A stretch of 64,000 nt of DNA from an uncultured virus (IMG/VR IMGVR_UViG_3300011258_000929) (taxonomy: Duplodnaviria; Heunggongvirae; Uroviricota; Caudoviricetes), in the IMG/VR virus record IMGVR_UViG_3300011258_000929. The stretch is one strand, 5' to 3'. Below are positions 1-64,000 of the stretch, one piece after another; within the stretch, counting starts at the first letter, position 1, and each line of letters starts with the position of its first letter. The notes below the pieces were generated by a model. That model was not told the DNA's origin and made no database searches. It was given only the letters and a program-made list of their open reading frames with translations. A program made the translations under genes and the position numbers.

Positions 1-1854
1 AATTCCATCATTTTTAACCCGTATAGTATCGCTATTTGTTTCAATAGTAGAATCATCTACATTTACTGCTATTACTGCACTTGAAGCAGTAAGGCCATCA
101 CCGGCAAACAAAGTCGCTATGTCATCAATTGACTCTTTATGTATGCCATTATCCCCACTATCATTAAATGCTATTGTATCTCCACTTGCTATTGCTTCAG
201 CAGTTAAATTGTTTATGTCTAAACTTAGACTCGGTGTTCCAGTTGTAGCACCACCCGCCAAACCGCTATTAGAAGCAGTCGTAATACCTTCAATATCGCC
301 ACTACTTGAAGAAACAGCCGCCCAAGTTAGACCACCTGCCGCACCACTTTGGGCTTGTAGAAAATATCCGTTTGTTGGCGAATTAGAAACTTTAAGGTTG
401 TCTTCATCAACAACATTAGAAGCAATAACAGTACCACCATCGGCAGTAGAAGTAACTTCACCAGTATGGTTGGGGTGTTCATATTCCCTATCAATAATTA
501 AATATCCATTAGTCAAGGAACTTCCATCCACTGAAAAAGAATCACTTATTGCATATAGCATTACAGATTCTAGAGGTCTTAATTTTAAGTTGTTTACATC
601 AGTTTGTCTATAATCCTCACCAACACGGTTATCCTCAAATTTATCCGAGGATTGGGTAGTTACTGTTAAATTAGAAGTATCTACATTTTTAATTATAATA
701 ACTCTACTTTCAATAGATGCCGCCGAAGGCAAAGTAATTGTGCTACTATTACTAGAAGCATCTACTACAAGCAAAGAAGTAGTTCCATCATATTGCGTTA
801 CTCCCGAAGCACCTAAAGCCAATGCCTTTTCTATTGAAACCAAACCCTCAACTACTAATAGTTCTTCTTGAGCAGTTAATGTTCCGTCACCGTCCGAAGT
901 TAAAACTCTATTAGCGGCATCTGTAGCAATAATTTCTTCTAAGTCCAAATTAAGTGTCGTTGCACCTGCCGCAGTCAAACCATCACTTACTGTAATTTCT
1001 GTTAAATCTAAATTAATAGTTGCTGAATAATTCCCACTTGCAGTATTAGTTTCCGAAGCAATATCAATGCCTGTCCCCTCACTTAAATCAACACCAGTAA
1101 TATCTCCTTGAGGTGCTAAGTCAGCAATAGATTGAGCAGTAATAGTTCTAATGGTTTCGTCATTATCACCGTCTTGAATAATAACTTTGCTATTAGCCCC
1201 ATGAGCAGTGGCAGTTGGTAGAGTATCTAGTTTATGTAATCCAGTCATAGTAATACCATTAGCGTCACCAGTCAAAGTACCAACTTCGGTATAAGCATTT
1301 GAGTTTTCATAGCCTATACTTACACTGTTTTCTTTTTTAGCCGTTGTAAAATACTGTATTAATCGTTGTGCGCTGTTCTCACCGTTTGACAATCGAATCA
1401 TAGCAATGGGTATATCTCCGGCAGTCAATTGAGGAACGGTATTTAGAGTCTCTTTGTTTCCATTGTCTCTAATAGCAAGAGTATTATTGGCCGCTACAAC
1501 TAGGAGAAAATAGCCATTGCCTGTAGAAGAAGGCGCATCAAAGGTACTTGGAGTTCCCGATGTGAAGGTAGTAGTGGCATCATTAGAAGGAACAAGTATT
1601 GCTTTACCGTCACGCATAACCTTACCCGAACCAACAACGAATTGAGTATTTCCGCTTGAATCTGTTTGAACAATGCTAAAGTTTTCTGTAGTAGAATTAG
1701 TAGCCGCATTTAGAATAGCATAGTTTCCTTGAACCCCAACTGCTAATGCTTTGAATAAACCACTATGGGGAAAGTCTACTTCATCTACCATTCCACCCAA
1801 AGTTGGGTCTACACTTAATCGGCTATAGTTTCCATTGTTCAAACTGTTCGTCAT
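1..1854 (-). CDS. Tail fibre/receptor-binding protein, runs off the left edge (not in ORF track)
   Basis: ATG at 1854 (MTNSLNNGNYSRLSVDPTLGGMVDEVDFPHSGLFKAL...), Gly/Ser/Thr/Asp-rich; no stop in the in-frame segments I translated; distal end of tail module. Confidence 0.6.
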   Translation of the reverse strand, partial: MTNSLNNGNYSRLSVDPTLGGMVDEVDFPHSGLFKALAVGVQGNYAILNAATNSTTENFSIVQTDSSGNTQFVVGSGKVMRDGKAILVPSNDATTTFTSGTPSTFDAPSSTGNGYFLLVVAANNTLAIRDNGNKETLNTVPQLTAGDIPIAMIRLSNGENSAQRLIQYFTTAKKENSVSIGYENSNAYTEVGTLTGDANGITMTGLHKLDTLPTATAHGANSKVIIQDGDNDETIRTITAQSIADLAPQGDITGVDLSEGTGIDIASETNTASGNYSATINLDLTEITVSDGLTAAGATTLNLDLEEIIATDAANRVLTSDGDGTLTAQEELLVVEGLVSIEKALALGASGVTQYDGTTSLLVVDASSNSSTITLPSAASIESRVIIIKNVDTSNLTVTTQSSDKFEDNRVGEDYRQTDVNNLKLRPLESVMLYAISDSFSVDGSSLTNGYLIIDREYEHPNHTGEVTSTADGGTVIASNVVDEDNLKVSNSPTNGYFLQAQSGAAGGLTWAAVSSSSGDIEGITTASNSGLAGGATTGTPSLSLDINNLTAEAIASGDTIAFNDSGDNGIHKESIDDIATLFAGDGLTASSAVIAVNVDDSTIETNSDTIRVKNDGI

Positions 1855-1855
1855 A

Positions 1856-2227
1856 TCATTCAACCTCTATAGTAACATAAAAATCTACATCTTCACCGGA
1901 TGCAAACGGCCCTATTCCTTCAAAGGGAATGCGAGTTAATAGTTGGGTATATTCAGCAATTGAAGTTCCTGCGCCATTGGTGTATTGCTTATTGAATATA
2001 CCAATCTCTCTAATAGTATATCCGGCAATAGAAGCCCCTGTTACTGTAAACTTAAACTCTATTACATTGTTATCGCTTTGAGATGCCGATGCTGAAACAT
2101 CAACAATAGGTACATCTAAATCAGTAGTTAAAGGGTTTGTTGAATTACCACCAACACCTATTCTAGCCTTTAGATAAACAGCCGCTAGATGAGTTGCCAA
2201 ACTAGTTCTCAAGTCGTCTGTTATCAT
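1856..2227 (-). CDS. Baseplate/tail-fibre attachment protein
   Basis: IGVGG and GYTIREIGIF motifs like fibre N-terminal/baseplate domains; position. Confidence 0.5.
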   Translation of the reverse strand: MITDDLRTSLATHLAAVYLKARIGVGGNSTNPLTTDLDVPIVDVSASASQSDNNVIEFKFTVTGASIAGYTIREIGIFNKQYTNGAGTSIAEYTQLLTRIPFEGIGPFASGEDVDFYVTIEVE

Positions 2228-5200
2228 AATTCAGTCTCCAAAATTGTAGTTATGCTAGTAGAACCAATAGAACCGAAACCAATGACTGCACCAAACCCAA
2301 TTCGCTGTGAGAACCCAATGTTAAAAGAACTTCCCCCACTTCCACCGACCCTGTTACGAATTAAGAGTTTTACTTCCTTTACTTTTATGCTTTCAAAGAA
2401 AGAAATACTAGTGTCCGAATCCTTGAAAACCTTGGGTCTAAGAGCCGCTACTGTCTTTTTATTCTGTAGTTGGATTTCAGCGAATCTATCAGTAAGACCC
2501 TTACTGAACCTACCCAATTCCATTTTTATGAAACCATCCATAGTGTGTTCCATTTGAAGAATAATGTATTCATTCAATTGTACATTCTCTTGAATAAGTT
2601 CTAGAGTAACAAGGTCGCCCGATTTAACTTGAGATATGTTTAGATGGCCCAGTTCGACGGTTATTTTTTCATTGAGAGTAGAGTGCAACCTAAGTAATTC
2701 ACTAGCCCTTCTATCAACATCGGGTTGAGTAAACAAAGTATCATCATCAACTTCTAATGTCTTTCTTCCTCTCTTCTTTATGCTTTTTTGGTTTTGCCTC
2801 TTAGCCTTAAAACCCGAACCATAGACAATTACTTCATTGTAGAAGTCAAACAATACTTTGGATTTAGAAAAGTCTTTAATTTCTAATTTATTGTTTCTGT
2901 CACTAATAAATAGTTTAGAATCGGAATTAGTAGTGTCTTTATCCGTTAATGAAAACTTATCATTGTCATATATTATTTTCTTATTCTTTCTTTCCACCAA
3001 ATAATTAATTGCACTAAACAAATCAATACCTTGGTAGTTCGGTGCTAAGAACAATGGGTAGTTTTCTTCATAAGAAGTAGTGAACTCAATATCGTTTTCT
3101 TCAAGTAAATCATTGATAAGGTCTTCTGCCTCATTACAAATAGAAACTACAGAACCAATCATTGCCCTCTTAGGTCTTCCTTTTATGTTGTTATTGGTTG
3201 TTATAGTGAGTATCTCGGATATTGAAATAACTCCCTTTGTTTCTTTATGTTTCCCAAAAGTAAGGTCTGTGCCTTTGTTTGTACCATTTGTTTCTAAATC
3301 TATTGAAGTCTTAAATGTAGTTTCTCCATCACTAATACATAGAGCCTTACCAATTTCTACTTCTCCTGTAGAACTATCGTAGAATTGAAAAACTGTAACA
3401 TCGGGGTCACGACCCACAACCCATTGTTTCGTTGCCGACCCATCCGTAACTCCTATTGAACCGTCTAAATCTACAAGAGCATACATGGATAGAACGCCTT
3501 CGTTATGTCCTATATTTTCTGTATCTCCTGCCGAAGTACCCGAAACAACATCAATATATCTAGAAGAATTATTTCCCGACTTTATTAGATATGATTGAGT
3601 TGTAGAATATGTTTTATCCTCGTAAGGCATTTTAGTATATTCCGAAGAGAGTGTATTCAACTTTATTTTGTTCGGAGTAAAACTATGGGTACAAGTATGA
3701 TTGGGTTGCATGACTCTATAATATCCGGCAGGAAGAGATTGGTCTGTTAAAATAACATGTCTTTTAGTAGTGCTTCCAGTATCTATTTCATGCGAAACAA
3801 CATAGGCAATATTTGTAGGAATCATATTATTTATTGAGTTTGGCTGTGAGTCCAAAGAAATTGTTGTAGTAACAGCAATAGATTCAGCCGCAGTAGCCCC
3901 CACCTCTCCATGTTCTGTTCCTTTTTCCGAAACCAAGTAGCAACCTGTTAAGTCTTTAACATAATCCAAATATGGATATGTAGCGGAGTTTAGAATGTAT
4001 TGATAATTACTAGTTCCCGAAGGCCCATCTAAGGTGGCAGTAGCCGCAGGTAACTTAACTCTTAACTTGAATCCCATGTATATTCCTTCGGCATCTGTAG
4101 CCGTACTAGAAGTTGTAGAAGAAGAACCATTATTGTCACCTCCGTATATGTGATTAAAAACATTAGGTCTAAGAGTAAGACCCATGTTCAATAGTGTCCC
4201 CCCAGTATAACTTCTTAGATGAGTATTGTCATTAGGAGGAAATACTGTACCCGAAGAAGTCATAGGTTCGGTAACTCCATCATCAATATTGAATCTATCT
4301 AAGACTACTCCAAAAATACCGTATTGTAAAAAGGCATCACTAGTGGCACTTACTTCACTAGAGTATGGCAGTGAGTCTAAAGCCTTGAAGTATAAACTTG
4401 AATGTGCAGTTTTATCTGTACTTAAACTCGCACTTCCAAAAGTAAAGGGCAATACTAAATTGCTATAGTGGTCTGCATGAACAGTAGTCCCGCTACCTGT
4501 TGCATTAGTTGGCCCAGTAAAAACTTCTGTCATTTTTTCATTAAAAGAACTACTAGTATATACTCCTCCATGAAGCATACCCTTTAGCGGGTGTGGTTTG
4601 TCTGTAAATACATTAGTGCTGTCACCATCACCGTGACCCGTTACTAGACTAGTATGTTGCTGTGCTTTGAAAACTCCACCACTTGTAGGGAATGAAGAAT
4701 CCGAGCCAGTAAGAACTACATTTCCTCCTCCCGAACCATAGCCTAGATTTTTCAAATTGATTGTTGCACCGCTTTTACCCGATGCTTCACCAATCATATT
4801 ACCGTTTGAATCACAAATTATATCTCCATCGGATATTGCCGTAGAGATAGTGCCATCCAAAGTAATACTAGTAGCATTGGCACTACTAATGTTCAAAGTA
4901 GTTCCTCCCGAATCAACAATGGCTGAAGTAAATGTGTGAAAATTATACTTAAACTTGTTAATTGTTTTCTTCTTCTCCGGTGGGTTTTCCGAATCGAACT
5001 GATTGAATGTAGAATCGAAAACTAATTCAGTTAATCTCATCATACCAAATGTCTTTAATTTACTAACATCAGCCACATCGTATTCAATAATATTAGCACT
5101 TTGATAATCAGTATCTAATATTTTCTTAGATATTCCCGAACCTTCGTAATTAGAATGTTTTGTAGAAAACTCATCCTCATTAGGTTCGTTTAATAGGAAT

Positions 5201-8200
5201 AACTTAAACTTCTTCAAGTCTCTATTTGAATAAAACAAACTATCCGTTCTAAGCCTAGAGTATGGTAATAAATCCGAAGTTGCAAATAAAAACATTCTTG
5301 AAACCTTTGGGTCTATTTGTTCTATGAAATCCTTAATGTAGTAATTGCTCTTGATTAGACCACCTTGAGTTGGGTCTGCGGAAGTAAATACTCTTGGTTT
5401 AGTATGGCCGCTTTCATAGATATCATAATCCCAAAAGAGTGAGCCGCTAGCAGGATATGTTCCTCTTTCTTCAATGGGTAAGTGTCTGTGCGCTGTTTCT
5501 TGAAATCGGCTAGGTATTTTTTGAAGAGTAGTTTGTCCGTGACTTAGTTTGTATGCCGAGGAATAGTATTGTAATTTACTACCACCTCCGTAATAATTGA
5601 CATCGGATTTTAATGACACTTCGCTAGTACTGCCCGCCCCAGTTCTAAGATAGTAATTAGTAGCAATTGCTTGGGTCTTTCTGTTAAAGTCCCCCTTTTC
5701 TATGTGATTTAATTTATAAATAGAAGGCCCAAATCGTTCAGCATATGTTTTCATCAAAGAATTACTTACTGCGCTAGTGGGCCTAGTAAAATTGTAATAT
5801 GTTGGTTTTTCATAATTACCCGCATTACTGCCATATTGAGAGTTCAACAAAGTGACATATTTACCACCATGTAAATGTTCTCCATTTATGAAATATAAAT
5901 TAGTACTGTCTTTAGAAACATAGTCGGATAAACCGGAAGAACCCGCAGTCAATACAGAAATAGTTGCACCCGAAGAATAATTTGTAGCATTTCTATCTAA
6001 GAATATTCTGTAAGTGTCTGCACTACCTCCTCCTTCATAAGCAACAACCTGCAAACAATATCCTACAAAAGAAGAATCCACATATATAGGAAGGCCCTCT
6101 TTTGCCACCGATTTTATTGTTGAAACACTAGATGGTAATACATCGAGCCATTTATTTGCGACCAATAGGGAAGAAGTTGAAGCGTTTGTTGTCGTTCCTA
6201 TTGTAGTGTATGTATTTTCATAATTATCGTAATCGTTATGGTCGGCCCTACCTAGAGTCAAGGGCAAATAGGGTGCTATCTCGATTGTTGTTTTACCATC
6301 TACAGTAGATATATTCAATATTGAAAAGTCCATAAGAGTATTAACAGTATCAAATGTTTCAAAATTAGAACCGCCGTCACTTAGTCTAGATTGAAATTGC
6401 TCATCCTTTCTACTTACAGATGAAGGATGATGTATGTGATATCCTACTGCTCTTGTATCTACCCCAGTGCTTCTAGAAGTAGTAGTTCCAACCAACAAAG
6501 AATCATCGGCTATGTTTATTCCGCTTTCAAAGAAAAGCCCCTTGTCAGCACTACCAGTCAAAGAAGTAGCAAAAGAAGAAAGTTGATTATCAGCCGATAA
6601 TGCCTTATTAAACATGTAGTTTTTATTTGCCTCTCTCCAAATTTCTATTTCATTATGTGTAGTAACATAAGTTCCATCGGCTAAAGGCATATGTTTCATA
6701 GTAACTGTTGTTATTCCCAAACCACTATCTGTAACAGTACCATTAACTTCTCCAATATATGCAACAACTCCATTCATATACTTAGCATATATTTTATCCC
6801 CACCCCCACTATTTAGGGCATTGACGGTTTTTGTAGTGTCTAAAGTGAATGTTACACTATCAAATGTAATTTCATCTCCATTTGTTAATTCACCAACTTT
6901 TTCTAAAGAATTAAATGGACTCAAACTAGAATAAACAATGTCCTCGGAAAATAAAGTATTCTTATTTACAATTGGAGATATTAGTTTAGAGTAACTATCT
7001 CTTCCCGAAATAATCATCATGTTTTGACCGTATTCTCTTTCAGTTTCTATTTGCTCAACTTCCCCGCTAAACCTTTCTATTTCTAAAACATAGTCACCAG
7101 TAACATATTCTAATGCTGAATAAGGAGAACCGTATTTTTCTCCCAAAGCATTATTAAAACTTAGAGTAAGTAGTTTCTTATGTTCATTAGAACTAGTAAC
7201 AGTTGCTTCTAATCCCTCGTAGTTTATATCGGATATTACAACTCTTAAACTACTTTCCCTACCTTCTATAATAGGAAATGTGGTGAGAAGAGTTGAGTTT
7301 AAACTACTAAATGCTCTACGATATAATCTATCTCCGCTAGATAAAGTATAAGCGGAACTAGAAAAAACCTTTGAAGTTTCTAATCTACTGTCGGCAGTAA
7401 ATGTTATGTCTTGAGTATTATTCGTCGTATCTAAGTTATCTCTAGCACTTACTCTTAATACTCTATCACCGACACGAACTTCTTCATTTAGACTGATTAT
7501 ATCCTTTAGGTCATAGTCTCCATCTACGGAAAATGTATATTCATTACCGGAAACATTTGCTGAAACTGTTGCTTTCAAAGGAAACCATTCAAAAAAGTGT
7601 CCTCTTTGTACTTGGTGTCGAACTCTAAGAGCATCAAACTCATTTATTTTAGAAGGCATTATTCTCAAAGTATCAATGAGTTTTGCCTCGGCATAACCCC
7701 CTCGACCACCAACAGATTCCTTAACCATTGAATTGATAACATAAGGGACATCGTTTGCCTTCGATGGAGAGAATGAATAATGAGCATATCGAGTTGGCCC
7801 TAGCATGGCTAAACCATTTGTTATAGAAGAACTAGCATTAGCGGTGGGTCTTCTAGCGTGTAAGAAACATTTGTTATAATCTGTAAAGTCATTGTTTACA
7901 GGAGTCAATCCTTCATTAGAAGTTTGTTTAGTAGAACTAGCGGCATTTCTTGGGTCGTCTAGATTCTTTAGATTATCAACTAGAGATGCTTTAATTGAAT
8001 AACTACTGTAGTCCTTTATGAAAAACCCAAAGTCGGAAGTAGTGACAAAGGTAGTTTTATCACTAAAAGTATTAACCGTAGCGGTGCTAATTAAGGAATT
8101 GTCTTCGTATTGTAAAAAATACTTAGTGCCGTGGTCTAGTTCGTTCTTCTTGTCTAACCTATCATTGTAAAAATAAAAATAAGGTCTTGAACACATGTAT

Positions 8201-8778
8201 GATTTATTTATTCTATATGTTGTAGAACCCGCAGTAACTTCTGTTGCTCTAATTCCCATTGATACTGCAACTACCGAAGTTTCAGTAATAGGCGGCCCTT
8301 TGAAAATAATAAACTTAGTGTCTTTGGGTATTTGTTTTCCAAGTCTAGGCTCAAACTCAAAGGTATCTCCCGAAACATCATCAGTTAATGTTTCAGTTAT
8401 TTTTGCAAAATGGTGCATGAGTGCATTGTCGGAATGAATAAGAACGAAGTAATCATATCCACTATCGAGAGAGTTTAGTCTAATACCCGTAGAATCATAG
8501 TCGCTGTAGCATTTAATTTTATAGCCTTCTGTATTTTCCAAGTTATTGTATTCAGTTGTAGAATTATCACTGCCTTCTAATTGTTTAATAAACGAAGGAC
8601 TGTAACTATCATCTGTAGATATAGAAGCAAATAGTCTTCGTGTATCATCCAAAGTAGAACTCTCTCTAATGATAGGATTGGTAGGACAATCAAAGTTTAC
8701 AGAATTAGTTGCGTCAGCAAGGGTTACAACTGTAGTTGGATTTATTGTATTGCCCTTTCTAATAACATGAACTGTCAT
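2224..8778 (-). CDS. Large tail-tip/baseplate hub protein (2184 aa)
   Basis: Size, Ser/Thr/Gly-rich middle, hub-like C-terminus (NEVIVYG...SIKKRGRK...RASELL...GDLVTL); position after tape measure. Confidence 0.6.
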   Translation of the reverse strand: MTVHVIRKGNTINPTTVVTLADATNSVNFDCPTNPIIRESSTLDDTRRLFASISTDDSYSPSFIKQLEGSDNSTTEYNNLENTEGYKIKCYSDYDSTGIRLNSLDSGYDYFVLIHSDNALMHHFAKITETLTDDVSGDTFEFEPRLGKQIPKDTKFIIFKGPPITETSVVAVSMGIRATEVTAGSTTYRINKSYMCSRPYFYFYNDRLDKKNELDHGTKYFLQYEDNSLISTATVNTFSDKTTFVTTSDFGFFIKDYSSYSIKASLVDNLKNLDDPRNAASSTKQTSNEGLTPVNNDFTDYNKCFLHARRPTANASSSITNGLAMLGPTRYAHYSFSPSKANDVPYVINSMVKESVGGRGGYAEAKLIDTLRIMPSKINEFDALRVRHQVQRGHFFEWFPLKATVSANVSGNEYTFSVDGDYDLKDIISLNEEVRVGDRVLRVSARDNLDTTNNTQDITFTADSRLETSKVFSSSAYTLSSGDRLYRRAFSSLNSTLLTTFPIIEGRESSLRVVISDINYEGLEATVTSSNEHKKLLTLSFNNALGEKYGSPYSALEYVTGDYVLEIERFSGEVEQIETEREYGQNMMIISGRDSYSKLISPIVNKNTLFSEDIVYSSLSPFNSLEKVGELTNGDEITFDSVTFTLDTTKTVNALNSGGGDKIYAKYMNGVVAYIGEVNGTVTDSGLGITTVTMKHMPLADGTYVTTHNEIEIWREANKNYMFNKALSADNQLSSFATSLTGSADKGLFFESGINIADDSLLVGTTTSRSTGVDTRAVGYHIHHPSSVSRKDEQFQSRLSDGGSNFETFDTVNTLMDFSILNISTVDGKTTIEIAPYLPLTLGRADHNDYDNYENTYTTIGTTTNASTSSLLVANKWLDVLPSSVSTIKSVAKEGLPIYVDSSFVGYCLQVVAYEGGGSADTYRIFLDRNATNYSSGATISVLTAGSSGLSDYVSKDSTNLYFINGEHLHGGKYVTLLNSQYGSNAGNYEKPTYYNFTRPTSAVSNSLMKTYAERFGPSIYKLNHIEKGDFNRKTQAIATNYYLRTGAGSTSEVSLKSDVNYYGGGSKLQYYSSAYKLSHGQTTLQKIPSRFQETAHRHLPIEERGTYPASGSLFWDYDIYESGHTKPRVFTSADPTQGGLIKSNYYIKDFIEQIDPKVSRMFLFATSDLLPYSRLRTDSLFYSNRDLKKFKLFLLNEPNEDEFSTKHSNYEGSGISKKILDTDYQSANIIEYDVADVSKLKTFGMMRLTELVFDSTFNQFDSENPPEKKKTINKFKYNFHTFTSAIVDSGGTTLNISSANATSITLDGTISTAISDGDIICDSNGNMIGEASGKSGATINLKNLGYGSGGGNVVLTGSDSSFPTSGGVFKAQQHTSLVTGHGDGDSTNVFTDKPHPLKGMLHGGVYTSSSFNEKMTEVFTGPTNATGSGTTVHADHYSNLVLPFTFGSASLSTDKTAHSSLYFKALDSLPYSSEVSATSDAFLQYGIFGVVLDRFNIDDGVTEPMTSSGTVFPPNDNTHLRSYTGGTLLNMGLTLRPNVFNHIYGGDNNGSSSTTSSTATDAEGIYMGFKLRVKLPAATATLDGPSGTSNYQYILNSATYPYLDYVKDLTGCYLVSEKGTEHGEVGATAAESIAVTTTISLDSQPNSINNMIPTNIAYVVSHEIDTGSTTKRHVILTDQSLPAGYYRVMQPNHTCTHSFTPNKIKLNTLSSEYTKMPYEDKTYSTTQSYLIKSGNNSSRYIDVVSGTSAGDTENIGHNEGVLSMYALVDLDGSIGVTDGSATKQWVVGRDPDVTVFQFYDSSTGEVEIGKALCISDGETTFKTSIDLETNGTNKGTDLTFGKHKETKGVISISEILTITTNNNIKGRPKRAMIGSVVSICNEAEDLINDLLEENDIEFTTSYEENYPLFLAPNYQGIDLFSAINYLVERKNKKIIYDNDKFSLTDKDTTNSDSKLFISDRNNKLEIKDFSKSKVLFDFYNEVIVYGSGFKAKRQNQKSIKKRGRKTLEVDDDTLFTQPDVDRRASELLRLHSTLNEKITVELGHLNISQVKSGDLVTLELIQENVQLNEYIILQMEHTMDGFIKMELGRFSKGLTDRFAEIQLQNKKTVAALRPKVFKDSDTSISFFESIKVKEVKLLIRNRVGGSGGSSFNIGFSQRIGFGAVIGFGSIGSTSITTILETEL

Positions 8779-9920
8779 TCGTCTACCTCCTCAAATCTAA
8801 AATAAAGAACTGTATTAGCAAACCTAGGTGTCAAATTAAAAATATTGAAAGTATCTACTGCCATATTGCTTATTGCAAATTCGTGCATCTCTCCCATAAA
8901 TTGATTATTAGAAACAGCAGTATTCGCACCCGTTCCACCAGTTCCGTTTGCTCCTAAAAAAAAGTCCTCCTTATCAAATGCAAAGGAATCTGTAGCATCA
9001 TGGGTAGAACTAGCAACTAAATTACCATCTAAATATATTCTCATTAATTTAGTAGTATTATTATATGTAACTGCGATATGATTGAAGTTATCTACATATG
9101 AAGGGTGCTGTAGAGTTTTGACATAAATATCAGTAGAGTTCAAATCGGTAGATTGACTAGTATCTAAGAAAACATTTCCATTAATAGTTCTAGCCTGTGT
9201 GACTTTACCTATTGATGTAGCAACACCACCACTTACTGTAAAAAGTTCTTGGCCTTCATAAAAATTATCTTTGGCAGTAGAAGAAAAATTCAAAGTACTG
9301 CCGGAGTTTCCCGAACTATCAGTGGTTCTTTCAAACGAATGTGTATATTTCCCATCTAAATTAAAAACTCCTTTAGTAAGGGAGTTGGTAGTATTATTTG
9401 CCAAAGGCCAATTTATTCCACTAGACGGTTTTATTAAAACCGGACTATCCAATGTTTTTGTAGTAGAACCTAAAATTAATTTAAATCTAATTTTATATTC
9501 GGCGGGTTGATTATGATTATGCGAGGTAGTATTTACCAAAGAAACTTGTACTTTAGTGCTATGAAATATTCTCATTTCATGGGTAAGTTTTGCAGTTTCG
9601 GATAAGTAATAATGTGATAAATTATCTGTAGAGGTTTGGTCTGTATCTATCGCCGGAATTATTTTTTTAGAGTTTTCTATGCTTTGTATATTTAGCGCAT
9701 GAAATCTACTAGCATATCCGTTTATGTCGTAAGGAGTAATTGTTGTCTCAATAGTAAATGCGTCTTGTAATGCCCAAACACCATAGACATTATCATCACT
9801 AGTGCCAGTTGTTGAATCAGCACCTTTTGGTATATTGTCCGAATAATCTATTTTTACATGTGCATTACACATAACAGGGAAGACTAAACTTCTTTGTTTT
9901 CCTGTTAATATTCTATACAT
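8775..9920 (-). CDS. LamG/concanavalin A-like tail protein
   Basis: HIAVTYN...RIYLDGNLV...FFLGA...FMGEMHEFAI LamG signature. Confidence 0.75.
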   Translation of the reverse strand: MYRILTGKQRSLVFPVMCNAHVKIDYSDNIPKGADSTTGTSDDNVYGVWALQDAFTIETTITPYDINGYASRFHALNIQSIENSKKIIPAIDTDQTSTDNLSHYYLSETAKLTHEMRIFHSTKVQVSLVNTTSHNHNQPAEYKIRFKLILGSTTKTLDSPVLIKPSSGINWPLANNTTNSLTKGVFNLDGKYTHSFERTTDSSGNSGSTLNFSSTAKDNFYEGQELFTVSGGVATSIGKVTQARTINGNVFLDTSQSTDLNSTDIYVKTLQHPSYVDNFNHIAVTYNNTTKLMRIYLDGNLVASSTHDATDSFAFDKEDFFLGANGTGGTGANTAVSNNQFMGEMHEFAISNMAVDTFNIFNLTPRFANTVLYFRFEEVDE

Positions 9921-9929
9921 TATTACACC

Positions 9930-10637
9930 TCAAGAAATTGCATCAGCAATAGTAGTAGCAATGTTTCCACTAGGGAATACTCTAGCAACTTCAAACTGCA
10001 TACTAAAGGAAATATCAATTGTTTCGGAATCTATAGTAGTATCAAAACTTCGGATAAACCCTTTCATTCCCTCGGAAAATTGGTCTGTGGGGAAGTCACT
10101 AGATAGTATCGCACCTCTATTATCTCTCTCTTTTTTATTGCCTCTAGCCGCATAGTTAAATGGTATTACTTGAGTAGTTGCTGTTCCTGCACCCGAATCA
10201 ACTCCTCTTTGCCTACCTTGTTCATCCACCTTAGAGTCGTAAAGAAAAACCAATTCATTTATTGCTTGGTATGTTTGTAGTCCAGTAGAATCTACGCTAG
10301 CATGTATCATTTGAGCCAATTCAATAGCAGTATATGTTTTAGCACCTGTAGGGGCATCGTCTTCCGCCCAACTTTTAGTAATAGAATCCTCGACAATAAA
10401 ACCTTGTAGAGAGATGCTCTTACTCGCCATACCCAAGTCTAGAGCCGCCGTTATAGATTCACCGGACAAAGCCCCTGCAAATGGTACTTCCATAGAAGGT
10501 ATTGTCTTTGAGGTCGCTATGCTAAGACTAGTCACTTTCAAAGGGATGGTATTTTCACTCAAACTAGTGGTGCTGTTATATGCACCTAGTTTCAAAAACA
10601 CTGCATGGTCTAGATTTGCACCGGCTAAGTTTGTCAT
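9930..10637 (-). CDS. Putative distal tail (Dit-like) protein
   Basis: Immediately after tape measure; DLG...ISLQG and GFIRSFD...FSMQF tube-like strands. Confidence 0.45.
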   Translation of the reverse strand: MTNLAGANLDHAVFLKLGAYNSTTSLSENTIPLKVTSLSIATSKTIPSMEVPFAGALSGESITAALDLGMASKSISLQGFIVEDSITKSWAEDDAPTGAKTYTAIELAQMIHASVDSTGLQTYQAINELVFLYDSKVDEQGRQRGVDSGAGTATTQVIPFNYAARGNKKERDNRGAILSSDFPTDQFSEGMKGFIRSFDTTIDSETIDISFSMQFEVARVFPSGNIATTIADAIS

Positions 10638-10639
10638 AA

Positions 10640-12136
10640 TTATGCACCTAATCCTCTTGAAGAAGTTGTTCTGTTAATTTCTTTGTTAATCATTTGACCC
10701 ACCTTTTGAGCAATTTGTCTTAGTTCGCTATCGGATGCACCAATTCTACCTTGAATATTTACGGTGATATTGTTACCTCCACCACCTGCCATCATTCTCT
10801 TAGATTCTTGATTTGTATGTACTCTTGAGCCATTAGGAAGACGAACCAATTCCGGCCCTCTTTCTCCAACCATTGAAAGACCGCTTTTAGTTACTCCACC
10901 ATTAGCAAATGGATTGATAAGATTGGCAATTGCCATAACTATTGCTGTGACAATACCTGCAACAAAAAGAGGAAGGGCAGTATAAACAATACCTATAGCC
11001 GCTACTATTAAACCTAAAACCATAAAAACATCAGTAATCACATCTACTATTTTTCTAACAGGGTCACGGAAATTCTCATTGAAATAATCAACTACCTTAT
11101 TCTTAACTCCTATAATAGCCAACTTAAGTATTTCTATACCGGCATAGTAGATAGGAACAGCAATAGCCAAAAACAAGTTCCATACTGCTCCAATAAAACC
11201 TCCAATAACCATAATATATCCTTCAATTAAATCTCCAAAAGTTCCATCTCCAAATACATAATCATATATCAAAAGTAAGCCTTCTTTCATTTTAGTAAGG
11301 TTTTCCCACATTTTAATAACATAAATTTTAGCAAACTCATACATACTCACTCCAATTTCTTTTAATTTAGCCCCATCTAATCCTGCCTTTCTAAGTAATT
11401 TGATGAGAACAAATACTCCTGTTATTGCTAATCCGGCAATAATTAAATATTTCATAACGACTAATCCCATAGTCATTAAGACCTTTAATGAACCCATTGC
11501 CATTTTTCCTAAATTAGCACCTTTAGCACTTAAGAAAGCAGTAAACTTTTTCATTTTATCCTGCATTTTATAGAACTTAATAGCCTTACTATTCATTATT
11601 TTTTCTTTAGCACCGGAAAGCCCTCTTTGAACAGGAGACTGATACGACGAATATCTCTTATCTCTAGGGTATTTTATTGCATTTCTTTGTTCTTTTATTA
11701 GGCTTCTAACTTTCGATATTTGTTTTTCGGCCTTATCATAGTCTTCTTTAACTCCCATCAAAAGACTAGACATAAACCCGTCTTTTTTATCCCCTAGGCC
11801 ACTAAGGGGTCTTACAACCGCCCTATCAATAAATGAAAGCATACCATCTAATCGGTTCTTGAAAATAAAGTAACCATTTACACCATACATCATTCTATGA
11901 AAGAAACCTGTCTTCCCTGTAGTTTTTCTTAAAAAACCATCAATAAATTTTCCTAAAAAACTTTCAGTTTTTCCACCTTGTTCTTCGACATCTTTCATGG
12001 ATTCTCCTAAAGAATCCATAGCCTTAGTGGTGGCTTCCACTACAGGTTTAGTAGTTTGCATAACCTTCAATATCTCTTTTTGAACTACAAGCATCCTGCT
12101 CATAGATTTAGACATGTTGATTACTGCGTCAGTCAT
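10640..12136 (-). CDS. Tail tape measure protein (short, 498 aa)
   Basis: Helical/hydrophobic segments, C-terminal FANGG...VGERGPELV motif, follows chaperone pair. Confidence 0.75.
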   Translation of the reverse strand: MTDAVINMSKSMSRMLVVQKEILKVMQTTKPVVEATTKAMDSLGESMKDVEEQGGKTESFLGKFIDGFLRKTTGKTGFFHRMMYGVNGYFIFKNRLDGMLSFIDRAVVRPLSGLGDKKDGFMSSLLMGVKEDYDKAEKQISKVRSLIKEQRNAIKYPRDKRYSSYQSPVQRGLSGAKEKIMNSKAIKFYKMQDKMKKFTAFLSAKGANLGKMAMGSLKVLMTMGLVVMKYLIIAGLAITGVFVLIKLLRKAGLDGAKLKEIGVSMYEFAKIYVIKMWENLTKMKEGLLLIYDYVFGDGTFGDLIEGYIMVIGGFIGAVWNLFLAIAVPIYYAGIEILKLAIIGVKNKVVDYFNENFRDPVRKIVDVITDVFMVLGLIVAAIGIVYTALPLFVAGIVTAIVMAIANLINPFANGGVTKSGLSMVGERGPELVRLPNGSRVHTNQESKRMMAGGGGNNITVNIQGRIGASDSELRQIAQKVGQMINKEINRTTSSRGLGA

Positions 12137-12140
12137 ACAA

Positions 12141-12347
12141 TCACTTCACCTTTTTCACTTCGTTGTTAATGGCTTCGGCTTTAAGTTCTTCTACATTCCT
12201 ATGAATATATAATAAATCCATAACTAAATTTGCGGGCATTTTTAGAATCTCTAGTGGGCTTATTGATAACGCTGATGAAAGTGTATAGGTAATCAAGAGA
12301 GATGCCATAGAAGGGTCATTACTCCTTCCTTTCAAGGCATCCCTCAC
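12141..12347 (-). CDS. Tail assembly chaperone, -1 frameshift (gpT-like) part
   Basis: In the -1 frame of the upstream ORF after A_AAA_AAC; SPLEILKMP resembles chaperone T regions. Confidence 0.65.
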   Translation of the reverse strand: MRDALKGRSNDPSMASLLITYTLSSALSISPLEILKMPANLVMDLLYIHRNVEELKAEAINNEVKKVK

Positions 12348-12709
12348 TCTTCGTTTTTTTCCTCGTTTTCTCCTAGAGCATCCATAGGATTAGGCAGTAT
12401 TTCCTTTAATTGAGAACCAATGTAAGGATTGAGTCGGATTAGTTCGAGAGTAGTAAGGTTTGGTTCTGTACGAACTACAAACTTTTCTACCAAGTAACGA
12501 TACATTTTATTCAAATCAATATCAAAGGTTTGCTTCTTAGAATCAATGTTCATAAGAGAAGTCATGGCTTGTTCTACTTCTAGCCATGTAGGTTCTCTAA
12601 TCCAAACCTTAAGGTATTCATCACTTGTCGGTGACACTTTCAATTCGTGGCACTTCTCTTCATTTAGCGCAAATAGTACGCTCTTGTCTTTTACAATATT
12701 TTTTTCCAT
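12344..12709 (-). CDS. Tail assembly chaperone (gpG-like)
   Basis: Between tail tube and tape measure; ends GAA AAA AAC GAA GAG TGA. Confidence 0.7.
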   Translation of the reverse strand: MEKNIVKDKSVLFALNEEKCHELKVSPTSDEYLKVWIREPTWLEVEQAMTSLMNIDSKKQTFDIDLNKMYRYLVEKFVVRTEPNLTTLELIRLNPYIGSQLKEILPNPMDALGENEEKNEE

Positions 12710-12760
12710 ATTTTATCCACCTTTTTTACCAACAAACAAACAAACGGTGTTGGTGGAGTA

Positions 12761-12874
12761 TTATTCTTCTTCTACGGGTTTCTTTTTAGGGCGACCTCTT
12801 TTCTTAGGCTTGCTTTTTTCAAGCATTTTCTTAGCCATTTTAGCGATTTTTTCTTCTCTAGTTAATAGCCGCAT
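12761..12874 (-). CDS. 37-aa basic peptide with AT-hook-like motif (not in ORF track)
   Basis: MRLLTREEKIAKMAKKMLEKSKPKKRGRPKKKPVEEE; GGTGA SD upstream. Confidence 0.55.
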   Translation of the reverse strand: MRLLTREEKIAKMAKKMLEKSKPKKRGRPKKKPVEEE

Positions 12875-12878
12875 AGTA

Positions 12879-14480
12879 TCACCCTTGAAGAATCCAATGG
12901 GTTTTAGCAGTACAAGTTCCGATGCTTCTAGCCATTATTGTTCCTTCAACCGTAACAGGGCCTTTGTCTTCCGGCATAGGCCAAGAATTACTAGTCAAGA
13001 AATAATTATCGAAAGCCAAATTGATTGCTTCACCATTGCCTTTAGTAAACGATAGTGTAATGTTACTGCCTGTTGTTTCACTAGTATTCAATAGTTCATT
13101 ATACAATTTATCATCAGTAACTAGCGCACTAAATGTCATTTCATATGTTCTTTGGGCGGGTATTGCATCCTTTACTTTTCTACTACCCATACCAACAAAT
13201 CTCTTATCAGTAAGAGTATTATTCATAGTCAAAGTAAAATTAGTGATTTTTAGTAGTTCCTGTCCGAAAATATTGATAGTTCCATCGGAGAAAAAGAAAG
13301 GTTCTCTAAATGAATCAGTAGAAGAATAATTAACAAAAGAAGTTTCATCCTCAACGCCTCTTCTAGCCTCATACGCTTCTGTTTTTCCAAGAGTGTGTAT
13401 GTTTCTACACATAGCGTTCATGCTTATTTTCAATTCCTCGTTTTCATTTGCAGTAAGAGTAAGAGTATTTACTCGTAGTCCTCTAGCAATACGAACAAAA
13501 TTAGTGTCCTCATCAGCATCAGCAGTATTTGTTCTGTAAGGATTGCTAGATGGTAACTTAGAAAACGACTGTTCCAAAGCAAAAGAAGGTAGATTGTCTC
13601 CGTCTTCTTCACCAAAAGTATATGTTATTGCATTGATAATTGACCCATCGGTATGTAGAGCAGGGGCAGTAATTACTTTCATATCGGTTTCGGAATCATG
13701 CCCTCTTACAACAGGAGGAACAATAATATTAGCAGTGCCTCCCTCAGTAAGAGTTCTATAATAAAAAGGCCCGCTATGTTCGGGAGTAACTTCAACAATA
13801 AATGAGTTTGTTGAAGAGGCAATATAATGGGCCGGACTACCTGCTGAATCAGCACTGTAAGTAATAGTAGAGCCATCAGCCGCCAAACCTTCATGGATAT
13901 TTGTAACCTTTCCAAAGAAGTAATACAACCAAGCCGCATGATTGGCGACGACACCAATATCTGCCGCACCTGCTGTTTCAATTCCCTTGTATTGATAGGT
14001 GTAGTTTCTACTACCGCCAACAAATAGATTCTGTTGCTTAGTCTCTACTTCATTATCGGGGAATGTCAATGACTCAACAATGCCCAACCAATTATCAGCA
14101 TTAAGTCTAGCAATAGAACCTGTTTTTGGTGCAGGACATGGCGCACCATATCTCTTAAGTCTAAAGAAATCAGCAGGGGAAGAACCCGTAGCATCAATTG
14201 TTCCTTGTATTTGATTAGAAAAAGTAATAGTATTATGGGTATTAGAAGTAACTCTATGTCTAGAAGTAAAGGTAGCATTGTCGTAATATTCAATAATACA
14301 ACCCACATATAGGTTTTCGACTAGACGAAATCTGTCTGTAAAATTAGTATCAATAGTAACTGTGCTAAAACCCGCTACAGTATTATCAATAGTATTGCTA
14401 TTCGATTCAATGTATAAATCAACTTCCGGTACAAATGTTACCGATGTTCCGCTTCCTAAAAATATGTTATTGTTTGTCAT
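12879..14480 (-). CDS. Major tail tube protein with extra domains
   Basis: LPSFALE...GLRVNTLTL...PFFFSDG...NFTLTMNN tube pattern; position; no sheath gene seen. Confidence 0.7.
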   Translation of the reverse strand: MTNNNIFLGSGTSVTFVPEVDLYIESNSNTIDNTVAGFSTVTIDTNFTDRFRLVENLYVGCIIEYYDNATFTSRHRVTSNTHNTITFSNQIQGTIDATGSSPADFFRLKRYGAPCPAPKTGSIARLNADNWLGIVESLTFPDNEVETKQQNLFVGGSRNYTYQYKGIETAGAADIGVVANHAAWLYYFFGKVTNIHEGLAADGSTITYSADSAGSPAHYIASSTNSFIVEVTPEHSGPFYYRTLTEGGTANIIVPPVVRGHDSETDMKVITAPALHTDGSIINAITYTFGEEDGDNLPSFALEQSFSKLPSSNPYRTNTADADEDTNFVRIARGLRVNTLTLTANENEELKISMNAMCRNIHTLGKTEAYEARRGVEDETSFVNYSSTDSFREPFFFSDGTINIFGQELLKITNFTLTMNNTLTDKRFVGMGSRKVKDAIPAQRTYEMTFSALVTDDKLYNELLNTSETTGSNITLSFTKGNGEAINLAFDNYFLTSNSWPMPEDKGPVTVEGTIMARSIGTCTAKTHWILQG

Positions 14481-14509
14481 GCTAAATCCCTCACCCTTTT
14501 ACTTACTTA

Positions 14510-15031
14510 CTAGGGGATTGTTTGTGCGTATCGTTTTGCTTCTACATTTACTTTATATCCGAATAGTCTTTTATTACGGTCATTTGCTTCACTTCTACTT
14601 CCTAAAAATAGTAAATTAAAACATGTACCGTCGCTCGCTTCATACCCCTTCCGCTTGCTCTCAATTGCGTGACGAACTATCAAGTATAAAGCCCTTAGCC
14701 TATCTTTGCCAAAATTAGCATCTGTAGAACCAACCCCAACTGCTCTTTCATCGTGAATACATCTAATATGCAAAGTAAATGAATAAGTTTCGTTTCTTAC
14801 ATCATACAACATTGTTGGATAATCAACAGTATTACTGTCCTCAAATACAACAATAACATCTTTTGTAGACAAATCGTATCGAACTCCCTTGTTCTTTTCT
14901 AATGAACGAACATCAACAAAGTTTGGTTTTGCCACATGAGAAGAAGAGATGTCTCCCGAACTGACTAGTGAAGTGGCGGAAGTAGACCATTGGTTATCCA
15001 ACAAATCCAAAATTAACGCTACTTCATCCAT
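14510..15031 (-). CDS. Putative tail terminator/completion protein
   Basis: Size and position before tail tube. Confidence 0.4.
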   Translation of the reverse strand: MDEVALILDLLDNQWSTSATSLVSSGDISSSHVAKPNFVDVRSLEKNKGVRYDLSTKDVIVVFEDSNTVDYPTMLYDVRNETYSFTLHIRCIHDERAVGVGSTDANFGKDRLRALYLIVRHAIESKRKGYEASDGTCFNLLFLGSRSEANDRNKRLFGYKVNVEAKRYAQTIP

Positions 15032-15219
15032 GCTGTAACCTCTTTAATTATTATCTGTTCATAGTATTTAGCCATGTCTTCTTCTATGCTTTGTATCAAT
15101 TCTTCTTCGGAAAAAGAAACATCAATTCCTAGTATCTCCGAAACTCTTTGCATCTCTAAGTTTCTTTCAGTATGTTTATCAATAACATCTTGGAGTTTTT
15201 TCTTAGCATTTTCAAACAT
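15019..15219 (-). CDS. Small hypothetical neck-region protein
   Basis: ORF coupled to both neighbours. Confidence 0.4.
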   Translation of the reverse strand: MFENAKKKLQDVIDKHTERNLEMQRVSEILGIDVSFSEEELIQSIEEDMAKYYEQIIIKEVTAWMK

Positions 15220-15220
15220 A

Positions 15221-16342
15221 TCAATCCAACATATAAACTAAATCCTTCTTACCATCAATAAGTTCCATTGCTTCTTTCTTAAGTATGTCATACTTTTCTT
15301 TAGTGCTAATATTTGCACCTGTTTCAGCAATTAGAATTGTTTGGTCGTCATGTCTAATCAACTCCGCCGCTACTAATTTAGTAGTGGCTTCATGCACAGT
15401 AGAAGGAACTCTACCGTCTCCGGCAACATAAGAAACAATTACCGAATTTTTGTTATGATAAGGATATTTCTTGTTGAAGAATATTCTACCGTCATCTCCT
15501 ATCATCCAAAAATCTCCTAGTCTTTTCATATCCTGCTTATCTGTAAATGAAACTGCAACGGTATTTGAGGTAGTCCCTGCTTTGTCAGCAATAGAAATAG
15601 TACAATCCGAACCATCTTCACCGGCCAATAAACTTGAAATGTTTACTTTTGTCCCGTCTTGTTCATCTACGCTAGCATAGAAAAAATCCGATATTGATAT
15701 TGAAGAGTCTGCTTCGGAGTTTTTAAACTTAGAGATGGTAGCACCAGTAAATTGAGAAGTTTTAGAAGGAAACTCTTCATTGATTAGATGGCAAATTTCT
15801 TGAGCAGTAGTCTTAGCACCTAGCGAATTGTTGAAAGTGTTATTAGAACTAGTACCCGATTCACCAGTATAATACAAAATCCAACTAGAACCACTATTAG
15901 GCAGTTGTAAAGTAATACTTCGCAGGTTGTTATAAGAAGAAGAATCCAAAGAAATACTCGCTTGTGCCGATGCTAGTTCTCTATAGGTGTTTCCTTCCCA
16001 TACTTTTAGACTGACTATTTTACGAACCTTCATTTGAGCCAATTGAACAAAACCAACATACCCGCCATAATATGAATGTATTGGATGCCTTGAGAAATCA
16101 AAATCCTTAAACTCATTTTTCCAAATAATCGGCCTATAAGAACGATTTATTTTTTCATCAACCATTCCTTCTATTCTTTTTATGATAGAACCGACTTGAG
16201 CCGCCGAAGGATAAGTTGATGAAGTAAAGGCAGGTACTTGTAATAAATCCGAAACTGCCCCTATATCTGTATAGAAGCCATATCCGGTAGTATAGTTTGG
16301 ACTAATGGTAGTATAGTCACTAGGGGAGGATGCTACAGGCAT
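15221..16342 (-). CDS. Head-tail adaptor-like protein with insertion
   Basis: N-terminal YTDIGAV and C-terminal VSYVAG...VPSTVHEATTKLVA adaptor pattern. Confidence 0.6.
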   Translation of the reverse strand: MPVASSPSDYTTISPNYTTGYGFYTDIGAVSDLLQVPAFTSSTYPSAAQVGSIIKRIEGMVDEKINRSYRPIIWKNEFKDFDFSRHPIHSYYGGYVGFVQLAQMKVRKIVSLKVWEGNTYRELASAQASISLDSSSYNNLRSITLQLPNSGSSWILYYTGESGTSSNNTFNNSLGAKTTAQEICHLINEEFPSKTSQFTGATISKFKNSEADSSISISDFFYASVDEQDGTKVNISSLLAGEDGSDCTISIADKAGTTSNTVAVSFTDKQDMKRLGDFWMIGDDGRIFFNKKYPYHNKNSVIVSYVAGDGRVPSTVHEATTKLVAAELIRHDDQTILIAETGANISTKEKYDILKKEAMELIDGKKDLVYMLD

Positions 16343-17652
16343 TAAATGTCATCCCCCAAAGAATCTATTGCTCGCCTCAATCTGTTTTTTCTTCGATTTA
16401 GAGATATGAAAAACTCTTGTGCTTCCTGTTTAAGTTTACCATCATTAGAATAATAAAGCGTATTTCCTTCAGAATCCTTTTTAGGATTTCCAAAAGTTAA
16501 GTGAGGTGGCAATGGATAGTTTATTGTTTGTATTCCTTCTTTTCGGCTTTTTTTACCGTACAATGTGGATGGACTGTCTTCATCCTTATCTCCTTCCAAT
16601 AGTGGCTTATCTGTCAAATGTAGTTGTTTTTGTTCTATTTGTAGAACCGGCTCTATGATTGCAGTTGCATTAGTATAGTCATCATTAAATGATTTAGCGT
16701 TCTTAGGTATCTCCAAAGTAAGGTTTTGAGCATTCAATATATCTCCCAAAGAATCTCTATAGAGATTTATAAAAAACAGTTTTACATCATTATCTGTCCC
16801 TATTTTTCTAGCAGTGCCTTTTCCTCTTTGTCTTGGTAAGTCTCTTGGGTCATAGAATGATTTCATATCATCCAAGGCAAAAGAATTAGGAATATACCTT
16901 TTGTCACTATCTAAAATACTAGACCAACCTTTGTTGTTTTCTGCCTCTAATATAAACAAATTCTTATCAGCCCCCATAGAAAACGAAGGGTCGCCATAAA
17001 TATCATCAATTACTATTTGACCCTTTCTAGTTTCTTTTTTAGACCCACCTAGCCTCAACATGGTAATTCCTGCCTCTTTTAATAATGCCATTTTAACATT
17101 TATTAGATTACACCTAATAACAATACTAGTATTTGTGTCTATAACTTCTATGTTGTCAGCAATACCTTTGAACAGTTTTCGTTCCAAGTTTTTTTCTTCC
17201 CTATCATATAGTTCTTCAAACTCTTCCATATCAACTTCGGAGATTTTAGACTTCCCCGAAACACTTAATATTTCGGGAGATAGGTTTGAAAGACCCGAAA
17301 GTTCACTGATTAGTTGAGAGTTGTCTAATTCATCAATGGAGACATTAACCTTCTCTAAATCAATAATTTCTTTTTTACCCGCTTTGGGGAGTTGTAGGTT
17401 TTTCTTTTTAACATACATATTGCTAGAAACCAATTCCGATATTTTCATTTTTATTATTGCAAGAAACTTTTCATCTAATGCAGTATAAAATTCCTCTATA
17501 TTTGTTTGTTCTATATCTGTCCTTCCGATAAGAGATACTAAGTTCCTTTCACCATCATAGTATTCTCCAAAAAGGTATTCAGCAATATATCTATCACCGA
17601 CATTTTGAAAATTAATGGTATCGTAACCACCAAGTCGTATTTCTATTGACAA
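16342..17652 (-). CDS. Hypothetical protein
   Basis: 436-aa ORF, GAGGTG SD, TTG start. Confidence 0.5.
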   Translation of the reverse strand: MSIEIRLGGYDTINFQNVGDRYIAEYLFGEYYDGERNLVSLIGRTDIEQTNIEEFYTALDEKFLAIIKMKISELVSSNMYVKKKNLQLPKAGKKEIIDLEKVNVSIDELDNSQLISELSGLSNLSPEILSVSGKSKISEVDMEEFEELYDREEKNLERKLFKGIADNIEVIDTNTSIVIRCNLINVKMALLKEAGITMLRLGGSKKETRKGQIVIDDIYGDPSFSMGADKNLFILEAENNKGWSSILDSDKRYIPNSFALDDMKSFYDPRDLPRQRGKGTARKIGTDNDVKLFFINLYRDSLGDILNAQNLTLEIPKNAKSFNDDYTNATAIIEPVLQIEQKQLHLTDKPLLEGDKDEDSPSTLYGKKSRKEGIQTINYPLPPHLTFGNPKKDSEGNTLYYSNDGKLKQEAQEFFISLNRRKNRLRRAIDSLGDDI

Positions 17653-17663
17653 TGTGAATCACC

Positions 17664-18314
17664 TCACATTAACCATTTGCCCCAAGCCGCTAATTTCTGT
17701 GCTTTTTGAGCCAAGTGTAGTCCACTTTGCGGAGGTTCATATGTCATTTGTCCTGTTTGTTGGTCTATCCAATATGGCCTACCGTAATTGTCTTGACCGC
17801 TAGGGGGTATAGGATAGCCACTATTGTTATTCATGGCTAGACCTGTTGCGCCATATGCCCCTCCTTGTTGAATTGCTTGACCCTGCATTGGCATTTGTCC
17901 CGTTGCTTGCGGCGAACTAAAGCCTTGAGATTCCAAATATTGTTGTTTCGCCATTTTTCTTTGGGCAATAACTTCTGTATTTATTGCCGCATTTAGAATA
18001 TTAGTCATGTCCGAATTTATGTTTTCTTGAGTAATAGTGTTTAATGAGTTTTTACAGTCGCCACTAATTTTTATGTTTCCGGTAGTAGAGTCTTGAACGA
18101 ACTCCAAATTAGAAAGCATTTTACTTACTACTCTTTCAGTGACATCTTCCATTAGTTTTTCCATCGTTGAAAGGAATTGTTCCCCATGATATTGAAAGAA
18201 CTCCTCTACATGGTTTTCTTGTAGAGATAAAAGGTTGTTCATTGATTTAAAATTAGTGTCATTCTGTGCTTGAACTGCACCCATAACTGCTTTATTGCTT
18301 GTTCCAAATACCAT
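17664..18314 (-). CDS. Gln-rich helical protein with WW-like C-terminal segment
   Basis: PPSGQDNYGRPYWIDQQTGQMTYEPP. Confidence 0.45.
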   Translation of the reverse strand: MVFGTSNKAVMGAVQAQNDTNFKSMNNLLSLQENHVEEFFQYHGEQFLSTMEKLMEDVTERVVSKMLSNLEFVQDSTTGNIKISGDCKNSLNTITQENINSDMTNILNAAINTEVIAQRKMAKQQYLESQGFSSPQATGQMPMQGQAIQQGGAYGATGLAMNNNSGYPIPPSGQDNYGRPYWIDQQTGQMTYEPPQSGLHLAQKAQKLAAWGKWLM

Positions 18315-18318
18315 AATA

Positions 18319-18945
18319 TCATTCTCCTTTTTCTATGAGCGTGTTCATTCGTTCACTAGCCAACCTTATTTCGATAGATAACCTTACTACTTCTTCGAGT
18401 GTTGTTTCTTCTCCTTTTACATTAGGTGGTTTTATTTGCCATCCAACTCCAATAAGCGAAACAACATCAGCCTTTGATAGAGTGGTGAGCGCACCCTTAG
18501 ATAAAACTTGGGGCATTCTAGGCTTAGGAATAAACGCCTTAAAGTCCAATCCATGTTCGTCAGCAAGTATTTGTTGTTGTAGCATTTCTAATTGTTTATG
18601 ATGAGTTGCATGTTTAGGGCAGTATGTTCCTCTCATTGGCCTTCCTTTAGTAACATGACTAAGAGGAATAGGTGGCCGCATATAATCTCCATTTTCCCAA
18701 ATGTGGTGTGCGCCACATACAATACATCTGTCTTTTAGATTAAACTTCCAACCGTATTTAATAAAAAGGAAACTTTTCTTTTCCGCAGTTAATACTCTAG
18801 ACATTTCTTTTAGTTTCTTCTTTGGTTTTATCTCTTTAAATGTATATTCATCTATTGGCCCTGCGGCTCTAGCCTGTGCTAGTGGTGGTAAAAAAGCCAC
18901 CCCAACTGATGAGTTTGCGCCTATTAGTGTCGGTTGTTGAAACAT
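18319..18945 (-). CDS. Zn-finger protein
   Basis: CIVC...YCPKH. Confidence 0.5.
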   Translation of the reverse strand: MFQQPTLIGANSSVGVAFLPPLAQARAAGPIDEYTFKEIKPKKKLKEMSRVLTAEKKSFLFIKYGWKFNLKDRCIVCGAHHIWENGDYMRPPIPLSHVTKGRPMRGTYCPKHATHHKQLEMLQQQILADEHGLDFKAFIPKPRMPQVLSKGALTTLSKADVVSLIGVGWQIKPPNVKGEETTLEEVVRLSIEIRLASERMNTLIEKGE

Positions 18946-18947
18946 AT

Positions 18948-19610
18948 TTAATACTCCTTAATCATCGTCATTACGCCTTTATAGACCATTTCCGGTTGAG
19001 ATTTAGCCGATACAATGTATTTGAAAGTTGGTATTCCTTTATCATTTAGTCTTTGCATTCCATATTTAAAGGGTTCATAAATTGAATGTTTTGTCATGTC
19101 GTCGCCTTCTTTGTATTTTTCACCCCAAATATCAAACTTATTAGCCCAAATACTAATGGCTAAAGGATATTCGGAGTTCTTCTTTTTTTTACCATCATCC
19201 CATCTATCGTTACAAACGCAATCTACCAAATACTTCCATGCTAATTGGTGGTCTAAATTAGCAGGAGAATCTAAATGTCTATGGTCTATTACAAAAATAA
19301 TATATTTTACTTTTCTAATTCTAATGTCTTTCACCCATTCCTTCCAATAGATTGCTTCTCCTCCAATATCAGCAGTCTTAAGTGTATGAGTTTCACCGTC
19401 TAGTTTCACTGTCTTTCTAGTTGCTCTTTCTTTACCAACGGTTCTTTGTTTTATTTCGGGAACTTCTCCCTTGGTTCTAAGTTGGTGATGTAAAGTTGTT
19501 TTACCGACCATTGTTGCCCCATAAATACCAAAATTAATAGCGTGTATTCTTTTGTAAAATGCGACAGTGGCCTCAATAACAACGACTGCGAAACCTGCTA
19601 GAACAGACAA
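18948..19610 (-). CDS. Small Ras-superfamily (Arf/Sar-like) GTPase
   Basis: G1 GATMVGKTT, G2 RTVG, G3 DIGGE, IIFVID, G4 NKFD, G5 SAK; hydrophobic N-terminal helix. Confidence 0.85.
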   Translation of the reverse strand: MSVLAGFAVVVIEATVAFYKRIHAINFGIYGATMVGKTTLHHQLRTKGEVPEIKQRTVGKERATRKTVKLDGETHTLKTADIGGEAIYWKEWVKDIRIRKVKYIIFVIDHRHLDSPANLDHQLAWKYLVDCVCNDRWDDGKKKKNSEYPLAISIWANKFDIWGEKYKEGDDMTKHSIYEPFKYGMQRLNDKGIPTFKYIVSAKSQPEMVYKGVMTMIKEY

Positions 19611-19832
19611 TCAATGACCCCCCAATATTGACTTAGTACCTTCAATAAGCCATCCCATAATATTAATGTCAAAAACACCCATAATATTACCAATAAGTAG
19701 TGCTGATAGTGTCGCACAACTTCCCCAAAACCACATTCTCATTTTAATAAAAAACATGTCTGCCGAATGCGCCCTACTTTGGTTGTATGCGTAGTCGGAT
19801 TCGGAAAAACCCATTATGTCTCCTAAGACCAT
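19611..19832 (-). CDS. Small membrane protein
   Basis: Hydrophobic WFWGSCATLSALLIGNIMGVF segment; GAGGTG SD. Confidence 0.6.
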   Translation of the reverse strand: MVLGDIMGFSESDYAYNQSRAHSADMFFIKMRMWFWGSCATLSALLIGNIMGVFDINIMGWLIEGTKSILGGH

Positions 19833-19841
19833 TTAACCACC

Positions 19842-20238
19842 TCATTGAAGGGTGGCTAAGAAGTCAGCACTTACTGTATCGTTATCATAAGAAGTGGCTA
19901 GAGGTATTCTTGTAGTTTGATTTTCTTTTTGAAAGTTTTTAAGAGATTCCTGCATTTTAGACCTTTGCTGTTCGTCTTTAGCAATTCTTTCCCAGTATGA
20001 CTTGATTCTTCTATCCAGTAGCCACATTTCTATTTTGTCATTTAAGGCCAAATCAAATAGTGCTTTCATAACCATAACCGCACCAACAGTAATCAAACCA
20101 AATAATATTCCGTGCATTAGGATAGTATAAGGAAAGTTCAATCCGAACTTTGCATAAGCCCAAACATTAGCACCGCTAATTGTACCAACAAAAAGAATAG
20201 TCATTATCAACCTTGTATCGTGATTAAGAGCAGGAATA
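19842..20238 (-). CDS. Two-TM membrane protein with C-terminal coiled coil (start uncertain)
   Basis: Two hydrophobic segments; SD followed by ATT rather than ATG. Confidence 0.55.
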
Positions 20239-20247
20239 ATAACCACC

Positions 20248-20547
20248 TCAATTGAACTCAACTGATACATGAGCCGTTGAAGACCCTGCTTCTGTGACTT
20301 CTAGAAACAGTCCACCTGTTGCTAGAACACCGTGCATGTCGTATTCTATATTGTATTGACCGTTAGTTGTATTATGTATTCTAGCCAATTCTGTTCCAGT
20401 ATTATCAGTTCCATCAAATACCTTGATTGTAACTGCGTCATGACCGGCAATAACAATATTAGCATGAATGCTCTTAAGCCTACATTGAGTCCTAGAAACG
20501 ATTGCACTAGCACCTAATACTCCACTACTTCTGCTTACATCTGCCAT
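20248..20547 (-). CDS. Small beta-rich putative virion protein
   Basis: Composition; position downstream of capsid genes. Confidence 0.4.
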   Translation of the reverse strand: MADVSRSSGVLGASAIVSRTQCRLKSIHANIVIAGHDAVTIKVFDGTDNTGTELARIHNTTNGQYNIEYDMHGVLATGGLFLEVTEAGSSTAHVSVEFN

Positions 20548-20601
20548 TTAATCACCTTTCTATCTAGTGGTAATTACAACTTCTTAATGAAGGTTGCGTA
20601 A

Positions 20602-21012
20602 TTACTCTTCTTCGGTTTTGGCCTTAGAAGTTTGTTTTTTAGGGGTGGGTTTCTTAGAAGTTGTCTTTTTTGGTGTAGATTTTCTTGTTGCTCTTTTAGC
20701 CGTAGCCTTCAACTTTTCGGGAACAGTTGGCTTAACCTTTGCAGGAAGAAGCCTTGTCTCAAGTTCATGGGCTTGGCAATTAAAATAAGAAGTAAGCATA
20801 TTCTGTTCTCTTTCGGGAAGAGAAGACAATTCTTCTCTATCGTCTTCAACAAAAAGTACTTCGATGTTTTTACCACCGTAATAACGAGATGCTACCAAGA
20901 CGGAAACTGATTTAGCCTCCGTCTTGGTAACTTCAATCATTCCTTCGACACCATTACGCACTACAAGAGATTCAGCCTTTCGGTATGAGTCCTTTAATCG
21001 TAGAGTTGCCAA
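20602..21012 (-). CDS. Hypothetical protein with Lys/Thr/Pro-rich basic tail
   Basis: KKTTSKKPTPKKQTSKAK C-terminus. Confidence 0.5.
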   Translation of the reverse strand: MATLRLKDSYRKAESLVVRNGVEGMIEVTKTEAKSVSVLVASRYYGGKNIEVLFVEDDREELSSLPEREQNMLTSYFNCQAHELETRLLPAKVKPTVPEKLKATAKRATRKSTPKKTTSKKPTPKKQTSKAKTEEE

Positions 21013-21023
21013 ATTAAATCACC

Positions 21024-21602
21024 TCAAAGGTTTCCTATTACTTCAACGACAATATATCCCAAATCACTTACTACCGCATTAGCACCAGTAGACATTACAG
21101 TTGCACCAAGTTCTAGTGTGCTACTTGATAGTCCTAGAGTTGTTTCTCCGCTTGTTCCAACTATTTTGTTGAAAGAATGTAGAGTGGATTCTTGACCTAT
21201 TACCTTAAACGAACTGATGGTACTTAGTCCAAAACTAGAAGCACTTAGAAGTTCGTATGTTGGTGTAATCGTTATTTCATCATTAGTAGCATCAGCCGTA
21301 ATACCATTTGATTCTACAACGATTTGCGCCGCATCAGCCGAAACAACTACTTTAACGCCGTCGTTTCCGCCAGTTGCCGCACTACCAATAGTAATGTGTC
21401 TACCGACAGCAGGTATTGTAAATGCAGTGCCGCTAGCATGTGCAATGATTTCTTGAGCATTGTCAAAATCTACAGTGCTTGTAACCGCCGCATCTCTATA
21501 CGCAGTAATGTTTACCTTTGCTCTTACGACATACTCATCACCCAATACTTTAGGGCCATCATGTCCTTTATGGTCTGCCAATAATGTAACTGTATGTGTC
21601 AT
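21024..21602 (-). CDS. Putative capsid decoration/minor capsid protein
   Basis: Directly downstream of MCP; small-residue rich. Confidence 0.45.
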   Translation of the reverse strand: MTHTVTLLADHKGHDGPKVLGDEYVVRAKVNITAYRDAAVTSTVDFDNAQEIIAHASGTAFTIPAVGRHITIGSAATGGNDGVKVVVSADAAQIVVESNGITADATNDEITITPTYELLSASSFGLSTISSFKVIGQESTLHSFNKIVGTSGETTLGLSSSTLELGATVMSTGANAVVSDLGYIVVEVIGNL

Positions 21603-21611
21603 TTAAACACC

Positions 21612-22958
21612 TCAAGCCACATTTGTAATTTTGCCTTGACCCTTAAAGAAAGAACAACCAACTTCACCAATTGTTCGGTAAAGTGCTTGGTTTCCTAGAC
21701 GACCAACACCAAATGGGTTTCCGTTTGCCATACCGTCTTCAAAGTATTGAGTCGGCTTAAGAACAGACAACCATAGATGGTCGGTATCAAGGAAAAGCAA
21801 ATCGCTAAGTCCACTATCGGAAGAGTTCATTGTTGAAGTCATATCCTTACAAGGAATAAGGGGAATGTCGTAGTAGGTTGCCACACGGAAACCAACTTCA
21901 GCACCCTTAATTCCACGAACACCATTATGTGTCGGGATAACTTCCTTTCTATCCATGAATCTTTCTTGGCTTTGTAGCAAATCAGCAATTGCTTGAATAG
22001 TGTCATATCCAGTAAGAATACACTTAGGAGAGCCACCTGCAATTCTCAAGTTGCGAATCATGTTGTTAAGCAAAGTAAGAGTCAATGGTCGAACCGACGA
22101 AGCCGCATAAGAAGAGTTGAAGTCTACTTCTGCATCAAGGAAAGAACCCGCAGTAAATCTCTCATCACCGTAGATTTGAGCGAGTGCGTTTGTAGCATCA
22201 TTCATTGTATCAGTCATAAGAACTCCGCCATCAGCCGCTAGAAGTTCTGCTCGACTTGAAACGACCTTCAAAAGAGAAGTATAGTTTCTTTCAATATTTG
22301 CTAGAGCCGAAACTTCACCATAAACTTGAACAGGCATAAGGAGCATCTTGTTTTGTGCTTCTGCGTGTGCTTTACCCATGTCTTCACGAATAATAGCCCG
22401 AATATCTCCGAGTCCATCATCAATTTGAGCCATTTCCATAGCAAGTTCGGAAATATCGAACTGATGTGCAATAGTCTTAGGACTCATAAAGAGTTGAGCG
22501 TAAGTTGGAGACATTGAACCAAGTCCATCAGCCGCAGTAGAAAGTCCTGCGTTTTCGGGAACGCCACCAATTTCATCAGCGTGTGGGTTTGCGCCACCAA
22601 GTCCGTTAGCGGAAGAACCGTCACCAGTAATATCCACTGCAAGTTTAGAATCCGAACCACCAAAAGGTCGGCTCTTTAGTATTCTCCAACCGGATGAAGT
22701 GTAAGGTCGCTTTGATAGCATAGCGAGAGCATTAACTTCTCGGTTTAGCATAGACCAAACTTTTTGTCCGTATAGTTGATTATACATTCCAGTTGTACTA
22801 CCAATACCAGTTACGCCGGATGCTCCTGCGTCTGCAATATCGTGTGCAGTGTGTAGTCCTTGAACTGCACCTGCTTGTTTCAATAGGGAGTTACCGCCAA
22901 AGGCAGGTAGTCCATATGTCGCCGCTTCTAAATCTCTTATTGTGTTAATATATCCCAT
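21612..22958 (-). CDS. Major capsid protein (HK97 fold)
   Basis: Follows prohead protease; 448 aa; LSKRPY and VATYYDIPLI...LLFLDTDHL patterns. Confidence 0.8.
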   Translation of the reverse strand: MGYINTIRDLEAATYGLPAFGGNSLLKQAGAVQGLHTAHDIADAGASGVTGIGSTTGMYNQLYGQKVWSMLNREVNALAMLSKRPYTSSGWRILKSRPFGGSDSKLAVDITGDGSSANGLGGANPHADEIGGVPENAGLSTAADGLGSMSPTYAQLFMSPKTIAHQFDISELAMEMAQIDDGLGDIRAIIREDMGKAHAEAQNKMLLMPVQVYGEVSALANIERNYTSLLKVVSSRAELLAADGGVLMTDTMNDATNALAQIYGDERFTAGSFLDAEVDFNSSYAASSVRPLTLTLLNNMIRNLRIAGGSPKCILTGYDTIQAIADLLQSQERFMDRKEVIPTHNGVRGIKGAEVGFRVATYYDIPLIPCKDMTSTMNSSDSGLSDLLFLDTDHLWLSVLKPTQYFEDGMANGNPFGVGRLGNQALYRTIGEVGCSFFKGQGKITNVA

Positions 22959-22968
22959 TTAATTCACC

Positions 22969-24159
22969 TCAAATGTTTCCGCCGACTGCTTTATGAATAT
23001 CGCCCCAAGACATTTCAGCAATCTCTTCTGTAGAGAAAACCTTTGTCGTTGTTGCGGCTTCTGTAGCCTTGCGAATGTTGTTCTTTTCTGTTGTAAGAGA
23101 TTTGCGTAGTTCAGCAAACTCATTTGTAAGTGCGGTAATTTCTGCTTGAGCATCATATTCCGACTTAGCAACCATAGTTTCTCTATGAGCAGTTTCTTGT
23201 GCAAATCTCTTAGCAAAAGTTCCTGCTAGGTTATCGTAAGCCAACTTTTCTAGTTGTTCTGCTCGGAATTGGGCATATGCCTTCTCGATGTTTTCAGCAC
23301 TCAAGTTAAGAGTGTTAAACTCGGAGTTGTCAAATGCCTTTGAAACCATACCTTCTTTCTTTGCTTGAAGTCCTGCTTGTTCCATAGGCTTTCCTGCTCC
23401 ACCTAGGTTTTCATCATCGTTACCGTCAAGAGTAGTGGCTTTCTTTTCTTCATCCATATACTCCATAGATTCTTCTTCGACTTCCATCATTTCTTCTTCC
23501 ATTTTCTCATTCAATGGGTGGCCTTGTCCCTTATCCATTGATGGTTCTTCTTCTTCTTTACGCAGGGTATTGACTTCCTCAAGAAGAGTGTCAAGTTCTG
23601 CCAGTGCTTTTTCTAATTTGCTCATATTTTTGTCCTCCTTTAATATATCGAACTTCGCTTCGGGATTGATTCCTTTTTCACATATGGTTACTTCATGTAG
23701 TTCGAGTTTGCTTATTTCGCTATACTCTCCCAATTCTTCATGGCGCTTCTTCACTTTTTGTAAAGCCTGTCCCCCTATGCTAAAACTCCTCAATGTTCCT
23801 TTGCGAATACTTCTGTTTATCTCTTTGGCTTTTTCAATATCATCTCTTAATTTTATTACTACAAAAAACCCGACATCATCTACTTCTGTTTTCCATAGTT
23901 TGCCGCTTGAATCTCTATATGATTGAATGACTTCTCCGACTTGAACATTTGAATGGTTTGTCATTACATTTCTAAACTTGTTCTTTTCCATGAACTTTAC
24001 TACTGCTTCATTTAGTGCCTTAAGAGTAATTAAGTCGTTTTGTTTATCCACCATTTCAATAGAAGCATAACCACCAATCATTAATTCGTCGCTTTTTGCT
24101 TTAATGATTGTGAAGTCATTTTCCTTTTGAGCAATAATGGTGTTTAACATATTGCTCAA
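22969..24159 (-). CDS. Prohead protease fused to scaffold
   Basis: IGGYAS...DKQND...NH...SFSIGG...LHEVT...NPEA HK97-type protease, acidic coiled C-terminal half. Confidence 0.85.
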   Translation of the reverse strand: MSNMLNTIIAQKENDFTIIKAKSDELMIGGYASIEMVDKQNDLITLKALNEAVVKFMEKNKFRNVMTNHSNVQVGEVIQSYRDSSGKLWKTEVDDVGFFVVIKLRDDIEKAKEINRSIRKGTLRSFSIGGQALQKVKKRHEELGEYSEISKLELHEVTICEKGINPEAKFDILKEDKNMSKLEKALAELDTLLEEVNTLRKEEEEPSMDKGQGHPLNEKMEEEMMEVEEESMEYMDEEKKATTLDGNDDENLGGAGKPMEQAGLQAKKEGMVSKAFDNSEFNTLNLSAENIEKAYAQFRAEQLEKLAYDNLAGTFAKRFAQETAHRETMVAKSEYDAQAEITALTNEFAELRKSLTTEKNNIRKATEAATTTKVFSTEEIAEMSWGDIHKAVGGNI

Positions 24160-24179
24160 ACCATCTTGTTAAACTTCGA

Positions 24180-26705
24180 CTATATAACTTGTTCTGTATT
24201 ATTAGGTAAATCAATGTCAATATACTTGTCTTTATAGATATTCCAAACGCCTTCATCGCTCTCTTTATCTACAGGTTTTTGCTCATAGCCAGTCCAAGCG
24301 AGCCACATTTTTTTACCATCTACGGGAATAACTCGGAAATGTATTTTAGTTTCAAACTTATTACCTTGAATAATGTATTCGTGATATCCGTGTCTTTGGA
24401 CTCCTATCTCTACAGTACCTTCATCTATTAATTGTCCCTTTTCTATATTCTTAGATATTTTAGCAGGGTATTTGTTTGCTTTACCAAACAAAGAGAATAT
24501 ATCATCATCATTAGGAAGGTCAATAAGCCAAGCGAGAGTTTCTCCTTTATGTTTAATGATAAAGTCTAAATTGTCGTCTTTTCTAGAATATATTTTGAAC
24601 TCGGACATTTCTTTTGTTATTTCTGTTTCATCTATGTGCAACTTACCATTAGAAAAAGAAATACCCTCTCTTTGATTAGCCCAGTTTTTTACATCTTTGT
24701 CCGAAGCCTTTGATAGTACCTTTAGCATTTTAGAAGAGTCACTATCAAAAAGGGTTTCATATTCGCTTGGCATTTTTTCTCTCAAATACAAGTGTACTTC
24801 TTTAGGAGTCTGTGGGCCTTTTTCTTTTATTCTGTTTTTTATAGCAACAGTAATTTTTCCTTGTATTGTTTTCAATGTTAATTCTGCTTCTTCTTTCCAC
24901 ATATCTAAGTCGGCTAGTGCGTTTTTAGACATTAAATTAGATTCTTCAAATCCATAAATTGTAAAACCATCCATTGACTTAGCAATCAATACTGCTTCGC
25001 CATGTATGTTATCAGTAATGGTGATTCCCTTTTTCAACGCCTCTATTTTATATTTTAAAGAAGGCTTAGTATTCTTAGATAACATCTCTAAAGTAACTAT
25101 TTTATCGGGAGTCTCTACTTCGGGGACTTCAATAACATTAGCGGAATAGAGAGTGTACCTACCATCGGATTCCTTGACTTCATCTACCTTTACTCTAATA
25201 ATGTCTCCGACTTTAACATTGGTTTTAGTATTCAATGCCTTTCCGACATTCATGTATAGAGTACCATTTAATTCAACAATGTGCTTTCCTTCTTCTAGAG
25301 ATGGCCCTGCTCCTAAAGTGTAAGAGTATAAGTTTGATTTTGTAGTTTTCTTATCTAGAACAATCATATCCAAATCTATAAACTTCTTCCATTTAATCCA
25401 TTTAGGATTTTTCTTAGTACCTATAAAATAAGTAGATGTTAAATCCTTTATGACAACTCCTTCGGAAGTCGGCATCTCCATAATCTCCTTAGCATACTCT
25501 TCTATGTCTTTTAGAGAGTCGGCAGTTCTAGTGTCTTTCTTAGAAGGGAAGTGTAGGGCATCCGATGTCTTGGCTGAATAGTTGTTAAAAAGAATATTGA
25601 TTCTTTGTTCTAGTTCCTCATCCGTCATGTTCTTTTCATCATGTCTCATTATGTCAAAAACATGTGCCTTAAGTTTGGCATTAGGATATTTATTTTTGAA
25701 TACATGTGAGATAGTGTCGGCTCTATGTAGAGCGTCTTCACCGTCAAATAATATTAGTTCAGCATCTAGTATGCAATCCCCATAAGACTTCTTCTTCATT
25801 TCAGTAACTTGGTCGGGACACTTATCAGTAATATCCTTTTCATTATATGAATAGATTTTAACTTGATTGTCTATTTTATGTATTTGTATTCTCATACCAT
25901 CATACTTTTCTTGAACTAAGTAGTCGCCGGAAAAACCTTGTAGTTCCTGCATGTCTTCTATGTCGAATATTCTATACATTGGTTTGTTTGGTATGATGAA
26001 GTGAGATATTGATTTTTCTTCTGTGGATTTTTTCTCGGCTTTTTTAAGTTCCACTTGGGTAAGAGCATTCCACTTTTCTTCGGAGTATTTTTCTATGAAC
26101 TTCTCTTGTAGTAGTTTTAATGCCTGTTTGAAACTAGACTCTACCTTTTTACTGTCTTTATTATCACCATAATGTTCTATTACAAACAATGGTATGTCTT
26201 TAACTTGAAGGTCTAATCCTTCCAAACCATCGGTAATGTCATCTCCTTGAAACTCCATTGATTCATAGAAGTCTTCGGGTAGTGCGTCATCGTCGGAACG
26301 AATAGCATAATGAATAAACTTTACAAATGTGCTTTTGTCCGACAATAGGCTCTCTAAAACATTACCTTTGAACTTTTTAGCGAATGGGTCATTAACATTT
26401 TCCGAGTCAAAACGCATTTGTTTAATTGCCTCATAGACAATTTTTGCACTACCACTAGACGGACTTCCTGCATCATCAGCCTCTACATGGCGTTCATCAA
26501 GGTATTCTTTTATCTCTTTACCTAGAGGGGATATAGAATCATACGCTTCTTTTATTTCTTCTAGTGCGTTTCTCCAACGACCCCCGTATTCTTTAGGGTC
26601 AGTTCGTGCTGATAAATAGGCTACTCGTACCTTTTCAAAAAGTGAAAGTATTTCATTTGAGATTGGGTTGCTGTCCTTCTCAAACATTAAGCCAGTGGTT
26701 GCCAT
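24180..26705 (-). CDS. lig: ATP-dependent DNA ligase with N- and C-terminal extensions
   Basis: EKYDGMRIQ (KxDG), LDAEL, FDIM, EGVVIK, WIKWK motifs. Confidence 0.9.
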   Translation of the reverse strand: MATTGLMFEKDSNPISNEILSLFEKVRVAYLSARTDPKEYGGRWRNALEEIKEAYDSISPLGKEIKEYLDERHVEADDAGSPSSGSAKIVYEAIKQMRFDSENVNDPFAKKFKGNVLESLLSDKSTFVKFIHYAIRSDDDALPEDFYESMEFQGDDITDGLEGLDLQVKDIPLFVIEHYGDNKDSKKVESSFKQALKLLQEKFIEKYSEEKWNALTQVELKKAEKKSTEEKSISHFIIPNKPMYRIFDIEDMQELQGFSGDYLVQEKYDGMRIQIHKIDNQVKIYSYNEKDITDKCPDQVTEMKKKSYGDCILDAELILFDGEDALHRADTISHVFKNKYPNAKLKAHVFDIMRHDEKNMTDEELEQRINILFNNYSAKTSDALHFPSKKDTRTADSLKDIEEYAKEIMEMPTSEGVVIKDLTSTYFIGTKKNPKWIKWKKFIDLDMIVLDKKTTKSNLYSYTLGAGPSLEEGKHIVELNGTLYMNVGKALNTKTNVKVGDIIRVKVDEVKESDGRYTLYSANVIEVPEVETPDKIVTLEMLSKNTKPSLKYKIEALKKGITITDNIHGEAVLIAKSMDGFTIYGFEESNLMSKNALADLDMWKEEAELTLKTIQGKITVAIKNRIKEKGPQTPKEVHLYLREKMPSEYETLFDSDSSKMLKVLSKASDKDVKNWANQREGISFSNGKLHIDETEITKEMSEFKIYSRKDDNLDFIIKHKGETLAWLIDLPNDDDIFSLFGKANKYPAKISKNIEKGQLIDEGTVEIGVQRHGYHEYIIQGNKFETKIHFRVIPVDGKKMWLAWTGYEQKPVDKESDEGVWNIYKDKYIDIDLPNNTEQVI

Positions 26706-26711
26706 ACCGCA

Positions 26712-27170
26712 TCACTGTGGGTTAAGTTCATACTTAGGTAGTTCTTTTTGTATTGCCCTAAACCGCTTCGCCGTTTCGTCAAGAATGCCTTCTATACTGT
26801 CAGTATCAACATCATTTGAATTTCTTACTAAATCAAGAATCCCAGTAGTTAAATCATCTACTATATTATCAATAGTGCCAACAAATACACCCGCAAACAT
26901 GCGATTACTAGGTTGGTATCGTTCCTCTTCTTTTATGTGGCTAATGTCTTCGGCTTTACCAATAGTTTCTCCACCCATACCGTAGCCTTCTTTCTTTTGA
27001 TTTACATTATAGTTTTCAGCCTTTGGCCTCTTAACTTTAACATGTTCAACTTCATCATCATAAGGAAGTTCTGTAGAACTACCTACTAGTTTAATAGTCT
27101 CTTTTGCTTTGCGAACAAGTCTAATCGCTCTACTAATTTCTGCCTCTTCCTTAGTCATTTTCTCCGGCAT
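26712..27170 (-). CDS. Hypothetical head-region protein
   Basis: ORF in operon. Confidence 0.45.
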   Translation of the reverse strand: MPEKMTKEEAEISRAIRLVRKAKETIKLVGSSTELPYDDEVEHVKVKRPKAENYNVNQKKEGYGMGGETIGKAEDISHIKEEERYQPSNRMFAGVFVGTIDNIVDDLTTGILDLVRNSNDVDTDSIEGILDETAKRFRAIQKELPKYELNPQ

Positions 27171-27172
27171 AT

Positions 27173-27400
27173 TTACTGTCCTCCATTTACGAATCTCTCA
27201 ATGTCACTCCAACTCATTTTATGAATTGCGTCACTATCGGGCACTGTGCTGTTGTTCATTGAAGGAGTTGGTGAATCAACTACAACAAAACCGGACTTCA
27301 TTAATAGATTATCCTTGTTGTAAACGGCTGTTTCTAGTTCTCTAATCCTGCCGACTAATTCTTTCAAAATAACCAACATGTCTTCGTTTGTATCACTCAT
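27173..27400 (-). CDS. Mini scaffold-like protein
   Basis: C-terminus IHKMSWSDIERFVNGGQ matches protease-scaffold C-terminus IAEMSWGDIHKAVGGNI. Confidence 0.5.
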   Translation of the reverse strand: MSDTNEDMLVILKELVGRIRELETAVYNKDNLLMKSGFVVVDSPTPSMNNSTVPDSDAIHKMSWSDIERFVNGGQ

Positions 27401-27743
27401 CTCTCAAATCCCCTTTTCTCTTAGGATATACAATTGACCGTAAATCTCGGTACAGCAACTCATACTCCTTACGGAGTTTGCTCGACAACGCAACCATATC
27501 AATGTTCCTCTCATCAATACTTACAAACTTCTTTTTCATTTTATCATCGGCCTTAACTAAATCCAAATCTCTTAGCATATCAATTAACTCCCCCATTCTA
27601 GTAAAATCCTGCCCGAAATATTCTGTTGGTTCGGCTGATTGAAGGGTCTTCTTCAAAGACTTCTTCTTTTTCTTATCCATACTTTCTAGTATAGGGCTAT
27701 ACTCTTTTTCAATCTGTTCTTTCAATATGTATTCCCAAGTCAT
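27393..27743 (-). CDS. W-tag protein (MTWEYILK)
   Basis: Shared N-terminal motif. Confidence 0.55.
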   Translation of the reverse strand: MTWEYILKEQIEKEYSPILESMDKKKKKSLKKTLQSAEPTEYFGQDFTRMGELIDMLRDLDLVKADDKMKKKFVSIDERNIDMVALSSKLRKEYELLYRDLRSIVYPKRKGDLRDE

Positions 27744-29482
27744 TCTTGTTCACTTTCCTTTTGGTTTCTTTCTCTAAATTGTCTTTGCAATATTTCTTCA
27801 ATATTTAACATAGACTGTCTTATTTTTTGCGCTTCTTTTTTGCCTAGAAGTATAATTTCACCTTGAACTTTAACATCTCTAAGAATAATGTCTAAGAGTT
27901 TTACTTTTTCTTCATTAACAGGATTATCCTTAAGAGAATCATATACAGAAATATAATCTTCGGGTAGTTTCTTTCCCTTCTTTTGCTTCATCTGTTCGGT
28001 AGTAATCTTACCATACATTGCTGTTTTCTTTTCATCATAGAACCATCCTTCTAGTTCTGTTTTTAGAATGTCTCGAATATTTTCACCTAAATCTATAAGT
28101 TTATCAAAGTTGTTGAAAAACGAAGTGTATGTTTTTTGTTCACTATCATCGAGTAGTTTTTTTTTAGTTCTAGATTGAAAATCAGTTAAACCGTCTTTTG
28201 GTGAGTAGTCATATTCCGTAATTTTATACACATTGTCATTCAATTCCTTCAAAAGAGAAACTATTTTAAGAACATCTCCTCTGTTTTTAGCATTACCCGC
28301 AGTCAATACTTTATAGATATCAGCCGGTTTGTTTGTTTCAACTTTTTTGAGATATCTGTTCAATCTAGAAAGTAAGTCTCTATGATGTTTCATAGTACTT
28401 TCTCTTATCGAGTTTTTCTTTTTACCCGACTTAGTATTATCCATTTCATCTCGAAGGTCAATAAAATAACTACTTAGTTTAATTATATTGCTTGCGTCTT
28501 CTTTGTGAGTTTTTTTTGCTTGGTTTAGTTTATCCGCATTGTTTTTAAAGCGTTTTTTCTTAGCAAAATAAGTGTCATTGACTTGTTTTTTTAGTTTATC
28601 TAGACTTGAAAGTATTGGCTCTATTACTCTTTTTCTAGTTTTAGGGTCTATTGATATGTCGGGTTTTGCGTCGTCATCAAATGATGTTCTTGTTATCTCT
28701 AGACTTGCAGTTTTATTTAACATCAACAACAAGTTACCATATTCTCCATAATTTTTTAATTTCTTTAGTGCTTCCATAAACTCACTATAGAAAGACTCGC
28801 TTTCATTGGGGAAAAGGATTTCAAACACTTTAGTAGTTGGTTCTAATTCTACTTCTTCTGTTTCTTTATCGGGCTTTTGTTCTAAAATCTGCAAATTTTC
28901 ATCACTTATGCTTTCTTCTAAAAGTGCTATAGTTTCTTCTTTAATATTATTAAAGTGGTTTTTTAAGAACTTATTATACAACGCATTAACTTTCTTAAGT
29001 TCTTTGACATTTTCGGAAATTAAAGCCCTCAATTCTTTTTCAGGTACAATAGTTTTTTCATCATCGTCTATCATTGCCTGTGTATTTTCAATTTGGCCCG
29101 AATAATATTCCATGTCTTTTTTATACTCGTAATAGGTATCTCCAATTGACTGCCCACCAAGTTTAACTTTTTCATAATCAAGTATAGGTTCATACGGAAA
29201 GACCTCTTTTTCAAAATATTCAAGGTCTTCCCCATTAGGACTTTTCAGTTTGTTGTCCTTAGTCACTTGGTATTTTATTTTAGATACAGTAAATGCCTTT
29301 ATTTTTTTAATTGCTTCTTTTGTTTCGGTTTTATAGGCTTCGTATTCACTAGGTTCAGTTATTTCACGAAATTCGACTGCCCACTTTTCCTCTCCGTCAT
29401 CATCCAATCCAAGACTTACTGTTGTAGGAACTCTACTAACTCTAGGAGTATCGGGGAGTTTAGTAGCCTTTTCGATTGTCAT
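27740..29482 (-). CDS. Lys/Glu-rich helical protein
   Basis: 580-aa ORF in head module. Confidence 0.5.
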   Translation of the reverse strand: MTIEKATKLPDTPRVSRVPTTVSLGLDDDGEEKWAVEFREITEPSEYEAYKTETKEAIKKIKAFTVSKIKYQVTKDNKLKSPNGEDLEYFEKEVFPYEPILDYEKVKLGGQSIGDTYYEYKKDMEYYSGQIENTQAMIDDDEKTIVPEKELRALISENVKELKKVNALYNKFLKNHFNNIKEETIALLEESISDENLQILEQKPDKETEEVELEPTTKVFEILFPNESESFYSEFMEALKKLKNYGEYGNLLLMLNKTASLEITRTSFDDDAKPDISIDPKTRKRVIEPILSSLDKLKKQVNDTYFAKKKRFKNNADKLNQAKKTHKEDASNIIKLSSYFIDLRDEMDNTKSGKKKNSIRESTMKHHRDLLSRLNRYLKKVETNKPADIYKVLTAGNAKNRGDVLKIVSLLKELNDNVYKITEYDYSPKDGLTDFQSRTKKKLLDDSEQKTYTSFFNNFDKLIDLGENIRDILKTELEGWFYDEKKTAMYGKITTEQMKQKKGKKLPEDYISVYDSLKDNPVNEEKVKLLDIILRDVKVQGEIILLGKKEAQKIRQSMLNIEEILQRQFRERNQKESEQE

Positions 29483-29486
29483 ACAA

Positions 29487-29711
29487 TCACCACTTGTTTT
29501 CGGTTTTTCTTCTCTTCTTAACAGGTAGTTGTACTACATCGGGTGTATCTGCTGAACCTCTAGATGGCTTATGGCTTGTATCGGGAGGCAAACCACCAAC
29601 TGAATAGTCTCTATTCTTAGTAGTGTTTCTATCCTCGGCGGCTCTTTTAGAACGAACCTGTGCCAGTTCTTTTGCTAGTCTTCTTTCTTTCTGTGCTATG
29701 TCTTCTGTCAT
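29487..29711 (-). CDS. Small basic hypothetical protein
   Basis: Coupled to portal stop. Confidence 0.45.
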   Translation of the reverse strand: MTEDIAQKERRLAKELAQVRSKRAAEDRNTTKNRDYSVGGLPPDTSHKPSRGSADTPDVVQLPVKKRRKTENKW

Positions 29712-31357
29712 TATGGTATTCTCCTTTCACTTCTTCTATCCACATTTTGATTACCTGCATCCGCCGGTAGTCCTGTCATTCGCTTATCCGGCCCTACGCT
29801 CATTGATGGTTTATTTCTTGTGGTTGCCGGATTCTCTTGAGGTTTAGAACCTCCTTCCATCATGTTTCTCATATTCTCATCTAAATCTCTTTGGTCTAAA
29901 TTAGAACCTGCTAGTGGGTCTATGCCACTTTCGGCCTTATTTTCTTCTTGAGGTTTTTCTTCTACAGGTTCGGGTTTCTTAAAAGTAAAGTTACCGTCTT
30001 CATCCATATCCACTTCAAATCCTAGATTCTTAACAGAAGCCGCAATATTAACTTCTATTTCTCTCTTACGAAGAACGGCTATTTCATCCTCTTCTTCCGA
30101 AGGAGGTAGTTTCAAGACCCAATCCGTTACTCCGAATTGTTTAACTAAGAACGGGAATACATAATTATTATACACATTTTGAGCCATTTGAACTGCTCGA
30201 TTAGTTACAAGGATTTGCATACCTTCATTATTTAATCCCCCACTAGTGGTATTATCAGCCATGAAAACTTTACTCACTCCATAGAATGCTGATATTCTAT
30301 CTCTTAAGTCATCCTTAACAGCCGTATATTCCATCTCTTTTAGACTATCCATAAACTTAATCCATTCAACAGAACCCTTTCCATTCTCGGCTTCTATACC
30401 CATTACAGGAATGTAGTGGGGGTCTTGTTCCATTCTTTCTTTTACACTTCTCCAAAAACTAGACATTGATTCCATGTTTCTAGTTTGAACTGCTAGCAAT
30501 CCTCTAGGCATTCTACTCTTTGTATATGATGAATTAATATAATTCTCCATAGCAATTAGCGTCATAATGTGATTGAATAGTGTCATAACCGGAGAATGCC
30601 CGTATAGTCTACTAGGGCTATACTTACTAAAGTGTAGAACTTCTCCCTCAATGTAGTGTTGTTCTTCACCATTGGCCCTATTTACATAATGAATAGGGAA
30701 CAGTGGACTGCCACAATCATTACAATTTTCATGGGCTTCTTGAGAGATGTACCCTCTATGATTAATACAAGTAAATCCCTTAGTGCCTCTAATACCTAAT
30801 TCATCGGCGTAGATACTCATAGTAACAGGGTCGCCTCTAAACAATTCCTTTATTCTGTGCATTCGGATTTTACCATTACCGTCTAGGTAGTATTCCTTAA
30901 CAAGAACAATATACGCATCATCCATAATGTTTAGGTCGTCTTCTAATTCTTTGAATACATCAATGAATAGTTGTTCGGACTTATTGACATATCCTTCAAC
31001 AAACTTTTCAGCATACTCCAATTGTTTTGGGTCGGGTTTCTTTAGATTGGTTGAACCACACCTAGCACATTCTGTAACGGGTCTTTTATGTGTTTTTTGA
31101 CATTCATTGCATCGGGCTTCGTATGCTTTTTCCCAAACATAGCCCCTTCTAAATATCTCCTGCTTTAGTTGAGTAATACAAGTTCGGACAATAACAGACT
31201 GTTGAGTAATGTTATAGACCATTGGCCCAGTCATCATGTAAGAGTTTTCACGCTCTTGTATTCCGATGTTGTAGACCTTTCTATCAGCCGGTTTAGGGGT
31301 AGACCGTCGAAACAAATTGCTTATTTTGAATTGTCTCTTTTCCGCCATAGCACTCAT
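29711..31357 (-). CDS. Portal protein with Zn-ribbon insertions
   Basis: YGHSP, PRGLL, ISAFYGVS portal motifs; CNEC/CARC and CINH/CNDC clusters. Confidence 0.85.
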   Translation of the reverse strand: MSAMAEKRQFKISNLFRRSTPKPADRKVYNIGIQERENSYMMTGPMVYNITQQSVIVRTCITQLKQEIFRRGYVWEKAYEARCNECQKTHKRPVTECARCGSTNLKKPDPKQLEYAEKFVEGYVNKSEQLFIDVFKELEDDLNIMDDAYIVLVKEYYLDGNGKIRMHRIKELFRGDPVTMSIYADELGIRGTKGFTCINHRGYISQEAHENCNDCGSPLFPIHYVNRANGEEQHYIEGEVLHFSKYSPSRLYGHSPVMTLFNHIMTLIAMENYINSSYTKSRMPRGLLAVQTRNMESMSSFWRSVKERMEQDPHYIPVMGIEAENGKGSVEWIKFMDSLKEMEYTAVKDDLRDRISAFYGVSKVFMADNTTSGGLNNEGMQILVTNRAVQMAQNVYNNYVFPFLVKQFGVTDWVLKLPPSEEEDEIAVLRKREIEVNIAASVKNLGFEVDMDEDGNFTFKKPEPVEEKPQEENKAESGIDPLAGSNLDQRDLDENMRNMMEGGSKPQENPATTRNKPSMSVGPDKRMTGLPADAGNQNVDRRSERRIP

Positions 31358-31402
31358 CCCCGTCTATGTTGTAATATCAAGACTTTTTAATACTACCCTT
31401 TT

Positions 31403-31762
31403 CTAAGAACCCTTTCGCCATTTCTTGTTCTTTGGTTCTTTGGTTTTACTTCGACTCCATTTGACTTTATTAGCCCAATAAGCCGCCGACATTTTACCAC
31501 GCTTGATGTTCTTTTCGTGGCGACTATAAAATGCCTGTCTTTGTCCGGCAGTTTGATTTGTCTTAACCCCCTTTTGTCCGAAAGGAATGTATTTTGACTT
31601 TTTCCCATCCCAAGCCATAACATGATGAGATTTAGTTTTATGGTCTTTTAATCGCTGTGGTTTATTGACCGTAGAAAGACCTTTTTTCTTTGCTCTTTCA
31701 ATTGCCTTCTTTCTAGGACTTTTGGATTTAGGTTTCTTTTTAAGAATCTCTTGCCAACTCAT
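31403..31762 (-). CDS. W-tag basic protein (MSWQEILK)
   Basis: PFGQKG...FYSRH...SAAYWANKVKW body recalled from marine phage proteins. Confidence 0.6.
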   Translation of the reverse strand: MSWQEILKKKPKSKSPRKKAIERAKKKGLSTVNKPQRLKDHKTKSHHVMAWDGKKSKYIPFGQKGVKTNQTAGQRQAFYSRHEKNIKRGKMSAAYWANKVKWSRSKTKEPKNKKWRKGS

Positions 31763-32160
31763 TCTTCACCCCTCACTTGGTTTTCTTTAGAAGTCTTATC
31801 ATCATCAATTGGGCCTCCTTTAGCCCAAGTGTAGCAGGTTCTAGCCGAATGACATTTGAAATCGTGCATCCAACAGTAGCCTAAGCGACCGTCTTTATCT
31901 GTAGAAAGAGGCATACATTCATCCATTCTAGGTGAAATATCAAAGGCAATACAATTACTACAGTTTGATTCTTTAGCAACATCAGCAGTAGTATTCCATT
32001 TTTTAGCATATCGTTCCCAATAATCCTTATCGTCTAAATTAAGAGGGCCGTATTGAATATGTTTTTCTTTAACAGCCCTATCTCTATTTTTAGTATTGAG
32101 TTTCAAGTCTTGAGTCGCTCTAGGACAAGCGAGTTCCTTTAGGATGATATGCCAAGACAT
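31759..32160 (-). CDS. W-tag Cys-rich protein (MSWHIILK)
   Basis: CSNC...GYC...FKC...TC. Confidence 0.6.
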   Translation of the reverse strand: MSWHIILKELACPRATQDLKLNTKNRDRAVKEKHIQYGPLNLDDKDYWERYAKKWNTTADVAKESNCSNCIAFDISPRMDECMPLSTDKDGRLGYCWMHDFKCHSARTCYTWAKGGPIDDDKTSKENQVRGEE

Positions 32161-32162
32161 TT

Positions 32163-32540
32163 TTATTCCTCTTCGTCTTCGGGTAAGTCTAGACCATCTA
32201 GGAGTATGTAATCTCCTTTGTCATGTTGAACAACATTCTCCATTTGACTAAGCATCTCTTTAACTTCGTCTTTAGATAGTTTAGTTGCTTCTTCAAGAGG
32301 CTCTAGTCCCGACGCACCACCTTCTTTTTCTAAAGTGGAGACAATTGTTTCTTTTGGCCCTTCGGATTTTTTCTCTCTAAGTTGCCTAAAGTCATCAGCA
32401 TCAATTTTATTATTCTTGTTTCTATCTAGTTTTCTTTGCTTAGGGCTTAGTGCTTTACTTGTTTTTTCACTACAAGTAGGACAATCGCAACCCATTTTTT
32501 CTGTTCCGCAGTGTGCTTTTAATATTGTTTTCCATTTCAT
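32163..32540 (-). CDS. W-tag protein with EF-hand-like loop (MKWKTILK)
   Basis: DRNKNNKIDADDF. Confidence 0.55.
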   Translation of the reverse strand: MKWKTILKAHCGTEKMGCDCPTCSEKTSKALSPKQRKLDRNKNNKIDADDFRQLREKKSEGPKETIVSTLEKEGGASGLEPLEEATKLSKDEVKEMLSQMENVVQHDKGDYILLDGLDLPEDEEE

Positions 32541-32953
32541 CGTGTAAATCCTCTCCCTTTACTACCCTTTCTTCTTTTGTAAGTTTTACAAGCGGAACAT
32601 GTTGGCCTACACCTTTGTTTAGTTCCTTTAGAAGCATCTTTTCTTCCACAAGGTTTTGTTCCTTTCTTGTCATCTTCACATGATTGACAAGAAACCCAAC
32701 CTTTCTGTCCGTCTCCACCTCTTCGGGAAAACCAACCATGTAGTCCTTCTTTCTTTTCTCTAGCAAAATTATCTCCGCCTTTCTTAACTTTGCCTTTTGT
32801 TCCTTTTCTACATTGAACCATAAAGCCGGATTTGTATGCTGAACTTTTCATTCCGTATTTTTTATCCGCTAATTTAGCACACCTATCTTTAGGTTCGCCT
32901 TTACTATTATGGGTGGCAGTAGCCTTAACTTTTAGAATATCCTGCCAATTCAT
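32537..32953 (-). CDS. W-tag basic Cys-rich protein (MNWQDILK)
   Basis: SAYKSG...GLHGWF...KPCGRK...CRP. Confidence 0.6.
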   Translation of the reverse strand: MNWQDILKVKATATHNSKGEPKDRCAKLADKKYGMKSSAYKSGFMVQCRKGTKGKVKKGGDNFAREKKEGLHGWFSRRGGDGQKGWVSCQSCEDDKKGTKPCGRKDASKGTKQRCRPTCSACKTYKRRKGSKGRGFTR

Positions 32954-33066
32954 TTTTTCATCCCCTTTGGCTTACCGGCTTTTTCCCAACACTTTTGACA
33001 AAAACCAAACGGGTGAACATCTCTTACAGTATAACATCTAGTGCAATAAGTATTTTTTAAACTCAT
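32950..33066 (-). CDS. 38-aa Zn-finger peptide (not in ORF track)
   Basis: MSLKNTYCTRCYTVRDVHPFGFCQKCWEKAGKPKGMKK; ATGA overlap with next gene. Confidence 0.55.
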   Translation of the reverse strand: MSLKNTYCTRCYTVRDVHPFGFCQKCWEKAGKPKGMKK

Positions 33067-33071
33067 AATAT

Positions 33072-34598
33072 TCACTTTCTCCTCAAAGTATTTTGCCAAC
33101 TACCCCTCGCAGGTTTAGCATCCGATATCCCATATTTTCTTTTAACAGAACGAATTGCGGCTTCTTCACTCATGTTTCTAAATCGAACCAAGTCCTTTAC
33201 TTCCTGCTTTTGCCGCTCGTTCAAATCAGCCTTTGTAATAATACCACCGATATTTTCCATTTCATCCATAACAGACATTTTACAATTGCCTTGGTATTTT
33301 GAAATATCATCTACATAAATACCTTCTTTAGCAAAGTCAAAACCTACATGGTCTTTATGATTCTCCCACTTCATTAACTTAAATATCTCATCACAGCGAC
33401 CTTTATACCAATCGGCTTTCTTGTATGACTTCTTCATTCTAATTAGTTCCAGTAACAAATTAGCATTTCCTTGTTTCATTCGGAAGTGAGGTAAACATTT
33501 TGTGAGAAGTTCAGTTACTTCCGCTTGAGAATAAAAATTGAGACGGTTTACAGGTCTAGTGTCTTGAGGTGATTTTTGGTCTAGGTGTAACTTACCTATA
33601 CCTCCAAGTGCCTTATGTATTTCGTGCATAAATGCCTTTCCTCTTTCTCCTGTAGCAACCAATCCAACTCTAGGGTTATGGTTTCTATCCATAGTAATAT
33701 ATCCATCCGAGTCTATAAAAGCCGCCGTATAAGCCCAAATATTCTTTTTGATATCCGAATCTAATTTGTAATAGTTTCCATCAATTGATGTAATGTCTAA
33801 TTTCTTAACCATTTTAGATACTGAATGCCAAGAACTTCTATCATACAGTTGAGAAGGCATTCTATCATGTATCTCTCTAGCCGATATTCCTTGATTTTGA
33901 GATACTTGTTTTATGATAAAGTCCTCGGTTTTTTCCTTGAGAGACTTTCTAATTGATGAATCGGTTATGGACTTTATCTCACTTCTAAAGTCTTTTTTAG
34001 CGGCATTCATTTCTTTCTGTAGTTTTGAGTATTGCTTGCCATAAGAGGTTTCTTTTTGGTCTAGTTCTGCCTCCCAATACTTACAAAGAGAATCAATAAC
34101 TCTTCTTCTTTGGGGCAACTCTTTCATTTTATTTAACTTGGATAAGTCCCTCTCATTAAATCTCATTTTTATTAGAGCCTCTCTATATGGGCCTATCCAA
34201 TAAACGCTATCTATACACTTAGAGAGGTGTTCCGAATACCCTTCAATAACATTGTCTATTGCTTTAGTCATTTTTTCTTTGTCTTTGCCTTTTAGATTCC
34301 TTCTTTCCTTTCTCATGGCCTTGACAACATCGGGTATGGCTTGCCCGTACAATTCATATGTTTTAGGGAATGATTCAATATGTTTTTTTGCTTGAGAAGC
34401 ATTGATGTTGTATTGATTACAAACTTTAGCAACAATCTCATGTTCGGATGAAATAGATAAATTGTTTCTCAAACTTAATGCTATTTTATCACCAATAAGT
34501 TTCTTGGCTTCTTCCAAATCATTATTTGCCTCTTCTTCTAGTTCAGCAACCTGTTCTAGCCTTTGACTAGCCTCTCTTAGTTCATCCGGTGTTGCCAT
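33072..34598 (-). CDS. Coiled-coil/HTH protein with LAGLIDADG endonuclease domain
   Basis: WAYTAAFIDSDGYI motif, LPHFRMKQ. Confidence 0.75.
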   Translation of the reverse strand: MATPDELREASQRLEQVAELEEEANNDLEEAKKLIGDKIALSLRNNLSISSEHEIVAKVCNQYNINASQAKKHIESFPKTYELYGQAIPDVVKAMRKERRNLKGKDKEKMTKAIDNVIEGYSEHLSKCIDSVYWIGPYREALIKMRFNERDLSKLNKMKELPQRRRVIDSLCKYWEAELDQKETSYGKQYSKLQKEMNAAKKDFRSEIKSITDSSIRKSLKEKTEDFIIKQVSQNQGISAREIHDRMPSQLYDRSSWHSVSKMVKKLDITSIDGNYYKLDSDIKKNIWAYTAAFIDSDGYITMDRNHNPRVGLVATGERGKAFMHEIHKALGGIGKLHLDQKSPQDTRPVNRLNFYSQAEVTELLTKCLPHFRMKQGNANLLLELIRMKKSYKKADWYKGRCDEIFKLMKWENHKDHVGFDFAKEGIYVDDISKYQGNCKMSVMDEMENIGGIITKADLNERQKQEVKDLVRFRNMSEEAAIRSVKRKYGISDAKPARGSWQNTLRRK

Positions 34599-34607
34599 GT
34601 TATCACT

Positions 34608-36029
34608 TCAAAAGTTTAATCCCATAACTCCACTACGCCCAACATTTCTAGGCGCATCGAATAGTCCCAAGTCATCTAGCAATAAGAATGTTTCACTGAC
34701 TGTTTTAGTAGCGGCATTGGCTAAAGCCAAACTCATAACCATGTCGTCATGTGCGCCAACTCCCTCAAACTTACCTTTGTCTGTTATGGCAAACATAGAC
34801 AATTCTTCTATCAATGTTGCCGTAACTCTTCTACTTTCTTCATTACCATACGGCAAATGTATTTTTTGATTCTCAAAGTTCATTTGTAGATTAAGAATAA
34901 TGTCCTGCTTCTTTTTCCTAGTAGTGTTAAAGTCATGCACATTCAAATCCGATATGTTCCTCAACTCTTGAGTAAACGACTTAGCGAATACATTTGTTTC
35001 AAACAATATTACCTCCGGTTGAAATATTTTACCAATAAGACGAACCTTCTGTAGATTTTCCCTAAACTCTACATTCTTAGACCTATCAACATATACTATG
35101 TTTTTATTATCATTCTCGTCCACTTCTAAAACGGTAATTACATTGTAGTCGCCATCAGTAGAGATAGCAGGGTCAATCCCAACATAATACTTGTAGCCTT
35201 CTCTCCTAGTTGGTTTCAGTACGAAGTTTTTGTCCTTTGCTTTATCTAGATATTCGGGATTGAATAGAGATGTTCCAGTAGAAACAGGCACACATAGATA
35301 TTCTCTAGTAAACTTAAGCGAACCAATTTCAGCCTTTCTAGACATCAAAGAATCGTAATCCCATCTGTTCGGCCAAAGGGGTTCGTTCAATGAATTAAAA
35401 CAAGGGTATTTTCTTACAGTATATGCTTCGTTCTCTTCTAGTTGAGCATAAATATCCGTGTAACTGAAAGGTGTTCCAATGACTCTTAATGATGCTGTAT
35501 GGTGAAGCGTTGGTATCATGTCACCATAAAACCAATCTGTGACTTTTTGAATTGCACTAAGACTAAACTCTTTCAAAGGGTCATCAATAACAATCTCTTG
35601 AGGGTGAAGACCTCGAATCTGTGAACCAACGGAACGCTCTAGTATTTGATTACCATTTGTCAAAGTAATGTTACCAATAGCCCAACCCTTAGCCGGTTTG
35701 AAATGTTTTATTGCAGGGTTATTAAACACCTTATCTATGTCTCTCATGTGAACCATAGTCTGTTTTTGGTTCGATGAAATGTATAGCATTTGATATGGAG
35801 GTGGCTGAAATATCAAATTCCAAACAACCCAACTGTGCATGAATACTGATTTACCGTGACCTCTACTACAAATGATAACTGTCCTTTGAGTTTCATTCAT
35901 AAGTTCTAGCCACTCTTGTTGATGGGCCGCAAAATCCCAACCTAAAACATGTTCAAAAAAATACGGGAACGATGTCTTGGATAGTTCCATATCCATTTGA
36001 TGTTCTAAGTTGAAGCCTTCTATCTCCAT
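34608..36029 (-). CDS. terL: Terminase large subunit
   Basis: SRGHGKS Walker A, IVIDD Walker B, GIDPA and HDDMVMSLA nuclease motifs. Confidence 0.92.
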   Translation of the reverse strand: MEIEGFNLEHQMDMELSKTSFPYFFEHVLGWDFAAHQQEWLELMNETQRTVIICSRGHGKSVFMHSWVVWNLIFQPPPYQMLYISSNQKQTMVHMRDIDKVFNNPAIKHFKPAKGWAIGNITLTNGNQILERSVGSQIRGLHPQEIVIDDPLKEFSLSAIQKVTDWFYGDMIPTLHHTASLRVIGTPFSYTDIYAQLEENEAYTVRKYPCFNSLNEPLWPNRWDYDSLMSRKAEIGSLKFTREYLCVPVSTGTSLFNPEYLDKAKDKNFVLKPTRREGYKYYVGIDPAISTDGDYNVITVLEVDENDNKNIVYVDRSKNVEFRENLQKVRLIGKIFQPEVILFETNVFAKSFTQELRNISDLNVHDFNTTRKKKQDIILNLQMNFENQKIHLPYGNEESRRVTATLIEELSMFAITDKGKFEGVGAHDDMVMSLALANAATKTVSETFLLLDDLGLFDAPRNVGRSGVMGLNF

Positions 36030-36033
36030 TCAA

Positions 36034-38466
36034 TCACCTAAAATTAGCCTTGACAAAATAAACTACTTCTTCGGAAACACCGACGCTCTTTGAAATATTA
36101 CTAAAAGCATCTATCTCTTCCACCATTTTAATAATTTCAGTACTCACAATGTCAATGCCAAATATGTTTTTAGCAACATCTATGACCTCACTCAAATCAT
36201 CCATCGAGGATAGAGAGCCACGCCCATAATAGATAGGTAGTCCTTTCAATATTCTTAGAGAATCGTGAACTTGTAATATTTTATTTTCAATATCCATTTT
36301 TTTGATACTGCTTATTTCTTGTTCAATTGCTTTTAGTTTACTTGAGTGTTTAGAAAGAAGCCTTAAAATATTAGGGTCAGTAAAAATATCCTGTATAACC
36401 ATAATAGCACTTACTTCATTCAACCTCATTGTTTTATTTTTAGCAAAGTCATAGGGGTTTTTTCCATATAACTTAAGTCCTTTGTTTGAGTTGGTTTCTA
36501 AAAGAATAGTTCCTAAATAGAGAACCATGTCCTCTTTATAGTCATCTACAAGTTCCTTATCACCGTCCACTAATTCGGCATAGACTTGTCTTAAATCCTT
36601 TATTTTATTCACTACTTCTCCTATGTCTATATTAGCCTTATTTACTTCCTTTAAAAAATTCAATATGGTAGTTAAGTCATTTGCTTCTATATTACCACCA
36701 TCGGATTCTATTAAGCCTCTAGTTATTTTTTTACGGGCCTTTGCGAAGTCATCACTTGTAAGTAACAATAATTCAGTAAATGATTTATTCTTAGAAAAAG
36801 TATAATCTAGACCTATTCTCATTTTTGGGTCTTGAAGTGGCTCAAAGAAATATTCTTTAATAGCACTTAAAACATCATCTACTTCCGTCTTTATACCTAG
36901 TTCTCTAGTTACAGGAGAGATGCTAGAATAGTTGATACCGTACATTGATTGGCCTACTTTTTCCTTATCGGGGTCGTAAGTTTGCCCTCTAAGTGCGGTA
37001 CTAGATGTCCCTACTCTAAGTCTTTGTTCATTTAACAAGTTCAACAATTTATCAAACAAATCCTCTATTGTTCTATTGATTGCATTACTATTTCTATTTC
37101 CTTCTTTGAATGGGCTAAATATGTTTCTAGTTCTCACATCATCTATAATATATATTGGCAAAAAATGTTTCCCCTTTACCGGCTTTACTTTTTGTAATCT
37201 ATTCAAGTGCTTATTGAGTTGAGCCACCTTCTCTTCACTTTCAAAACCAAAGTCTTCTTTCATTGTTTTTCTTGTTATGTTTTTCAAATTAGGCAAACTC
37301 AATTCATTTATGAAAATACCATCTAAGTGATTTTGAACATAAAAATAACCTAAAATATCTAAAGAGTCATTAAACCTAGATTCAGCACCCATCCGTACCC
37401 TTTCAGTTACAAGTGAATCTTCTACAAGTTCTTCATCAGCGTCTCTATTTTGACTGACAGAACCACTGTCTATAACAATACCTAGTTCTTTTTCGACATA
37501 TGCTGTAATTATTTTACGGGTAACTGTTAATTCATCATCCATATTTTCCGCAATAACTTGAGGCTTGAACTCTATTACATACTGTCCGTCTTTTTTAAAT
37601 CTCTTATTTGATGCCAATAGTTCATCCTTAAGTTGTTCTATCTCACTACTTCCTTCCGGCATAGCATTGACTAATTTATTTATATTAGAAACCACTGTAG
37701 AATGTAGTCCGTGTACTTTAGACCAACTGTCGTAAATGTTTTTTCTTGTGGCTACCTTATGGTATTTACCCCAACCCATCAATTCCTTTATGGTGTCTCT
37801 TATCCTAATAACTTTCATTCCTTTAGCATCCCCTAGTTCTCTAGTGGATTCCTTTGCACCAAGTTTTTCTTCTCTATAAGCATCAGCATATTCAGAAATT
37901 AGCAGTATTCTTTTAGTAAGTTCTTCTTCTTCGGCATCTGTAAAAATATGTCCGTGTTCTTTAAAATAATTAGGTGTTGTAATAAGTTCGCTAATGTCTT
38001 CTAATGTTCTATTTTTACCTGCGCCTTTCAATGAAATTGACTCTTCATTTACATTCTCATAAAAGTTTTCGATATTAATTTTTTTCCCATTGATTAATAT
38101 TACACCCCCAAAAACTTCCTTGAGTATATTAGCCAAAGCAGTGTTTTTACTCGCTTCGTCATCAACATATAATTTGTCTCTAGTTCTTTCTTCCCCACTA
38201 TCAGTAATTTCCCCTACATTTCTTCCTTCAAAACCATAAAAGTCATTTTCAAGTATATCCTCAAAAGCCGAGACTAGTTTAGAAGTATCGGAAGAAGAGT
38301 ATTCTATATCGGAGTCGTCTTCAAACTCTTCTACTAATCTAAGAATATACCTTTTTTTGCTAGGTCTTGTCAAGTATTTTTGTCTCAACCCCGCCCAATA
38401 TTCTTTATTACTGTTTGTAGCCGTTAATACTTGTCTAGCGTCATCAACACTGTTTAACTGATTCAT
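36034..38466 (-). CDS. Large hypothetical protein (810 aa)
   Basis: ORF only; no family recognised. Confidence 0.5.
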   Translation of the reverse strand: MNQLNSVDDARQVLTATNSNKEYWAGLRQKYLTRPSKKRYILRLVEEFEDDSDIEYSSSDTSKLVSAFEDILENDFYGFEGRNVGEITDSGEERTRDKLYVDDEASKNTALANILKEVFGGVILINGKKINIENFYENVNEESISLKGAGKNRTLEDISELITTPNYFKEHGHIFTDAEEEELTKRILLISEYADAYREEKLGAKESTRELGDAKGMKVIRIRDTIKELMGWGKYHKVATRKNIYDSWSKVHGLHSTVVSNINKLVNAMPEGSSEIEQLKDELLASNKRFKKDGQYVIEFKPQVIAENMDDELTVTRKIITAYVEKELGIVIDSGSVSQNRDADEELVEDSLVTERVRMGAESRFNDSLDILGYFYVQNHLDGIFINELSLPNLKNITRKTMKEDFGFESEEKVAQLNKHLNRLQKVKPVKGKHFLPIYIIDDVRTRNIFSPFKEGNRNSNAINRTIEDLFDKLLNLLNEQRLRVGTSSTALRGQTYDPDKEKVGQSMYGINYSSISPVTRELGIKTEVDDVLSAIKEYFFEPLQDPKMRIGLDYTFSKNKSFTELLLLTSDDFAKARKKITRGLIESDGGNIEANDLTTILNFLKEVNKANIDIGEVVNKIKDLRQVYAELVDGDKELVDDYKEDMVLYLGTILLETNSNKGLKLYGKNPYDFAKNKTMRLNEVSAIMVIQDIFTDPNILRLLSKHSSKLKAIEQEISSIKKMDIENKILQVHDSLRILKGLPIYYGRGSLSSMDDLSEVIDVAKNIFGIDIVSTEIIKMVEEIDAFSNISKSVGVSEEVVYFVKANFR

Positions 38467-38468
38467 AA

Positions 38469-40478
38469 TTATGCCTCCTCTATCTCATGCGATTTATACC
38501 CAATAAACGCCTCTTTTCTCAACTGCTGAAGCATTCCTATTTTAGTTTCATTTTCATAATGTTCCTTTCTTTCTACAACATCATACAACTTAGATTCAAC
38601 AGCCTCTTTCAAACTTTCACCAATTGAACTTAAATTATCTTGAAGTGTCTTAAGAAACTCTCTTATTGCCTTTCTTGCGACTTTTAACCCAGTCTCTTCT
38701 TGATTGAGTTTTTCTTCTAAGGAATTAGAGTCCTGTTCTATGTTTGGGTTAAATAAATATGCCAAGTTGTAGTATGACTGAAATACTCTTTTCGGGTCAT
38801 TTCTAATAGCAAAGTAATCCACATCGGAATATCCAATCTCGCCATTCAAAGCCATGTTGTATATAACTTTGGCATTTGTAGACAATTTAGACATTTCAGT
38901 ACTTGTAATAGATTCCCTTTGTTTTCCTTGGGTTTCTGTGTAGTTTCTTTGTCTTCCGCTTTCCGGTTTTTTGCCTTGACTGAAATCCTTACCACCTTCC
39001 GACATAACTCTTGATATTCTAGTAAGGACATATGGGTTTTTGATTCCCTTTCTTTGAAGTATTGTTTGAACCGATGGTTCTTTTAAAATAAAATCAAATA
39101 CAGAACTCACATCATATTTGCTAATTTCCTCTACACTGTATATATTCATAGGGCTACCTTGTCTTTGTTCAATAATATTTAATTCCGGCTTAGGGCTAAT
39201 GTAGTCTTGATAGGCTATTTTAATTTCCCCTTTTGTATCTCTTTCCTTTATAATATCAATGAGGACTTTCTTTTCATCCTCATCTAAATTATACTTGTCT
39301 AGAAGTTCGTCGTCTTCTACGCTAGCCCCTGCTATCACTTCAAATAAATCCTCATAGTAATATTGTTTGTTGTCTTCTTTCTTTTCTCTTTTGCTAGACG
39401 AACCGCTTACTGACTCTCCAAAAGTAGCATCACTCATATACATGTCTCTAGCGATTCTATCCAAACTATCGTTTATGATATCTACGCTGTCCGTTTCCAA
39501 AACTTCTAGTAGGTAAGGATTAATTGTCTTACCTTTTTTAACAATAGACATATCAAGAGTACCGTCTTCTAATTCGGGATATAATGAAGACACATTGGTT
39601 TGACTGTTCAAAAACAACAAGTATTCCTTAGCGATTGTCGGGGTTACTTCATTAACTTCATATTCTTGTTCCACTTCTAGAATCATTTCCTTTCTACCGG
39701 CAATGGCTTCATACAAAAAGGGCCAGTCTAATTCAACACCTGCTATTTTGTCTTTGTCTTTTTGAAATGACTGTAGGCTTTCTATTGCCGACCTCACATT
39801 GCTTTCGGCTGATTTTATTTCAATAAAATCAACAGTCTTAGTAACGGCAGTTCTTTCTACCTCTCGACTCTTTCCCTTTTTGTCTTTAAGTTCAACTTTT
39901 TCTTTTTGCTTTCCGCCAGTGGTATAAGACGCACTGTATTTCAAATACAAGACTTGAGGTGATGTTTCAAACTCTTCTTCACTTGTTGGTTTCTTACTTC
40001 CGGCATCAGTGCTAGCAATTGCTTGAATTAATTTTGTTTTTGTTGTATTGGCATCCGGTATTTCTTGGCTTATGGTCTTTCTTTCAAAGGCAAAAGTACC
40101 TAATGCTTGAACCAATTCATCGGAAGGGGAATCAACCAATTGTCTAATTGTCCCAACCAAAGTTCTTTGCCCTTCTCTAAGTTTTAGAAGAGTTGCCAGT
40201 GGTCTAGTTACCTTTCTTCTAAACTTCATAGCAGTGATGTTTTGCTTTTCAGCAAGCCTATCAACGACTTCGGAAAAATCGCCCTTCAATGCTTTATTAG
40301 CCGCATCATTAGTGTTGCCCGTAATCGAAGAAAGGAGAGAAGTTATCTTCTGTTTGCCATCGAATTTACCTTCCATTATTTCTTGAAAGTCCTCCATGCG
40401 ACCCTTGTATAAGTCCATTAAGAGTCTATCTATAGAATAGTTTTTATTAACAAATGATTTAACCGACATCAACTCCAC
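38469..40478 (-). CDS. Large hypothetical protein (about 666 aa)
   Basis: ORF only; no family recognised. Confidence 0.5.
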   Translation of the reverse strand: MELMSVKSFVNKNYSIDRLLMDLYKGRMEDFQEIMEGKFDGKQKITSLLSSITGNTNDAANKALKGDFSEVVDRLAEKQNITAMKFRRKVTRPLATLLKLREGQRTLVGTIRQLVDSPSDELVQALGTFAFERKTISQEIPDANTTKTKLIQAIASTDAGSKKPTSEEEFETSPQVLYLKYSASYTTGGKQKEKVELKDKKGKSREVERTAVTKTVDFIEIKSAESNVRSAIESLQSFQKDKDKIAGVELDWPFLYEAIAGRKEMILEVEQEYEVNEVTPTIAKEYLLFLNSQTNVSSLYPELEDGTLDMSIVKKGKTINPYLLEVLETDSVDIINDSLDRIARDMYMSDATFGESVSGSSSKREKKEDNKQYYYEDLFEVIAGASVEDDELLDKYNLDEDEKKVLIDIIKERDTKGEIKIAYQDYISPKPELNIIEQRQGSPMNIYSVEEISKYDVSSVFDFILKEPSVQTILQRKGIKNPYVLTRISRVMSEGGKDFSQGKKPESGRQRNYTETQGKQRESITSTEMSKLSTNAKVIYNMALNGEIGYSDVDYFAIRNDPKRVFQSYYNLAYLFNPNIEQDSNSLEEKLNQEETGLKVARKAIREFLKTLQDNLSSIGESLKEAVESKLYDVVERKEHYENETKIGMLQQLRKEAFIGYKSHEIEEA

Positions 40479-40521
40479 CTAGTTTATCGCAATACCCCAT
40501 ACTTCAAATAGTTATAGGGTT

Positions 40522-43075
40522 CTACATATAATATTTATTTCTAAACTCACTTCTAAGTTCCGCCTCTAATTTTTTGGCGGTATCGAGTTCAATGGCTTTT
40601 TTATGCTTAAGTGTAAGAAGTTCGTTTTTTTCTTTTTCATACTGTCTTAGTGTTTTTTCAAAGTCGCCTTTATACAAATCAACATTTTCAATGAGTCGAA
40701 CTATTATGTTATTCAATATGCTTTTTTGTTCATCCGGCATAGGTTCGTCTTTAGTAGTTACAACCTTGCCATTAACCACTATGCTAGTAAAGATATTCTC
40801 TTCAACCATTTCCTTATTCTGTTTTAATAACTCTTCTATATAATCCAAAGTAGAATAGAACTCCGAGTTATAGTACACTTCATCAATTTTTTCCGATATT
40901 AAGGAAACTGACTCAACACTTGCCTTAATGGGTGAGTAGGAACTTAAACTTACATAATTTTGTTTAAAGAACACCTCCTCTATTTTTTCATTAAACTTGT
41001 TTTTTGAATTGTTTGCAAAAGGAAGACCAATACTTTCTATTCCAAATCTATAGAATCCGTCCATTATTTCGTTATCATGAAGCCCGCTAACAAACTCTAA
41101 AAGGTAAGGGTATTCACTCAATCCCCTATATTCTTCCTCTAATTTTTTAGAATTTTTTTCCGCTTCTTGTAATATAAGCAATGCTCGACCTTTTGGGTTT
41201 CTAGCCATTGATTCTTTCTTTTGTCGTTCTTCGTCTTCTTTTTCTTTCTTTTGGTCTTCCTTTTCTTTTTGCCTTTCAGCCCAAGGCTTACCATAATATC
41301 TACTCATATCGGGCTTTTCATCGTCCCATCTCTTTCTTTTAATGATATTTTCCCAACTCATTGTAATCTCTCCTTTAATCTAATACAAAATGTAAATGTC
41401 CTGTTTTCTTATCATAGTCATCAAGTTTAAGGGTGAGATTATTATTGTTTTCATAGTCGGTATTGATGTCTTCATTTTTAAAGTAAATCCTAAACTCCCA
41501 AGTAAAATCGTCTTTAACCATATCATCGTTAATCCAAAATTTAATTTTTCCTTTACTATTATCCTTTACCTCAATGAGAGAAACCCTTTGTAAATTGATT
41601 TGTATATCATACTTAAAATCATCTAAATTTAAGTCAAAGTCATCTCCTTTTTTTCCACCTAAAGATATACCTATTTCTTCTATAATGTCTTTTTCTGTTG
41701 TCTTTCTTATTTCTTCTTTCCAACTCATTGTAATCTCTCCTGTATCAAAAGCCTCGGAATTTATTTTCTCTCATAAATTGACTACCACTTATAGGCGCAC
41801 CAAACTTCGGGTCTAGGTTCATTATCATAGCAAAAACAGATTTGTCCACGCCTTCTCTACCCGCTAGAATAGTTCCATTTTTGTAGTTCTTATGTGTCAA
41901 ATTATTATCATCGTAAATTCTTTTCAAATCCGAAACTACCATATCCCAAAATTTGACTCCTTCATCAGTAGTCCAATCCGCCACATTAGCGTTTTGTGCA
42001 TGGTCTTTTTCAATATACCAAAGTAGTCCACCCTTCTTTTGTTTTCTTCTCACCAAACTCTCAATTTCTTTAGGATTTTGATAGGAATATGAATCATCAT
42101 ACATTTCATCGGGTATATCTTCTATTGGTCTTAATTTCAATATATTATGCCAACTCATTGTAATCTCTCCTTCATTTTCTGTATATTAATTCCAAAGTAT
42201 TTGTTTAGCATAAAATACATATGTTCTTTGGCTTTTTTTATCTCTCTATCATAAAGCGACATGGCAGTATCTCTTTCTCCATCAATTAATTTTAATGCTG
42301 ATTCTATAATTTTGTCATCATCAACTTGCTTTTTGTCTTTGTCATCAATATTGCGGTTTATATCATCATAATCTTCCTCATGGGGAACACCTTCAATTCC
42401 CCTACCCGAAGTGCTACCATATTCTTCATCTTGTGTTAGAGTGTATGTTTTCTTAGTGGGTTTAGCAGTAAATACTTTAGGTTGGCCTTTGTCTTTGAAT
42501 CCATATTCAGTGTCAGCAAAGCGTGGCATTTGCCCGATTTCACTACCAAAAAATGAGTAGTCCACCGCTTCGTCAAAACTATAAGTCCAATACTTAGTAG
42601 TTTCATTGCCTTGAACTCCTTGAAATAATTCAGTATATGGTGCTACAAACTTTTGGTTTGAATATCCACCTTGCATAGTTTTATCGGGCATTTTGAATCT
42701 TTGTTCAATTTCATATGGTTTTTTAAGGATAGATTGCCAACTCATTGTAGCCTCTCCTGTATTTTAATCGAATAAGTTGTCGTCATTCTCTTCTAAATCA
42801 TTGCCTATTGGTTTAACATAAACCTCATATTCCATTGCGCCCATTTCAGCCTTTATGAATTTTAAGTAAGAAAGTAATTCTTTTCTAGTTCTAAAACCTG
42901 TATCATAAGACTCTACATCTCTTTCTTGAGATACGACATACAATTTCCATCCACCGTTTGATTTTATGTCTAGGGTTTCTATGGCAATAATCATATCGTG
43001 AATATTTTTCAATTCGTTCAAATCTCTTACCACTCTATCAATGTATGTTGATTTTAATATTTTTTTCCAATTCAT
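40522..43075 (-). CDS. Array of five W-tag genes (40522-41361, 41375-41728, 41745-42158, 42155-42745, 42764-43075)
   Basis: Starts MSWENIIK, MSWKEEIRK, MSWHNILK, MSWQSILK, MNWKKILK; unrelated bodies. Confidence 0.65.
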
Positions 43076-43088
43076 TGTAATCTCTCCT
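41353..43088 (-). repeat. Five direct repeats AGGAGAGATTACAATGAGTTGG (SD + start)
   Basis: Copies at 41353-41374, 41720-41741, 42150-42171, 42737-42758, 43067-43088 with 0-2 mismatches. Confidence 0.9.
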
Positions 43089-43725
43089 GCATTTTCTTCT
43101 TTACATCAAGCCAAACTTCGGGGTGTCCTTGTGCTAAAACTTCTTGAACAACTTGCATCTGTGCAACAATAATAGTGTCTTGTCGCTTATGCACTAATTT
43201 ACCCTTAAACTCCATCATGTATTTTAATGACTCCCTAATTTCTCTAGCCAACTTAACTAAAGCATCGAGTTCCTTAGCATCCAAATCATCTCTAGATGCT
43301 ATCTCGGTAATTTTAGTATCAAGTAGGCCAATGTTTCCGGCCAACATATCCACCTCATTCAACTCTTTCTTAGCAATTATATTTGCCGCCGACTGTTGAA
43401 CAATAGGTTGTAGATGGTGCTTAACATGACGATGAACCTGTGTCTTAGTAATTCCAAGACCTTCACTTACTTCTTCCGCAGTAATCAAACCCTCATGTAA
43501 TTGACGCTCATACTCGGCCCTGTGTGGGTCTATGCAAATAGCACATTTAGGATTACTACTATTGACATATTCTCCCATGTGGTTTCTTTGGTGCTGTGCT
43601 GATGTTCCACTACGCCAACCCATTTGCTCATCTAAAGCATCACATGAAATCTCCATGTCTTCTATTTGTCTTTCCAACTCATCAACATTCTCATGTTGGC
43701 AAAACAAACAACTTCTTCTACGCAT
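43072..43725 (-). CDS. Tandem Zn-binding HTH protein, possible terminase small subunit
   Basis: Two CxxC-x-H...H-x3-H repeats plus helical C-terminus; upstream of terL. Confidence 0.5.
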   Translation of the reverse strand: MRRRSCLFCQHENVDELERQIEDMEISCDALDEQMGWRSGTSAQHQRNHMGEYVNSSNPKCAICIDPHRAEYERQLHEGLITAEEVSEGLGITKTQVHRHVKHHLQPIVQQSAANIIAKKELNEVDMLAGNIGLLDTKITEIASRDDLDAKELDALVKLAREIRESLKYMMEFKGKLVHKRQDTIIVAQMQVVQEVLAQGHPEVWLDVKKKMQERLQ

Positions 43726-43726
43726 A

Positions 43727-44731
43727 TTAATTCACCAACAAATCTCGCCATGACTTAGTAATAGTTCTTGTTTTGACACTCATATTCGATTTCATATAAT
43801 ATTGCATCAAAGTCTTAGCCTTAGCAGGGGTTAATACAATACTAAAACTAGTAATGTTACCAACAACTCCCTGCATATTCGCATAACGCTTCAACATATT
43901 TACTGCTTTTTGATTACCACCGACTTCAAAAGAACGACCGCTTAGTTTAGAAGCAACCTTAGAAGCACTCACTCCACCTTCGCTTTTCGATGTGGATATT
44001 GCCTTACCTAATGCCTGTCTAAAAGAAGTTATTTCAGTTAAGTACTTAGCAGGTTTAGAAGTAGTAATCTCAATAGAATAATCCCTATTGTCTATCTCTT
44101 CTACTGCCTTCTCCATAATTTCAAGAAGACCAACAGTAACCAAGTCCCCTCCAAACAACGCTTGATAAATCGGAGGGGTAGCAGTGTCTTTTTTACTATT
44201 ATACCAACTTGGGTCACTTGTCCTGCCGTTCAATTTGTTTTTATGCTTGGCCTTAAAGTACTCATCCAAATAATGCCCGTAAATTTTTACTTTCTTAGTT
44301 CCTTTAGGATATGCACCTGTTTTTTTATTGAATCTAGCAGGTCTATTAAACATAATATTTTGAGGGTTTAAGGAAGGATGGTCTTTCAAATCCTCTATGT
44401 CGTTAATGGCCGTCTCTAGTAATTCAGCATCCTCTTCAAAATAAATGCCATCTCTTCTCTTGAGAATAAGAGCATCAATTTTATCCAATTCAATATAAGC
44501 ACCAGTTTGACCCTTATTAGGGGATTTGGGCCTAGCAATAGGAGGAGGCTTTACATGGTTCGTAAGAGCAGTCCATAAACTACCTCTTAGAACTCCAATA
44601 GCACCACCCTTTAAACTACGAACTGTTCTTTTCCATTCTACATAGTCATTATAGAAAGAAATAGGAACGCCCGAATCCTCTAAAATAGCGTCTCCAACTT
44701 TTTGTGTCTTCTTCGTTACTTTCTTTGGCAT
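43727..44731 (-). CDS. Basic hypothetical protein ending ITKSWRDLLVN
   Basis: ORF; C-terminal W motif. Confidence 0.5.
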   Translation of the reverse strand: MPKKVTKKTQKVGDAILEDSGVPISFYNDYVEWKRTVRSLKGGAIGVLRGSLWTALTNHVKPPPIARPKSPNKGQTGAYIELDKIDALILKRRDGIYFEEDAELLETAINDIEDLKDHPSLNPQNIMFNRPARFNKKTGAYPKGTKKVKIYGHYLDEYFKAKHKNKLNGRTSDPSWYNSKKDTATPPIYQALFGGDLVTVGLLEIMEKAVEEIDNRDYSIEITTSKPAKYLTEITSFRQALGKAISTSKSEGGVSASKVASKLSGRSFEVGGNQKAVNMLKRYANMQGVVGNITSFSIVLTPAKAKTLMQYYMKSNMSVKTRTITKSWRDLLVN

Positions 44732-47472
44732 TTCTTACACCTCTTTTTCTTTTTACCATATCTAGGTTTGAATAAATGTGAATGAGCAGGTGCGCTAGTA
44801 GTAACTGCCCCTGCTACCTTTTCGACGGATTCTATATTAGAACCTTCCTGTTTACAATCGCAACTATCCTTCAGTATGTCTTGCCAACTCATCTCAAATC
44901 ACCGGATAACGATACATGGGCTTCTTAGACATCTCAAAATAAGTATCTTCATCCATAATGTCCTCTACTTGACTATATTCTGTAACTTTGTCGCCACTTT
45001 TTGATGCAATCGCCTCAACTTTTACCGCCGACTTAGCATCCAAGGGATTCAAAAGAGTAATTCTTGGTTTTCCTCTTGTATATTCATCTCGCTCTCTTCT
45101 CAATTCCATAAAAAGACCTTTTCCTTTGCCAATTTCATAAATAAAACTGTTTCCTACGAAAAAAAACTCGCCCATGTCCTTGTAAGAAGTAAAACCTTCA
45201 ATTTCACCGGACTCATTTACCTCCGCAATCAAATTTAGAGGCGTGACTATCGAAGGATAGCCCTTTTCAACCGCAGTTTTGAACTTTTCAACTTTTTCAG
45301 CCACTTGAGCCTCGGTCAAAACCTCAATTTCCTTAATAATGTCCCACCAATTCAAGGTTTTCACAACCTTTTTTGATAAACAACATTAGCATCATTAATA
45401 TTTGACCGTTTTTTCTTAACCCAAGTAGAATTATCTAGGTATTTTCTTAAATGTGCTGACTTTAATGACTTAACACCTCGACTTTCAAGAGATTTTTTTA
45501 TAGAACTAAAAGTAAATTCCGTTCCGCTGTCTAAAACTTCGTGCAATTTGCGAACAATGGACTGTCTAAGCCCAATATTTGTCAAATCGTCTCGCCATGA
45601 CATAATCAAGCCCCTTCTATTTTCTCCATAAGAGCAAACATCAAATCCTGTATTAGTTTACTCCTATTATCATGTGACTTTTTAAGATTTTCAACTTCAA
45701 TCAAACTCAATTCTTCACCATTAGCAAACTTTCTAATAGCCTCATCAATCATTTTTAGAGTCTCAATTTGAAAACCAAGTGCATCAATAGCCTTTTGGCT
45801 TTCTGCAATGTTTTCTAGTTTGATAATGTCCCGCCAAGTCATTTCTTCACTTCTCTAATGTTTCTAAAATCCCTACTGTTCATAATAATCACTCCTTAAT
45901 ACTTCTTAAGTCAAAATCGGGATACGCCATATTAAACTCACCTTCTAAATCCTCGGATAATTTCAATAAGCGGGTTTCACCTGTTTCATGGTGCAGTTCT
46001 CTAATAAGAGCAATAGCGAGTTCTAAAGATTCTAGGGCTTGTTTAGCCATTTTAGGGTGTTCCGAAATAATGTCATCCATCGTTTTCTCTTTATAAGAAT
46101 CCTTTCTCTTTTTAGCCGCTTCTACCATCCGAGGACTAATATTCATAAAATCAGTTTGGTTTGGGTCAAATATGTTTTTCTTAATCTCATCTTTCCATGT
46201 CATAATAATCCCTCTAATAATTCCCAGTTGCATCTCCACCTGCCGAATGGTAGGCCGCTTTACCGTAAGAAGACATATTAGCCTCATCCTCATCACTATA
46301 ATATTTGGTAGGTTCTATTTCCTTTACTTCTCTTTCTTCCGTAACCAATGTTATGCTTGTTAAGGCTTCTATTAAACGAACCAAAGAAAGTTTAGTAACA
46401 GACTCATCTAATTCACTCTTTAAACTATCCATACGGTCTAGTATTTCTTTAATCATATCTTCCTTACTATCGGCATAACTTTCTTCTTTCAAAATCTGCT
46501 TTAGTATATCTGTCCATTTCATGTTAATCAACTCGTTTTTCTCAAAAAAATGTGGCGGATTTTTTTTCACATCAATTTGTCTGTGAGGTCAAAAACTAGA
46601 GATTCTGCTTTATCCAAATGCCTCATGACTTCTTTCAAATCACTATTCTGTTTCTTTTCGGCTATTTTTACAGCAAACTCCAGCGCACTCTCAATCATTA
46701 CCTGTAATTTACCTAAGTTATCAAACCTAGATTTATTATCCGGCATCCCATATTCTTTCTTAATTTTTTCTTTCCAACTCATGTTAATTCCTCCAAATTT
46801 TTCCCGTCATTTTTTTTCAACCATCATTGTATGTTGGGGAATAACTATACCATTCCCTTCTATGTCTATCAAATTCAATACCCGACTTCTTTCCGTTCAA
46901 AAACTCTAAAAGTCTCTTAGATGCTTCGGAATGAGGCGAGTCATCATTTGCTCTCATGTCCTTTAAAAATTCTAAACTACGCTCTAAAGATTCAATCAAA
47001 TAATCAGCCATTTTATTAGCCTCTGCAACTTCTCTAGCCCTTTCTCTCTTATCACTAGATTCATCACTATCGTAATTCTCTCTTCTTTGGCGCAAATACT
47101 CTAAAGACTCTTCATCCAATTTACTATCTGCCTTTACTATATTTCTCCACATGCTAATTTCTCCAAAATTTTCCCGTCATTTTTTACTAGTTTCTACTCT
47201 TTACCGTGATATTCTAAAGCCTCTTTTTCAAGAGTCTTTATTTCTTTCACTAATGCCGAAAGTTTTTGCTCGATTCTTTCATATGTTTCGGGCGAAGACC
47301 ATGAACTAGCAGCCCGTAAAATATCCCTTGCATCATCAACTTCGCTAAAAATGTCTTTAACTATTTTTATTCTTTCATTTCCTTTAGATGGATTTACCAT
47401 AAATGGTTCTAATCCTGTATCGTCATCTGCGAAGGCTCTTCTTTCGTCTTTCTTAATTGTATTTTTCCACAT
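44716..47472 (-). CDS. Array of nine W-tag genes (44716-44892, 44894-45364, 45361-45603, 45606-45842, 45889-46203, 46214-46522, 46567-46782, 46817-47152, 47194-47472)
   Basis: Starts MSWQDILK (missed by ORF track), LNWWDIIK, MSWRDDL, MTWRDIIK, MTWKDEIKK, MKWTDILK, MSWKEKIKK, MWRNIVK, MWKNTIKK. Confidence 0.65.
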
Positions 47473-47500
47473 AAAATATCTCCAAAAATTTCCCGTAATT
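46780..47500 (-). repeat. Three upstream repeats A(T)GACGGGAAAA(A/T)TTTGGAG-N7-ATG
   Basis: Copies at about 46780-46817, 47150-47185, 47470-47500, each directly before a W-tag gene. Confidence 0.8.
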
Positions 47501-48054
47501 TATTTGTCACTATGCCAAACTTTTTTTTTAGTATTGATGTATTCCCAGTATAAAATTACTATTGTTAGTGTTATTAATTCTTTTTTTAGTATTAAAAGTC
47601 TTTTAATGTTTTATTATTAGTAGGAATAGTAATATTAGATAGTTTAACTTTGAGGTTCTGTAGTTGTTTTGATAGTAGTACTAGTGTTTCGTATTCGTTC
47701 TTTGGTAGTTTGCCGTCGTGTAATTTAGCCCGTCGAATAAAGTCCTCAATGTCTTCTTTGATTATGTTGAATATTCTTAGGACTTCGTGTGCGTTTTTCA
47801 TCCTAAACAAGTAGTGCTAAAGGGGTTTTACTTATATTGTTTTCTATAATTCTCCCACCTGCAAAATAGTATTTATAGACACTTTAACAGTAATTCTAGT
47901 AATAAGAATACTAGCCTAGCATTAGAGTAGTATAGCGTTTAGTCCTAAAAACAAATAAAAAAAATTGATACAAAGCCATATGGTTGTGTAAAATAAATCT
48001 AAGTAGGTAAGTAATACAAGCATATGGTATTACTTTGGATATGACCCCGAAGGT

Positions 48055-48088
48055 GGAGGGGGTAGTGGACTGAAACACCACCCCCTCC
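48055..48088. terminator. GC-rich hairpin after gene 48111-48443
   Basis: GGAGGGGGTAGTG / CACCACCCCCTCC stem. Confidence 0.45.
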
Positions 48089-48110
48089 TTTTTGTATTCT
48101 CTTTTGAGTA

Positions 48111-48443
48111 TTATTCGATTGTTATGAACTCCCCACCCCAAAGTTCACCGTTCAAATACCATTTGAATTTCTTTTGATATATTGAGACATTAGGCAAGCC
48201 GTTCAATCTCTCCATAGTTGTTCTTGAACCTGTTGGTGTATCACTATGATAGCGAGAGCCGTCCGGTTCATATCCTCCATTAGAGATAGACAGGCCGTTT
48301 TCTCCAAGAGTTGCAATAACATTACCGTGAAGAAGTAACTCTCTATAATTAGAGTGTGCGTATGTTTTCACTTGGGTATTGCCTCTTTTGAAGTCGTTTC
48401 CGTTTCTAAATGCTCTTATTGAGTCTATTGTTATTTGTCTCAT
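48111..48443 (-). CDS. Hypothetical protein (MRQITIDSIRAF...)
   Basis: GGAGGGG SD before ATG 48443. Confidence 0.55.
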   Translation of the reverse strand: MRQITIDSIRAFRNGNDFKRGNTQVKTYAHSNYRELLLHGNVIATLGENGLSISNGGYEPDGSRYHSDTPTGSRTTMERLNGLPNVSIYQKKFKWYLNGELWGGEFITIE

Positions 48444-49024
48444 TCTAACCCCTCCGTAATCTTTGTGTTTATTTGTTCGGTCATGTCGTTCAATAGAATC
48501 CACGCCTCTATGAGTCCTAAGCCGCTATCCGCTATCAATTTAAATATCTCTTGTTCAAGTTTATAGTGCTTCATTCTTATTCATCTCCTACCGTCTCCGG
48601 CATGCTTACACCCCTATATCTTCCTTATAGGGTTACATTCAAAGTTACAACCATATGGTATTACTTTGGCTATGTCCCTAAGTTTTTTGAAATTAGAGGG
48701 AGGTCGAACAGTGGTGGACTGAGAGGTATTTGGCTAATAGTGGTACTTATTTTTCGACCTTAAACCCTATGAACTAGTATTATCTAGGAGTAGTCTTTCT
48801 AATTTTCTTCATTATTGCTCTATTAAACATCGAACCTGTAACTTGTTCTCCCTCCCCCGTTTCTAAGGTTGCCTTAAGGTCTTTTGAACATAAGAACCTA
48901 ACTTTGAAGTCGGTTTCGTTCTAAGCCTTAGCGGGTTGAGTCGTTGTTTTTGTAGAAGGTGTTTCTTTCAGTGGTGGTTGTTCTTCTACTAAAAAATCCC
49001 AAATATCTCTATATGGGTTTGGGG

Positions 49025-49752
49025 TCACTCTTCTTCCTCAAGAGGAGAAGGGGAATCCTCTAATGCCACCACAACACTAGAGGATTCGGGTCGGAGCATC
49101 TCCTTGATGAAACTTAACATCTCATCAACTGATTCTCCAAAAATATTATACTGGGTATTATCTTCATTGGCGTTGTATTCTTCCTCGCCTAAATTGTAGT
49201 CTAGTGTTTCGTCACTCCATTGAGTTACATATCTACACATTAGTTCTACTTTTTCTTGTCTGTTTAGTTGTCTCCATGATTCATCGGACATTATTATTCC
49301 TCCGAATTGTCGCCATCTATCCATTTACCGTTTACATAAAAAAAACCACAATCGTTGAGTAAATCATGACAATCTCTTAATTTTGATAATAAATCAACTA
49401 TTTCTTTATGCAAAAGAACAACAGGGTTATTTTCACTCCCTGCCCAACCGCAACGGCCACAGGCATAATAGTCTTCATCAACTTCAGCGGCCATTCTACC
49501 ACAGCCTTCTCCTTGACATTGTATCTCTTTTATTTCTTCACTCATAAGTTATGCCACCTCTTCAAATCCACTAATTTGTCTCATTGTTATAGTCACATTG
49601 TTTTCAGTTGTAACAAGTCTTTGAAATGCGGGGTCATGTTTGGGGCAAAAGTAGTAGAACTTGTATAGTCCTTCTACTAACCTTAGTCCGAATATGTCTC
49701 CGCAGGAAAGACATTGTTTTTTGCTTGCTGTTGGTTTAGAATTATTATTCAT
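49025..49752 (-). CDS. Three small genes, two with CxxC Zn-ribbons
   Basis: ORFs 49025-49324, 49294-49545, 49549-49752. Confidence 0.5.
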
Positions 49753-49832
49753 GCACCTATCTCAGTATTAGGTTGATAGGGTTGCTCCAAAGTTACAACC
49801 ATATGGTATTACTTTGGCAATCTACCTTAAGG

Positions 49833-49864
49833 GCCGGAACGGATAATAAAAACCCGTTCCGGCG
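49833..49864. terminator. Hairpin after gene 49910-50404
   Basis: GCCGGAACGG / CCGTTCCGGC 10-bp stem. Confidence 0.45.
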
Positions 49865-49909
49865 ATATTAAAGGGCCGAGTAGTAGAGTGGCGGTATTCT
49901 AAGAGAGGC

Positions 49910-50404
49910 TCACTCTTCCGAGTCAGCCTCCTCGTTTGCATCAATGCCAATAGTAGCCATTTGGCCTACTGAACCATCGAATTGTTTGTTCTTGTATGCG
50001 TCAGTGTGCCACTTGACACATGATGAAACAAGAGTCTTGATTAAAGTCTCTTGAGTGTAGCGCAAAATACCACTCTTGTTCTTTTTAGGTCGGTAGATGT
50101 CTAGGACATCGGGACATGCTTCAAGTCCTGCGGTGATAAATGTGGTAAATGTCTTTTCAATGTGTGCAGTAGCGGCGGCTAGTGCAGGGTCAGCGTCTCG
50201 ACTACCGGACTTAGGAAGGTATTCACCATATCCAAAGCGGTTCGCTTGTTTTCGACAATATGTGTAGTTGTATGTTCGGTCTTTGTCGCTAATAGCGGGT
50301 TCTAAACAATCATCCACTGCGTCTTGAACTCGGTTATTTGGCTTCTCTTCTAGTGCTACAATAAGCGCACTCAATTTATTGTTAATCCTTTCTAAATTAC
50401 TCAT
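49910..50404 (-). CDS. Hypothetical early protein
   Basis: GGAG SD, MSNLERINNK start. Confidence 0.55.
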   Translation of the reverse strand: MSNLERINNKLSALIVALEEKPNNRVQDAVDDCLEPAISDKDRTYNYTYCRKQANRFGYGEYLPKSGSRDADPALAAATAHIEKTFTTFITAGLEACPDVLDIYRPKKNKSGILRYTQETLIKTLVSSCVKWHTDAYKNKQFDGSVGQMATIGIDANEEADSEE

Positions 50405-50592
50405 GTTTTTCTCTCCATTAGGTTTTGCCACTCTACTACTGCGACACCTATATTATGGGCTTGTCTCTATAGGGCATCTCCAAAGTCATTACCATATGGT
50501 TGTGAACTTTGGTATTTAAGACCCCAAGACCCCCTCCCAAAAGGGAAAGGGCCGAGGGTAGAAAGCCTTTTTTTGGGGAGTCATTGAAGGTT

Positions 50593-51171
50593 TTACTCTT
50601 CAACAACCTCCGGCACTGTTTCTTCATCATTTGAAGGTGTTAGGGTGGTGTAGTCTGTGTTTTTGTCGTATGGCGTAGCAGTTTCAAAACGGCCTGCGAG
50701 GTAGTCCTTGAGAGTGTCAAGGGTTAGTAAGGCGTTGGGGTTCTTTTGAGTTCGACGAACTGCGGCGAATCCTGCGTACATAGCCGAATCAGCGTAGTTG
50801 TCAAGTAGGTTTTGAACCTTCTCATCGACCATATTATGATACGCTTGCTTGTTTGGTGAAGCATTGATACCCCGTAGGCGAATAATCAAGCCTAGGTCAT
50901 GGGTGCTATTCAAGTGTGCAAGGTGAGCATAACACTTCAAGCGAGCCTTTTGGTCGGTTTCGTCCGTATCGTTACCGTTGGAGTCTTTGACTTTCGGTTG
51001 ATAGTCTCCGACTACATCATCAAGTGCATATTGGACTTGGCTTTTGATTCGTTCATCTTCAATACCTTTAACAATCTCTTCATGGTTTGGTACAATTCGG
51101 GCATTAAAATAGTCATCGTTGATTTCAACGACGACCTTCTCTTTCTTTTCTGTTTTCGTATTTTTTGGCAT
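50593..51171 (-). CDS. Hypothetical early protein
   Basis: AGGAG SD, MPKNTKTEKK start. Confidence 0.55.
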   Translation of the reverse strand: MPKNTKTEKKEKVVVEINDDYFNARIVPNHEEIVKGIEDERIKSQVQYALDDVVGDYQPKVKDSNGNDTDETDQKARLKCYAHLAHLNSTHDLGLIIRLRGINASPNKQAYHNMVDEKVQNLLDNYADSAMYAGFAAVRRTQKNPNALLTLDTLKDYLAGRFETATPYDKNTDYTTLTPSNDEETVPEVVEE

Positions 51172-51269
51172 ATTAATTTCTCCTTTGTCTTGGCTTTCTA
51201 CCCTTCGACACACATATTCAAGGATTGTCTTGATAAGGTCAATCCAAAGTGCAAAACCATAAATCAATA

Positions 51270-51700
51270 GGTCTAGTTCTGTTATTTTAGTAGTAATAAA
51301 TTAGTCATGTTATTAGTTTATTATTATTCTAGTGTTATTGCAATTGGTCTTATATGCTATAACATATACTAGATAAATTGAACATTCCGGTGACATTCCG
51401 GCATGAATCGGAAAGATGATTGAATGTAAATCATTGATTTTATGCTATAATTAAACATATATTATACATATATGTATTATTCCGATATTCCGGTTATTCC
51501 GGTAGGGGTTATTTTGAGATGATATTTTGAGAGGGTGTATCGGGAGTTCAAATCTCCCTCTCACATATTATGTATAGAGGCCGGAAAAACCGGAAAAACC
51601 GGAAATGTCTTTCAGTGGTGCGTTTAGAAGCCGGAATAGTGTCATAATCATGCCGGAATAATGGGTGAGGTGTTTTTTTATTCTTTTTTTAGGAATGGGG
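51270..51700. other. Non-coding strand-switch region, putative replication origin or genome end
   Basis: AT-rich tracts, ATTCCGG repeats (51384-51502) facing CCGGAA repeats (51581-51660). Confidence 0.5.
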
Positions 51701-51808
51701 TGTGTGGGGCTTTTTGACAGGAATGGTAAAAACAGTGTTCTGGTATCAGTGGTGGAGAATTAGTATTTTAGAATATGCGATTTTGGAACAACGGATGGGC
51801 CGGAGGCG

Positions 51809-51818
51809 TTTATAAATA
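51809..51818 (+). promoter_or_regulatory. Archaeal-type TATA box
   Basis: TTTATAAATA about 100 bp upstream of the first plus-strand gene. Confidence 0.55.
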
Positions 51819-51924
51819 GAAGCCCCATGTAGAGGTGTCTTGGGCGGGATTGAGCGAGGGCCAACGACACATAGATTTATTCTATTATTGCTCTCCCGTC
51901 TAAGACAACTTGGAGATGAAAATA

Positions 51925-53364
51925 ATGATACAAGGAACAGAACAACAAGAAGCAATATGGAACGAAATAACTCATGGTAATTCACATGTCATGGTAAATG
52001 CAGGTGCAGGTACAGGTAAGACTTTTACCATTGTAGAAGCGGCAAACCGAATTGAAGGTAAGAAAGCCTTTCTAGCATTTAACAAATCAATCGCAACTGA
52101 ATTAGGCGAAAGACTTCCCGATGATGTATATGCGGCAACCTTTCACTCGATGGGTAACGCATCCATTAGAAAGAATCTAGGATATAAAAAAATGAACAAC
52201 TGGAAGACTGCGAACATCATTGGTGATGTTCTAGGCAAAGATTACTTTGCAATGCCACTAGTCAAACTAGTTGGTTTTATGAAGGGTTCTTTGGTTGATG
52301 CCAATGACCGGAAATCTATTCTAAACATAATTGATTCTAGAAATATTGCATTCGGTAGTGACAAAGAAGAGATAGATGGTATTAATGCTCTACCTCAAAT
52401 TATGAAAATATCTAAGACACATGCTCAAATTGACTTTGACGATATGATTTGGCTACCAATAGTGTTGGATTTACCTATGGTTAAGTACGATGTTATGTTT
52501 GTAGACGAGGCACAGGATTTCAATGAAGCACAGCGACAATTGATTTATCGGTGTGTTGAACCCGATGGTCGTTGCATTATTGTAGGAGATAGAAACCAAG
52601 CAATCTATGGATTTAGAGGTGCTGATAGTTCTAGCATGGATATTTTCGCTGAACTTTTGACAAAGACAAGCCGTGAAATTAAGGAGTTTCCTTTGAGTTT
52701 AACATGGCGTTGCCCAACTTCTGTAGTTGCCGAAGCAAATAGATTTGTTGAAGACTTTCACTGTAAAGACGATGCTATTGAAGGTAAAGTTGTAGTGGAT
52801 TCTTCCTTGAACCCTTCTAAGGGTGACATGGTTCTTTGTAGATACAATGCACCACTAGTCACTGCTTTCTACAAACTAATTGGTGATGGTAAATCAGCAT
52901 ACATCAAGGGTAAAGACTTGACAAAGGGATTGGTTAATTCCGTCAAGAAAATATCCAAGGATATGTCTATGCCGACTCAAGAGTTTGCCGAATTGCTTGA
53001 TGCTGATTTTGAATATCGCTACAAGAAGTTGGTAGACCAAGAGAAGTTTTCTCAAGCAAATAACTTAGAGGACAAGCATGAATGTTTGTGTCTCTTTGTC
53101 TATAGAGCCGAGACTGTCGGCGGTATTATCAAGGAGATTGAAAAGGTTTTCAACTCCGATGGTAAGGGAGACATCATGCTTTCTACTGTTCATAAGGCTA
53201 AGGGTCTTGAAGCAAACAATGTATTCCTTTTGGCTACAGAAAGAATGCCTCATCCTAAAGCAACCAACATGAAGGAAGAGATGAATATTTGCTATGTCGC
53301 AATAACTAGAGCAAAGGTAAACTTGCACTATTGCGGCCCAAGGCCTAGTAACGGAGGTCAGTAA
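51925..53364 (+). CDS. UvrD/Rep-family SF1 helicase
   Basis: AGAGTGKT, VDEAQD, VGDRNQAIYGFRGA, STVHKAKGLE, YVAITRAK. Confidence 0.92.
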   Translation: MIQGTEQQEAIWNEITHGNSHVMVNAGAGTGKTFTIVEAANRIEGKKAFLAFNKSIATELGERLPDDVYAATFHSMGNASIRKNLGYKKMNNWKTANIIGDVLGKDYFAMPLVKLVGFMKGSLVDANDRKSILNIIDSRNIAFGSDKEEIDGINALPQIMKISKTHAQIDFDDMIWLPIVLDLPMVKYDVMFVDEAQDFNEAQRQLIYRCVEPDGRCIIVGDRNQAIYGFRGADSSSMDIFAELLTKTSREIKEFPLSLTWRCPTSVVAEANRFVEDFHCKDDAIEGKVVVDSSLNPSKGDMVLCRYNAPLVTAFYKLIGDGKSAYIKGKDLTKGLVNSVKKISKDMSMPTQEFAELLDADFEYRYKKLVDQEKFSQANNLEDKHECLCLFVYRAETVGGIIKEIEKVFNSDGKGDIMLSTVHKAKGLEANNVFLLATERMPHPKATNMKEEMNICYVAITRAKVNLHYCGPRPSNGGQ

Positions 53365-53365
53365 G

Positions 53366-54639
53366 TTGTCATCTCAACTAGATTTTTCTAAGTGGGGGCA
53401 TATTACCGTACATGAAAATGAGTGTTTGGTGATACAGTTTCATCCTAAAAACAGGGAGTGTTTGTATAAAATGCACAGTGCTTTGTTGAATTGGGGTAAA
53501 GAAAACAATAGGGGGATTGGACTATTATTGAACAGTGCTAAGAACTGGCCTGTTCCTTGTTCAATAGTGTTCCCCGTTGAAAACCTTCAAAAAGAAAAAC
53601 TAGTTGAGGATATTGAATGAGTTTCGATAGGCATAACGACGACCCCGAATACTTGATTAAATTGATTAGAATGTTTGGTTCGTATCTAAACGAACAAAAA
53701 CATAATATCAACAAGACATCGGATTTAGTCAAAGCCTATCAAGACTTTTTCAAGGGACAATTATAATCACATGCGGGTTTGCCGGTAATAAGAAAAAAAA
53801 GGCTTCATCTCCATCAGTTTATCTGTATGGCATGGGGGATTCGTTCTCCTCCTTTTCTTTCCCCGTATTGAGGTGATATTATGATTAATTGGATTAAAAG
53901 TTTCTTTGTAACAGAAGACAAAAATAAAAAACCCAAGTGCTACAAATGTGGGCTTGGTGCATCAGTCATTGTATTGATGGAGTTTCAAACTCTAAGTATG
54001 GAGGAATTTGAAGAAAAAATACTCACTAAGGTATGTAATACATGCTTTGAAGAGATTCATGCGAATTATAATCCTGTATGGATTCCTAAACCAATAAAGG
54101 TGAAAATAAATGATTAAAGAAGATATATTATTAGCAATGAGTGAATTAGAACAAGAATTACTTGAACATGATTGCATCTACGATGTAAAAACTGTAGATG
54201 TTACCGAGTGTATAGTTTGTGATTCTTTTGATAGTAAAAACAACAAACTACTTTCTCTATGGAAAGAGTGCCAACATTTAGACTATACAGATACTTTAGA
54301 TGGTGTAGTTTGTAATGATTGCAATTTAGAAGTAGGTGAAGAATAATGACATGCAAAGTTTGTAACGGAACAGGTGAAAGAATTGTAGAATGCGACAACC
54401 ATGATGTTGTCTACAAAGAAACATGCTATTGTATTCTTTGGGAAGAAAGACTGAAAGAAGAATTGGCAATCAAAATCGCTGATGTTCTTTCTAGTAAAAT
54501 AACCAAGGAAAGACTAGCATTGAGTCTCGCTTCAATCATTGTTGAAAAGCACAGTGATGAAGAAGAATCAGTTCGTGCATTAGAGAATAGCGTGGATGCT
54601 AAGAATGGTGCATACCTAATTAATTGGGCGTTGCTTTGA
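53366..54639 (+). CDS. Cluster of small hypothetical genes, several with CxxC motifs
   Basis: 53366-53620, 53617-53766, 53881-54117, 54110-54346, 54346-54639. Confidence 0.5.
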
Positions 54640-54665
54640 AATAGTTGGATTAGGTGAAAAAAAAT

Positions 54666-54915
54666 ATGCCTAAGAATATTTTAACAATACAACGACTAGA
54701 AAAGTTGTTTGCTGATTCTAATGAACCAATGAACCCACATGAAATACGAGACGCATTCAAACAGCGTTGGCCTAAATCTCTACCTTCGATGACGAGCACT
54801 ATCGAATCTATTATCTAGGCATAAGCAGTTTGAAGAAGTAGGTTTTTCAAAAATAGAAGGGCCAATTGGTGCTGATAAAGTAAAGGTATGGCAACTCAAT
54901 GAGCGTATGGTGTAA
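54666..54915 (+). pseudogene. Winged-helix-like gene broken by a 1-nt frameshift near 54792
   Basis: Removing one base joins ...HEIRDAFKQRWPKSLPSM to RALSNLLSRHKQFEEVG...VWQLNERMV. Confidence 0.5.
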
Positions 54916-54975
54916 TGGATAGCATACTGGCCTTCTAAGCCGGTGATACGGGTTCGACTCCTGTTACGCTCGCCA
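54901..54975 (+). tRNA. tRNA-Arg(UCU)
   Basis: GAGCGTA/TACGCTC acceptor stem, CTTCTAA anticodon loop, GGTTCGACTCC T arm, encoded CCA. Confidence 0.92.
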
Positions 54976-54976
54976 A

Positions 54977-55052
54977 GGACTCTTAGCATAGTGGTTAATG
55001 CTCTTGGCTCATAACCAAGCGACCATCGGTTCAAATCCGATAGAGTCCACCA
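54977..55052 (+). tRNA. tRNA with CAU anticodon (elongator Met or Ile2)
   Basis: GGACTCT/AGAGTCC stem, CTCATAA loop, GGTTCAAATCC T arm, CCA; lacks initiator hallmarks. Confidence 0.88.
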
Positions 55053-55124
55053 ATTCAAACAGTTTAGTAGTATCTGTAATAACTACCGAGAGGGTGTGAA
55101 GCCCAATAAAAACGAGGAATAAAA

Positions 55125-55589
55125 ATGAAATTAAATGAATTAAAAAAGAAACACTTGGAATTAAGTGCATCTAATAAGAACAGTCTAGACTTACTACTCC
55201 CTTATGCAAATAATATTCTTAATAGAATGACTAGTAATGAGATATGGGATTTCATAGAGTCGGCAGTTAAGATGAAAAAAGAAAAGGTAGAGGATAAATT
55301 ACTAAAAGTTATTATAAATGACGACCAACTTACACCTATAGAATATAGATATATAGTGTGGCAGTGTTCTAAATCTTCCGAAGTTCGAGGGAAAAAAATA
55401 AACTATCGCTTTTGTAATAAATGGTTTATGCGAAAAACTCAAGCATTTACTAATGGAAGAAATCCAAAAAATATTCAAATGTCATGTCCCGAATGTAGCA
55501 ATAGGCCGAGGAAAAATAGAGAGAATATCTTATTGTTTAATAATGAGAGACAAGCAATAGAAATGTGCAAGATAAAAAATGAGGAATAA
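55125..55589 (+). CDS. Zn-ribbon protein
   Basis: WQC...FC...CPEC. Confidence 0.5.
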   Translation: MKLNELKKKHLELSASNKNSLDLLLPYANNILNRMTSNEIWDFIESAVKMKKEKVEDKLLKVIINDDQLTPIEYRYIVWQCSKSSEVRGKKINYRFCNKWFMRKTQAFTNGRNPKNIQMSCPECSNRPRKNRENILLFNNERQAIEMCKIKNEE

Positions 55590-55591
55590 AA

Positions 55592-55855
55592 ATGTTAAAA
55601 ACAAAAAACGGAAAATTATATGTGAATGAAAAAGAAGTTATCAAAGGTTGGGAATCAATGTCGGGATGGTATTGGTTCGCTACTGAAATTGAACAAGAAG
55701 ACTATGGAGGACACCCTCTATGGTTCGGATATGTTCAAGGGTTTGAAAACGAATGGGGTTCTTTTTGGCAGGGAGAACTTCAACCGCTAATTGACAGCGG
55801 TAAAATATGGGAAATTAAAGAGATTGATTTGCCACATGCCGGAAGGAGAGATTAA
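55592..55855 (+). CDS. DUF2958-like protein
   Basis: WYWFATE...FGYVQGFENEWGSF...EL. Confidence 0.55.
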   Translation: MLKTKNGKLYVNEKEVIKGWESMSGWYWFATEIEQEDYGGHPLWFGYVQGFENEWGSFWQGELQPLIDSGKIWEIKEIDLPHAGRRD

Positions 55856-55857
55856 AA

Positions 55858-56279
55858 ATGAATGTAGAATTTAGATTGATAGACGAAGAAGAATTGCCAC
55901 CATTGGTAATAAGCATGAATGAGAACGACGAACCGAAGGTAGTGATTAACACTCATCATCGTATTTGGATTAGTTTGCATAGGCGAACTATTGCAGGTGT
56001 AATTGAAGCACTACAAGGTAAAATGGATGAAATACTCGATGGTTTCTTAAGAGAGCAAAGAGCGAATGAAAACATGGACTTGGAGGGTTGGGAATGAATA
56101 TGTGCATGTGTGGTAAGAGAGGAGAAACAGTTACTACCACATGTGATAAGTGTTTACAACCACTATGTCGCAGTTGTGCCACTATAGTGTCACCAAAAAA
56201 ACCAACAGGGAATATTGAAATAAAACATTTTCAGTGTATGCCTAAAAAATACCGAAAGGATAAATCAAAGGAGGAATAA
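55858..56279 (+). CDS. Two small genes, the second a Zn finger
   Basis: 55858-56097; about 56094-56279 with CMCG/CDKC/CRSC. Confidence 0.5.
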
Positions 56280-56281
56280 AA

Positions 56282-57409
56282 ATGCAAATACCAAGAGAAG
56301 CAATTGAATTAACATATGAAAAAAGTGAACGAAAGTTCAAGCGAGGACTAGGCGAAGGCCGATGGGATAGGAAACTAAAACAAGAGATGGTAAGACTCTC
56401 TAGTGCTGATAACTATGAAGACGCTAAACATGAATGGACTGCTACAGGAGAGATTTGGTGGAACATAAGTCAAGGACAAGCACCCGAATGGGTTTCTAAT
56501 TCTACTAATGGCTACGGTAAGTGTCTATGCGGTCATAACATCGTCTATCACTTTGAGATACATAATGAAGTGACTAATGTAACTGAATGTGTTGGTAGCG
56601 ACCACATCAATTCGTATTTGGTTCTTAATGAAATTAAGAATCGAACAGGTCTTGCTGAAAACGAAATCACTGATGAAATGATTGAAGAGTGGATTAATGT
56701 TAAAATTAAATCCATGAAGTGTGAAAAATGGTGGGATGAACAAGGAGATGATTTCATTGATAAGTTTGAGGACATTAGAGAATTAGACTTAAGAATCAAT
56801 GTAAATGAAAAAGGTACTTATTGGGACAACAATCTATCAATGTATAGATTTAGAACTACTATCCGAAAGAGAAGTAGTGGTGGTAACATGGCATCTATTG
56901 TATGGAGATGGAATCATCCCGACAATCCAAAGAATCAGTTTGAGGTTCATGGCTATCCAAACAAGAAACTTGTAGATGACTTGTATGAGTTTCATGAGAT
57001 GTCAGCCCCGCTAATTGAAAAACTCAAAAATGAAGACGCAATGATGGCTAAAAGACTCCAATTAATTCATGAGTCTAAGTCAAAAATGCTAAGAGTGACT
57101 AATGATGATATTGTTGAATCTATGGCTGAATACTATGGTTTTGACAATTTTATGAAATACAGCAGTGGTTATTTGGGTGAATGGGAAACTAAGTTTTTCA
57201 ACAGCATCAAACAACAACTATCCAAGCATAAGGAATTAAGTAACGCACAGATTGAAACAGTGCGAGACTTGATGACTCCCGCTACGGAAAAACAAATTAA
57301 CTATTTACTTTCGCTAGGCTTTGAAGACGAAACTACATTATCAAAGCGTCAAGCGAGTAATGCCATAGAACGGCAAAAACAAGACGGCTTAAATAGTCGC
57401 AGGACATGA
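56282..57409 (+). CDS. Zn-binding hypothetical protein
   Basis: CLCGH...CVGSDH; C-terminal PATEKQ...ASNAI motif. Confidence 0.5.
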   Translation: MQIPREAIELTYEKSERKFKRGLGEGRWDRKLKQEMVRLSSADNYEDAKHEWTATGEIWWNISQGQAPEWVSNSTNGYGKCLCGHNIVYHFEIHNEVTNVTECVGSDHINSYLVLNEIKNRTGLAENEITDEMIEEWINVKIKSMKCEKWWDEQGDDFIDKFEDIRELDLRINVNEKGTYWDNNLSMYRFRTTIRKRSSGGNMASIVWRWNHPDNPKNQFEVHGYPNKKLVDDLYEFHEMSAPLIEKLKNEDAMMAKRLQLIHESKSKMLRVTNDDIVESMAEYYGFDNFMKYSSGYLGEWETKFFNSIKQQLSKHKELSNAQIETVRDLMTPATEKQINYLLSLGFEDETTLSKRQASNAIERQKQDGLNSRRT

Positions 57410-57432
57410 GAAGAAACAGACAAGGTGATAAT

Positions 57433-57639
57433 ATGATTAAACTAACAATTTTGAATGAGACAGGACACACAGAACTTGAAATGGCAATTACAGAAGTCAT
57501 TGAGCAAATAGACAGCCACCCGACCCATTGGGTTTTCGTAGATGGTGCTATTGTAAGCCGAGAAAACATAACTGAAATTAATTGGGAGAGCGTTGAGTCG
57601 GTAGACTTGACTCCCGCTATCGTTGGAGGACACTATTAA
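57433..57639 (+). CDS. Ubiquitin-like (ThiS/MoaD/SAMP beta-grasp) protein ending GG-HY
   Basis: 68 aa, VFVDG...VDLTPAIVGG C-terminal signature; GGTGA SD. Confidence 0.8.
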   Translation: MIKLTILNETGHTELEMAITEVIEQIDSHPTHWVFVDGAIVSRENITEINWESVESVDLTPAIVGGHY

Positions 57640-57678
57640 ACATAATAGTGTCTACCAACTTCTCTCAACAGGTGTATT

Positions 57679-57957
57679 ATGCCCCTCTTTCGTAACTTTG
57701 AAGAGTGTAAGAGAATCGTCTCTCTTATGCTTGAAGACTTTACGGAAGAGGGGCGACTAAATATAGAAAACACCATCCTTTATTGTCAGCAACTAGATAG
57801 TGACGCTGATAAAAAATTCGCACTCACTCGTTCCGTAAAAAAACAACTATGGGACATTCCTAAAGCAGTAGATATGGGCTTTGTAGAATATCTAAAAGAA
57901 AGAGTCAATCATCTAAGAATACTCATTGAATATGAAAAGGTGAACAACGATGAATAA
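57679..57957 (+). CDS. Hypothetical protein
   Basis: AGGTG SD. Confidence 0.5.
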   Translation: MPLFRNFEECKRIVSLMLEDFTEEGRLNIENTILYCQQLDSDADKKFALTRSVKKQLWDIPKAVDMGFVEYLKERVNHLRILIEYEKVNNDE

Positions 57958-58105
57958 TCCCGAATATGTAAATAATACTAGAGGTAAGCCAATAGCAACT
58001 CGATGTAGAGTTTGTGGAGGACAATTAGTTAATACAATAGAATTTAAACTAGAAGCACATGAAGAATGTGTAAATAAATACAAATCAAATAAATATATGA
58101 TGTGA
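57950..58105 (+). CDS. 51-aa Zn-finger peptide (not in ORF track)
   Basis: CRVCGG...HEEC. Confidence 0.55.
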   Translation: MNNPEYVNNTRGKPIATRCRVCGGQLVNTIEFKLEAHEECVNKYKSNKYMM

Positions 58106-58110
58106 AAAAC

Positions 58111-59580
58111 ATGAAAAAAATAATAATAAATAGACAAGGACAAGGAAGAACGATAACTCAATTAGACATTCAAATATATCACCCCGAAACGAACAGATAT
58201 TACATTGGATTTTATAGCCTATGCGCCCTAGAAAAGACTAGTATGCAGTTAAGAGGTTGGTCTAAAGAGATTAAAGCAGGTTATCAAGAAAGAAAATACA
58301 CTGAAATATCAAATTATGATTCTTTAGAGGATTTAGAAATAGAACCTACGGTCTACAAAACACACTCTTCTAAAAGTTCTTATAATTGTAACATGAGTTG
58401 GAATACTATAACAGTTACCGACTATAGTTTGGGTACATCTAATCCTATAGTAACAGCCCTATCAAAAAAACTATCTAAGGAAATCTCATATTATTTTAAC
58501 GGAGAATCAAAATATCAAACAGGAAGTATCTATACTACAGGAGAGGATAGAGTATTTACTAAAGAAACAGAACTAATATATTCTTTTTTAGACAATGATG
58601 TTATTTTGAGTTTCCCGTATGCTATAAACGGTAGAAAAATGGGACTCAAAGAAATCTCTAATAAAATATCAAGGATGATAATTGCTAAAAGCAACATTGA
58701 GAAAAGACATTCCTTTGATGAAAGAAGACTTCAAATGAAAAAACAAATAAAGTCTATTATGAAAACTCCCGAAGACATCATGTATTGTTTAGAGAATCGT
58801 GTCCCTTATCATTTCTTTAGCGATGATATAAGAGGAAGAAATCTAGTAGAAGTTCGGCTAAATCTTAAACAGATTAGTTATGATTCTTACGCTCTTGAAA
58901 TCGGAGATGGCGTATGGGGAGAGATTACCGAAAAAGATTTACTTACTTACCTAGGTCATTATTTGCATGGGTATAAGAGAGGTAGTTGGAAGTTCCTATC
59001 TCCTAAAAAACTATATTCTAAAATTATGGGCAAAGAACAATCTGTATCGGAACAGAAAGTAATGGTGGCATTCTTATTACAGAATAGAACCCAAGACCTT
59101 GTAGAAAAAAGAGCAAAACAACTTATTAATGAAATGGCTGTAAAATACAAGGATAGAATACTAGTGATAAAAGGCGACGACCACATAGAAGACTCATATT
59201 CTAGGAAATTACCAACAAAAATACTAGTCAAGGGAGAAATGACAGACTGGCTTTTGGTTGAAAAACTTCGTTCTTATTCTGGTAGCGACCCCCAAAGAGT
59301 CCACACACATTGTTTGCTTACGGTGAATAATGAAGAAGAAGGCTACTACGCTTATTGGAGTGGGGTAATATGTATCAACACAGGTGGAAAAAACCCTTCA
59401 TTGGGCGACCAATTCGCAACTAGAATTTTGTCTCTAATGAATGATAGAACTGCGTCTGCTAGAGTCAATACTATTGGCAACTACATGGTAGAAGAAAACA
59501 ACTCTAGATTAAGAGTTCCTTTGAAAGAAGAATATACAAATAATGGTGATAAATATGACGAAAAAATGCTTAGAATGTAA
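58111..59580 (+). CDS. Hypothetical protein with C-terminal GVICIN motif
   Basis: Long ORF between the Ubl and TFIIB/E1 genes. Confidence 0.5.
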   Translation: MKKIIINRQGQGRTITQLDIQIYHPETNRYYIGFYSLCALEKTSMQLRGWSKEIKAGYQERKYTEISNYDSLEDLEIEPTVYKTHSSKSSYNCNMSWNTITVTDYSLGTSNPIVTALSKKLSKEISYYFNGESKYQTGSIYTTGEDRVFTKETELIYSFLDNDVILSFPYAINGRKMGLKEISNKISRMIIAKSNIEKRHSFDERRLQMKKQIKSIMKTPEDIMYCLENRVPYHFFSDDIRGRNLVEVRLNLKQISYDSYALEIGDGVWGEITEKDLLTYLGHYLHGYKRGSWKFLSPKKLYSKIMGKEQSVSEQKVMVAFLLQNRTQDLVEKRAKQLINEMAVKYKDRILVIKGDDHIEDSYSRKLPTKILVKGEMTDWLLVEKLRSYSGSDPQRVHTHCLLTVNNEEEGYYAYWSGVICINTGGKNPSLGDQFATRILSLMNDRTASARVNTIGNYMVEENNSRLRVPLKEEYTNNGDKYDEKMLRM

Positions 59581-60382
59581 ATCGAATAGTTTCAGTATAG
59601 ATGAAAGGATGGGAGAATTAGTATGTGACGATTGCGGTTTGGTTCTAATTACCGAACCCTTTGAACAGACTTCCTATTCCTATAATTCTAATGGCGAGAT
59701 GATTAGAGAACCTTGGAGAACCCCCCACACTACAGTAAATATGAGGTCTTGGGGAAAGACAGACAGGGCAATACATACAGGCATTGCAATGTGTAAAATA
59801 TTACTATCGTCGTTGTCGGAGTCTAAAGTATTGCGAGAGAGAATTGATTCTTTGTATAGGACTCTTTACCACAAGCATGTATTCACCACTTCTACATTAG
59901 AGGACAGGTCGGCGGCATTAGTTTATTTTCTTTTGAGAGAACAAAACTTACCATATACTTTGAAGGAAGTATGTAGTGAATATGATTGCGCCGAGAAAAG
60001 AGTTTTCAAACTCTCAAAGAAAATAGCCAAAAGTCAAGGTAAAACTGCAATTTTTCTAATAAACGATAGTAGACCGTTTGCTGAAAAATATGCACATAAA
60101 CTTGGAGATTCACAGTTCGTATCTAAGGTTGGTAGGCTAGCATATCACTATGATGAATTAGTTACTAAAACCGGAGACAATTTGAGGCCGTCATCATCAG
60201 TGGCTTTTTGCTACATAGTATCTATTGCGGAGAACATGTCAATGAGTCAAAAGACCATATCCGAACAAACGGGTATATCTACAAAAACAATTCAAATGGA
60301 AACAAAAAGACTACTAAAAATAAAAAATACAAATAAAAAAGAAATAGAAGGAAAGGGAATAGAATGGATAGAAACATATTAA
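59555..60382 (+). CDS. tfb: Transcription factor IIB (TFB) homologue
   Basis: CLEC...DERMGELVCDDCGLV Zn ribbon plus two cyclin-like repeats. Confidence 0.85.
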   Translation: MTKKCLECKSNSFSIDERMGELVCDDCGLVLITEPFEQTSYSYNSNGEMIREPWRTPHTTVNMRSWGKTDRAIHTGIAMCKILLSSLSESKVLRERIDSLYRTLYHKHVFTTSTLEDRSAALVYFLLREQNLPYTLKEVCSEYDCAEKRVFKLSKKIAKSQGKTAIFLINDSRPFAEKYAHKLGDSQFVSKVGRLAYHYDELVTKTGDNLRPSSSVAFCYIVSIAENMSMSQKTISEQTGISTKTIQMETKRLLKIKNTNKKEIEGKGIEWIETY

Positions 60383-60942
60383 TTATAGGAGCAGGAGGAA
60401 TCGGAAGTCATTTGATAAGGATTCTTGAAAGTGTAACAGGTGACGGAACAAAAGGACAATTGTATAGTATCAATGTTTCCGACCCCGATACAGTAGAAGA
60501 AAAGAATTTGACATATCAAGACTTTACGAAAGAAGACATAGGAAAGACCAAGGTTTCCTGTATGAAGAAGCACAGTCAAATAAATGGTGCAAATCCATAT
60601 CCAATATTGACGGAAACGCAATTGAAAGGATATGATTTAGTAGTTTGTTGTGTTGATAATTTAGATGCTAGAAGGCTGTTGTACCGTTCACAGGTAAAGT
60701 GGCTAGACTTACGCTCTCAAGGGCGTAATGCGGCCTATATTTCATACAAGGCTGACCCATCAATGTATGACACTATGCTAGCAGGGCCGGATGGTTCTTT
60801 TAGTTGTCAAGGTGATTCATGGGATGGTTCTTCTAAAGGACTACATTTCATGCACATTGCTATTGCAGGAATGGCGGCGGAATGGATTCAGCGTTGGTTT
60901 AATGGTGAATCAGTAAATGACTTTGCGGTGGTGAATGTATGA
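60364..60942 (+). CDS. ThiF/E1-like adenylyltransferase
   Basis: IIGAGGIGS, DPDTVEEKNL, GKTKV, CVDNLDARR. Confidence 0.9.
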   Translation: MDRNILIIGAGGIGSHLIRILESVTGDGTKGQLYSINVSDPDTVEEKNLTYQDFTKEDIGKTKVSCMKKHSQINGANPYPILTETQLKGYDLVVCCVDNLDARRLLYRSQVKWLDLRSQGRNAAYISYKADPSMYDTMLAGPDGSFSCQGDSWDGSSKGLHFMHIAIAGMAAEWIQRWFNGESVNDFAVVNV

Positions 60943-61066
60943 AAACAATTGAAATAATTAAAAAGTGGGAGGATGCCTTCGATACTGCGTTTTTAGGAGA
61001 TGCAGATAACTTTGAACATATAGAAATATTGATAGAGGCTTTAGAAAAACTACGGAGTGAAGAAGA

Positions 61067-61339
61067 ATGAAGTGCGATGTTTGTCATGGTAAAATAGATG
61101 AGCATAGTCACAACGGTAAAGTTTACTGGACTGAGGGACATAATGCCGAACCTTTAGTTAGTGGTCGTTGTTGTGACGCTTGTAATAGTTTAGTTATGGG
61201 ATTTAGAATGTTTGGCAACAAGATTCATAGAAGTGAAGACTTCGACTCTCCAAGTGCTAAACTTCAAGTCGAAAGACAAAGAGATGAACTACTCAAGTTT
61301 GCAGTTATGCTAAGGCTATCAAGAGATGAAGAAGAATGA
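61067..61339 (+). CDS. Zn-finger protein
   Basis: CDVC...GHNAEP...GRCCDACN. Confidence 0.55.
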   Translation: MKCDVCHGKIDEHSHNGKVYWTEGHNAEPLVSGRCCDACNSLVMGFRMFGNKIHRSEDFDSPSAKLQVERQRDELLKFAVMLRLSRDEEE

Positions 61340-61929
61340 ATATATTTGCACTATCAACAGACCCTATAGAATCAGCACAGCAAATGCTAGACAAACATGT
61401 AGTTAAAATGCCAACGGAAAGTTGTCAAATGCTACATACTAATTCCCTTTACTTTTTGTTTTTGGAAAGTCATGGTAGAGAACCTTCATTGAAAGAGTTA
61501 AAAGAGTTTCATAAAGAGTCGCACTTTAACTACTTGATGAAACCCGCTATGCTTAATCATCCTAGTACTATTTGGGCTAGGCAAACTAAAGCAAATTACA
61601 TGTGGCTTTACAATCACGCTATGGCTCTTTGCAAAGAATATACATTTAGATACGGTAAAGTTCATGGAACAGAAAAAAGAGTACAGGATAGTTTTACTTT
61701 TTCTTATGAAGAAGGCGACTTGACTCCTGTATCTATTGCTATGGCTGACATCTACAGACTGCCTAAAGAAAAACACAGTTGGGATTTTGTAATAAAGTCC
61801 TATCGCCACTACTATTTACAAGGTAAGTGGGATTTTGCTTTTTGGAGTAAAAGAAAAGAACCGGAATGGTGGCCCGAAAACCACCGACACAACATGATAA
61901 AAAACAGAAAACCCTTTGGAGGTAATTAA
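61336..61929 (+). CDS. Pyrimidine-dimer DNA glycosylase-like protein
   Basis: MNIF...DKHVVKM..E..QML...NHPSTIW. Confidence 0.75.
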   Translation: MNIFALSTDPIESAQQMLDKHVVKMPTESCQMLHTNSLYFLFLESHGREPSLKELKEFHKESHFNYLMKPAMLNHPSTIWARQTKANYMWLYNHAMALCKEYTFRYGKVHGTEKRVQDSFTFSYEEGDLTPVSIAMADIYRLPKEKHSWDFVIKSYRHYYLQGKWDFAFWSKRKEPEWWPENHRHNMIKNRKPFGGN

Positions 61930-61930
61930 A

Positions 61931-62149
61931 ATGAAATATACAGAAGAAAATTTAGGAAATAAAATAAATTATGATAATGAAAATGGTAGCCACTATGATG
62001 AAAGAATTGTAGAGGTTTACTGCGGAATATGTAGTGCTAGGTTTATTGGCCCTATTAGACAAGCAGGTGGATTCATTGCAGGACATGAAGCGTTTCATGC
62101 TTGGGAATTTAAAATTGCTATGAATGCAGAAGACGGAATGGTGGCTTAA
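61931..62149 (+). CDS. Small Zn-binding protein
   Basis: CGIC...HEAFH. Confidence 0.45.
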   Translation: MKYTEENLGNKINYDNENGSHYDERIVEVYCGICSARFIGPIRQAGGFIAGHEAFHAWEFKIAMNAEDGMVA

Positions 62150-62704
62150 ATGGGTAGAAGTGGAGAATGGTTTTCTAGAACAGAAGAAGAAAGTATTCGT
62201 AGAGCCGAAGCCCATTGGGAATATCAAGAACAAATCGCTACTGCTAGGAACGACATTATTCCTTTCTTGCAGGGTGTTTGGACTAATCTACATCAAGAAT
62301 GGGGTGACGATGCAATACATACTAAAGCAATACAAGAAGCACTATGGAAGGCTTCTACTGAAATGCTTCCTAATTTAGAAGTACAGATAGTAATAGATGC
62401 TAATAATAGAGCGCATATCGCATCCGGTTCTTCCGGCTTTGTAAGTTTCTTGAAACAACCTAAAGGATTGACATTGCCTGTTCGATGTTGGTATCATACT
62501 CATCCTTTTGGTTCGGCTTATTTTAGTGGTACTGATTGGGGTACAGTAATACCTTGGACTCCTAGAATGGAGTGTGCCTATGTTGTTGGCGGTGAAGACC
62601 ATTATGGATATTGGTCTAATGTCCGACCTAATGAATTAGAGATTAAGAAAAAGGATGGTTCTTGGAGTATTCAATACTATGCTAAAGTAGGTGAAGAAGA
62701 ATGA
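62150..62704 (+). CDS. JAB/MPN+ (JAMM) metallopeptidase
   Basis: E...WYHTHPFGSAYFSGTD = E-xn-HxH-x7-S-x2-D. Confidence 0.88.
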   Translation: MGRSGEWFSRTEEESIRRAEAHWEYQEQIATARNDIIPFLQGVWTNLHQEWGDDAIHTKAIQEALWKASTEMLPNLEVQIVIDANNRAHIASGSSGFVSFLKQPKGLTLPVRCWYHTHPFGSAYFSGTDWGTVIPWTPRMECAYVVGGEDHYGYWSNVRPNELEIKKKDGSWSIQYYAKVGEEE

Positions 62705-63227
62705 ATGATGCAACTAAAGCAATACAAAAACTAAGAGAGAAACAAGAACAAATGATGGCAGAAGCACAAAGAATGACTTTGCGCGCTGACAAACTAAAGA
62801 AGGTAGCGGACTTCCAAACGAACTTCCGTGACCGCCGATGGGTTGTTGATGCGCTTGACATAGATGGATTGATTGCTCGCAGTATGGTGCTAAGAGATAC
62901 CGAAAGCGGTATTCTTGTTCGCGCATCTTTTAACATTGACCTTGAGATAATCGCTGACGGCTTTGAACATACTGTCAAGGGTTTCATAGGAGGCGAAGAA
63001 GAATGATTGACACAGACAAATACGAAGGACATGATAATTGGGAAGGCACTAAAGTCAATATGGCTAACGAGGCAAATAAATTACTCATCGCAGACGCACC
63101 ACTTCTCCTTGAAGAAGTCAAGCGGTTGCGTTCAATTGCAGATGATTTGTATGCTTACATTGTAAGTGATGCAGGTATTTCACTAAAGATAATTGAAGAA
63201 CAGATGGATTGGAGAGAGGAAGAATGA
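62701..63227 (+). CDS. Two small hypothetical genes
   Basis: 62701-63006 and 63003-63227, ATGA-coupled. Confidence 0.5.
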
Positions 63228-63265
63228 TTGACACTTTAAATACTGTTAAAGACGGTGGTAAAAAT

Positions 63266-63484
63266 ATGAAAGCGGTTGGAGAATGGGTAGTTATTAAGAA
63301 AGACAAGACAACAAGTGCCTCCGGCATTATCTCGATTGGAGATAACATTGGAGTAGTGCATGATTGTTCTATTGATAAAACCTTGATAGGAAAGAAGGTA
63401 GTGTTCAATGCCGAAGACAAACACTTTACTTATGAAGAATATACCTTTGTAGATTATTCTAAAGTCTATGGGTTGGTTCTATGA
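63266..63484 (+). CDS. groES: Co-chaperonin GroES-like
   Basis: MKAVGEWVVIK...TSASGII mobile loop; adjacent to groEL. Confidence 0.7.
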   Translation: MKAVGEWVVIKKDKTTSASGIISIGDNIGVVHDCSIDKTLIGKKVVFNAEDKHFTYEEYTFVDYSKVYGLVL

Positions 63485-64000
63485 TTCTACATGGAGAAGA
63501 AGCACGAAAGAAAATCCTTGAGGGTATTAATCTAGTGGCAAATACAGTCAAGCCCACTTTAGGGCCACAGGCTAGAACAGCCATACTTCAAGGAAATCCT
63601 CCTGTAGTTATTAATGACGGAGTTACTATCTCTAAATATGTATCTAGCAAAGACCCTTATGTTCAAATGGGTGTTCAACTTGTTCAAAATCTAGCGAGCA
63701 AAGCACAGTCTAAAGCAGGAGACGGCACTACTACCGCATGTGTATTAGCACAGGCTCTTTGTAACAACATGTCCGAAGAAGAACTAAAGAACATAACATC
63801 TACTAGACAGAAACTACAAGAAGACAGAGACACTATCCTAAGAAACTTAGACAAGTATTCTAAACCCGTTAAGGATGAAGACATTGGTAAAATTGCCACG
63901 ATTGCATCAAATAACGATGAAGAACTAGGTTTGATTATTTCGGAAGTATTCAAAGAAGTGGGTAGAGATGGAGTAGTAAGCGTAGAAGAAGGACACGGCT
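63481..64000 (+). CDS. groEL: Group I chaperonin GroEL, truncated by window edge (not in ORF track)
   Basis: MILHGEEARKKILEG...TLGP...NDGVTI...AGDGTTTA...IATIASNND...VGRDGVVSVEEG. Confidence 0.92.
   Translation, partial: MILHGEEARKKILEGINLVANTVKPTLGPQARTAILQGNPPVVINDGVTISKYVSSKDPYVQMGVQLVQNLASKAQSKAGDGTTTACVLAQALCNNMSEEELKNITSTRQKLQEDRDTILRNLDKYSKPVKDEDIGKIATIASNNDEELGLIISEVFKEVGRDGVVSVEEGHG

What the first reader, a model, noticed from the sequence alone, without database searches (positions are those of the whole stretch)
17664..20238. Arf/Sar-like small GTPase operon with membrane proteins inside the virion module
Seen: five tightly coupled genes encoding a 2-TM protein, a 1-TM protein, a GTPase with all G1-G5 motifs (Arf-like RTVG and DIGGE, hydrophobic N-terminal helix), a Zn-finger protein and a Gln-rich protein, between head and neck genes. 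I recognised no holin or endolysin in the window. Known: Arf/Sar GTPases remodel membranes through an N-terminal amphipathic helix, and a small GTPase (ArvA) drives extracellular vesicle formation in Haloferax. Inference: a GTPase-controlled membrane remodelling module for lysis, egress or a membrane assembly site.
Basis: partly seen in the sequence, partly recalled or inferred. Interest (0 to 1): 0.85.

Follow-up and report, generated by a model that had tools for sequence, protein, structure and literature searches.

The report
Membrane-anchored Arf-like GTPase cassette, magrovirus
A tailed virus of the abundant ocean archaea Marine Group II carries its own very divergent Arf-type GTP switch with a membrane anchor, always in one block with two small membrane proteins, a zinc-binding protein and a glutamine-rich protein; the block is undescribed and is an untested candidate for how such viruses act on, or leave through, the host membrane.

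Summary
Five minus-strand genes (17664-20270) encode a 2-TM protein, a 1-TM protein, a 220-aa small GTPase with invariant G1-G5 motifs, a Cys/His protein and a Gln-rich protein. They lie between the major capsid and tail tube genes of a magrovirus-like archaeal virus.

All five genes occur in the same order in 49 of 49 close viral contigs with enough flank. The same architecture recurs in two further viral lineages whose GTPases are only about 30% identical.

The GTPase belongs to the Arf/Arl/G-alpha side of the Ras superfamily by family profile and by fold ranking. It fails every Pfam threshold on its own. Its N-terminal helix is transmembrane-like rather than amphipathic, and Glu replaces the catalytic Gln.

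No cellular homologue was found, and no paper I could search describes it. This scan has reported the same cassette on other DNA (eight earlier notes).

Function is untested. My best reading is a late, membrane-bound, GTP-switched complex for egress (about 0.35). Membrane-linked assembly and host takeover are live rivals.

The parts
19842..20270 (-). Gene A: small membrane protein with two hydrophobic segments (about residues 21-39 and 47-77) and a charged C-terminal tail. The likely true start is GTG at 20246.
   Evidence: ORF. Hydropathy (2 segments in 53 of 55 homologues). Conservation pattern. Sequence around the start. Only a weak PHROG 'membrane protein' hit (E 0.0049).
19611..19832 (-). 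Gene B: 73-aa protein with one hydrophobic segment (about residues 33-63) and a conserved N-terminal region. It is the best conserved protein of this region.
   Evidence: 1 segment in 50 of 50. Median identity to the window is 80% over loci L012-L080, against 73% for the capsid protein. No family hit.
18948..19610 (-). Gene C: 220-aa small GTPase of the Arf/Arl/G-alpha-like branch, with an N-terminal membrane anchor.
19545..19610 (-). N-terminal hydrophobic helix of the GTPase (residues 1-22), followed by basic residues (YKRIH).
   Evidence: AF2 helix 3-22. KD 1.96 to 2.14, Eisenberg mean 0.71, moment 0.14. G6, F7, A8 and E13 invariant in the close family.
19497..19520 (-). G1 / P-loop GATMVGKT (residues 31-38).
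   Evidence: Invariant G31, G36, K37, T38. G31, G36 and K37 invariant across 22 distant relatives.
19356..19370 (-). G3 / switch II DIGGE (residues 81-85), with Glu at the position of the catalytic Gln.
   Evidence: Glu in 77 of 77 close-clade ORFs. In the 80 second-clade loci: Gln 39, Glu 20, Asp 9, motif not matched by my pattern 12.
19131..19142 (-). G4 NKFD (residues 157-160), the guanine specificity motif.
   Evidence: N157, K158 and D160 invariant. N157 and K158 invariant across the wide family.
19002..19010 (-). G5 SAK (residues 201-203).
   Evidence: S201 and A202 invariant, K203 in at least 90%.
18319..18945 (-). Gene D: 208-aa soluble Cys/His protein with no known family.
   Evidence: No Pfam, PHROG or NCBIfam hit. 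Profile-profile match to the gene downstream of the GTPase in the second lineage (probability 96.7%, E 3e-10). HMM hit in the third lineage (E 1e-8).
18610..18726 (-). Putative zinc site of D: C74-x2-C77-x2-H80 ... C109-x2-H112.
   Evidence: All five residues invariant in 16 homologues of 51-90% identity. Metal binding is inferred, not shown.
17664..18314 (-). Gene E: 216-aa Gln-rich soluble protein with a conserved helical core, a low-complexity Q/G stretch and a conserved C-terminus.
   Evidence: Profile-profile match to the second-lineage counterpart (92.7%, E 4e-7; the cross-control of D against E-like gave 66%). HMM hit in the third lineage (E 3e-8).
17724..17822 (-). WW-like C-terminal segment of E (residues about 165-197, GYPIPPSG..GRPYWID..YEPP). 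Present only in this lineage.
   Evidence: Pfam WW below threshold: E 0.017 for the window protein; 8 of 18 members match at E <= 0.1, best 2.1e-4, cut-off 26.9 bits. Absent from the second-lineage proteins.

Best explanation
The five genes encode one membrane-associated, GTP-switched complex made late in infection by a magrovirus-type tailed archaeal virus.

Shown by sequence analysis:
- C is a bona fide small GTPase of the Arf/Arl/G-alpha-like branch.
- Its nucleotide-binding residues are under strict selection.
- It carries an N-terminal hydrophobic helix followed by basic residues.
- A and B are small integral membrane proteins; D and E are soluble.
- The set travels together in three deep viral lineages.

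Inferred:
- The helix anchors the G domain on the cytoplasmic face of the host membrane (N-out, C-in by the positive-inside rule), next to A and B.
- In the GTP state the G domain recruits or activates the soluble partners D (zinc-binding) and E (Gln/Gly-rich).
- The assembled complex acts on the host membrane at the end of the cycle, most likely to time or execute virion release. It would fill the role that holin-type systems play in phages, in a host without murein.
- GTP loading or hydrolysis would be the trigger or clock.

The confidence given is for the egress role. That the cassette is a real membrane-bound GTPase unit I hold at about 0.85.
For: GTPase identity:
- Motifs invariant in 25 close and 22 distant relatives.
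- AF2 model with pLDDT 75.5 and a Ras-like fold.
- The family profile's best solved matches are mini-Gq (E 8e-15), the Asgard Arf GerdArfR1 8oun (7e-13), then Arl3, Arl1, Arl8 and Arf1.
- In the re-ranking of 1000 Foldseek hits, ranks 1-16 are all Arf-family GTP forms at Z 12.4-11.5, with Rab/Rheb at 11.2 or below.
- Seven outer relatives pass Pfam's Arf threshold over nearly its full length.
- W92 sits seven residues after the G3 catalytic position, as in the mini-Gq alignment, and is nearly invariant.

Membrane link:
- Anchor on the GTPase and TM segments in A and B.

Unit character:
- All five genes in order in 49 of 49 close loci with enough flank.
- The same order of TM protein, 1-TM protein, GTPase, D-like and Q/G/M-rich protein in a second lineage (266 viral stretches) and a third (4 contigs). 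In the second lineage the block is not beside recognisable head genes.

Timing:
- It lies in the long same-strand run of virion genes.

The gap it could fill:
- No lysis enzyme or holin family among 54 window proteins scanned against Pfam, nor among the 13 cassette-region proteins scanned against PHROGs.
- A 2024 review states that the egress players of head-tailed archaeal viruses are 'completely uncharacterized' (PMC10791045, passages).

Precedent:
- The small GTPase ArvA is needed for vesicle formation in Haloferax (PMC10927574, passages).
Against: - No experiment of any kind bears on this.
- B (80%) and the GTPase (71%) are as conserved as the capsid protein (73%). That is unlike holins and fits a partner of conserved virion or host parts.
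- No lytic enzyme is present in the block.
- The anchor is transmembrane-like, so the reversible Arf membrane toggle probably does not apply.
- The catalytic Gln is Glu in 77 of 77 close relatives and varies among Q, E and D in the second lineage, so hydrolysis may be slow or atypical.
- In this lineage the block sits among head and tail genes, which suits an assembly role equally well.
- D gave no usable model (pLDDT 54.5).
- A and B of different lineages share topology and position but no detectable sequence similarity (hhalign 5% and 1%).
Confidence: 0.35

Rival explanations
1. Membrane-linked assembly or maturation platform. The anchored GTPase with A and B marks a site on the host membrane, and D and E help procapsid assembly, DNA packaging or head-tail joining there. 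GTP state acts as a checkpoint.
For: In this lineage the block lies between the capsid gene and the tail tube gene. Conservation of B and the GTPase equals that of the capsid protein, as expected for partners of conserved virion parts.
Against: In the second lineage no head gene is recognisable within 7 kb of the block. Tailed viruses are not known to need a membrane site (general knowledge). Relatives tolerate unrelated genes inserted between B and C or between C and D.
Confidence: 0.25
2. Host takeover or superinfection exclusion at the membrane. The complex modifies host envelope functions (transport, receptor display, entry of competing viruses) rather than releasing progeny.
For: Three membrane-associated proteins in a non-enveloped virus. 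Phage exclusion proteins are often small membrane proteins (general knowledge).
Against: Such genes are usually variable and accessory. Here the set is present in every sufficiently covered relative (49 of 49) and in three deep lineages, and it lies in the late gene run.
Confidence: 0.15
3. SR-beta-like membrane-protein biogenesis aid. The anchored Arf-like GTPase helps insert viral membrane proteins (A, B or others) into the host membrane.
For: The architecture of N-terminal transmembrane anchor plus Arf-like G domain is that of SR-beta. SR-beta structures score Z 11.7 and 11.2. Pfam SRPRB gives weak hits for the window protein (18 bits) and 6 of 22 relatives.
Against: SRPRB is below its threshold of 25 bits for the window protein. 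No SR-alpha or SRX-like partner was recognised. A virus with so few membrane proteins hardly needs its own targeting factor.
Confidence: 0.08
4. The GTPase-like protein no longer cycles nucleotide and serves only as a structural scaffold.
For: Glu replaces the catalytic Gln in 77 of 77 close relatives.
Against: The P-loop, G3 Asp/Gly, G4 NKxD and G5 SA are invariant over the whole family. Strict conservation of the guanine-specificity motif is hard to explain without nucleotide binding.
Confidence: 0.05

Closest known systems
Arf family small GTPases (eukaryotic Arf/Arl/Sar1; Asgard ArfR such as GerdArfR1, PDB 8OUM/8OUN)
   Same: Same fold and same branch of the superfamily. The family profile hits GerdArfR1, Arl3, Arl1, Arl8 and Arf1 at E 1e-12 to 1e-9. 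Arf-family GTP forms fill ranks 1-16 of the structural re-ranking. It has a DxGG switch II, a Trp seven residues after the catalytic position, and an N-terminal membrane-seeking helix.
   Different: - 13-18% identity to the solved Arf chains.
- The window protein is below Pfam's Arf, Ras, Roc and SRPRB thresholds.
- The helix is transmembrane-like, not amphipathic. The amphipathic helix with the interswitch toggle is called the defining Arf feature (bioRxiv 10.1101/2024.02.28.582541, passages).
- Glu replaces the catalytic Gln.
- It is encoded by a virus of a prokaryote.
SR-beta (signal recognition particle receptor beta subunit)
   Same: An Arf-like G domain fixed to the membrane by an N-terminal transmembrane helix. 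Structural Z of 11.7 (2fh5_B) and 11.2 (7obq_v).
   Different: The Pfam SRPRB score of 18 bits is below the cut-off of 25. No SR-alpha-like partner was seen. The gene context is viral, not the secretory pathway.
ArvA-ArvB-ArvC vesiculation operon of Haloferax volcanii (PMC10927574)
   Same: An archaeal small GTPase with an N-terminal hydrophobic helix, in an operon that includes a zinc-ribbon protein, acting on the cell membrane.
   Different: D and its counterparts hit no DUF2072/ArvC or DUF2073/ArvB model: 0 of 13 proteins scanned. ArvA is cellular and described as having an amphipathic helix. I held no ArvA sequence, so direct similarity was not tested.
Rab/Ras/Ran GTPases of giant eukaryotic viruses (for example mimivirus Rab, PDB 5xc5)
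   Same: Virus-encoded small GTPases. 5xc5 scores Z 11.0.
   Different: All viral matches in BFVD are from giant viruses of eukaryotes (the 50 rows shown). Those are recent captures of host Rab/Ras genes (general knowledge). This one has no close cellular relative and belongs to a tailed virus of archaea.
Phage holin-endolysin lysis cassettes
   Same: Small membrane proteins encoded in the late gene run of a tailed virus.
   Different: No endolysin domain, no holin family hit, a GTPase at the centre, and far higher sequence conservation than is usual for holins.

Membership tests
Ras-superfamily small GTPase (P-loop, TRAFAC class) | G1 GxxxxGK[ST], G2 Thr, G3 DxxG, G4 NKxD and G5 SA motifs in order | tested here: met
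   GATMVGKT, T57, DIGGE, NKFD, SAK. Invariant in 25 close relatives. G31, G36, K37, D81, G84, N157 and K158 invariant in 22 distant relatives.
Ras-superfamily small GTPase (P-loop, TRAFAC class) | Ras-like alpha/beta fold of about 170-200 residues | tested here: met
   AF2 pLDDT 75.5, pTM 0.75. VIA Z up to 12.4 over 150-175 aligned residues. Foldseek E about 1e-7 to Ras/Rab.
Ras-superfamily small GTPase (P-loop, TRAFAC class) | Binds and hydrolyses GTP | not testable with these tools
   Needs biochemistry.
Arf family (Arf/Arl/Sar, ArfR) | Scores above the curated threshold of Pfam Arf (PF00025, 22.3 bits) | tested here: not met
   The window protein has no Arf hit. Of the 19 relatives scanned one by one, none of the 7 from the viral lineages has an Arf hit, while 7 of the 12 outer metagenomic relatives pass (24.5-57.2 bits).
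Arf family (Arf/Arl/Sar, ArfR) | Closest to Arf-family members by profile and by structure | tested here: met
   Profile of 22 relatives against PDB: mini-Gq, GerdArfR1, Arl3, Arl1, Arl8 and Arf1 lead. VIA second look: ranks 1-16 are Arf family, though only about 1 Z unit above Rab.
Arf family (Arf/Arl/Sar, ArfR) | Switch II DxGGQ with catalytic Gln (His in Sar1, recalled) | tested here: not met
   DIGGE: Glu in 77 of 77 close relatives. Gln in 39 of the 80 second-lineage loci.
Arf family (Arf/Arl/Sar, ArfR) | N-terminal amphipathic helix that toggles with the interswitch on GTP binding (stated as the defining feature in bioRxiv 10.1101/2024.02.28.582541) | tested here: not met
   An N-terminal helix is present, but mean hydrophobicity is 0.71 and moment 0.14, which is transmembrane-like. 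The interswitch toggle itself is not testable here.
SR-beta | N-terminal transmembrane anchor plus Arf-like G domain | tested here: met
   (Z 11.7 to 2fh5_B).
SR-beta | Scores above Pfam SRPRB threshold (25 bits) and pairs with an SR-alpha SRX domain | tested here: not met
   18 bits. No SRX or longin-like partner recognised in A, B, D or E.
ArvABC vesiculation system | GTPase in an operon with DUF2073 (ArvB) and DUF2072 zinc-ribbon (ArvC) proteins | tested here: not met
   No DUF2072 or DUF2073 hit in the window proteins or in 12 D/D-like proteins of two lineages.
ArvABC vesiculation system | Sequence similarity of the GTPase to ArvA (HVO_3014) | not tested
Holin-endolysin lysis cassette | Small TM protein next to a cell-wall-degrading enzyme, or a hit to a known holin family | tested here: not met
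   No such Pfam, PHROG or NCBIfam hit for A-E, and none among 41 further window proteins scanned against Pfam.

The most novel reading that the evidence does not exclude
Tailed viruses of Marine Group II archaea encode their own GTP-timed egress machine. A membrane-anchored Arf-like switch, together with two small membrane proteins and two soluble effectors, opens or remodels the host membrane to release virions. This would be the first identified release system of head-tailed archaeal viruses, and the first small-GTPase-driven one in any virus of prokaryotes.
Probability: 0.3. Interest if true: 0.9.

Novelty: new variant of a known kind. Interest (0 to 1): 0.7.

Why it matters
- Marine Group II archaea and their magroviruses are among the most abundant microbe-virus pairs of the surface ocean. 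How head-tailed archaeal viruses leave their hosts is an acknowledged blank (PMC10791045, passages).
- A strictly conserved, virus-specific, membrane-anchored Arf-like GTPase with fixed partners gives that question a concrete set of genes that can be expressed, mutated and assayed.
- It extends virus-encoded small GTPases from giant eukaryotic viruses to a virus of prokaryotes.
- It adds a deep, non-Asgard, non-eukaryotic branch to the Arf-like GTPases, which bears on how membrane-acting GTP switches evolved.

Tried and rejected
- **Complex prediction (GTPase 23-220 with D, GTP and Mg).** The queue was full on most hand-ins (first). Nothing was folded, so binding of D to the GTPase is untested.
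- **Structure of D.** pLDDT 54.5, pTM 0.25, unusable; no fold search was made.
- **ESM Atlas.** No usable hit for E. For D only scores of 0.86 or below with no common family.
- **NCBIfam.** Only the generic small_GTP domain, below threshold, for the GTPase; nothing for A, B, D or E.
- **A and B across lineages.** No detectable similarity (hhalign 5% and 1%). Only position and topology are shared.
- **ArvC/ArvB relation of D.** None found.
- **Neck genes.** p373 and p173 gave nothing against PDB sequences. p373 hits only PHROG 17057, of unknown function.
- **tblastn of the GTPase against the 'phages' collection.** No match.
- **Whole genome.** None is held for this window.
- **Alignment-based locus searches.** They failed for want of a conserved stretch; I went on with the smaller alignment A3.
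- **Genomic context of the outer, Arf-positive relatives.** Not found in metagenome or viral contigs, and their contigs are short. Whether they are viral or cellular is open.
- **Expression.** No RNA holder is listed. Two runs labelled metatranscriptomic, but flagged by the tool as probably DNA, hold contigs 90-95% alike. These bridge the D|C, C|B and B|A junctions. I draw nothing from this.
- **Literature search.** Set to 'any term' by mistake, and it gave nothing useful.
- **Not run.** PADLOC was not run. A phylogeny against reference Arf, Sar, SR-beta, G-alpha, Rag, MglA and ArvA sequences was not made, because no tool supplied those sequences.
Full report
**What is there.** Positions 17664-20270 hold five ORFs on the minus strand, packed with gaps of 0-9 nt.
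- A: 19842-20270, 142 aa.
- B: 19611-19832, 73 aa.
- C: 18948-19610, 220 aa. Its TTG start directly follows B's TGA.
- D: 18319-18945, 208 aa.
- E: 17664-18314, 216 aa.

GTG at 20246, just after the stop of the preceding gene, is therefore the likely start.

The five genes belong to a long same-strand run of virion genes:
- terminase, 34608-36029;
- portal, 29711-31357;
- an ATP-dependent DNA ligase domain protein, 24180-26705;
- prohead protease, 22969-24159;
- major capsid protein, 21612-22958;
- three small ORFs;
- the five genes;
- four more ORFs;
- a tail tube protein, 12879-14480;
- a 2184-aa ORF.

A TFIIB zinc ribbon protein at 59543-60382 marks an archaeal virus. One homologue of C is 'hypothetical protein QKV95_gp088 [Poseidoniales virus YSH_150918]' at 69% identity. 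That virus is the type member of Aoguangviridae, order Magrovirales (PMC10768690, passages).

**The GTPase is real.** C carries GATMVGKT, RT57VG, DIGGE, NKFD and SAK. In 25 homologues of 65-91% identity the following are invariant: G31, G36, K37, T38, T39, T57, D81, G83, G84, E85, N157, K158, D160, S201 and A202. In 22 relatives down to 21% identity, G31, G36, K37, D81, G84, D109, N157 and K158 are still invariant.

The AF2 model (pLDDT 75.5, pTM 0.75) is an N-terminal helix (residues 3-22) on a Ras-like alpha/beta core.

On its own the protein is below every curated threshold:
- Pfam MMR_HSR1, 21.5 bits against 21.9;
- Roc, 21.4 against 27;
- Ras, 18.8 against 21.6;
- SRPRB, 18 against 25;
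- NCBIfam small_GTP, 28.9 against 42.5;
- best PDB sequence match, Rab33B at E 0.004.

**Which kind of GTPase.** A profile of the 22 diverse relatives finds, among solved chains, an engineered G-alpha (mini-Gq, E 8e-15). Next come 8oun (7e-13), Arl3 (9e-13), and then Arl1, Arl8 and Arf1. 8OUN and 8OUM are GerdArfR1, an Asgard Arf (bioRxiv 10.1101/2024.02.28.582541, passages).

Structure comparison against 48,161 representative chains gives these scores:
- Lokiarchaeal RagA-like GTPase, Z 12.3;
- Arf6, 12.0 and 11.8;
- SR-beta, 11.7;
- G-alpha, 11.2;
- mimivirus Rab, 11.0;
- Sar1, 10.8.

A second look at Foldseek's best 1000 chains puts only Arf-family GTP forms at ranks 1-16: ARF3 at 12.4, GerdArfR1 at 12.3, then Arf1, Arl8b, Arf6, Arl1, Arl2, Arl6 and Arl3. 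Gtr1 follows at 11.5 and Rab/Rheb at 11.2 or below. The lead is about one Z unit. It is consistent but small.

Seven outer relatives (P0158, P0183, P0195, P0196, P0186, P0170, P0192) pass Pfam's Arf threshold over nearly the whole model. None of the relatives from the viral lineages does.

A Trp seven residues after the catalytic position of switch II (W92) is nearly invariant. It aligns with the Trp of G-alpha in the printed alignment. That Arf also has it is recalled, not tested.

I therefore place the family on the Arf/Arl/SR-beta/G-alpha side of the superfamily, as a very divergent branch. It is not a member of Arf proper.

**What departs from Arf.**
- *The helix.* The ArfR preprint calls an N-terminal amphipathic helix that toggles with the interswitch the defining Arf feature. 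Here residues 1-18 have Eisenberg mean hydrophobicity 0.71 and moment 0.14, and the Kyte-Doolittle mean is 1.96-2.14. That is the signature of a transmembrane anchor, followed by YKRIH. In the second lineage the segment is less hydrophobic (KD about 1.0-1.3) and Gly/Ala-rich. Some outer relatives have clear TM segments and some have amphipathic ones.
- *The catalytic residue.* It is Glu in 77 of 77 close-clade ORFs. In the 80 second-lineage loci it is Gln in 39, Glu in 20 and Asp in 9, and my pattern did not match the remaining 12. One relative has DIGGH.

**The partners.**
- A has two hydrophobic segments in 53 of 55 homologues, and B has one in 50 of 50.
- D has none in 59 of 62, and E none in 53 of 53.
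- D has invariant C74, C77, H80, C109 and H112, that is CxxCxxH...CxxH. It has no family hit and no usable model.
- E has 24 Gln, a conserved helical core and a conserved C-terminus. The C-terminus resembles the second half of a WW domain only weakly: 8 of 18 members match at E <= 0.1, the best is 2.1e-4, and all are below threshold.

**Conservation as a unit.** In IMG/VR, 230 stretches encode a relative of C. The best 80 are 70-99% identical. Of these 80 loci, 49 extend at least 1600 nt upstream and 2600 nt downstream of C, and all 49 hold A, B, C, D and E in that order. Every missing gene among the other 31 loci lies at a contig end.

Median identity to the window over loci L012-L080:
- B, 80%;
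- capsid protein, 73%;
- GTPase, 71%;
- E, 63%;
- protease, 62%;
- D, 60%;
- A, 56%.

A search of 1.84 billion representative proteins with the family profile found only 78 proteins at E <= 0.001. Most are fragments of the same family. No classical GTPase reached that level.

The full-length distant hits define further lineages (tree):
- the window clade with P0121, support 100/99;
- a P0135/P0133 clade, 100/98;
- a P0136 lineage, 100/100.

All of these together are set apart at 99/99 from 11 long-branched outer singletons.

The P0135/P0133 clade has 266 matching stretches in viral contigs of up to 109 kb. It shows the same order:
- a 143-190-aa TM protein;
- a 73-81-aa 1-TM protein;
- the GTPase (238-242 aa);
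- a 300-330-aa D-like protein;
- a 207-225-aa Q/G/M-rich protein;
- an extra 84-88-aa 2-TM protein.

Profile-profile comparison supports D with D (96.7%, E 3e-10) and E with E (92.7%, E 4e-7). It does not support A with A (5%) or B with B (1%). The cross-controls gave 66% (D against E-like) and 6.5%.

In that lineage the neighbours are GP88-like, D12 methyltransferase and HTH genes, not recognisable head genes. The P0136 lineage (4 contigs) repeats the five-gene order.

In one genome per species of GTDB, the pattern-based scan found only three loci. One is a 106-kb contig of a Poseidoniales single-cell assembly that carries the whole cassette. The other two are short contigs binned to bacteria. 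I saw no cellular homologue, but that scan rests on a single peptide pattern.

**What it most likely does.**

*Shown:* a nucleotide-binding small GTPase under strict selection, with a membrane-seeking N-terminus. It is always encoded with two small membrane proteins and two soluble orphan proteins, in the late gene run.

*Inferred:* the five form a complex on the cytoplasmic face of the host membrane, and its activity is switched by GTP.

*For an egress role (0.35):*
- The virus has no envelope, yet it invests in three membrane proteins.
- No lysis function is recognisable among 54 window proteins scanned against Pfam, nor among the 13 cassette-region proteins scanned against PHROGs.
- The release machinery of head-tailed archaeal viruses is unknown (PMC10791045).
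- An archaeal small GTPase, ArvA, is required for vesicle formation and sits in an operon with a zinc-ribbon protein (PMC10927574).

*Against it:*
- The conservation is capsid-like, which is unlike holins.
- There is no lytic enzyme.
- The fixed anchor removes the Arf-type membrane toggle.
- The catalytic residue is atypical.
- In this lineage the block sits among head and tail genes.

The rivals are membrane-linked assembly (0.25), host takeover or exclusion (0.15), an SR-beta-like insertion aid (0.08) and a nucleotide-dead scaffold (0.05).

**Novelty.**
- The term 'magrovirus' occurs in 22 papers of the searchable library.
- In the main texts of PMC5434244, PMC11706807 and PMC10160649 the words GTPase and GTP occur 0 times.
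- The held supplements of the first two have no such entry. For PMC11706807 that covers only 8,917 characters, so its large tables were not visible.
- The ICTV profile of Aoguangviridae does not mention it.
- 'Archaeal virus' with 'small GTPase' and 'egress' finds 4 papers. The relevant review speaks only of the host's ArvA/OapA.
- Some JGI records auto-name homologues 'GTPase SAR1 family protein', so the domain has been machine-labelled.
- In BFVD all 50 listed viral structural matches are from giant viruses of eukaryotes.
- Subscription journals are outside the library.

This scan has already reported the same cassette on other genomes (eight notes). I reached the same reading independently before opening them. 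From them I took the identification of 8OUN as an Asgard ArfR, which I then checked in the preprint.

**Verdict.** This is a new, virus-specific, membrane-anchored variant of the Arf-like GTPases at the centre of an undescribed five-gene cassette. Its function is open.

Noticed in passing
window minus strand, ORF starts near 47149, 46516, 45836, 45349, 44886, 43069, 42739, 42152, 41355, 32947, 32534, 32154, 31756, 27737: At least 14 otherwise unrelated small ORFs begin with the same N-terminal heptapeptide, M-x-W-x-x-I-[LI]-K. The codons differ synonymously between copies, so the constraint is on the protein. Four of them also share the upstream DNA 'aggagag(a/g)(t/c)tacaatg'. Second-lineage loci show a looser form (AWxLLK). 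This could be a shared targeting or processing leader; I do not know.
   Followed up: partly
L006-L080: between genes B and C, or C and D, of the cassette (for example L009:6661-7588, L070:5150-6000, L029:675-1258): The 80 close loci show 39 junction insertions of 230-930 bp. The inserted ORFs (68-191 aa, diverse bodies) nearly all start with the same MW[KQF][DN]ILK tag. The cassette junctions are hot spots for these small genes, while the five cassette genes stay intact.
   Followed up: partly
window 24180-26705 (-): An 841-aa protein with an ATP-dependent DNA ligase domain (Pfam E 4.5e-30) sits between the portal and the prohead protease. [quoted passage not shown]
   Followed up: partly
L099:9329-9595, L083:9378-9638, L088:9312-9566, L161:5770-6015: In the second lineage a sixth small gene (81-88 aa, two hydrophobic segments) directly follows the E-like gene. 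The window has no counterpart. There a variable 436-aa ORF (16342-17652) follows E; it is found in only 4 of 80 close loci.
   Followed up: no
L161 (contig of 106,262 bp titled uncultured Candidatus Poseidoniales archaeon, single-cell assembly): A whole second-lineage cassette lies on a 106-kb contig of a Poseidoniales single-cell genome. This fits a virus caught inside its host cell and supports the host assignment. Two other hits are short contigs binned to Parvibaculum and Maricaulis, probably mis-binned.
   Followed up: no
window 60364-60942 (+) and 62150-62704 (+): A ThiF-family (E1-like) protein (Pfam E 2.6e-15) and, nearby, a weak below-threshold JAB-domain hit (E 7e-4). This may be a ubiquitin-like modifier pair in the early or replication arm.
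   Followed up: no
window 2224-8778 (-): A 2184-aa ORF downstream of the tail tube gene with no Pfam hit at E <= 0.001. From its position it may be a tape measure or tail fibre protein; this was not examined.
   Followed up: no

What the first reader, a model, noticed from the sequence alone, without database searches (positions are those of the whole stretch)
22969..47472. Shared W-x-x-I-[LI]-K tag on about 19 unrelated proteins: candidate capsid cargo-addressing system
Seen: 19 ORFs between 27.4 and 47.5 kb start with M-[STKN]-W-x-x-[IE]-[LI]-K or close variants, with unrelated bodies. A similar motif ends the protease-scaffold (EMSWGDIHK), the 75-aa protein 27173-27400 (KMSWSDIER), 43727-44731 (KSWRDLL) and the LAGLIDADG protein (GSWQNTLR). 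I saw no clear match among tail or plus-strand genes. Known: scaffold C-termini bind the capsid interior (P22), and T4 internal proteins use a short cleavable N-terminal capsid-targeting sequence. Inference: the tag mimics the scaffold's coat-binding helix, loads diverse proteins into the prohead, and is removed after the Lys. I know of no description of this in archaeal viruses.
Basis: partly seen in the sequence, partly recalled or inferred. Interest (0 to 1): 0.9.

Follow-up and report, generated by a model that had tools for sequence, protein, structure and literature searches.

The report
Shared address tag on magrovirus proteins
Nineteen otherwise unrelated genes beside the head-building genes of this ocean archaeal virus start with the same eight-residue peptide, which resembles the tail of the virus's own scaffold, so it most likely labels a fast-changing set of proteins for loading into the capsid, though loading has not been shown.

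Summary
Nineteen minus-strand ORFs between 27.4 and 47.5 kb begin M-x-W-x-x-[I/V]-[L/I]-K. Sixteen fit a strict pattern, against 0.02 expected. In 160 related loci, 750 such starts lie on the coding strand and none on the opposite strand. 586 tagged proteins fall into 214 unrelated groups, including a PAP2-like phosphatase.

Selection acts on the peptide. Ile, Leu and Lys codons vary as they do in the gene bodies, and GTG and TTG starts keep the motif. Only codon 2 is biased at the DNA level.

A similar motif ends the protease-scaffold (77 of 77 relatives), a 75-aa copy of the scaffold tail, the 334-aa protein family, and GNAT acetyltransferases in relatives. The tag therefore works at either end of a protein.

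My best reading (about 0.5) is a capsid-targeting peptide, working like the phage T4 capsid targeting sequence (CTS) and perhaps cut after the Lys. Neither packaging nor cleavage has been shown.

Searches of the held papers found no description of this tag. This scan has already noted the same tag in at least eight other windows from other genomes, with the same reading.

The parts
27393..27743 (-). Tagged ORF, 116 aa, MTWEYILK. Core family sitting next to the 75-aa mini-scaffold.
   Evidence: In most relatives the N-terminus is the degenerate M-[TD]-W-[DN]-[WYF]-Y.
31403..31762 (-). Tagged ORF, 119 aa, MSWQEILK. Very basic (pI 11.0).
   Evidence: phrog_7595 matches residues 19-102 only (E 3.4e-23), so the profile of this family does not cover the tag.
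31759..32160 (-). Tagged ORF, 133 aa, MSWHIILK. Body rich in Cys and His.
   Evidence: In the alignment of 33 distinct sequences, M1, W3, I5, I6 and K8 are invariant.
32163..32540 (-). Tagged ORF, 125 aa, MKWKTILK.
   Evidence: Weak EF-hand hits below the Pfam cut-off. Largest body cluster, 68 members.
32537..32953 (-). Tagged ORF, 138 aa, MNWQDILK. Basic and Cys-rich.
   Evidence: Weak DUF5872 hit at residues 24-88.
40522..41361 (-). Tagged ORF, 279 aa, MSWENIIK.
41375..41728 (-). Tagged ORF, 117 aa, MSWKEEIR (loose variant).
41745..42158 (-). Tagged ORF, 137 aa, MSWHNILK.
42155..42745 (-). Tagged ORF, 196 aa, MSWQSILK.
42764..43075 (-). Tagged ORF, 103 aa, MNWKKILK.
44716..44892 (-). Tagged ORF, 58 aa, MSWQDILK.
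44894..45364 (-). Tagged ORF. The motif NWWDIIK follows a TTG at 45355, or lies five codons after the GTG at 45364.
45361..45603 (-). Loosely tagged ORF, 80 aa, MSWRDDLT.
45606..45842 (-). Tagged ORF, 78 aa, MTWRDIIK.
45889..46203 (-). Tagged ORF, 104 aa, MTWKDEIK. Read from an internal ATG of a longer ORF.
46214..46522 (-). Tagged ORF, 102 aa, MKWTDILK. Read from an internal ATG of a longer ORF.
46567..46782 (-). Loosely tagged ORF, 71 aa, MSWKEKIK.
46817..47152 (-). Tagged ORF, 111 aa, MWRNIVK (M directly before W).
47194..47472 (-). Loosely tagged ORF, 92 aa, MWKNTIKK.
22969..24159 (-). Prohead protease (Peptidase_S78, residues 24-178) fused to an acidic scaffold region. The C-terminal tail is EMSWGDIHKAVGGNI (motif at 22993-23016). 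A conserved F-D-I-L-K lies at residues 170-174 (23638-23652).
   Evidence: Pfam and PHROGs. Tail conserved in 77 of 77 relatives. Hydrophobic-hydrophobic-Lys at residue 174 conserved in 63 of 63 distinct sequences.
27173..27400 (-). 75-aa 'mini-scaffold', a paralogue of the scaffold C-terminus. Its tail is KMSWSDIERFVNGGQ (motif at 27194-27217).
   Evidence: Tail conserved in 41 of 45 homologues. It clusters with the protease-scaffold by BLAST (cluster 0).
43727..44731 (-). 334-aa basic protein ending KSWRDLLVN (43730-43756).
   Evidence: All 10 homologues that reach the C-terminus end [KS]-[SM]-W-x-x-[VILY]-L. Cluster 2.
21612..22958 (-). HK97-fold major capsid protein, the presumed docking surface. 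It has an N-terminal helix at residues 7-15, then a low-confidence linker at 18-52 that holds the nearly invariant K27 (22878-22880).
   Evidence: PHROGs major head protein. AlphaFold2 model with pLDDT 82.9. Foldseek matches to the Mic1, SU10, HK97 and T5 capsids. K27 is K in 120 and R in 6 of 132 sequences.

Best explanation
The octapeptide [M/K]-x-W-x-x-[I/V]-[L/I]-K is a short, portable docking peptide. It probably forms an amphipathic helical turn with W, I and L on one face. It is attached to the N-terminus, and in some families the C-terminus, of a large and fast-changing set of small soluble proteins encoded in the head-morphogenesis arm of magroviruses. It resembles the conserved C-terminal tail of the protease-scaffold and of a 75-aa copy of that tail. 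I therefore infer that it binds the same partner inside the assembling prohead, either the HK97-fold capsid shell or the scaffold core. The tagged proteins would then be enclosed in the capsid and delivered into the host with the DNA, as happens with the internal proteins of phage T4. The prohead protease may then cut after the Lys and free the cargo.

Shown here: the motif, its strict placement at protein ends, amino-acid-level selection, the unrelated bodies, restriction to the head-module strand, and the likeness to the scaffold tails. Inferred: binding, packaging, ejection and cleavage.
For: (1) Sixteen strict and three loose N-terminal tags are in the window, against 0.019 expected.
(2) In 80 relatives found through the large terminase subunit TerL (1.37 Mb), 567 tagged ORFs lie on the coding strand and 0 on the opposite strand. 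In a sister clade (TerL about 57% identical; 0.96 Mb) the counts are 183 and 0. In 4 complete genomes of about 95 kb, all 24 strict DNA matches are on the TerL strand and within the head arm, and the reversed control pattern gives 0.
(3) 586 tagged proteins fall into 214 BLAST clusters, 129 of them singletons, and conservation stops right after K8. The bodies include a soluble PAP2-like phosphatase and phrog_7595 and DUF5872 relatives whose profiles do not cover the tag.
(4) Selection is on the peptide. Ile, Leu and Lys codons at tag positions 6-8 are used about as in gene bodies, and all six Leu codons occur, in 612 distinct starts. Orthologues with GTG or TTG starts keep the motif.
(5) The same motif sits at C-termini: 168 of 2353 coding-strand ORFs against 2 of 993 on the opposite strand. 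These form 6 clusters: protease-scaffold plus the 75-aa protein, GNAT acetyltransferases just upstream of TerL, the 334-aa family, a DUF5872 protein and two others.
(6) None of the 214 cluster representatives has a predicted membrane segment.
[quoted passage not shown] In the 10-residue T4 CTS, residues 4 and 7 matter for targeting and residues 8 and 10 for cleavage (PMC9026906, passage). That spacing parallels W3/I6 and L7/K8 here.
(8) Hints of cutting after a hydrophobic-x-Lys: K27 of the MCP is nearly invariant (126 of 132 are K or R) and lies in a low-confidence linker after an N-terminal helix. F-D-I-L-K is invariant at the end of the protease domain.
Against: There is no direct evidence that any tagged protein is in a virion, or that the tag is cut. 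N-terminal tags keep I/V-L-K in the 9 loci whose scaffold tail reads W-A-D-L-N-R, so tag and scaffold tail do not co-vary (small sample). The scaffold tail has H or N where the tag has L, and it carries an extra x-V-G-G extension, so the two may not share a site. Nineteen different cargo species per genome is many for a capsid holding about 95 kb. The block at 40.5-47.5 kb lies at the upstream end of the leftward gene arm, where early host-takeover genes might also be expected. The related halovirus HVTV-1 shows no such tag in the 41-kb region examined. The hydrophobic-Lys sites in the MCP and the protease may be conserved for structural reasons.
Confidence: 0.5

Rival explanations
1. The tag is a short linear motif that docks these proteins on a hub outside the capsid. 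Candidates are the virus's own chaperonin or a host machine such as the RNA polymerase, the sliding clamp PCNA, the ribosome or the proteasome. The tagged set would then be early host-takeover or anti-defence proteins acting in the cytoplasm.
For: The motif works at either end of a protein and is short, like a docking motif. The 40.5-47.5 kb block is the first part of the leftward arm, next to the divergent region. The bodies are hypervariable, as anti-defence genes are. The virus encodes a chaperonin. The tags do not co-vary with the scaffold tail.
Against: It does not explain why the protease-scaffold and its 75-aa tail copy carry the motif exactly where capsid-binding tails sit in other tailed viruses. 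The tags are absent from the replication arm and from the tail genes. Five tagged genes lie among the portal, terminase and scaffold genes.
Confidence: 0.2
2. The tag is mainly a recognition and cleavage signal for a protease, either the S78 prohead protease or a host enzyme. It would act as a removable propeptide, like the N-terminal extension shared by ribosomal protein L27 and the capsid and scaffold proteins of staphylococcal phage 80alpha (recalled, not looked up), and targeting would be secondary.
For: A conserved hydrophobic-hydrophobic-Lys lies at the end of the protease domain. K27 is nearly invariant in a flexible MCP linker. The tag ends in I-L-K.
Against: Eight residues are unlikely to mask the activity of more than 200 different folds. 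C-terminal tags lie 0-8 residues from the end, so cutting there would remove almost nothing. A prohead protease acts inside the shell, so its substrates must first be inside, which folds this reading into the main one.
Confidence: 0.15
3. The tagged genes are one expanded paralogous family that has kept only its N-terminus.
For: Many bodies are small, charged and helical-looking with no Pfam match (111 of the 113 representatives scanned), so remote common descent of some of them cannot be excluded.
Against: There are 214 BLAST clusters. The matched families differ: PAP2, GNAT, DUF5872, phrog_7595 and Cys-rich proteins. The motif occurs on the N- or the C-terminus. Conservation ends abruptly after K8. 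The phrog_7595 profile starts at residue 19 of the tagged protein.
Confidence: 0.05
4. The conserved element is a nucleotide signal at gene starts, for translation initiation, translational coupling or recombination between gene cassettes, and the peptide is a by-product.
For: Codon 2 is strongly biased: Ser is AGT in 85% of cases against 29% in bodies. A GGAG-like Shine-Dalgarno sequence lies about 8 nt upstream, and several starts overlap the preceding stop as ATGA. Fusions that join two genes at a tag exist in relatives.
Against: Synonymous codons at I6, L7 and K8 follow the background usage. Copies at C-termini and inside proteins keep the peptide. GTG and TTG starts keep it too.
Confidence: 0.05

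Closest known systems
Capsid targeting sequence (CTS) of phage T4 internal proteins IPI-III, and the polymorphic internal proteins of T-even phages
   Same: A short N-terminal peptide is the only thing shared by a diverse, fast-evolving set of proteins encoded by a tailed virus. Key hydrophobic positions are three residues apart and are followed by residues that matter for cleavage (PMC3012670 and PMC9026906, passages).
   Different: There is no sequence likeness (the T4 CTS sequence is only recalled). The protease here is HK97-type Peptidase_S78, not T4 gp21-type. The scale is far larger: 19 per genome and at least 214 body families. The motif is also used at C-termini and resembles the scaffold's own tail. 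The host is an archaeon. Packaging and cleavage are unproven here.
C-terminal capsid-binding tails of scaffolds and prohead proteases (P22 gp8, HK97 gp4, staphylococcal phage 80alpha scaffold and its SaPI1 mimic CpmB)
   Same: A conserved short motif at the extreme C-terminus of the protease-scaffold, and of a small paralogue of its tail, is where such tails sit. In 80alpha a second protein copies the scaffold tail to reach the same site (recalled).
   Different: Here the look-alike motif is spread over hundreds of non-scaffold proteins, mostly at their N-termini. Binding to the MCP was not shown. The work on HK97 protease encapsidation (Duda, Oh and Hendrix 2013) was seen only as a title in a reference list. 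The rest is recalled.
Cargo-loading peptides of encapsulins
   Same: A terminal peptide addresses unrelated cargo enzymes to the inside of an HK97-fold shell. The MCP model also matches encapsulin shells.
   Different: Encapsulins are cellular compartments without a portal, terminase or DNA. Their peptides are mostly C-terminal with other consensus sequences (recalled). This is a virus with a portal and TerL.
Polyvalent or large internal head proteins of tailed viruses (for example the 1313-aa gene 115 product of halovirus HVTV-1, annotated 'zeta toxin')
   Same: These are accessory effector domains encoded within the head module, next to the portal, protease and MCP genes. They are thought to travel in the capsid (recalled).
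   Different: There the domains are fused into one giant protein. Here each small protein would carry its own tag. HVTV-1 shows no such tag in the region examined.

Membership tests
T4-type capsid targeting sequence system | A short terminal peptide shared by otherwise unrelated proteins of one virus | tested here: met
   19 in the window; 586 proteins in 214 body clusters.
T4-type capsid targeting sequence system | T4 gp21-type prohead protease and core scaffold | tested here: not met
   The protease matches Peptidase_S78 (E 9.2e-10) and S78_2, the HK97 type.
T4-type capsid targeting sequence system | Tagged proteins are present in proheads and virions and are ejected | not testable with these tools
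   The virus is uncultivated and no proteomic data are available here.
T4-type capsid targeting sequence system | Tag removed by the prohead protease at a defined site | not testable with these tools
   Hints only: conserved F-D-I-L-K at the end of the protease domain and MCP K27.
Scaffold or protease C-terminal capsid-binding tail | Conserved motif at the extreme C-terminus of the scaffold or protease | tested here: met
   77 of 77 relatives. The 75-aa paralogue has it in 41 of 45.
Scaffold or protease C-terminal capsid-binding tail | The tail binds the inner face of the major capsid protein | not testable with these tools
   Needs biochemistry or a procapsid structure.
Encapsulin cargo-loading peptide | HK97-fold shell | tested here: met
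   Model pLDDT 82.9. Foldseek matches to HK97, T5, SU10 and encapsulins.
Encapsulin cargo-loading peptide | Non-viral compartment without a portal or terminase | tested here: not met
   The portal and TerL are encoded beside the MCP.
Single paralogous gene family | Detectable homology of the bodies | tested here: not met
   214 BLAST clusters. Different Pfam and PHROG families: PAP2, GNAT, DUF5872, phrog_7595.
Nucleotide-level start-site signal | Conservation of bases beyond what the peptide requires | tested here: not met
   Codon use at tag positions 6-8 equals the background. Only codon 2 is biased.
Magrovirus-like archaeal tailed virus head module | HK97-fold MCP, S78 protease, portal and TerL in one block, with halovirus-like MCP relatives | tested here: met
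   The only hits in the phage collection are haloviruses at 24-25% identity. The name 'magrovirus' rests on likeness to published descriptions, not on a named reference genome.

The most novel reading that the evidence does not exclude
Magroviruses, among the most abundant archaeal viruses of the surface ocean, use one eight-residue peptide that works at either end of a protein as a universal loading label. Through it they pack a personal, rapidly changing arsenal into the capsid and inject it with the DNA. The arsenal comprises more than 200 protein families in the 160 loci sampled and includes acetyltransferases and a phosphatase. This would be by far the largest capsid-cargo repertoire known, the first in an archaeal virus, and a ready-made tag for loading foreign proteins into HK97-type shells.
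Probability: 0.45. Interest if true: 0.85.

Novelty: new variant of a known kind. Interest (0 to 1): 0.75.

Why it matters
If the tag loads cargo, about a fifth of the genes in this arm stop being 'hypothetical proteins'. They become a defined class: virion-delivered effectors of uncultured viruses that infect Marine Group II archaea, a major ocean lineage. The tag gives a simple sequence rule for finding them in metagenomes. It makes testable the question of how an archaeal virus takes over or disarms its host in the first seconds of infection. It also offers a minimal peptide for packing proteins into HK97-fold particles. If the tag instead docks on a cytoplasmic hub, it would point to an unknown central target of virus-host conflict in these archaea.

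Tried and rejected
- **Complex prediction.** The MCP (alignment A2) was folded with the first 40 residues of tagged proteins (alignment A3). The result was a score of 0.00 with no verdict and no controls run. It is not evidence either way.
- **Fold of the Cys-rich tagged family (A1).** Mean pLDDT was 39.8, so the model is unusable.
- **RNA evidence.** No RNA holder was listed for 40500-47500, and no reads were laid.
- **Own genome.** None is held.
- **Halovirus HVTV-1.** I looked for the same tag or tail and found none in 41 kb.
- **MCP N-terminus as a tag copy.** Y-I-N-T-I-[R/A]-D is conserved, but the basic residue is not, so the likeness is weak.
- **LAGLIDADG tail.** Not conserved; seen in 2 of 80 homologues.
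- **G-G near the scaffold end as a ubiquitin-like tail for the ThiF and JAB genes.** Rejected, because many relatives end A-G-N, S-G-N-Y, N-N-I or K-M-E.
- **Co-variation of the tag with the scaffold tail.** None was seen.
- **Pfam on tagged bodies.** 113 of the 214 cluster representatives were scanned and only 2 had hits. The other 101 were not scanned.
- **Genome-contig scan.** It found only mis-binned viral contigs in bacterial metagenome-assembled genomes, and no host context.
- **HK97 cleavage-site literature.** One paper turned up and was not pursued. PMC3709472 is not held.

Full report
**What the window is**

The minus strand from about 1 to 47.5 kb carries tail and head genes. They include:
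- a tail tube protein (12879-14480);
- an HK97-fold major capsid protein, MCP (21612-22958);
- a Peptidase_S78 prohead protease fused to an acidic scaffold region (22969-24159);
- an ATP-dependent ligase (24180-26705);
- the portal (29711-31357);
- a LAGLIDADG protein (33072-34598);
- the large terminase subunit, TerL (34608-36029).

The MCP model is confident (pLDDT 82.9). It matches the Mic1, SU10, HK97 and T5 capsid proteins and encapsulin shells.

The plus strand from about 51.9 kb carries a UvrD-like helicase, a TFIIB-like protein, a ThiF-like protein, a JAB-like protein and a chaperonin.

In the phage collection, the only relatives of the MCP are haloviruses HVTV-1, HCTV-1 and HCTV-5, at 24-25% identity. 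This fits published descriptions of magroviruses (PMC5434244, passages). No whole genome is held for the window.

**The observation**

A six-frame scan for W-x-x-[ILVME]-[ILV]-[KR] gave 29 matches. Sixteen sit directly after the start codon of minus-strand ORFs between 27.4 and 47.2 kb. Two need an internal ATG, and one has a TTG start or an offset GTG start.

From the amino-acid composition of the 106 minus-strand ORFs, 0.019 such starts are expected. No tail gene or plus-strand gene has the motif at its start.

**It is a property of the virus lineage**

- In 80 IMG/VR loci found through TerL (77-99% identity; 1,365,134 bases), 567 ORFs of at least 40 codons start with the motif on the coding strand and none on the opposite strand.
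- In a sister clade whose TerL is about 57% identical to the window's (80 loci, 962,009 bases), the counts are 183 and 0.
- In four records that CheckV rates complete (about 95 kb each), all 24 strict DNA matches are on the TerL strand and within the head arm. The reversed control pattern matches nowhere.
- The consensus is M, then mostly S/T/N/K, then W, x, [D/E/N], [I/V], [L/I], K. After the K nothing is conserved.

**The bodies are unrelated**

The 19 window proteins plus the 567 relatives (586 in all) form 214 clusters by all-against-all BLAST of the sequence after the tag; 129 are singletons.

I scanned 113 of the 214 representatives against Pfam. Only two had hits:
- a PAP2-superfamily domain, in a protein with no hydrophobic segment and with the phosphatase motifs visible in its sequence;
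- DUF6943.

In the window, one tagged protein matches phrog_7595 from residue 19 onward (E 3.4e-23), so that family's profile does not cover the tag. Others give weak DUF5872 or EF-hand hits.

None of the 214 representatives has a predicted membrane segment. Median length is 105 aa. Ninety are acidic (pI below 6) and 97 are basic (pI above 8).

**Peptide or DNA?**

In 612 distinct tagged starts, the codons for I6, L7 and K8 are used roughly as in the bodies of the same genes, and all six Leu codons occur (the window's own codons are). Orthologues first scored as untagged mostly have GTG or TTG in place of ATG and keep the motif. Selection is therefore on the peptide.

Codon 2 is different. Ser there is AGT in 85% of cases, against 29% in bodies. 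Several starts overlap the preceding stop as ATGA, and a GGAG-like ribosome-binding site lies about 8 nt upstream.

**The motif at other protein ends**

- *Protease-scaffold.* It ends [E/D/N]-M-x-W-x-[D/E]-[I/V/L]-[H/N]-[K/R] followed by a few residues, in 77 of 77 full-length relatives at 60-97% identity.
- *75-aa protein (27173-27400).* It ends the same way in 41 of 45 homologues. The other four have M-S-F-[D/E]-[D/E]-M-A-K. It clusters with the scaffold by BLAST, so it is a small paralogue of the scaffold tail.
- *334-aa protein (43727-44731).* All 10 homologues that reach the C-terminus end [K/S]-[S/M]-W-x-x-[V/I/L/Y]-L.
- *Systematic count.* 168 of 2353 coding-strand ORFs in loci L001-L160 carry the motif within 8 residues of the C-terminus, against 2 of 993 on the opposite strand. 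They form six clusters. One is a family lying just upstream of TerL in relatives; three of the four members I scanned match GNAT acetyltransferases. Another is a DUF5872 protein.
- *Fusions.* A few relatives have fusions in which the motif lies between two domains.

The motif is thus a portable end-piece and not a feature of the N-terminus as such. This argues against signal-peptide, N-degron or initiation-context explanations.

**Most likely mechanism**

In tailed viruses, the extreme C-terminus of the scaffold or the prohead protease is the part that holds it to the inside of the shell. This is known for P22 and HK97; I recall it, and saw only the title of the HK97 paper.

In T4, a 10-residue N-terminal capsid targeting sequence (CTS) is the only thing shared by a diverse set of internal proteins. 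It suffices to load foreign proteins and is then cut off by the prohead protease (PMC3012670 and PMC9026906, passages).

The magrovirus tag has the same logic. An aromatic residue and a hydrophobic residue lie three apart, followed by L-K. The tag sits on soluble, hypervariable proteins encoded in the head arm, and it resembles the scaffold's own tail.

I therefore read it as a capsid-loading label, with confidence of about 0.5. The partner could be the MCP or the scaffold core.

Two hints fit cutting after a hydrophobic-x-Lys:
- K27 of the MCP is K or R in 126 of 132 homologues, down to 27% identity. It lies in a low-confidence linker (residues 18-52) after an N-terminal helix.
- F-D-I-L-K is invariant at the end of the protease domain in 63 distinct sequences.

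Both sites could instead be conserved for structural reasons.

**What speaks against it**

- Nothing shows packaging.
- Tags do not follow the scaffold-tail variant W-A-D-L-N-R in the nine loci that have it.
- The scaffold tail differs from the tag at the L position.
- The 40.5-47.5 kb block is where early genes could also lie.
- The main rival reading is a docking motif for a cytoplasmic hub (about 0.2).
- The lesser rivals are a pure cleavage signal, a single paralogous family and a nucleotide signal; each is weighed in its own section.

**Novelty**

The held library has 22 papers containing 'magrovirus'. Three of them also contain 'N-terminal', and none of those concerns such a tag, judging by title and abstract for two (PMC7544198, PMC12934983) and by passages for the third (PMC8651126). 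Passages of PMC5434244, PMC11706807 and PMC8651126 say nothing about it. Supplements were not examined.

This scan has already recorded the same tag in at least eight other windows from other genomes, with the same reading. One of those notes prompted my check of possible protease sites.

In kind, this is a new variant of a known principle (capsid targeting peptides). It is new in sequence, scale, use at either protein end, and host domain.

Noticed in passing
window 47592-51267 (minus strand) and 51910-63227 (plus strand): Many ORFs outside the tagged block end in acidic runs such as EEE, SEE or VEE (for example 49025-49324, 49910-50431, 61067-61339, 62150-62704, 62701-63006, 63003-63227). 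This may be the next gene's ribosome-binding site read in frame, or a second shared end-motif.
   Followed up: no
window 60364-60942 and 62150-62704 (plus strand): A ThiF/E1-like protein (Pfam ThiF, E 2.6e-15) lies near a weak JAB/MPN-like protein that has an H-x-H...S..D motif. Together they may form a virus-encoded ubiquitin-like conjugation pair.
   Followed up: partly
window 59543-60382 (plus strand): A virus-encoded protein with a TFIIB-type zinc ribbon (E 7.8e-8), possibly a transcription initiation factor.
   Followed up: no
window 63209-63999 (plus strand): A Cpn60/TCP-1 family chaperonin runs off the end of the window. It is preceded by a 91-aa ORF that looks like a co-chaperonin by eye but has no Pfam hit.
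   Followed up: no
window 54901-55052 (plus strand): Adjacent tRNA-Arg(TCT) and tRNA-Met(CAT) genes.
   Followed up: no
window 22878-22880 (MCP K27) and 22914-22916 (MCP Y15): K27 (126 of 132 are K or R) and Y15 (130 of 132) are nearly invariant in MCP homologues down to 27% identity, although they lie outside the HK97 core. K27 may be the maturation cleavage site.
   Followed up: partly
window 33072-34598 (minus strand): The last 50 or so residues of the LAGLIDADG ORF (453-501) resemble the N-terminal region (residues 6-55) of tagged proteins of the largest cluster in relatives. This suggests a small domain shared or exchanged between them.
   Followed up: no
L074:10762-11451, L077:6133-6822, L049:14600-15085, L015:9261-10001: In relatives, some reading frames run through from one protein into a tagged one, so the motif lies between two domains (for example ...AAYASGYVKK-SWFDILKK... 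before the PAP2-like body). Genes may have been fused at the tags.
   Followed up: partly
L013:13103-13405, L033:13042-13404 and similar: In one basic family the motif follows I-[N/K]-W with no ATG, GTG or TTG nearby. These proteins may use an ATH start codon or carry an N-terminal extension.
   Followed up: no
window 24180-26705 (minus strand): An 841-aa ATP-dependent DNA ligase gene sits inside the head module, between the protease-scaffold and the mini-scaffold genes.
   Followed up: no
window 48111-48503 (minus strand): A 130-aa protein of the Kyanoviridae Gp96 family (E 1.3e-15), a family otherwise named from cyanophages.
   Followed up: no

Follow-up and report, generated by a model that had tools for sequence, protein, structure and literature searches.

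What is a virus of archaea doing with the parts of a ubiquitin-like (Ubl) modification system? The question arises from a 64,000-nucleotide stretch of DNA (the window, in what follows) belonging to a magrovirus-type tailed archaeal virus. Magroviruses count among the commonest archaeal viruses of surface oceans, and their hosts are uncultured. Three genes on the plus strand, taken from the ORF list and translations, concern us here: Ubl (57433..57639), a 68-residue beta-grasp protein ending AIVGG-HY; E1 (60364..60942), a compact E1-like adenylase of 192 residues; and JAB (62150..62704), a JAMM/MPN+ metalloprotease of 184 residues. The first-pass annotation had picked out the same three open reading frames by the IVGG-HY end of the Ubl, the GSFSCQ of the E1 and the HxH-S-D motif of the JAB, and had read them as a virus-encoded set. 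IVGGHY, GSFSCQG and HxHx7SxxD are all present. We agree. Judged from sequence, the trio is a conserved, functionally linked Ubl/E1/JAMM set, a view built on fold, conservation, co-inheritance and a gene fusion in a sister family. The genes are not contiguous: g92, g51, g492 and a TFB gene separate Ubl from E1, and g90, a Pyr_excise-like gene and g77 separate E1 from JAB.

The smallest member has the least to offer a sequence search. Neither the Ubl protein nor its profile has a sequence match in Pfam, NCBIfam or PDB, and no family model for ThiS, MoaD or ubiquitin claims it. Its fold is another matter. The AF2 model (pLDDT 86.8) runs strand-strand-helix-strand-strand-helix-strand, and the best Foldseek matches listed are solely ubiquitin-like beta-grasp proteins, which bears out the fold that had been proposed for it. 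The start at 57433 is also the better one; another ATG further 5', at 57406, shows no conservation, orthologues start MI(K/T)L, and AAGGTGAT lies just 5' of the 57433 ATG. It is the C terminus that drew our attention. Among the matches listed, 119 of 120 Ubl clusters have GG followed by zero to four variable residues; of the 120 listed, 117 divide into 90 clusters with a two-residue tail, 18 with no tail, eight with a single residue and one with four. The residues before the GG are near-invariant in the listed clusters, while 30 distinct tail states follow it. A near-invariant sequence up to the GG with a variable tail beyond is what one expects of a modifier whose end is processed. A 98-residue DAC15_83 protein ending IIGGYED was entertained as a further Ubl candidate and dropped when its orthologue proved to have no GG.

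The E1 belongs to the Pfam ThiF family (PF00899) on a score of 56.7 bits (E 2.6e-15; cut-off 28.1). The motifs that can be read along it are GAGGIGS, KNLTYQ, K63, CVDN (with D98) and SFSCQG (with C148), and it has neither a rhodanese domain nor a CxxC zinc motif in its sequence. Among the 120 relatives listed, 117 have the GxGGxG nucleotide loop and all 120 have CxDN, which supplies the Mg-binding aspartate; D98, N99 and R103 are invariant in the family. One canonical residue is missing. The arginine of the NxxRQ motif in E1 and ThiF enzymes contacts the ATP phosphates, and here the motif is KNLTYQ, with Tyr51 in its place. KNxxYQ occurs in 119/120 of the listed relatives, with K47 and N48 invariant instead of the arginine. 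Across the wider clade to which the protein belongs, all 113 full-length representatives lack NxxRQ. That clade is large and uncurated (570 representative clusters at E <= 1e-10) and consists of compact proteins of about 190-200 residues with an SCQ motif. It extends to Poseidoniales-labelled contigs and Methanoperedens, and crAss-like gut phages have a member with a JAB neighbour. A Moraxella prophage 'E1' that matched turned out to be an ordinary MoeB/ThiF with CxxC motifs and was rejected.

The cysteine that the annotation had singled out in GSFSCQ is there in every listed relative (CQG, 120/120) and in nearly all of the wider clade (CQ, 108/113 representatives), and the ThiF/E1 assignment made alongside it stands. 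Its role is a more delicate matter. The family profile matches MccB, UBA5, UBA3, Uba4, Cap2, ThiF and MoeB over the N-terminal ~100 residues only, and the C-terminal 90 residues, after about residue 101, cannot be aligned with canonical ThiF, so a catalytic role for Cys148 is putative. The Atlas contains no structure for the E1. That the top PDB profile match is MccB (1.4e-9) raises a different possibility, namely that the three genes have nothing to do with one another, the E1-like protein adenylating some other substrate, whether a peptide in the fashion of MccB or a nucleoside in that of TcdA, and the GG of the Ubl being incidental. The separation of the three by other genes in the window sits comfortably with that idea. 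The viral protein, however, starts at the Rossmann motif and therefore has no N-terminal peptide-clamp domain of the MccB type, and the genomic evidence set out below speaks against the idea as well.

The JAB was the third piece. Its sequence bears HTHPFGSAYFSGTD, which is HxHx7SxxD. Against Prok-JAB (PF14464) it scores 19.8 bits (E 7e-4), under the cut-off of 25, yet its family profile matches AMSH-LP, Sst2 and RPN11 in PDB, and its AF2 model (pLDDT 89.2) matches JAMM enzymes and has the JAB/MPN fold, with long N-terminal helices (3-72) leading into a JAB core (77-176). E77, H116, H118, S126 and D129 are invariant across 44 sequences, and HxHx7SxxD is kept in 120/120 of the relatives among the matches listed. 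The claim of an intact JAMM motif is thus secure. Of the fold checks that had been suggested for the three proteins, structure matches support the Ubl and JAB, and PDB profiles match the E1 over its N-terminal ~100 residues. A tblastn search of a phage collection with the JAB gave no match.

Do a Gly-Gly and two extra residues mean that the JAMM protease processes the Ubl, as was first supposed? The variable tails fit. The supposition needs widening, though, in that JAB is intact in all six loci whose Ubl ends at a bare GG; removing a tail cannot then be its sole job.

Are the three genes really partners? Seventy-seven viral Ubl loci extend 8 kb or more downstream; every one of them has the E1, and all but one have the JAB (76 of 77). 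Looked at from the other end, JAB accompanies E1 in 26/26 loci and Ubl in 19/19 of the E1 loci with at least 4 kb upstream. Five records selected by their capsid genes show all-or-none behavior, three having all three genes and two (72-77% complete) none. Among closer magrovirus relatives, L013 being one example, the ORFs of E1 and JAB touch or overlap. The annotation had proposed co-occurrence across magroviruses as a check, and in these loci the trio does occur together. But synteny is conserved over the whole block, and this confounds the co-occurrence seen within magroviruses.

The clearest sign of a functional link, as far as gene arrangement can speak to function, comes from a remote sister system, carried by Poseidoniales-labelled contigs. 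In this family (28-36% identity), the Ubl gene immediately precedes either an E1-JAB fusion gene or an E1 and a JAB gene that stand side by side. Profiles confirm both partners in 5/5 genomes, the JAB at E 1e-16 to 3e-20 inside ORFs of 418-491 residues and the Ubl at E 6.5e-11 to 8e-9. The magrovirus terminase has no match in the five sister-system genomes. Set against the fusion, the invariant GG end and the all-or-none phyletic pattern, we consider it highly improbable that the three are unrelated neighbours. Apart from ThiF, no Pfam family was found in the neighbors of the sister system. One of these, a 333-residue Zn-ribbon protein, was considered as a TFB but could not be identified as one; its PDB profile match to the TFIIB ribbon has E 0.15, and hhalign against the viral TFB gave a probability of 27% over 27 ribbon columns only.

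What the three parts are, how far they are conserved and how they are coupled in genomes are matters of observation; every chemical step of the pathway we infer. We picture it as follows. The Ubl would be made with HY after its Gly-Gly, and the JAMM protease would trim the HY. The compact E1, going by its ThiF homology and invariant active-site residues, would bind ATP-Mg and adenylate the exposed C-terminal glycine. The Ubl may then be passed to the invariant Cys148 as a thioester, and would be joined to amino groups on viral or host proteins with no recognizable E2, in the manner of UbaA and the SAMPs of Haloferax. The same JAMM enzyme could also reverse the link. The kit, on this reading of the sequences, probably tags proteins during infection; that the set amounts to a self-contained, E2-less system for Ubl activation, conjugation and deconjugation is the explanation we favor, at about an even chance. 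Iyer et al. 2006 (PMC1779556) predict thioester formation and transfer to lysine for rhodanese-less E1s linked to JAB. As for an E2, the window ORFs have no UQ_con or Prok-E2 match, and UQ_con, Prok-E2_A and Prok-E2_B have none in five near-complete relatives, where the control genomes were silent too. No E3 was recognized.

A sulphur carrier is the obvious other use for such a protein. The E1 would adenylate the Ubl, a host sulphurtransferase would convert it to a thiocarboxylate, and the sulphur would go to a small molecule, a tRNA or a modified nucleotide, leaving the JAB merely to mature the carrier or release an adduct. There is precedent, a JAMM protease with a short tail after GG being known from the sulphur-carrier pathways of QbsE/QbsD and CysO/Mec. 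In the QbsE/QbsD/QbsC and CysO/Mec/MoeZ systems, however, the E1s bear a rhodanese domain and adjoin sulphur-acceptor enzymes, neither of which we found. The viral E1 has no rhodanese domain, and a rhodanese search came up empty in the near-complete relatives (0/5), its control being positive in 13 of 14 genomes, although host enzymes could still serve. Pfam scans of the 89 window ORFs (16 + 31 + 42) confirm the annotation's remark that thiamine, Moco and tRNA-thiolation genes are missing, and likewise detect no rhodanese or E2 family; ThiG, MoaE, NcsA/TtuA, cysteine synthase and desulphurase families are absent from the same 89. All the curated ThiF, MoeB and UbaA models score far under their cut-offs on the E1. 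Classical thiamine and MoCo pathways and operons are without a JAB, according to PMC1779556. We regard the sulphur-carrier reading as unlikely, and return to the conjugation pathway.

How does that pathway compare with what is already described? The archaeal SAMP/UbaA/JAMM1 system (Haloferax sampylation; PfJAMM1-SAMP2 structure 5lda) is the E2-less Ubl system to which we liken it. The present set differs in being virus-encoded and in having an E1 of only 192 residues, which scores 28.3 bits on the UbaA model (NF047750; cut-off 450) and so falls outside that family; this E1 lacks the NxxRQ arginine, its sequence shows no CxxC zinc motif, and the viral Ubl has no detectable sequence similarity to the SAMPs. 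The other comparison is with bacterial operons of Ubl, rhodanese-less E1 and JAB, classes 6a-6e, described by Iyer, Burroughs and Aravind 2006 (PMC1779556) and including BilABCD and CBASS Cap2/Cap3. The likeness lies in E1-JAB fusion or adjacency, in a C-terminal Gly on a small Ubl and in location on mobile elements, and our sister family has the same E1-JAB fusion. BilC and bacterial Ubl structures (8tyx, 8tyz) are among the fold matches. Most of those operons, on the other hand, carry an E2-like domain, and none was detected here, in searches whose controls were silent. Of the curated models, PRTRC ThiF (TIGR03736) gives the viral E1, and most of the 27 relatives tested, their highest score, yet the scores (52.2 bits for the viral protein, 27-73 overall) lie below the cut-off of 144.75 and the N-terminal half alone is aligned; PRTRC models have no match in 13 neighbors of the viral E1. 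As a statement of membership, the first-pass annotation's likening of the set to PRTRC-type operons therefore fails, PRTRC_ThiF being below cut-off, and its likening to Bil operons is not borne out, no E2 having been found in those searches.

Our literature search found no description of a magrovirus Ubl/E1/JAMM set, and neither ThiF nor JAB nor ubiquitin is named in the magrovirus papers and supplements covered. A full set encoded by the virus and conserved throughout the group would offer a prokaryotic virus a new means of rewiring its host's proteins or its own. An E1 of about 190 residues would also serve the study of the minimal requirements for Ubl activation, and the set marks out the large uncurated clade of compact E1-like enzymes.

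The virus might instead have its sights on someone else's machinery, with the Ubl, the JAB or both acting mainly on SAMP-type or defence Ubl systems of the host, as decoy or deconjugase. Related Ubl/E1/JAB sets do occur on Poseidoniales-labelled contigs, one of them in a terminal island of a host-like chromosome contig, with a NERD nuclease next to it, and JAB persists where the Ubl has no tail to trim. PADLOC E1-E2 models match the E1 as well, weakly (best 9e-7) and over the E1 part only. Against this, a decoy has no need of its own E1, all three parts are strongly conserved in the virus, and neither JAB nor Ubl is matched by any defence-system model. We think hijacking of this kind quite improbable; the earlier ideas of counter-defence, of tagging for the proteasome and of TFB as a target are speculation.

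If the virus does conjugate its own modifier, to what? The gene next door invites guesses. The TFB/TFIIB-like gene (59543..60382, plus strand) overlaps the E1 start by 19 nt; its Pfam TFIIB Zn ribbon is above cut-off (7.8e-8), and the NCBIfam TFIIB match is below (9.8e-13). It is a conserved neighbor, upstream of E1 in related loci, but with the whole block syntenic its adjacency says little. Between Ubl and TFB lies g492 (58102..59580, plus strand), a conserved 492-residue protein with orthologues in related loci and an invariant Cys424 within WxGxIC[IV][DN]. It has no Pfam, PDB or Atlas match and is a candidate partner only; a UBC-like 'H.H...G.IC' motif, a visual impression backed by no tool, was dropped. 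A bolder scheme would have the pathway modify basal transcription (viral TFB, or host TBP/TFB), g492 act as a new carrier or ligase, and the E1 clade represent a widespread, undescribed Ubl pathway. It is a long shot. Were it true, tagging of TFB/TBP by magroviruses would switch the cell to viral transcription, and the SCQ-type E1 clade would mark a Ubl pathway of archaeal and bacterial viruses, the JAB-E1 pair of crAss-like phages included.

At the other end of the locus, g77 (61916..62149, plus strand) encodes a 77-residue protein bearing Cys and His residues. It abuts JAB, is found on either side of it in relatives and has no Pfam family above cut-off. Finally, two runs labelled metatranscriptomic were considered as evidence of expression and set aside as unusable, having been flagged as probably DNA. 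Their short contigs, at 90-99% identity, cover Ubl, the 3' half of E1, the Pyr_excise-like gene, g77 and JAB.

A tailed-virus morphogenesis module (portal, prohead protease, SU10-type capsid protein, large-terminase domains, tail tube protein and ATP-dependent DNA ligase) fills roughly the first 45 kb of the window on the minus strand. From about 51.9 kb comes a plus-strand module with a UvrD-type helicase, adjacent tRNA-Arg(TCT) and tRNA-Met(CAT) genes at its start (54901–55052), a TFIIB-like gene and a GroEL-type chaperonin. All three of the open reading frames that the first-pass annotation had singled out as a ubiquitin-like set, Ubl, E1 and JAB, lie here. Close kin of the virus are marine viral contigs of 84–97 kb, and these relatives, along with a gene content that includes GroEL, match it to the magroviruses of Marine Group II archaea. 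GroEL is carried by some magrovirus groups (PMC5434244).

Ubl (68 aa, 57433–57639) was recognized by none of the sequence methods tried (Pfam, NCBIfam, PDB sequence and family-profile searches). We prefer the ATG at 57433 as its start because orthologues open with MI(K/T)L and AAGGTGAT sits just 5' of this codon. The AF2 model, built from a 40-sequence input (pLDDT 86.8), has the strand-strand-helix-strand-strand-helix-strand order of a β-grasp, and every Foldseek match listed is to ubiquitin, NEDD8, SUMO, ISG15 or archaeal Mth1743, with E about 1e-2 and probabilities of 0.87–0.99. The strongest evidence on its putative identity comes from the C-terminus. Among the best 120 of 537 relatives, the C-terminus reads A[IV]VGG plus 0–4 residues in 117, with two residues after the GG in 90, none in 18, one in 8 and four in 1, and these 117 have 30 distinct tail states after the GG. 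The other three comprise two with IIGG or SIVGG and one in which GD replaces GG. A near-invariant stretch through GG, followed by a tail that varies freely or is missing, makes Ubl look like a processed, C-terminally activated protein.

E1 (192 aa, 60364–60942) clears the Pfam ThiF cut-off, and its family profile matches MccB, the ThiF-type 9egc, UBA5, UBA3, Uba4, Cap2, ThiF and MoeB at 1e-9 to 3e-6, in each case over the N-terminal ~100 residues only; hhalign against a canonical 251-aa ThiF aligned only residues 2–101 (probability 97%). Invariant or nearly so are G9–S15 (GxGGIGS), K47, N48, Y51, Q52, K63, D98, N99, R103, W113–R117, C148, Q149, G150 and an EWIQRWFN helix. C148 is the candidate thioester cysteine, and a Tyr stands in for the canonical NxxRQ arginine. 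An exhaustive profile search returned 570 representative clusters at E ≤ 1e-10. The CQ motif is kept in 108 of the 113 full-length proteins (median 197 aa) among the top 150, and NxxRQ in none of them. No NCBIfam cut-off was reached by any of 27 members tested, for which PRTRC_ThiF was the best or near-best model, scoring 73 bits at most where the cut-off is 144.75. From these counts the viral E1 is a member of a large, compact and uncurated E1-like clade.

JAB (184 aa, 62150–62704) falls below the Prok-JAB cut-off, yet its E...HxHx7SxxD motif is perfect: E77, H116, H118, S126 and D129 are all invariant, and HxHx7SxxD is present in all 120 relatives listed. Its profile matches AMSH-LP (1.3e-3), STAMBP, Sst2 and RPN11 over the motif. 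In the AF2 model (pLDDT 89.2) two long N-terminal helices precede the JAB core, and the top-ranked Foldseek matches are a Caldiarchaeum Rpn11 homologue, AMSH-LP, PfJAMM1, AfJAMM and BilC. Trimming cannot be the sole role of JAB, since an intact copy is kept in all six loci whose Ubl ends at a bare GG; taking Ubl off a substrate is the simplest added role. One related viral record (G012:C1:68851-69351) has two in-frame TAG codons within its JAB match, which could reflect gene breakage, an error in sequencing or stop-codon recoding.

Do the three genes belong together? Co-occurrence across magroviruses, the check proposed at first reading, was borne out. JAB is present at 26/26 magrovirus E1 loci, and Ubl at 19/19 of those whose contig extends 4 kb or more upstream, the remaining seven being cut off. 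From the Ubl side, where the contig runs on for 8 kb or more downstream, E1 is found at 77/77 loci and JAB at 76/77, the sole exception running out of sequence; some contigs are common to both sets. Three capsid-selected records have all three genes, and two of 72–77% completeness have none. On its own this is weak evidence of linkage, because the entire block is syntenic: g375, Ubl, g92, g51, g492, TFB, E1, JAB, chaperonin (g numbers give protein length in aa; TFB is the TFIIB-like gene). The E1 and JAB ORFs overlap in magrovirus relatives such as locus L013, and the window has three genes inserted between them. Stronger evidence comes from a distant sister family, which the E1 profile picked up when run against cellular genome bins. 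On four short contigs labelled Poseidoniales or Verrucomicrobia, E1 and JAB are fused (419–443 aa), and directly upstream lies a gene for a Ubl-like protein of 72–76 aa ending VRIVPGLVGG plus two residues. On two other sister contigs an unknown 272-aa protein stands between Ubl and E1, and JAB comes last, with overlapping ends. In 5/5 genomes the viral profiles find the sister JABs at E 1e-16 to 3e-20 and the sister Ubls at E 6.5e-11 to 8e-9. A two-part fusion with the third partner immediately upstream, at 28–36% identity, is good evidence that Ubl, E1 and JAB work together.

We put the chance that the system conjugates proteins at about even, and think it unlikely that Ubl is instead a sulphur carrier. 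No rhodanese domain is attached to the E1, none occurs in five near-complete relatives (a control was detected in 13/14 genomes), and no sulphur-acceptor enzymes were found. The initial remark that thiamine, Moco and tRNA-thiolation genes are missing held up, Pfam scans of 89 window ORFs giving no ThiG/MoaE or thiolation family, and no rhodanese or E2. Iyer et al. 2006 (PMC1779556) also speaks for conjugation: JAB is missing from the thiamine and MoCo pathways, and JAB-linked E1s without rhodanese probably behave as true E1s. Against conjugation stand the lack of a detected E2, though SAMP/UbaA requires none, a Ubl without a conserved lysine (the window protein has a single, non-conserved one and 12 acidic residues), and a host sulphurtransferase that could step in. 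Sulphur carriers matured by JAMM exist, which also counts against conjugation.

In its working the Ubl system most resembles SAMP/UbaA/JAMM1 and the bacterial Ubl/E1/JAB operons, yet the membership tests run place it outside the UbaA, PRTRC and Bil families. What is novel is that the set is virus-encoded, with a compact SCQ-motif E1 lacking the arginine, no recognisable E2, and genes scattered through a replication and transcription module. We found no description of a viral Ubl/E1/JAB set in the literature, one unreadable supplement aside.

The E1 clade turns up in other settings. An HxHx7SxxD gene immediately precedes an E1-like gene in two crAss-like phages, DAC15 and bajarodcaudo virus 1 (loci L027 3554–5663 and L029 3598–5654). 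The annotations given to these genes are hypothetical, 'thiamine biosynthesis protein' and 'E1 enzyme family protein', and no Ubl was recognised in their vicinity. Methanoperedens and Methanosarcinales contigs (L117, L118 and L122, around 8000) encode a 712–741-aa unknown protein, a compact 195-aa E1 (36% identity) and a 166-aa protein, in that order, with no JAMM motif found on them. In L117 the 166-aa protein ends KGKGG, and Ku and DNA-ligase genes lie upstream.

Links to transcription are suggestive only. TFB (59543–60382) overlaps the E1 start and is always upstream of E1 in related loci; in Haloferax, TBP2 is known to be sampylated (PMC4895103). The sister system has a Zn-ribbon protein after JAB, whose kinship to TFB was unsupported by profile and hhalign comparison. 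On one single-cell Poseidoniales contig (L116 1–3851, minus strand, and L124, G001:C6) that is otherwise host-like, ordinary metabolic genes give way to a terminal island. There the sister set lies beside a NERD nuclease and HTH regulators, together with a 1283-aa protein that has a single-subunit RNA polymerase domain of the phage type (PF00940, 1e-28).

Between Ubl and TFB, g492 (58102–59580) encodes a conserved protein with no match in Pfam, PDB or Atlas; its invariant residues include G378, D382, W383, Q398, C424, D436, Q437, R441, N447 and D448. The Cys/His-containing g77 (61916–62149) always adjoins JAB in nearer relatives, upstream or downstream, and is several kb off in others. A 91-aa ORF (63209–63484) without a Pfam match overlaps the start of the chaperonin gene (63481–63999) and most related loci keep the two together; its length and placement point to a co-chaperonin, which PMC5434244 did not expect in magroviruses. 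A contig from sequencing run X20 joins 60943 to 61324 via 189 other letters and is a natural variant without the 90-aa ORF at 61067–61339, also absent from several related loci. A 197-aa protein between E1 and JAB (61336–61929) resembles Pyr_excise, a pyrimidine-dimer glycosylase (5.8e-7; phrog_624, 1e-48), and its gene is positioned elsewhere in most relatives.
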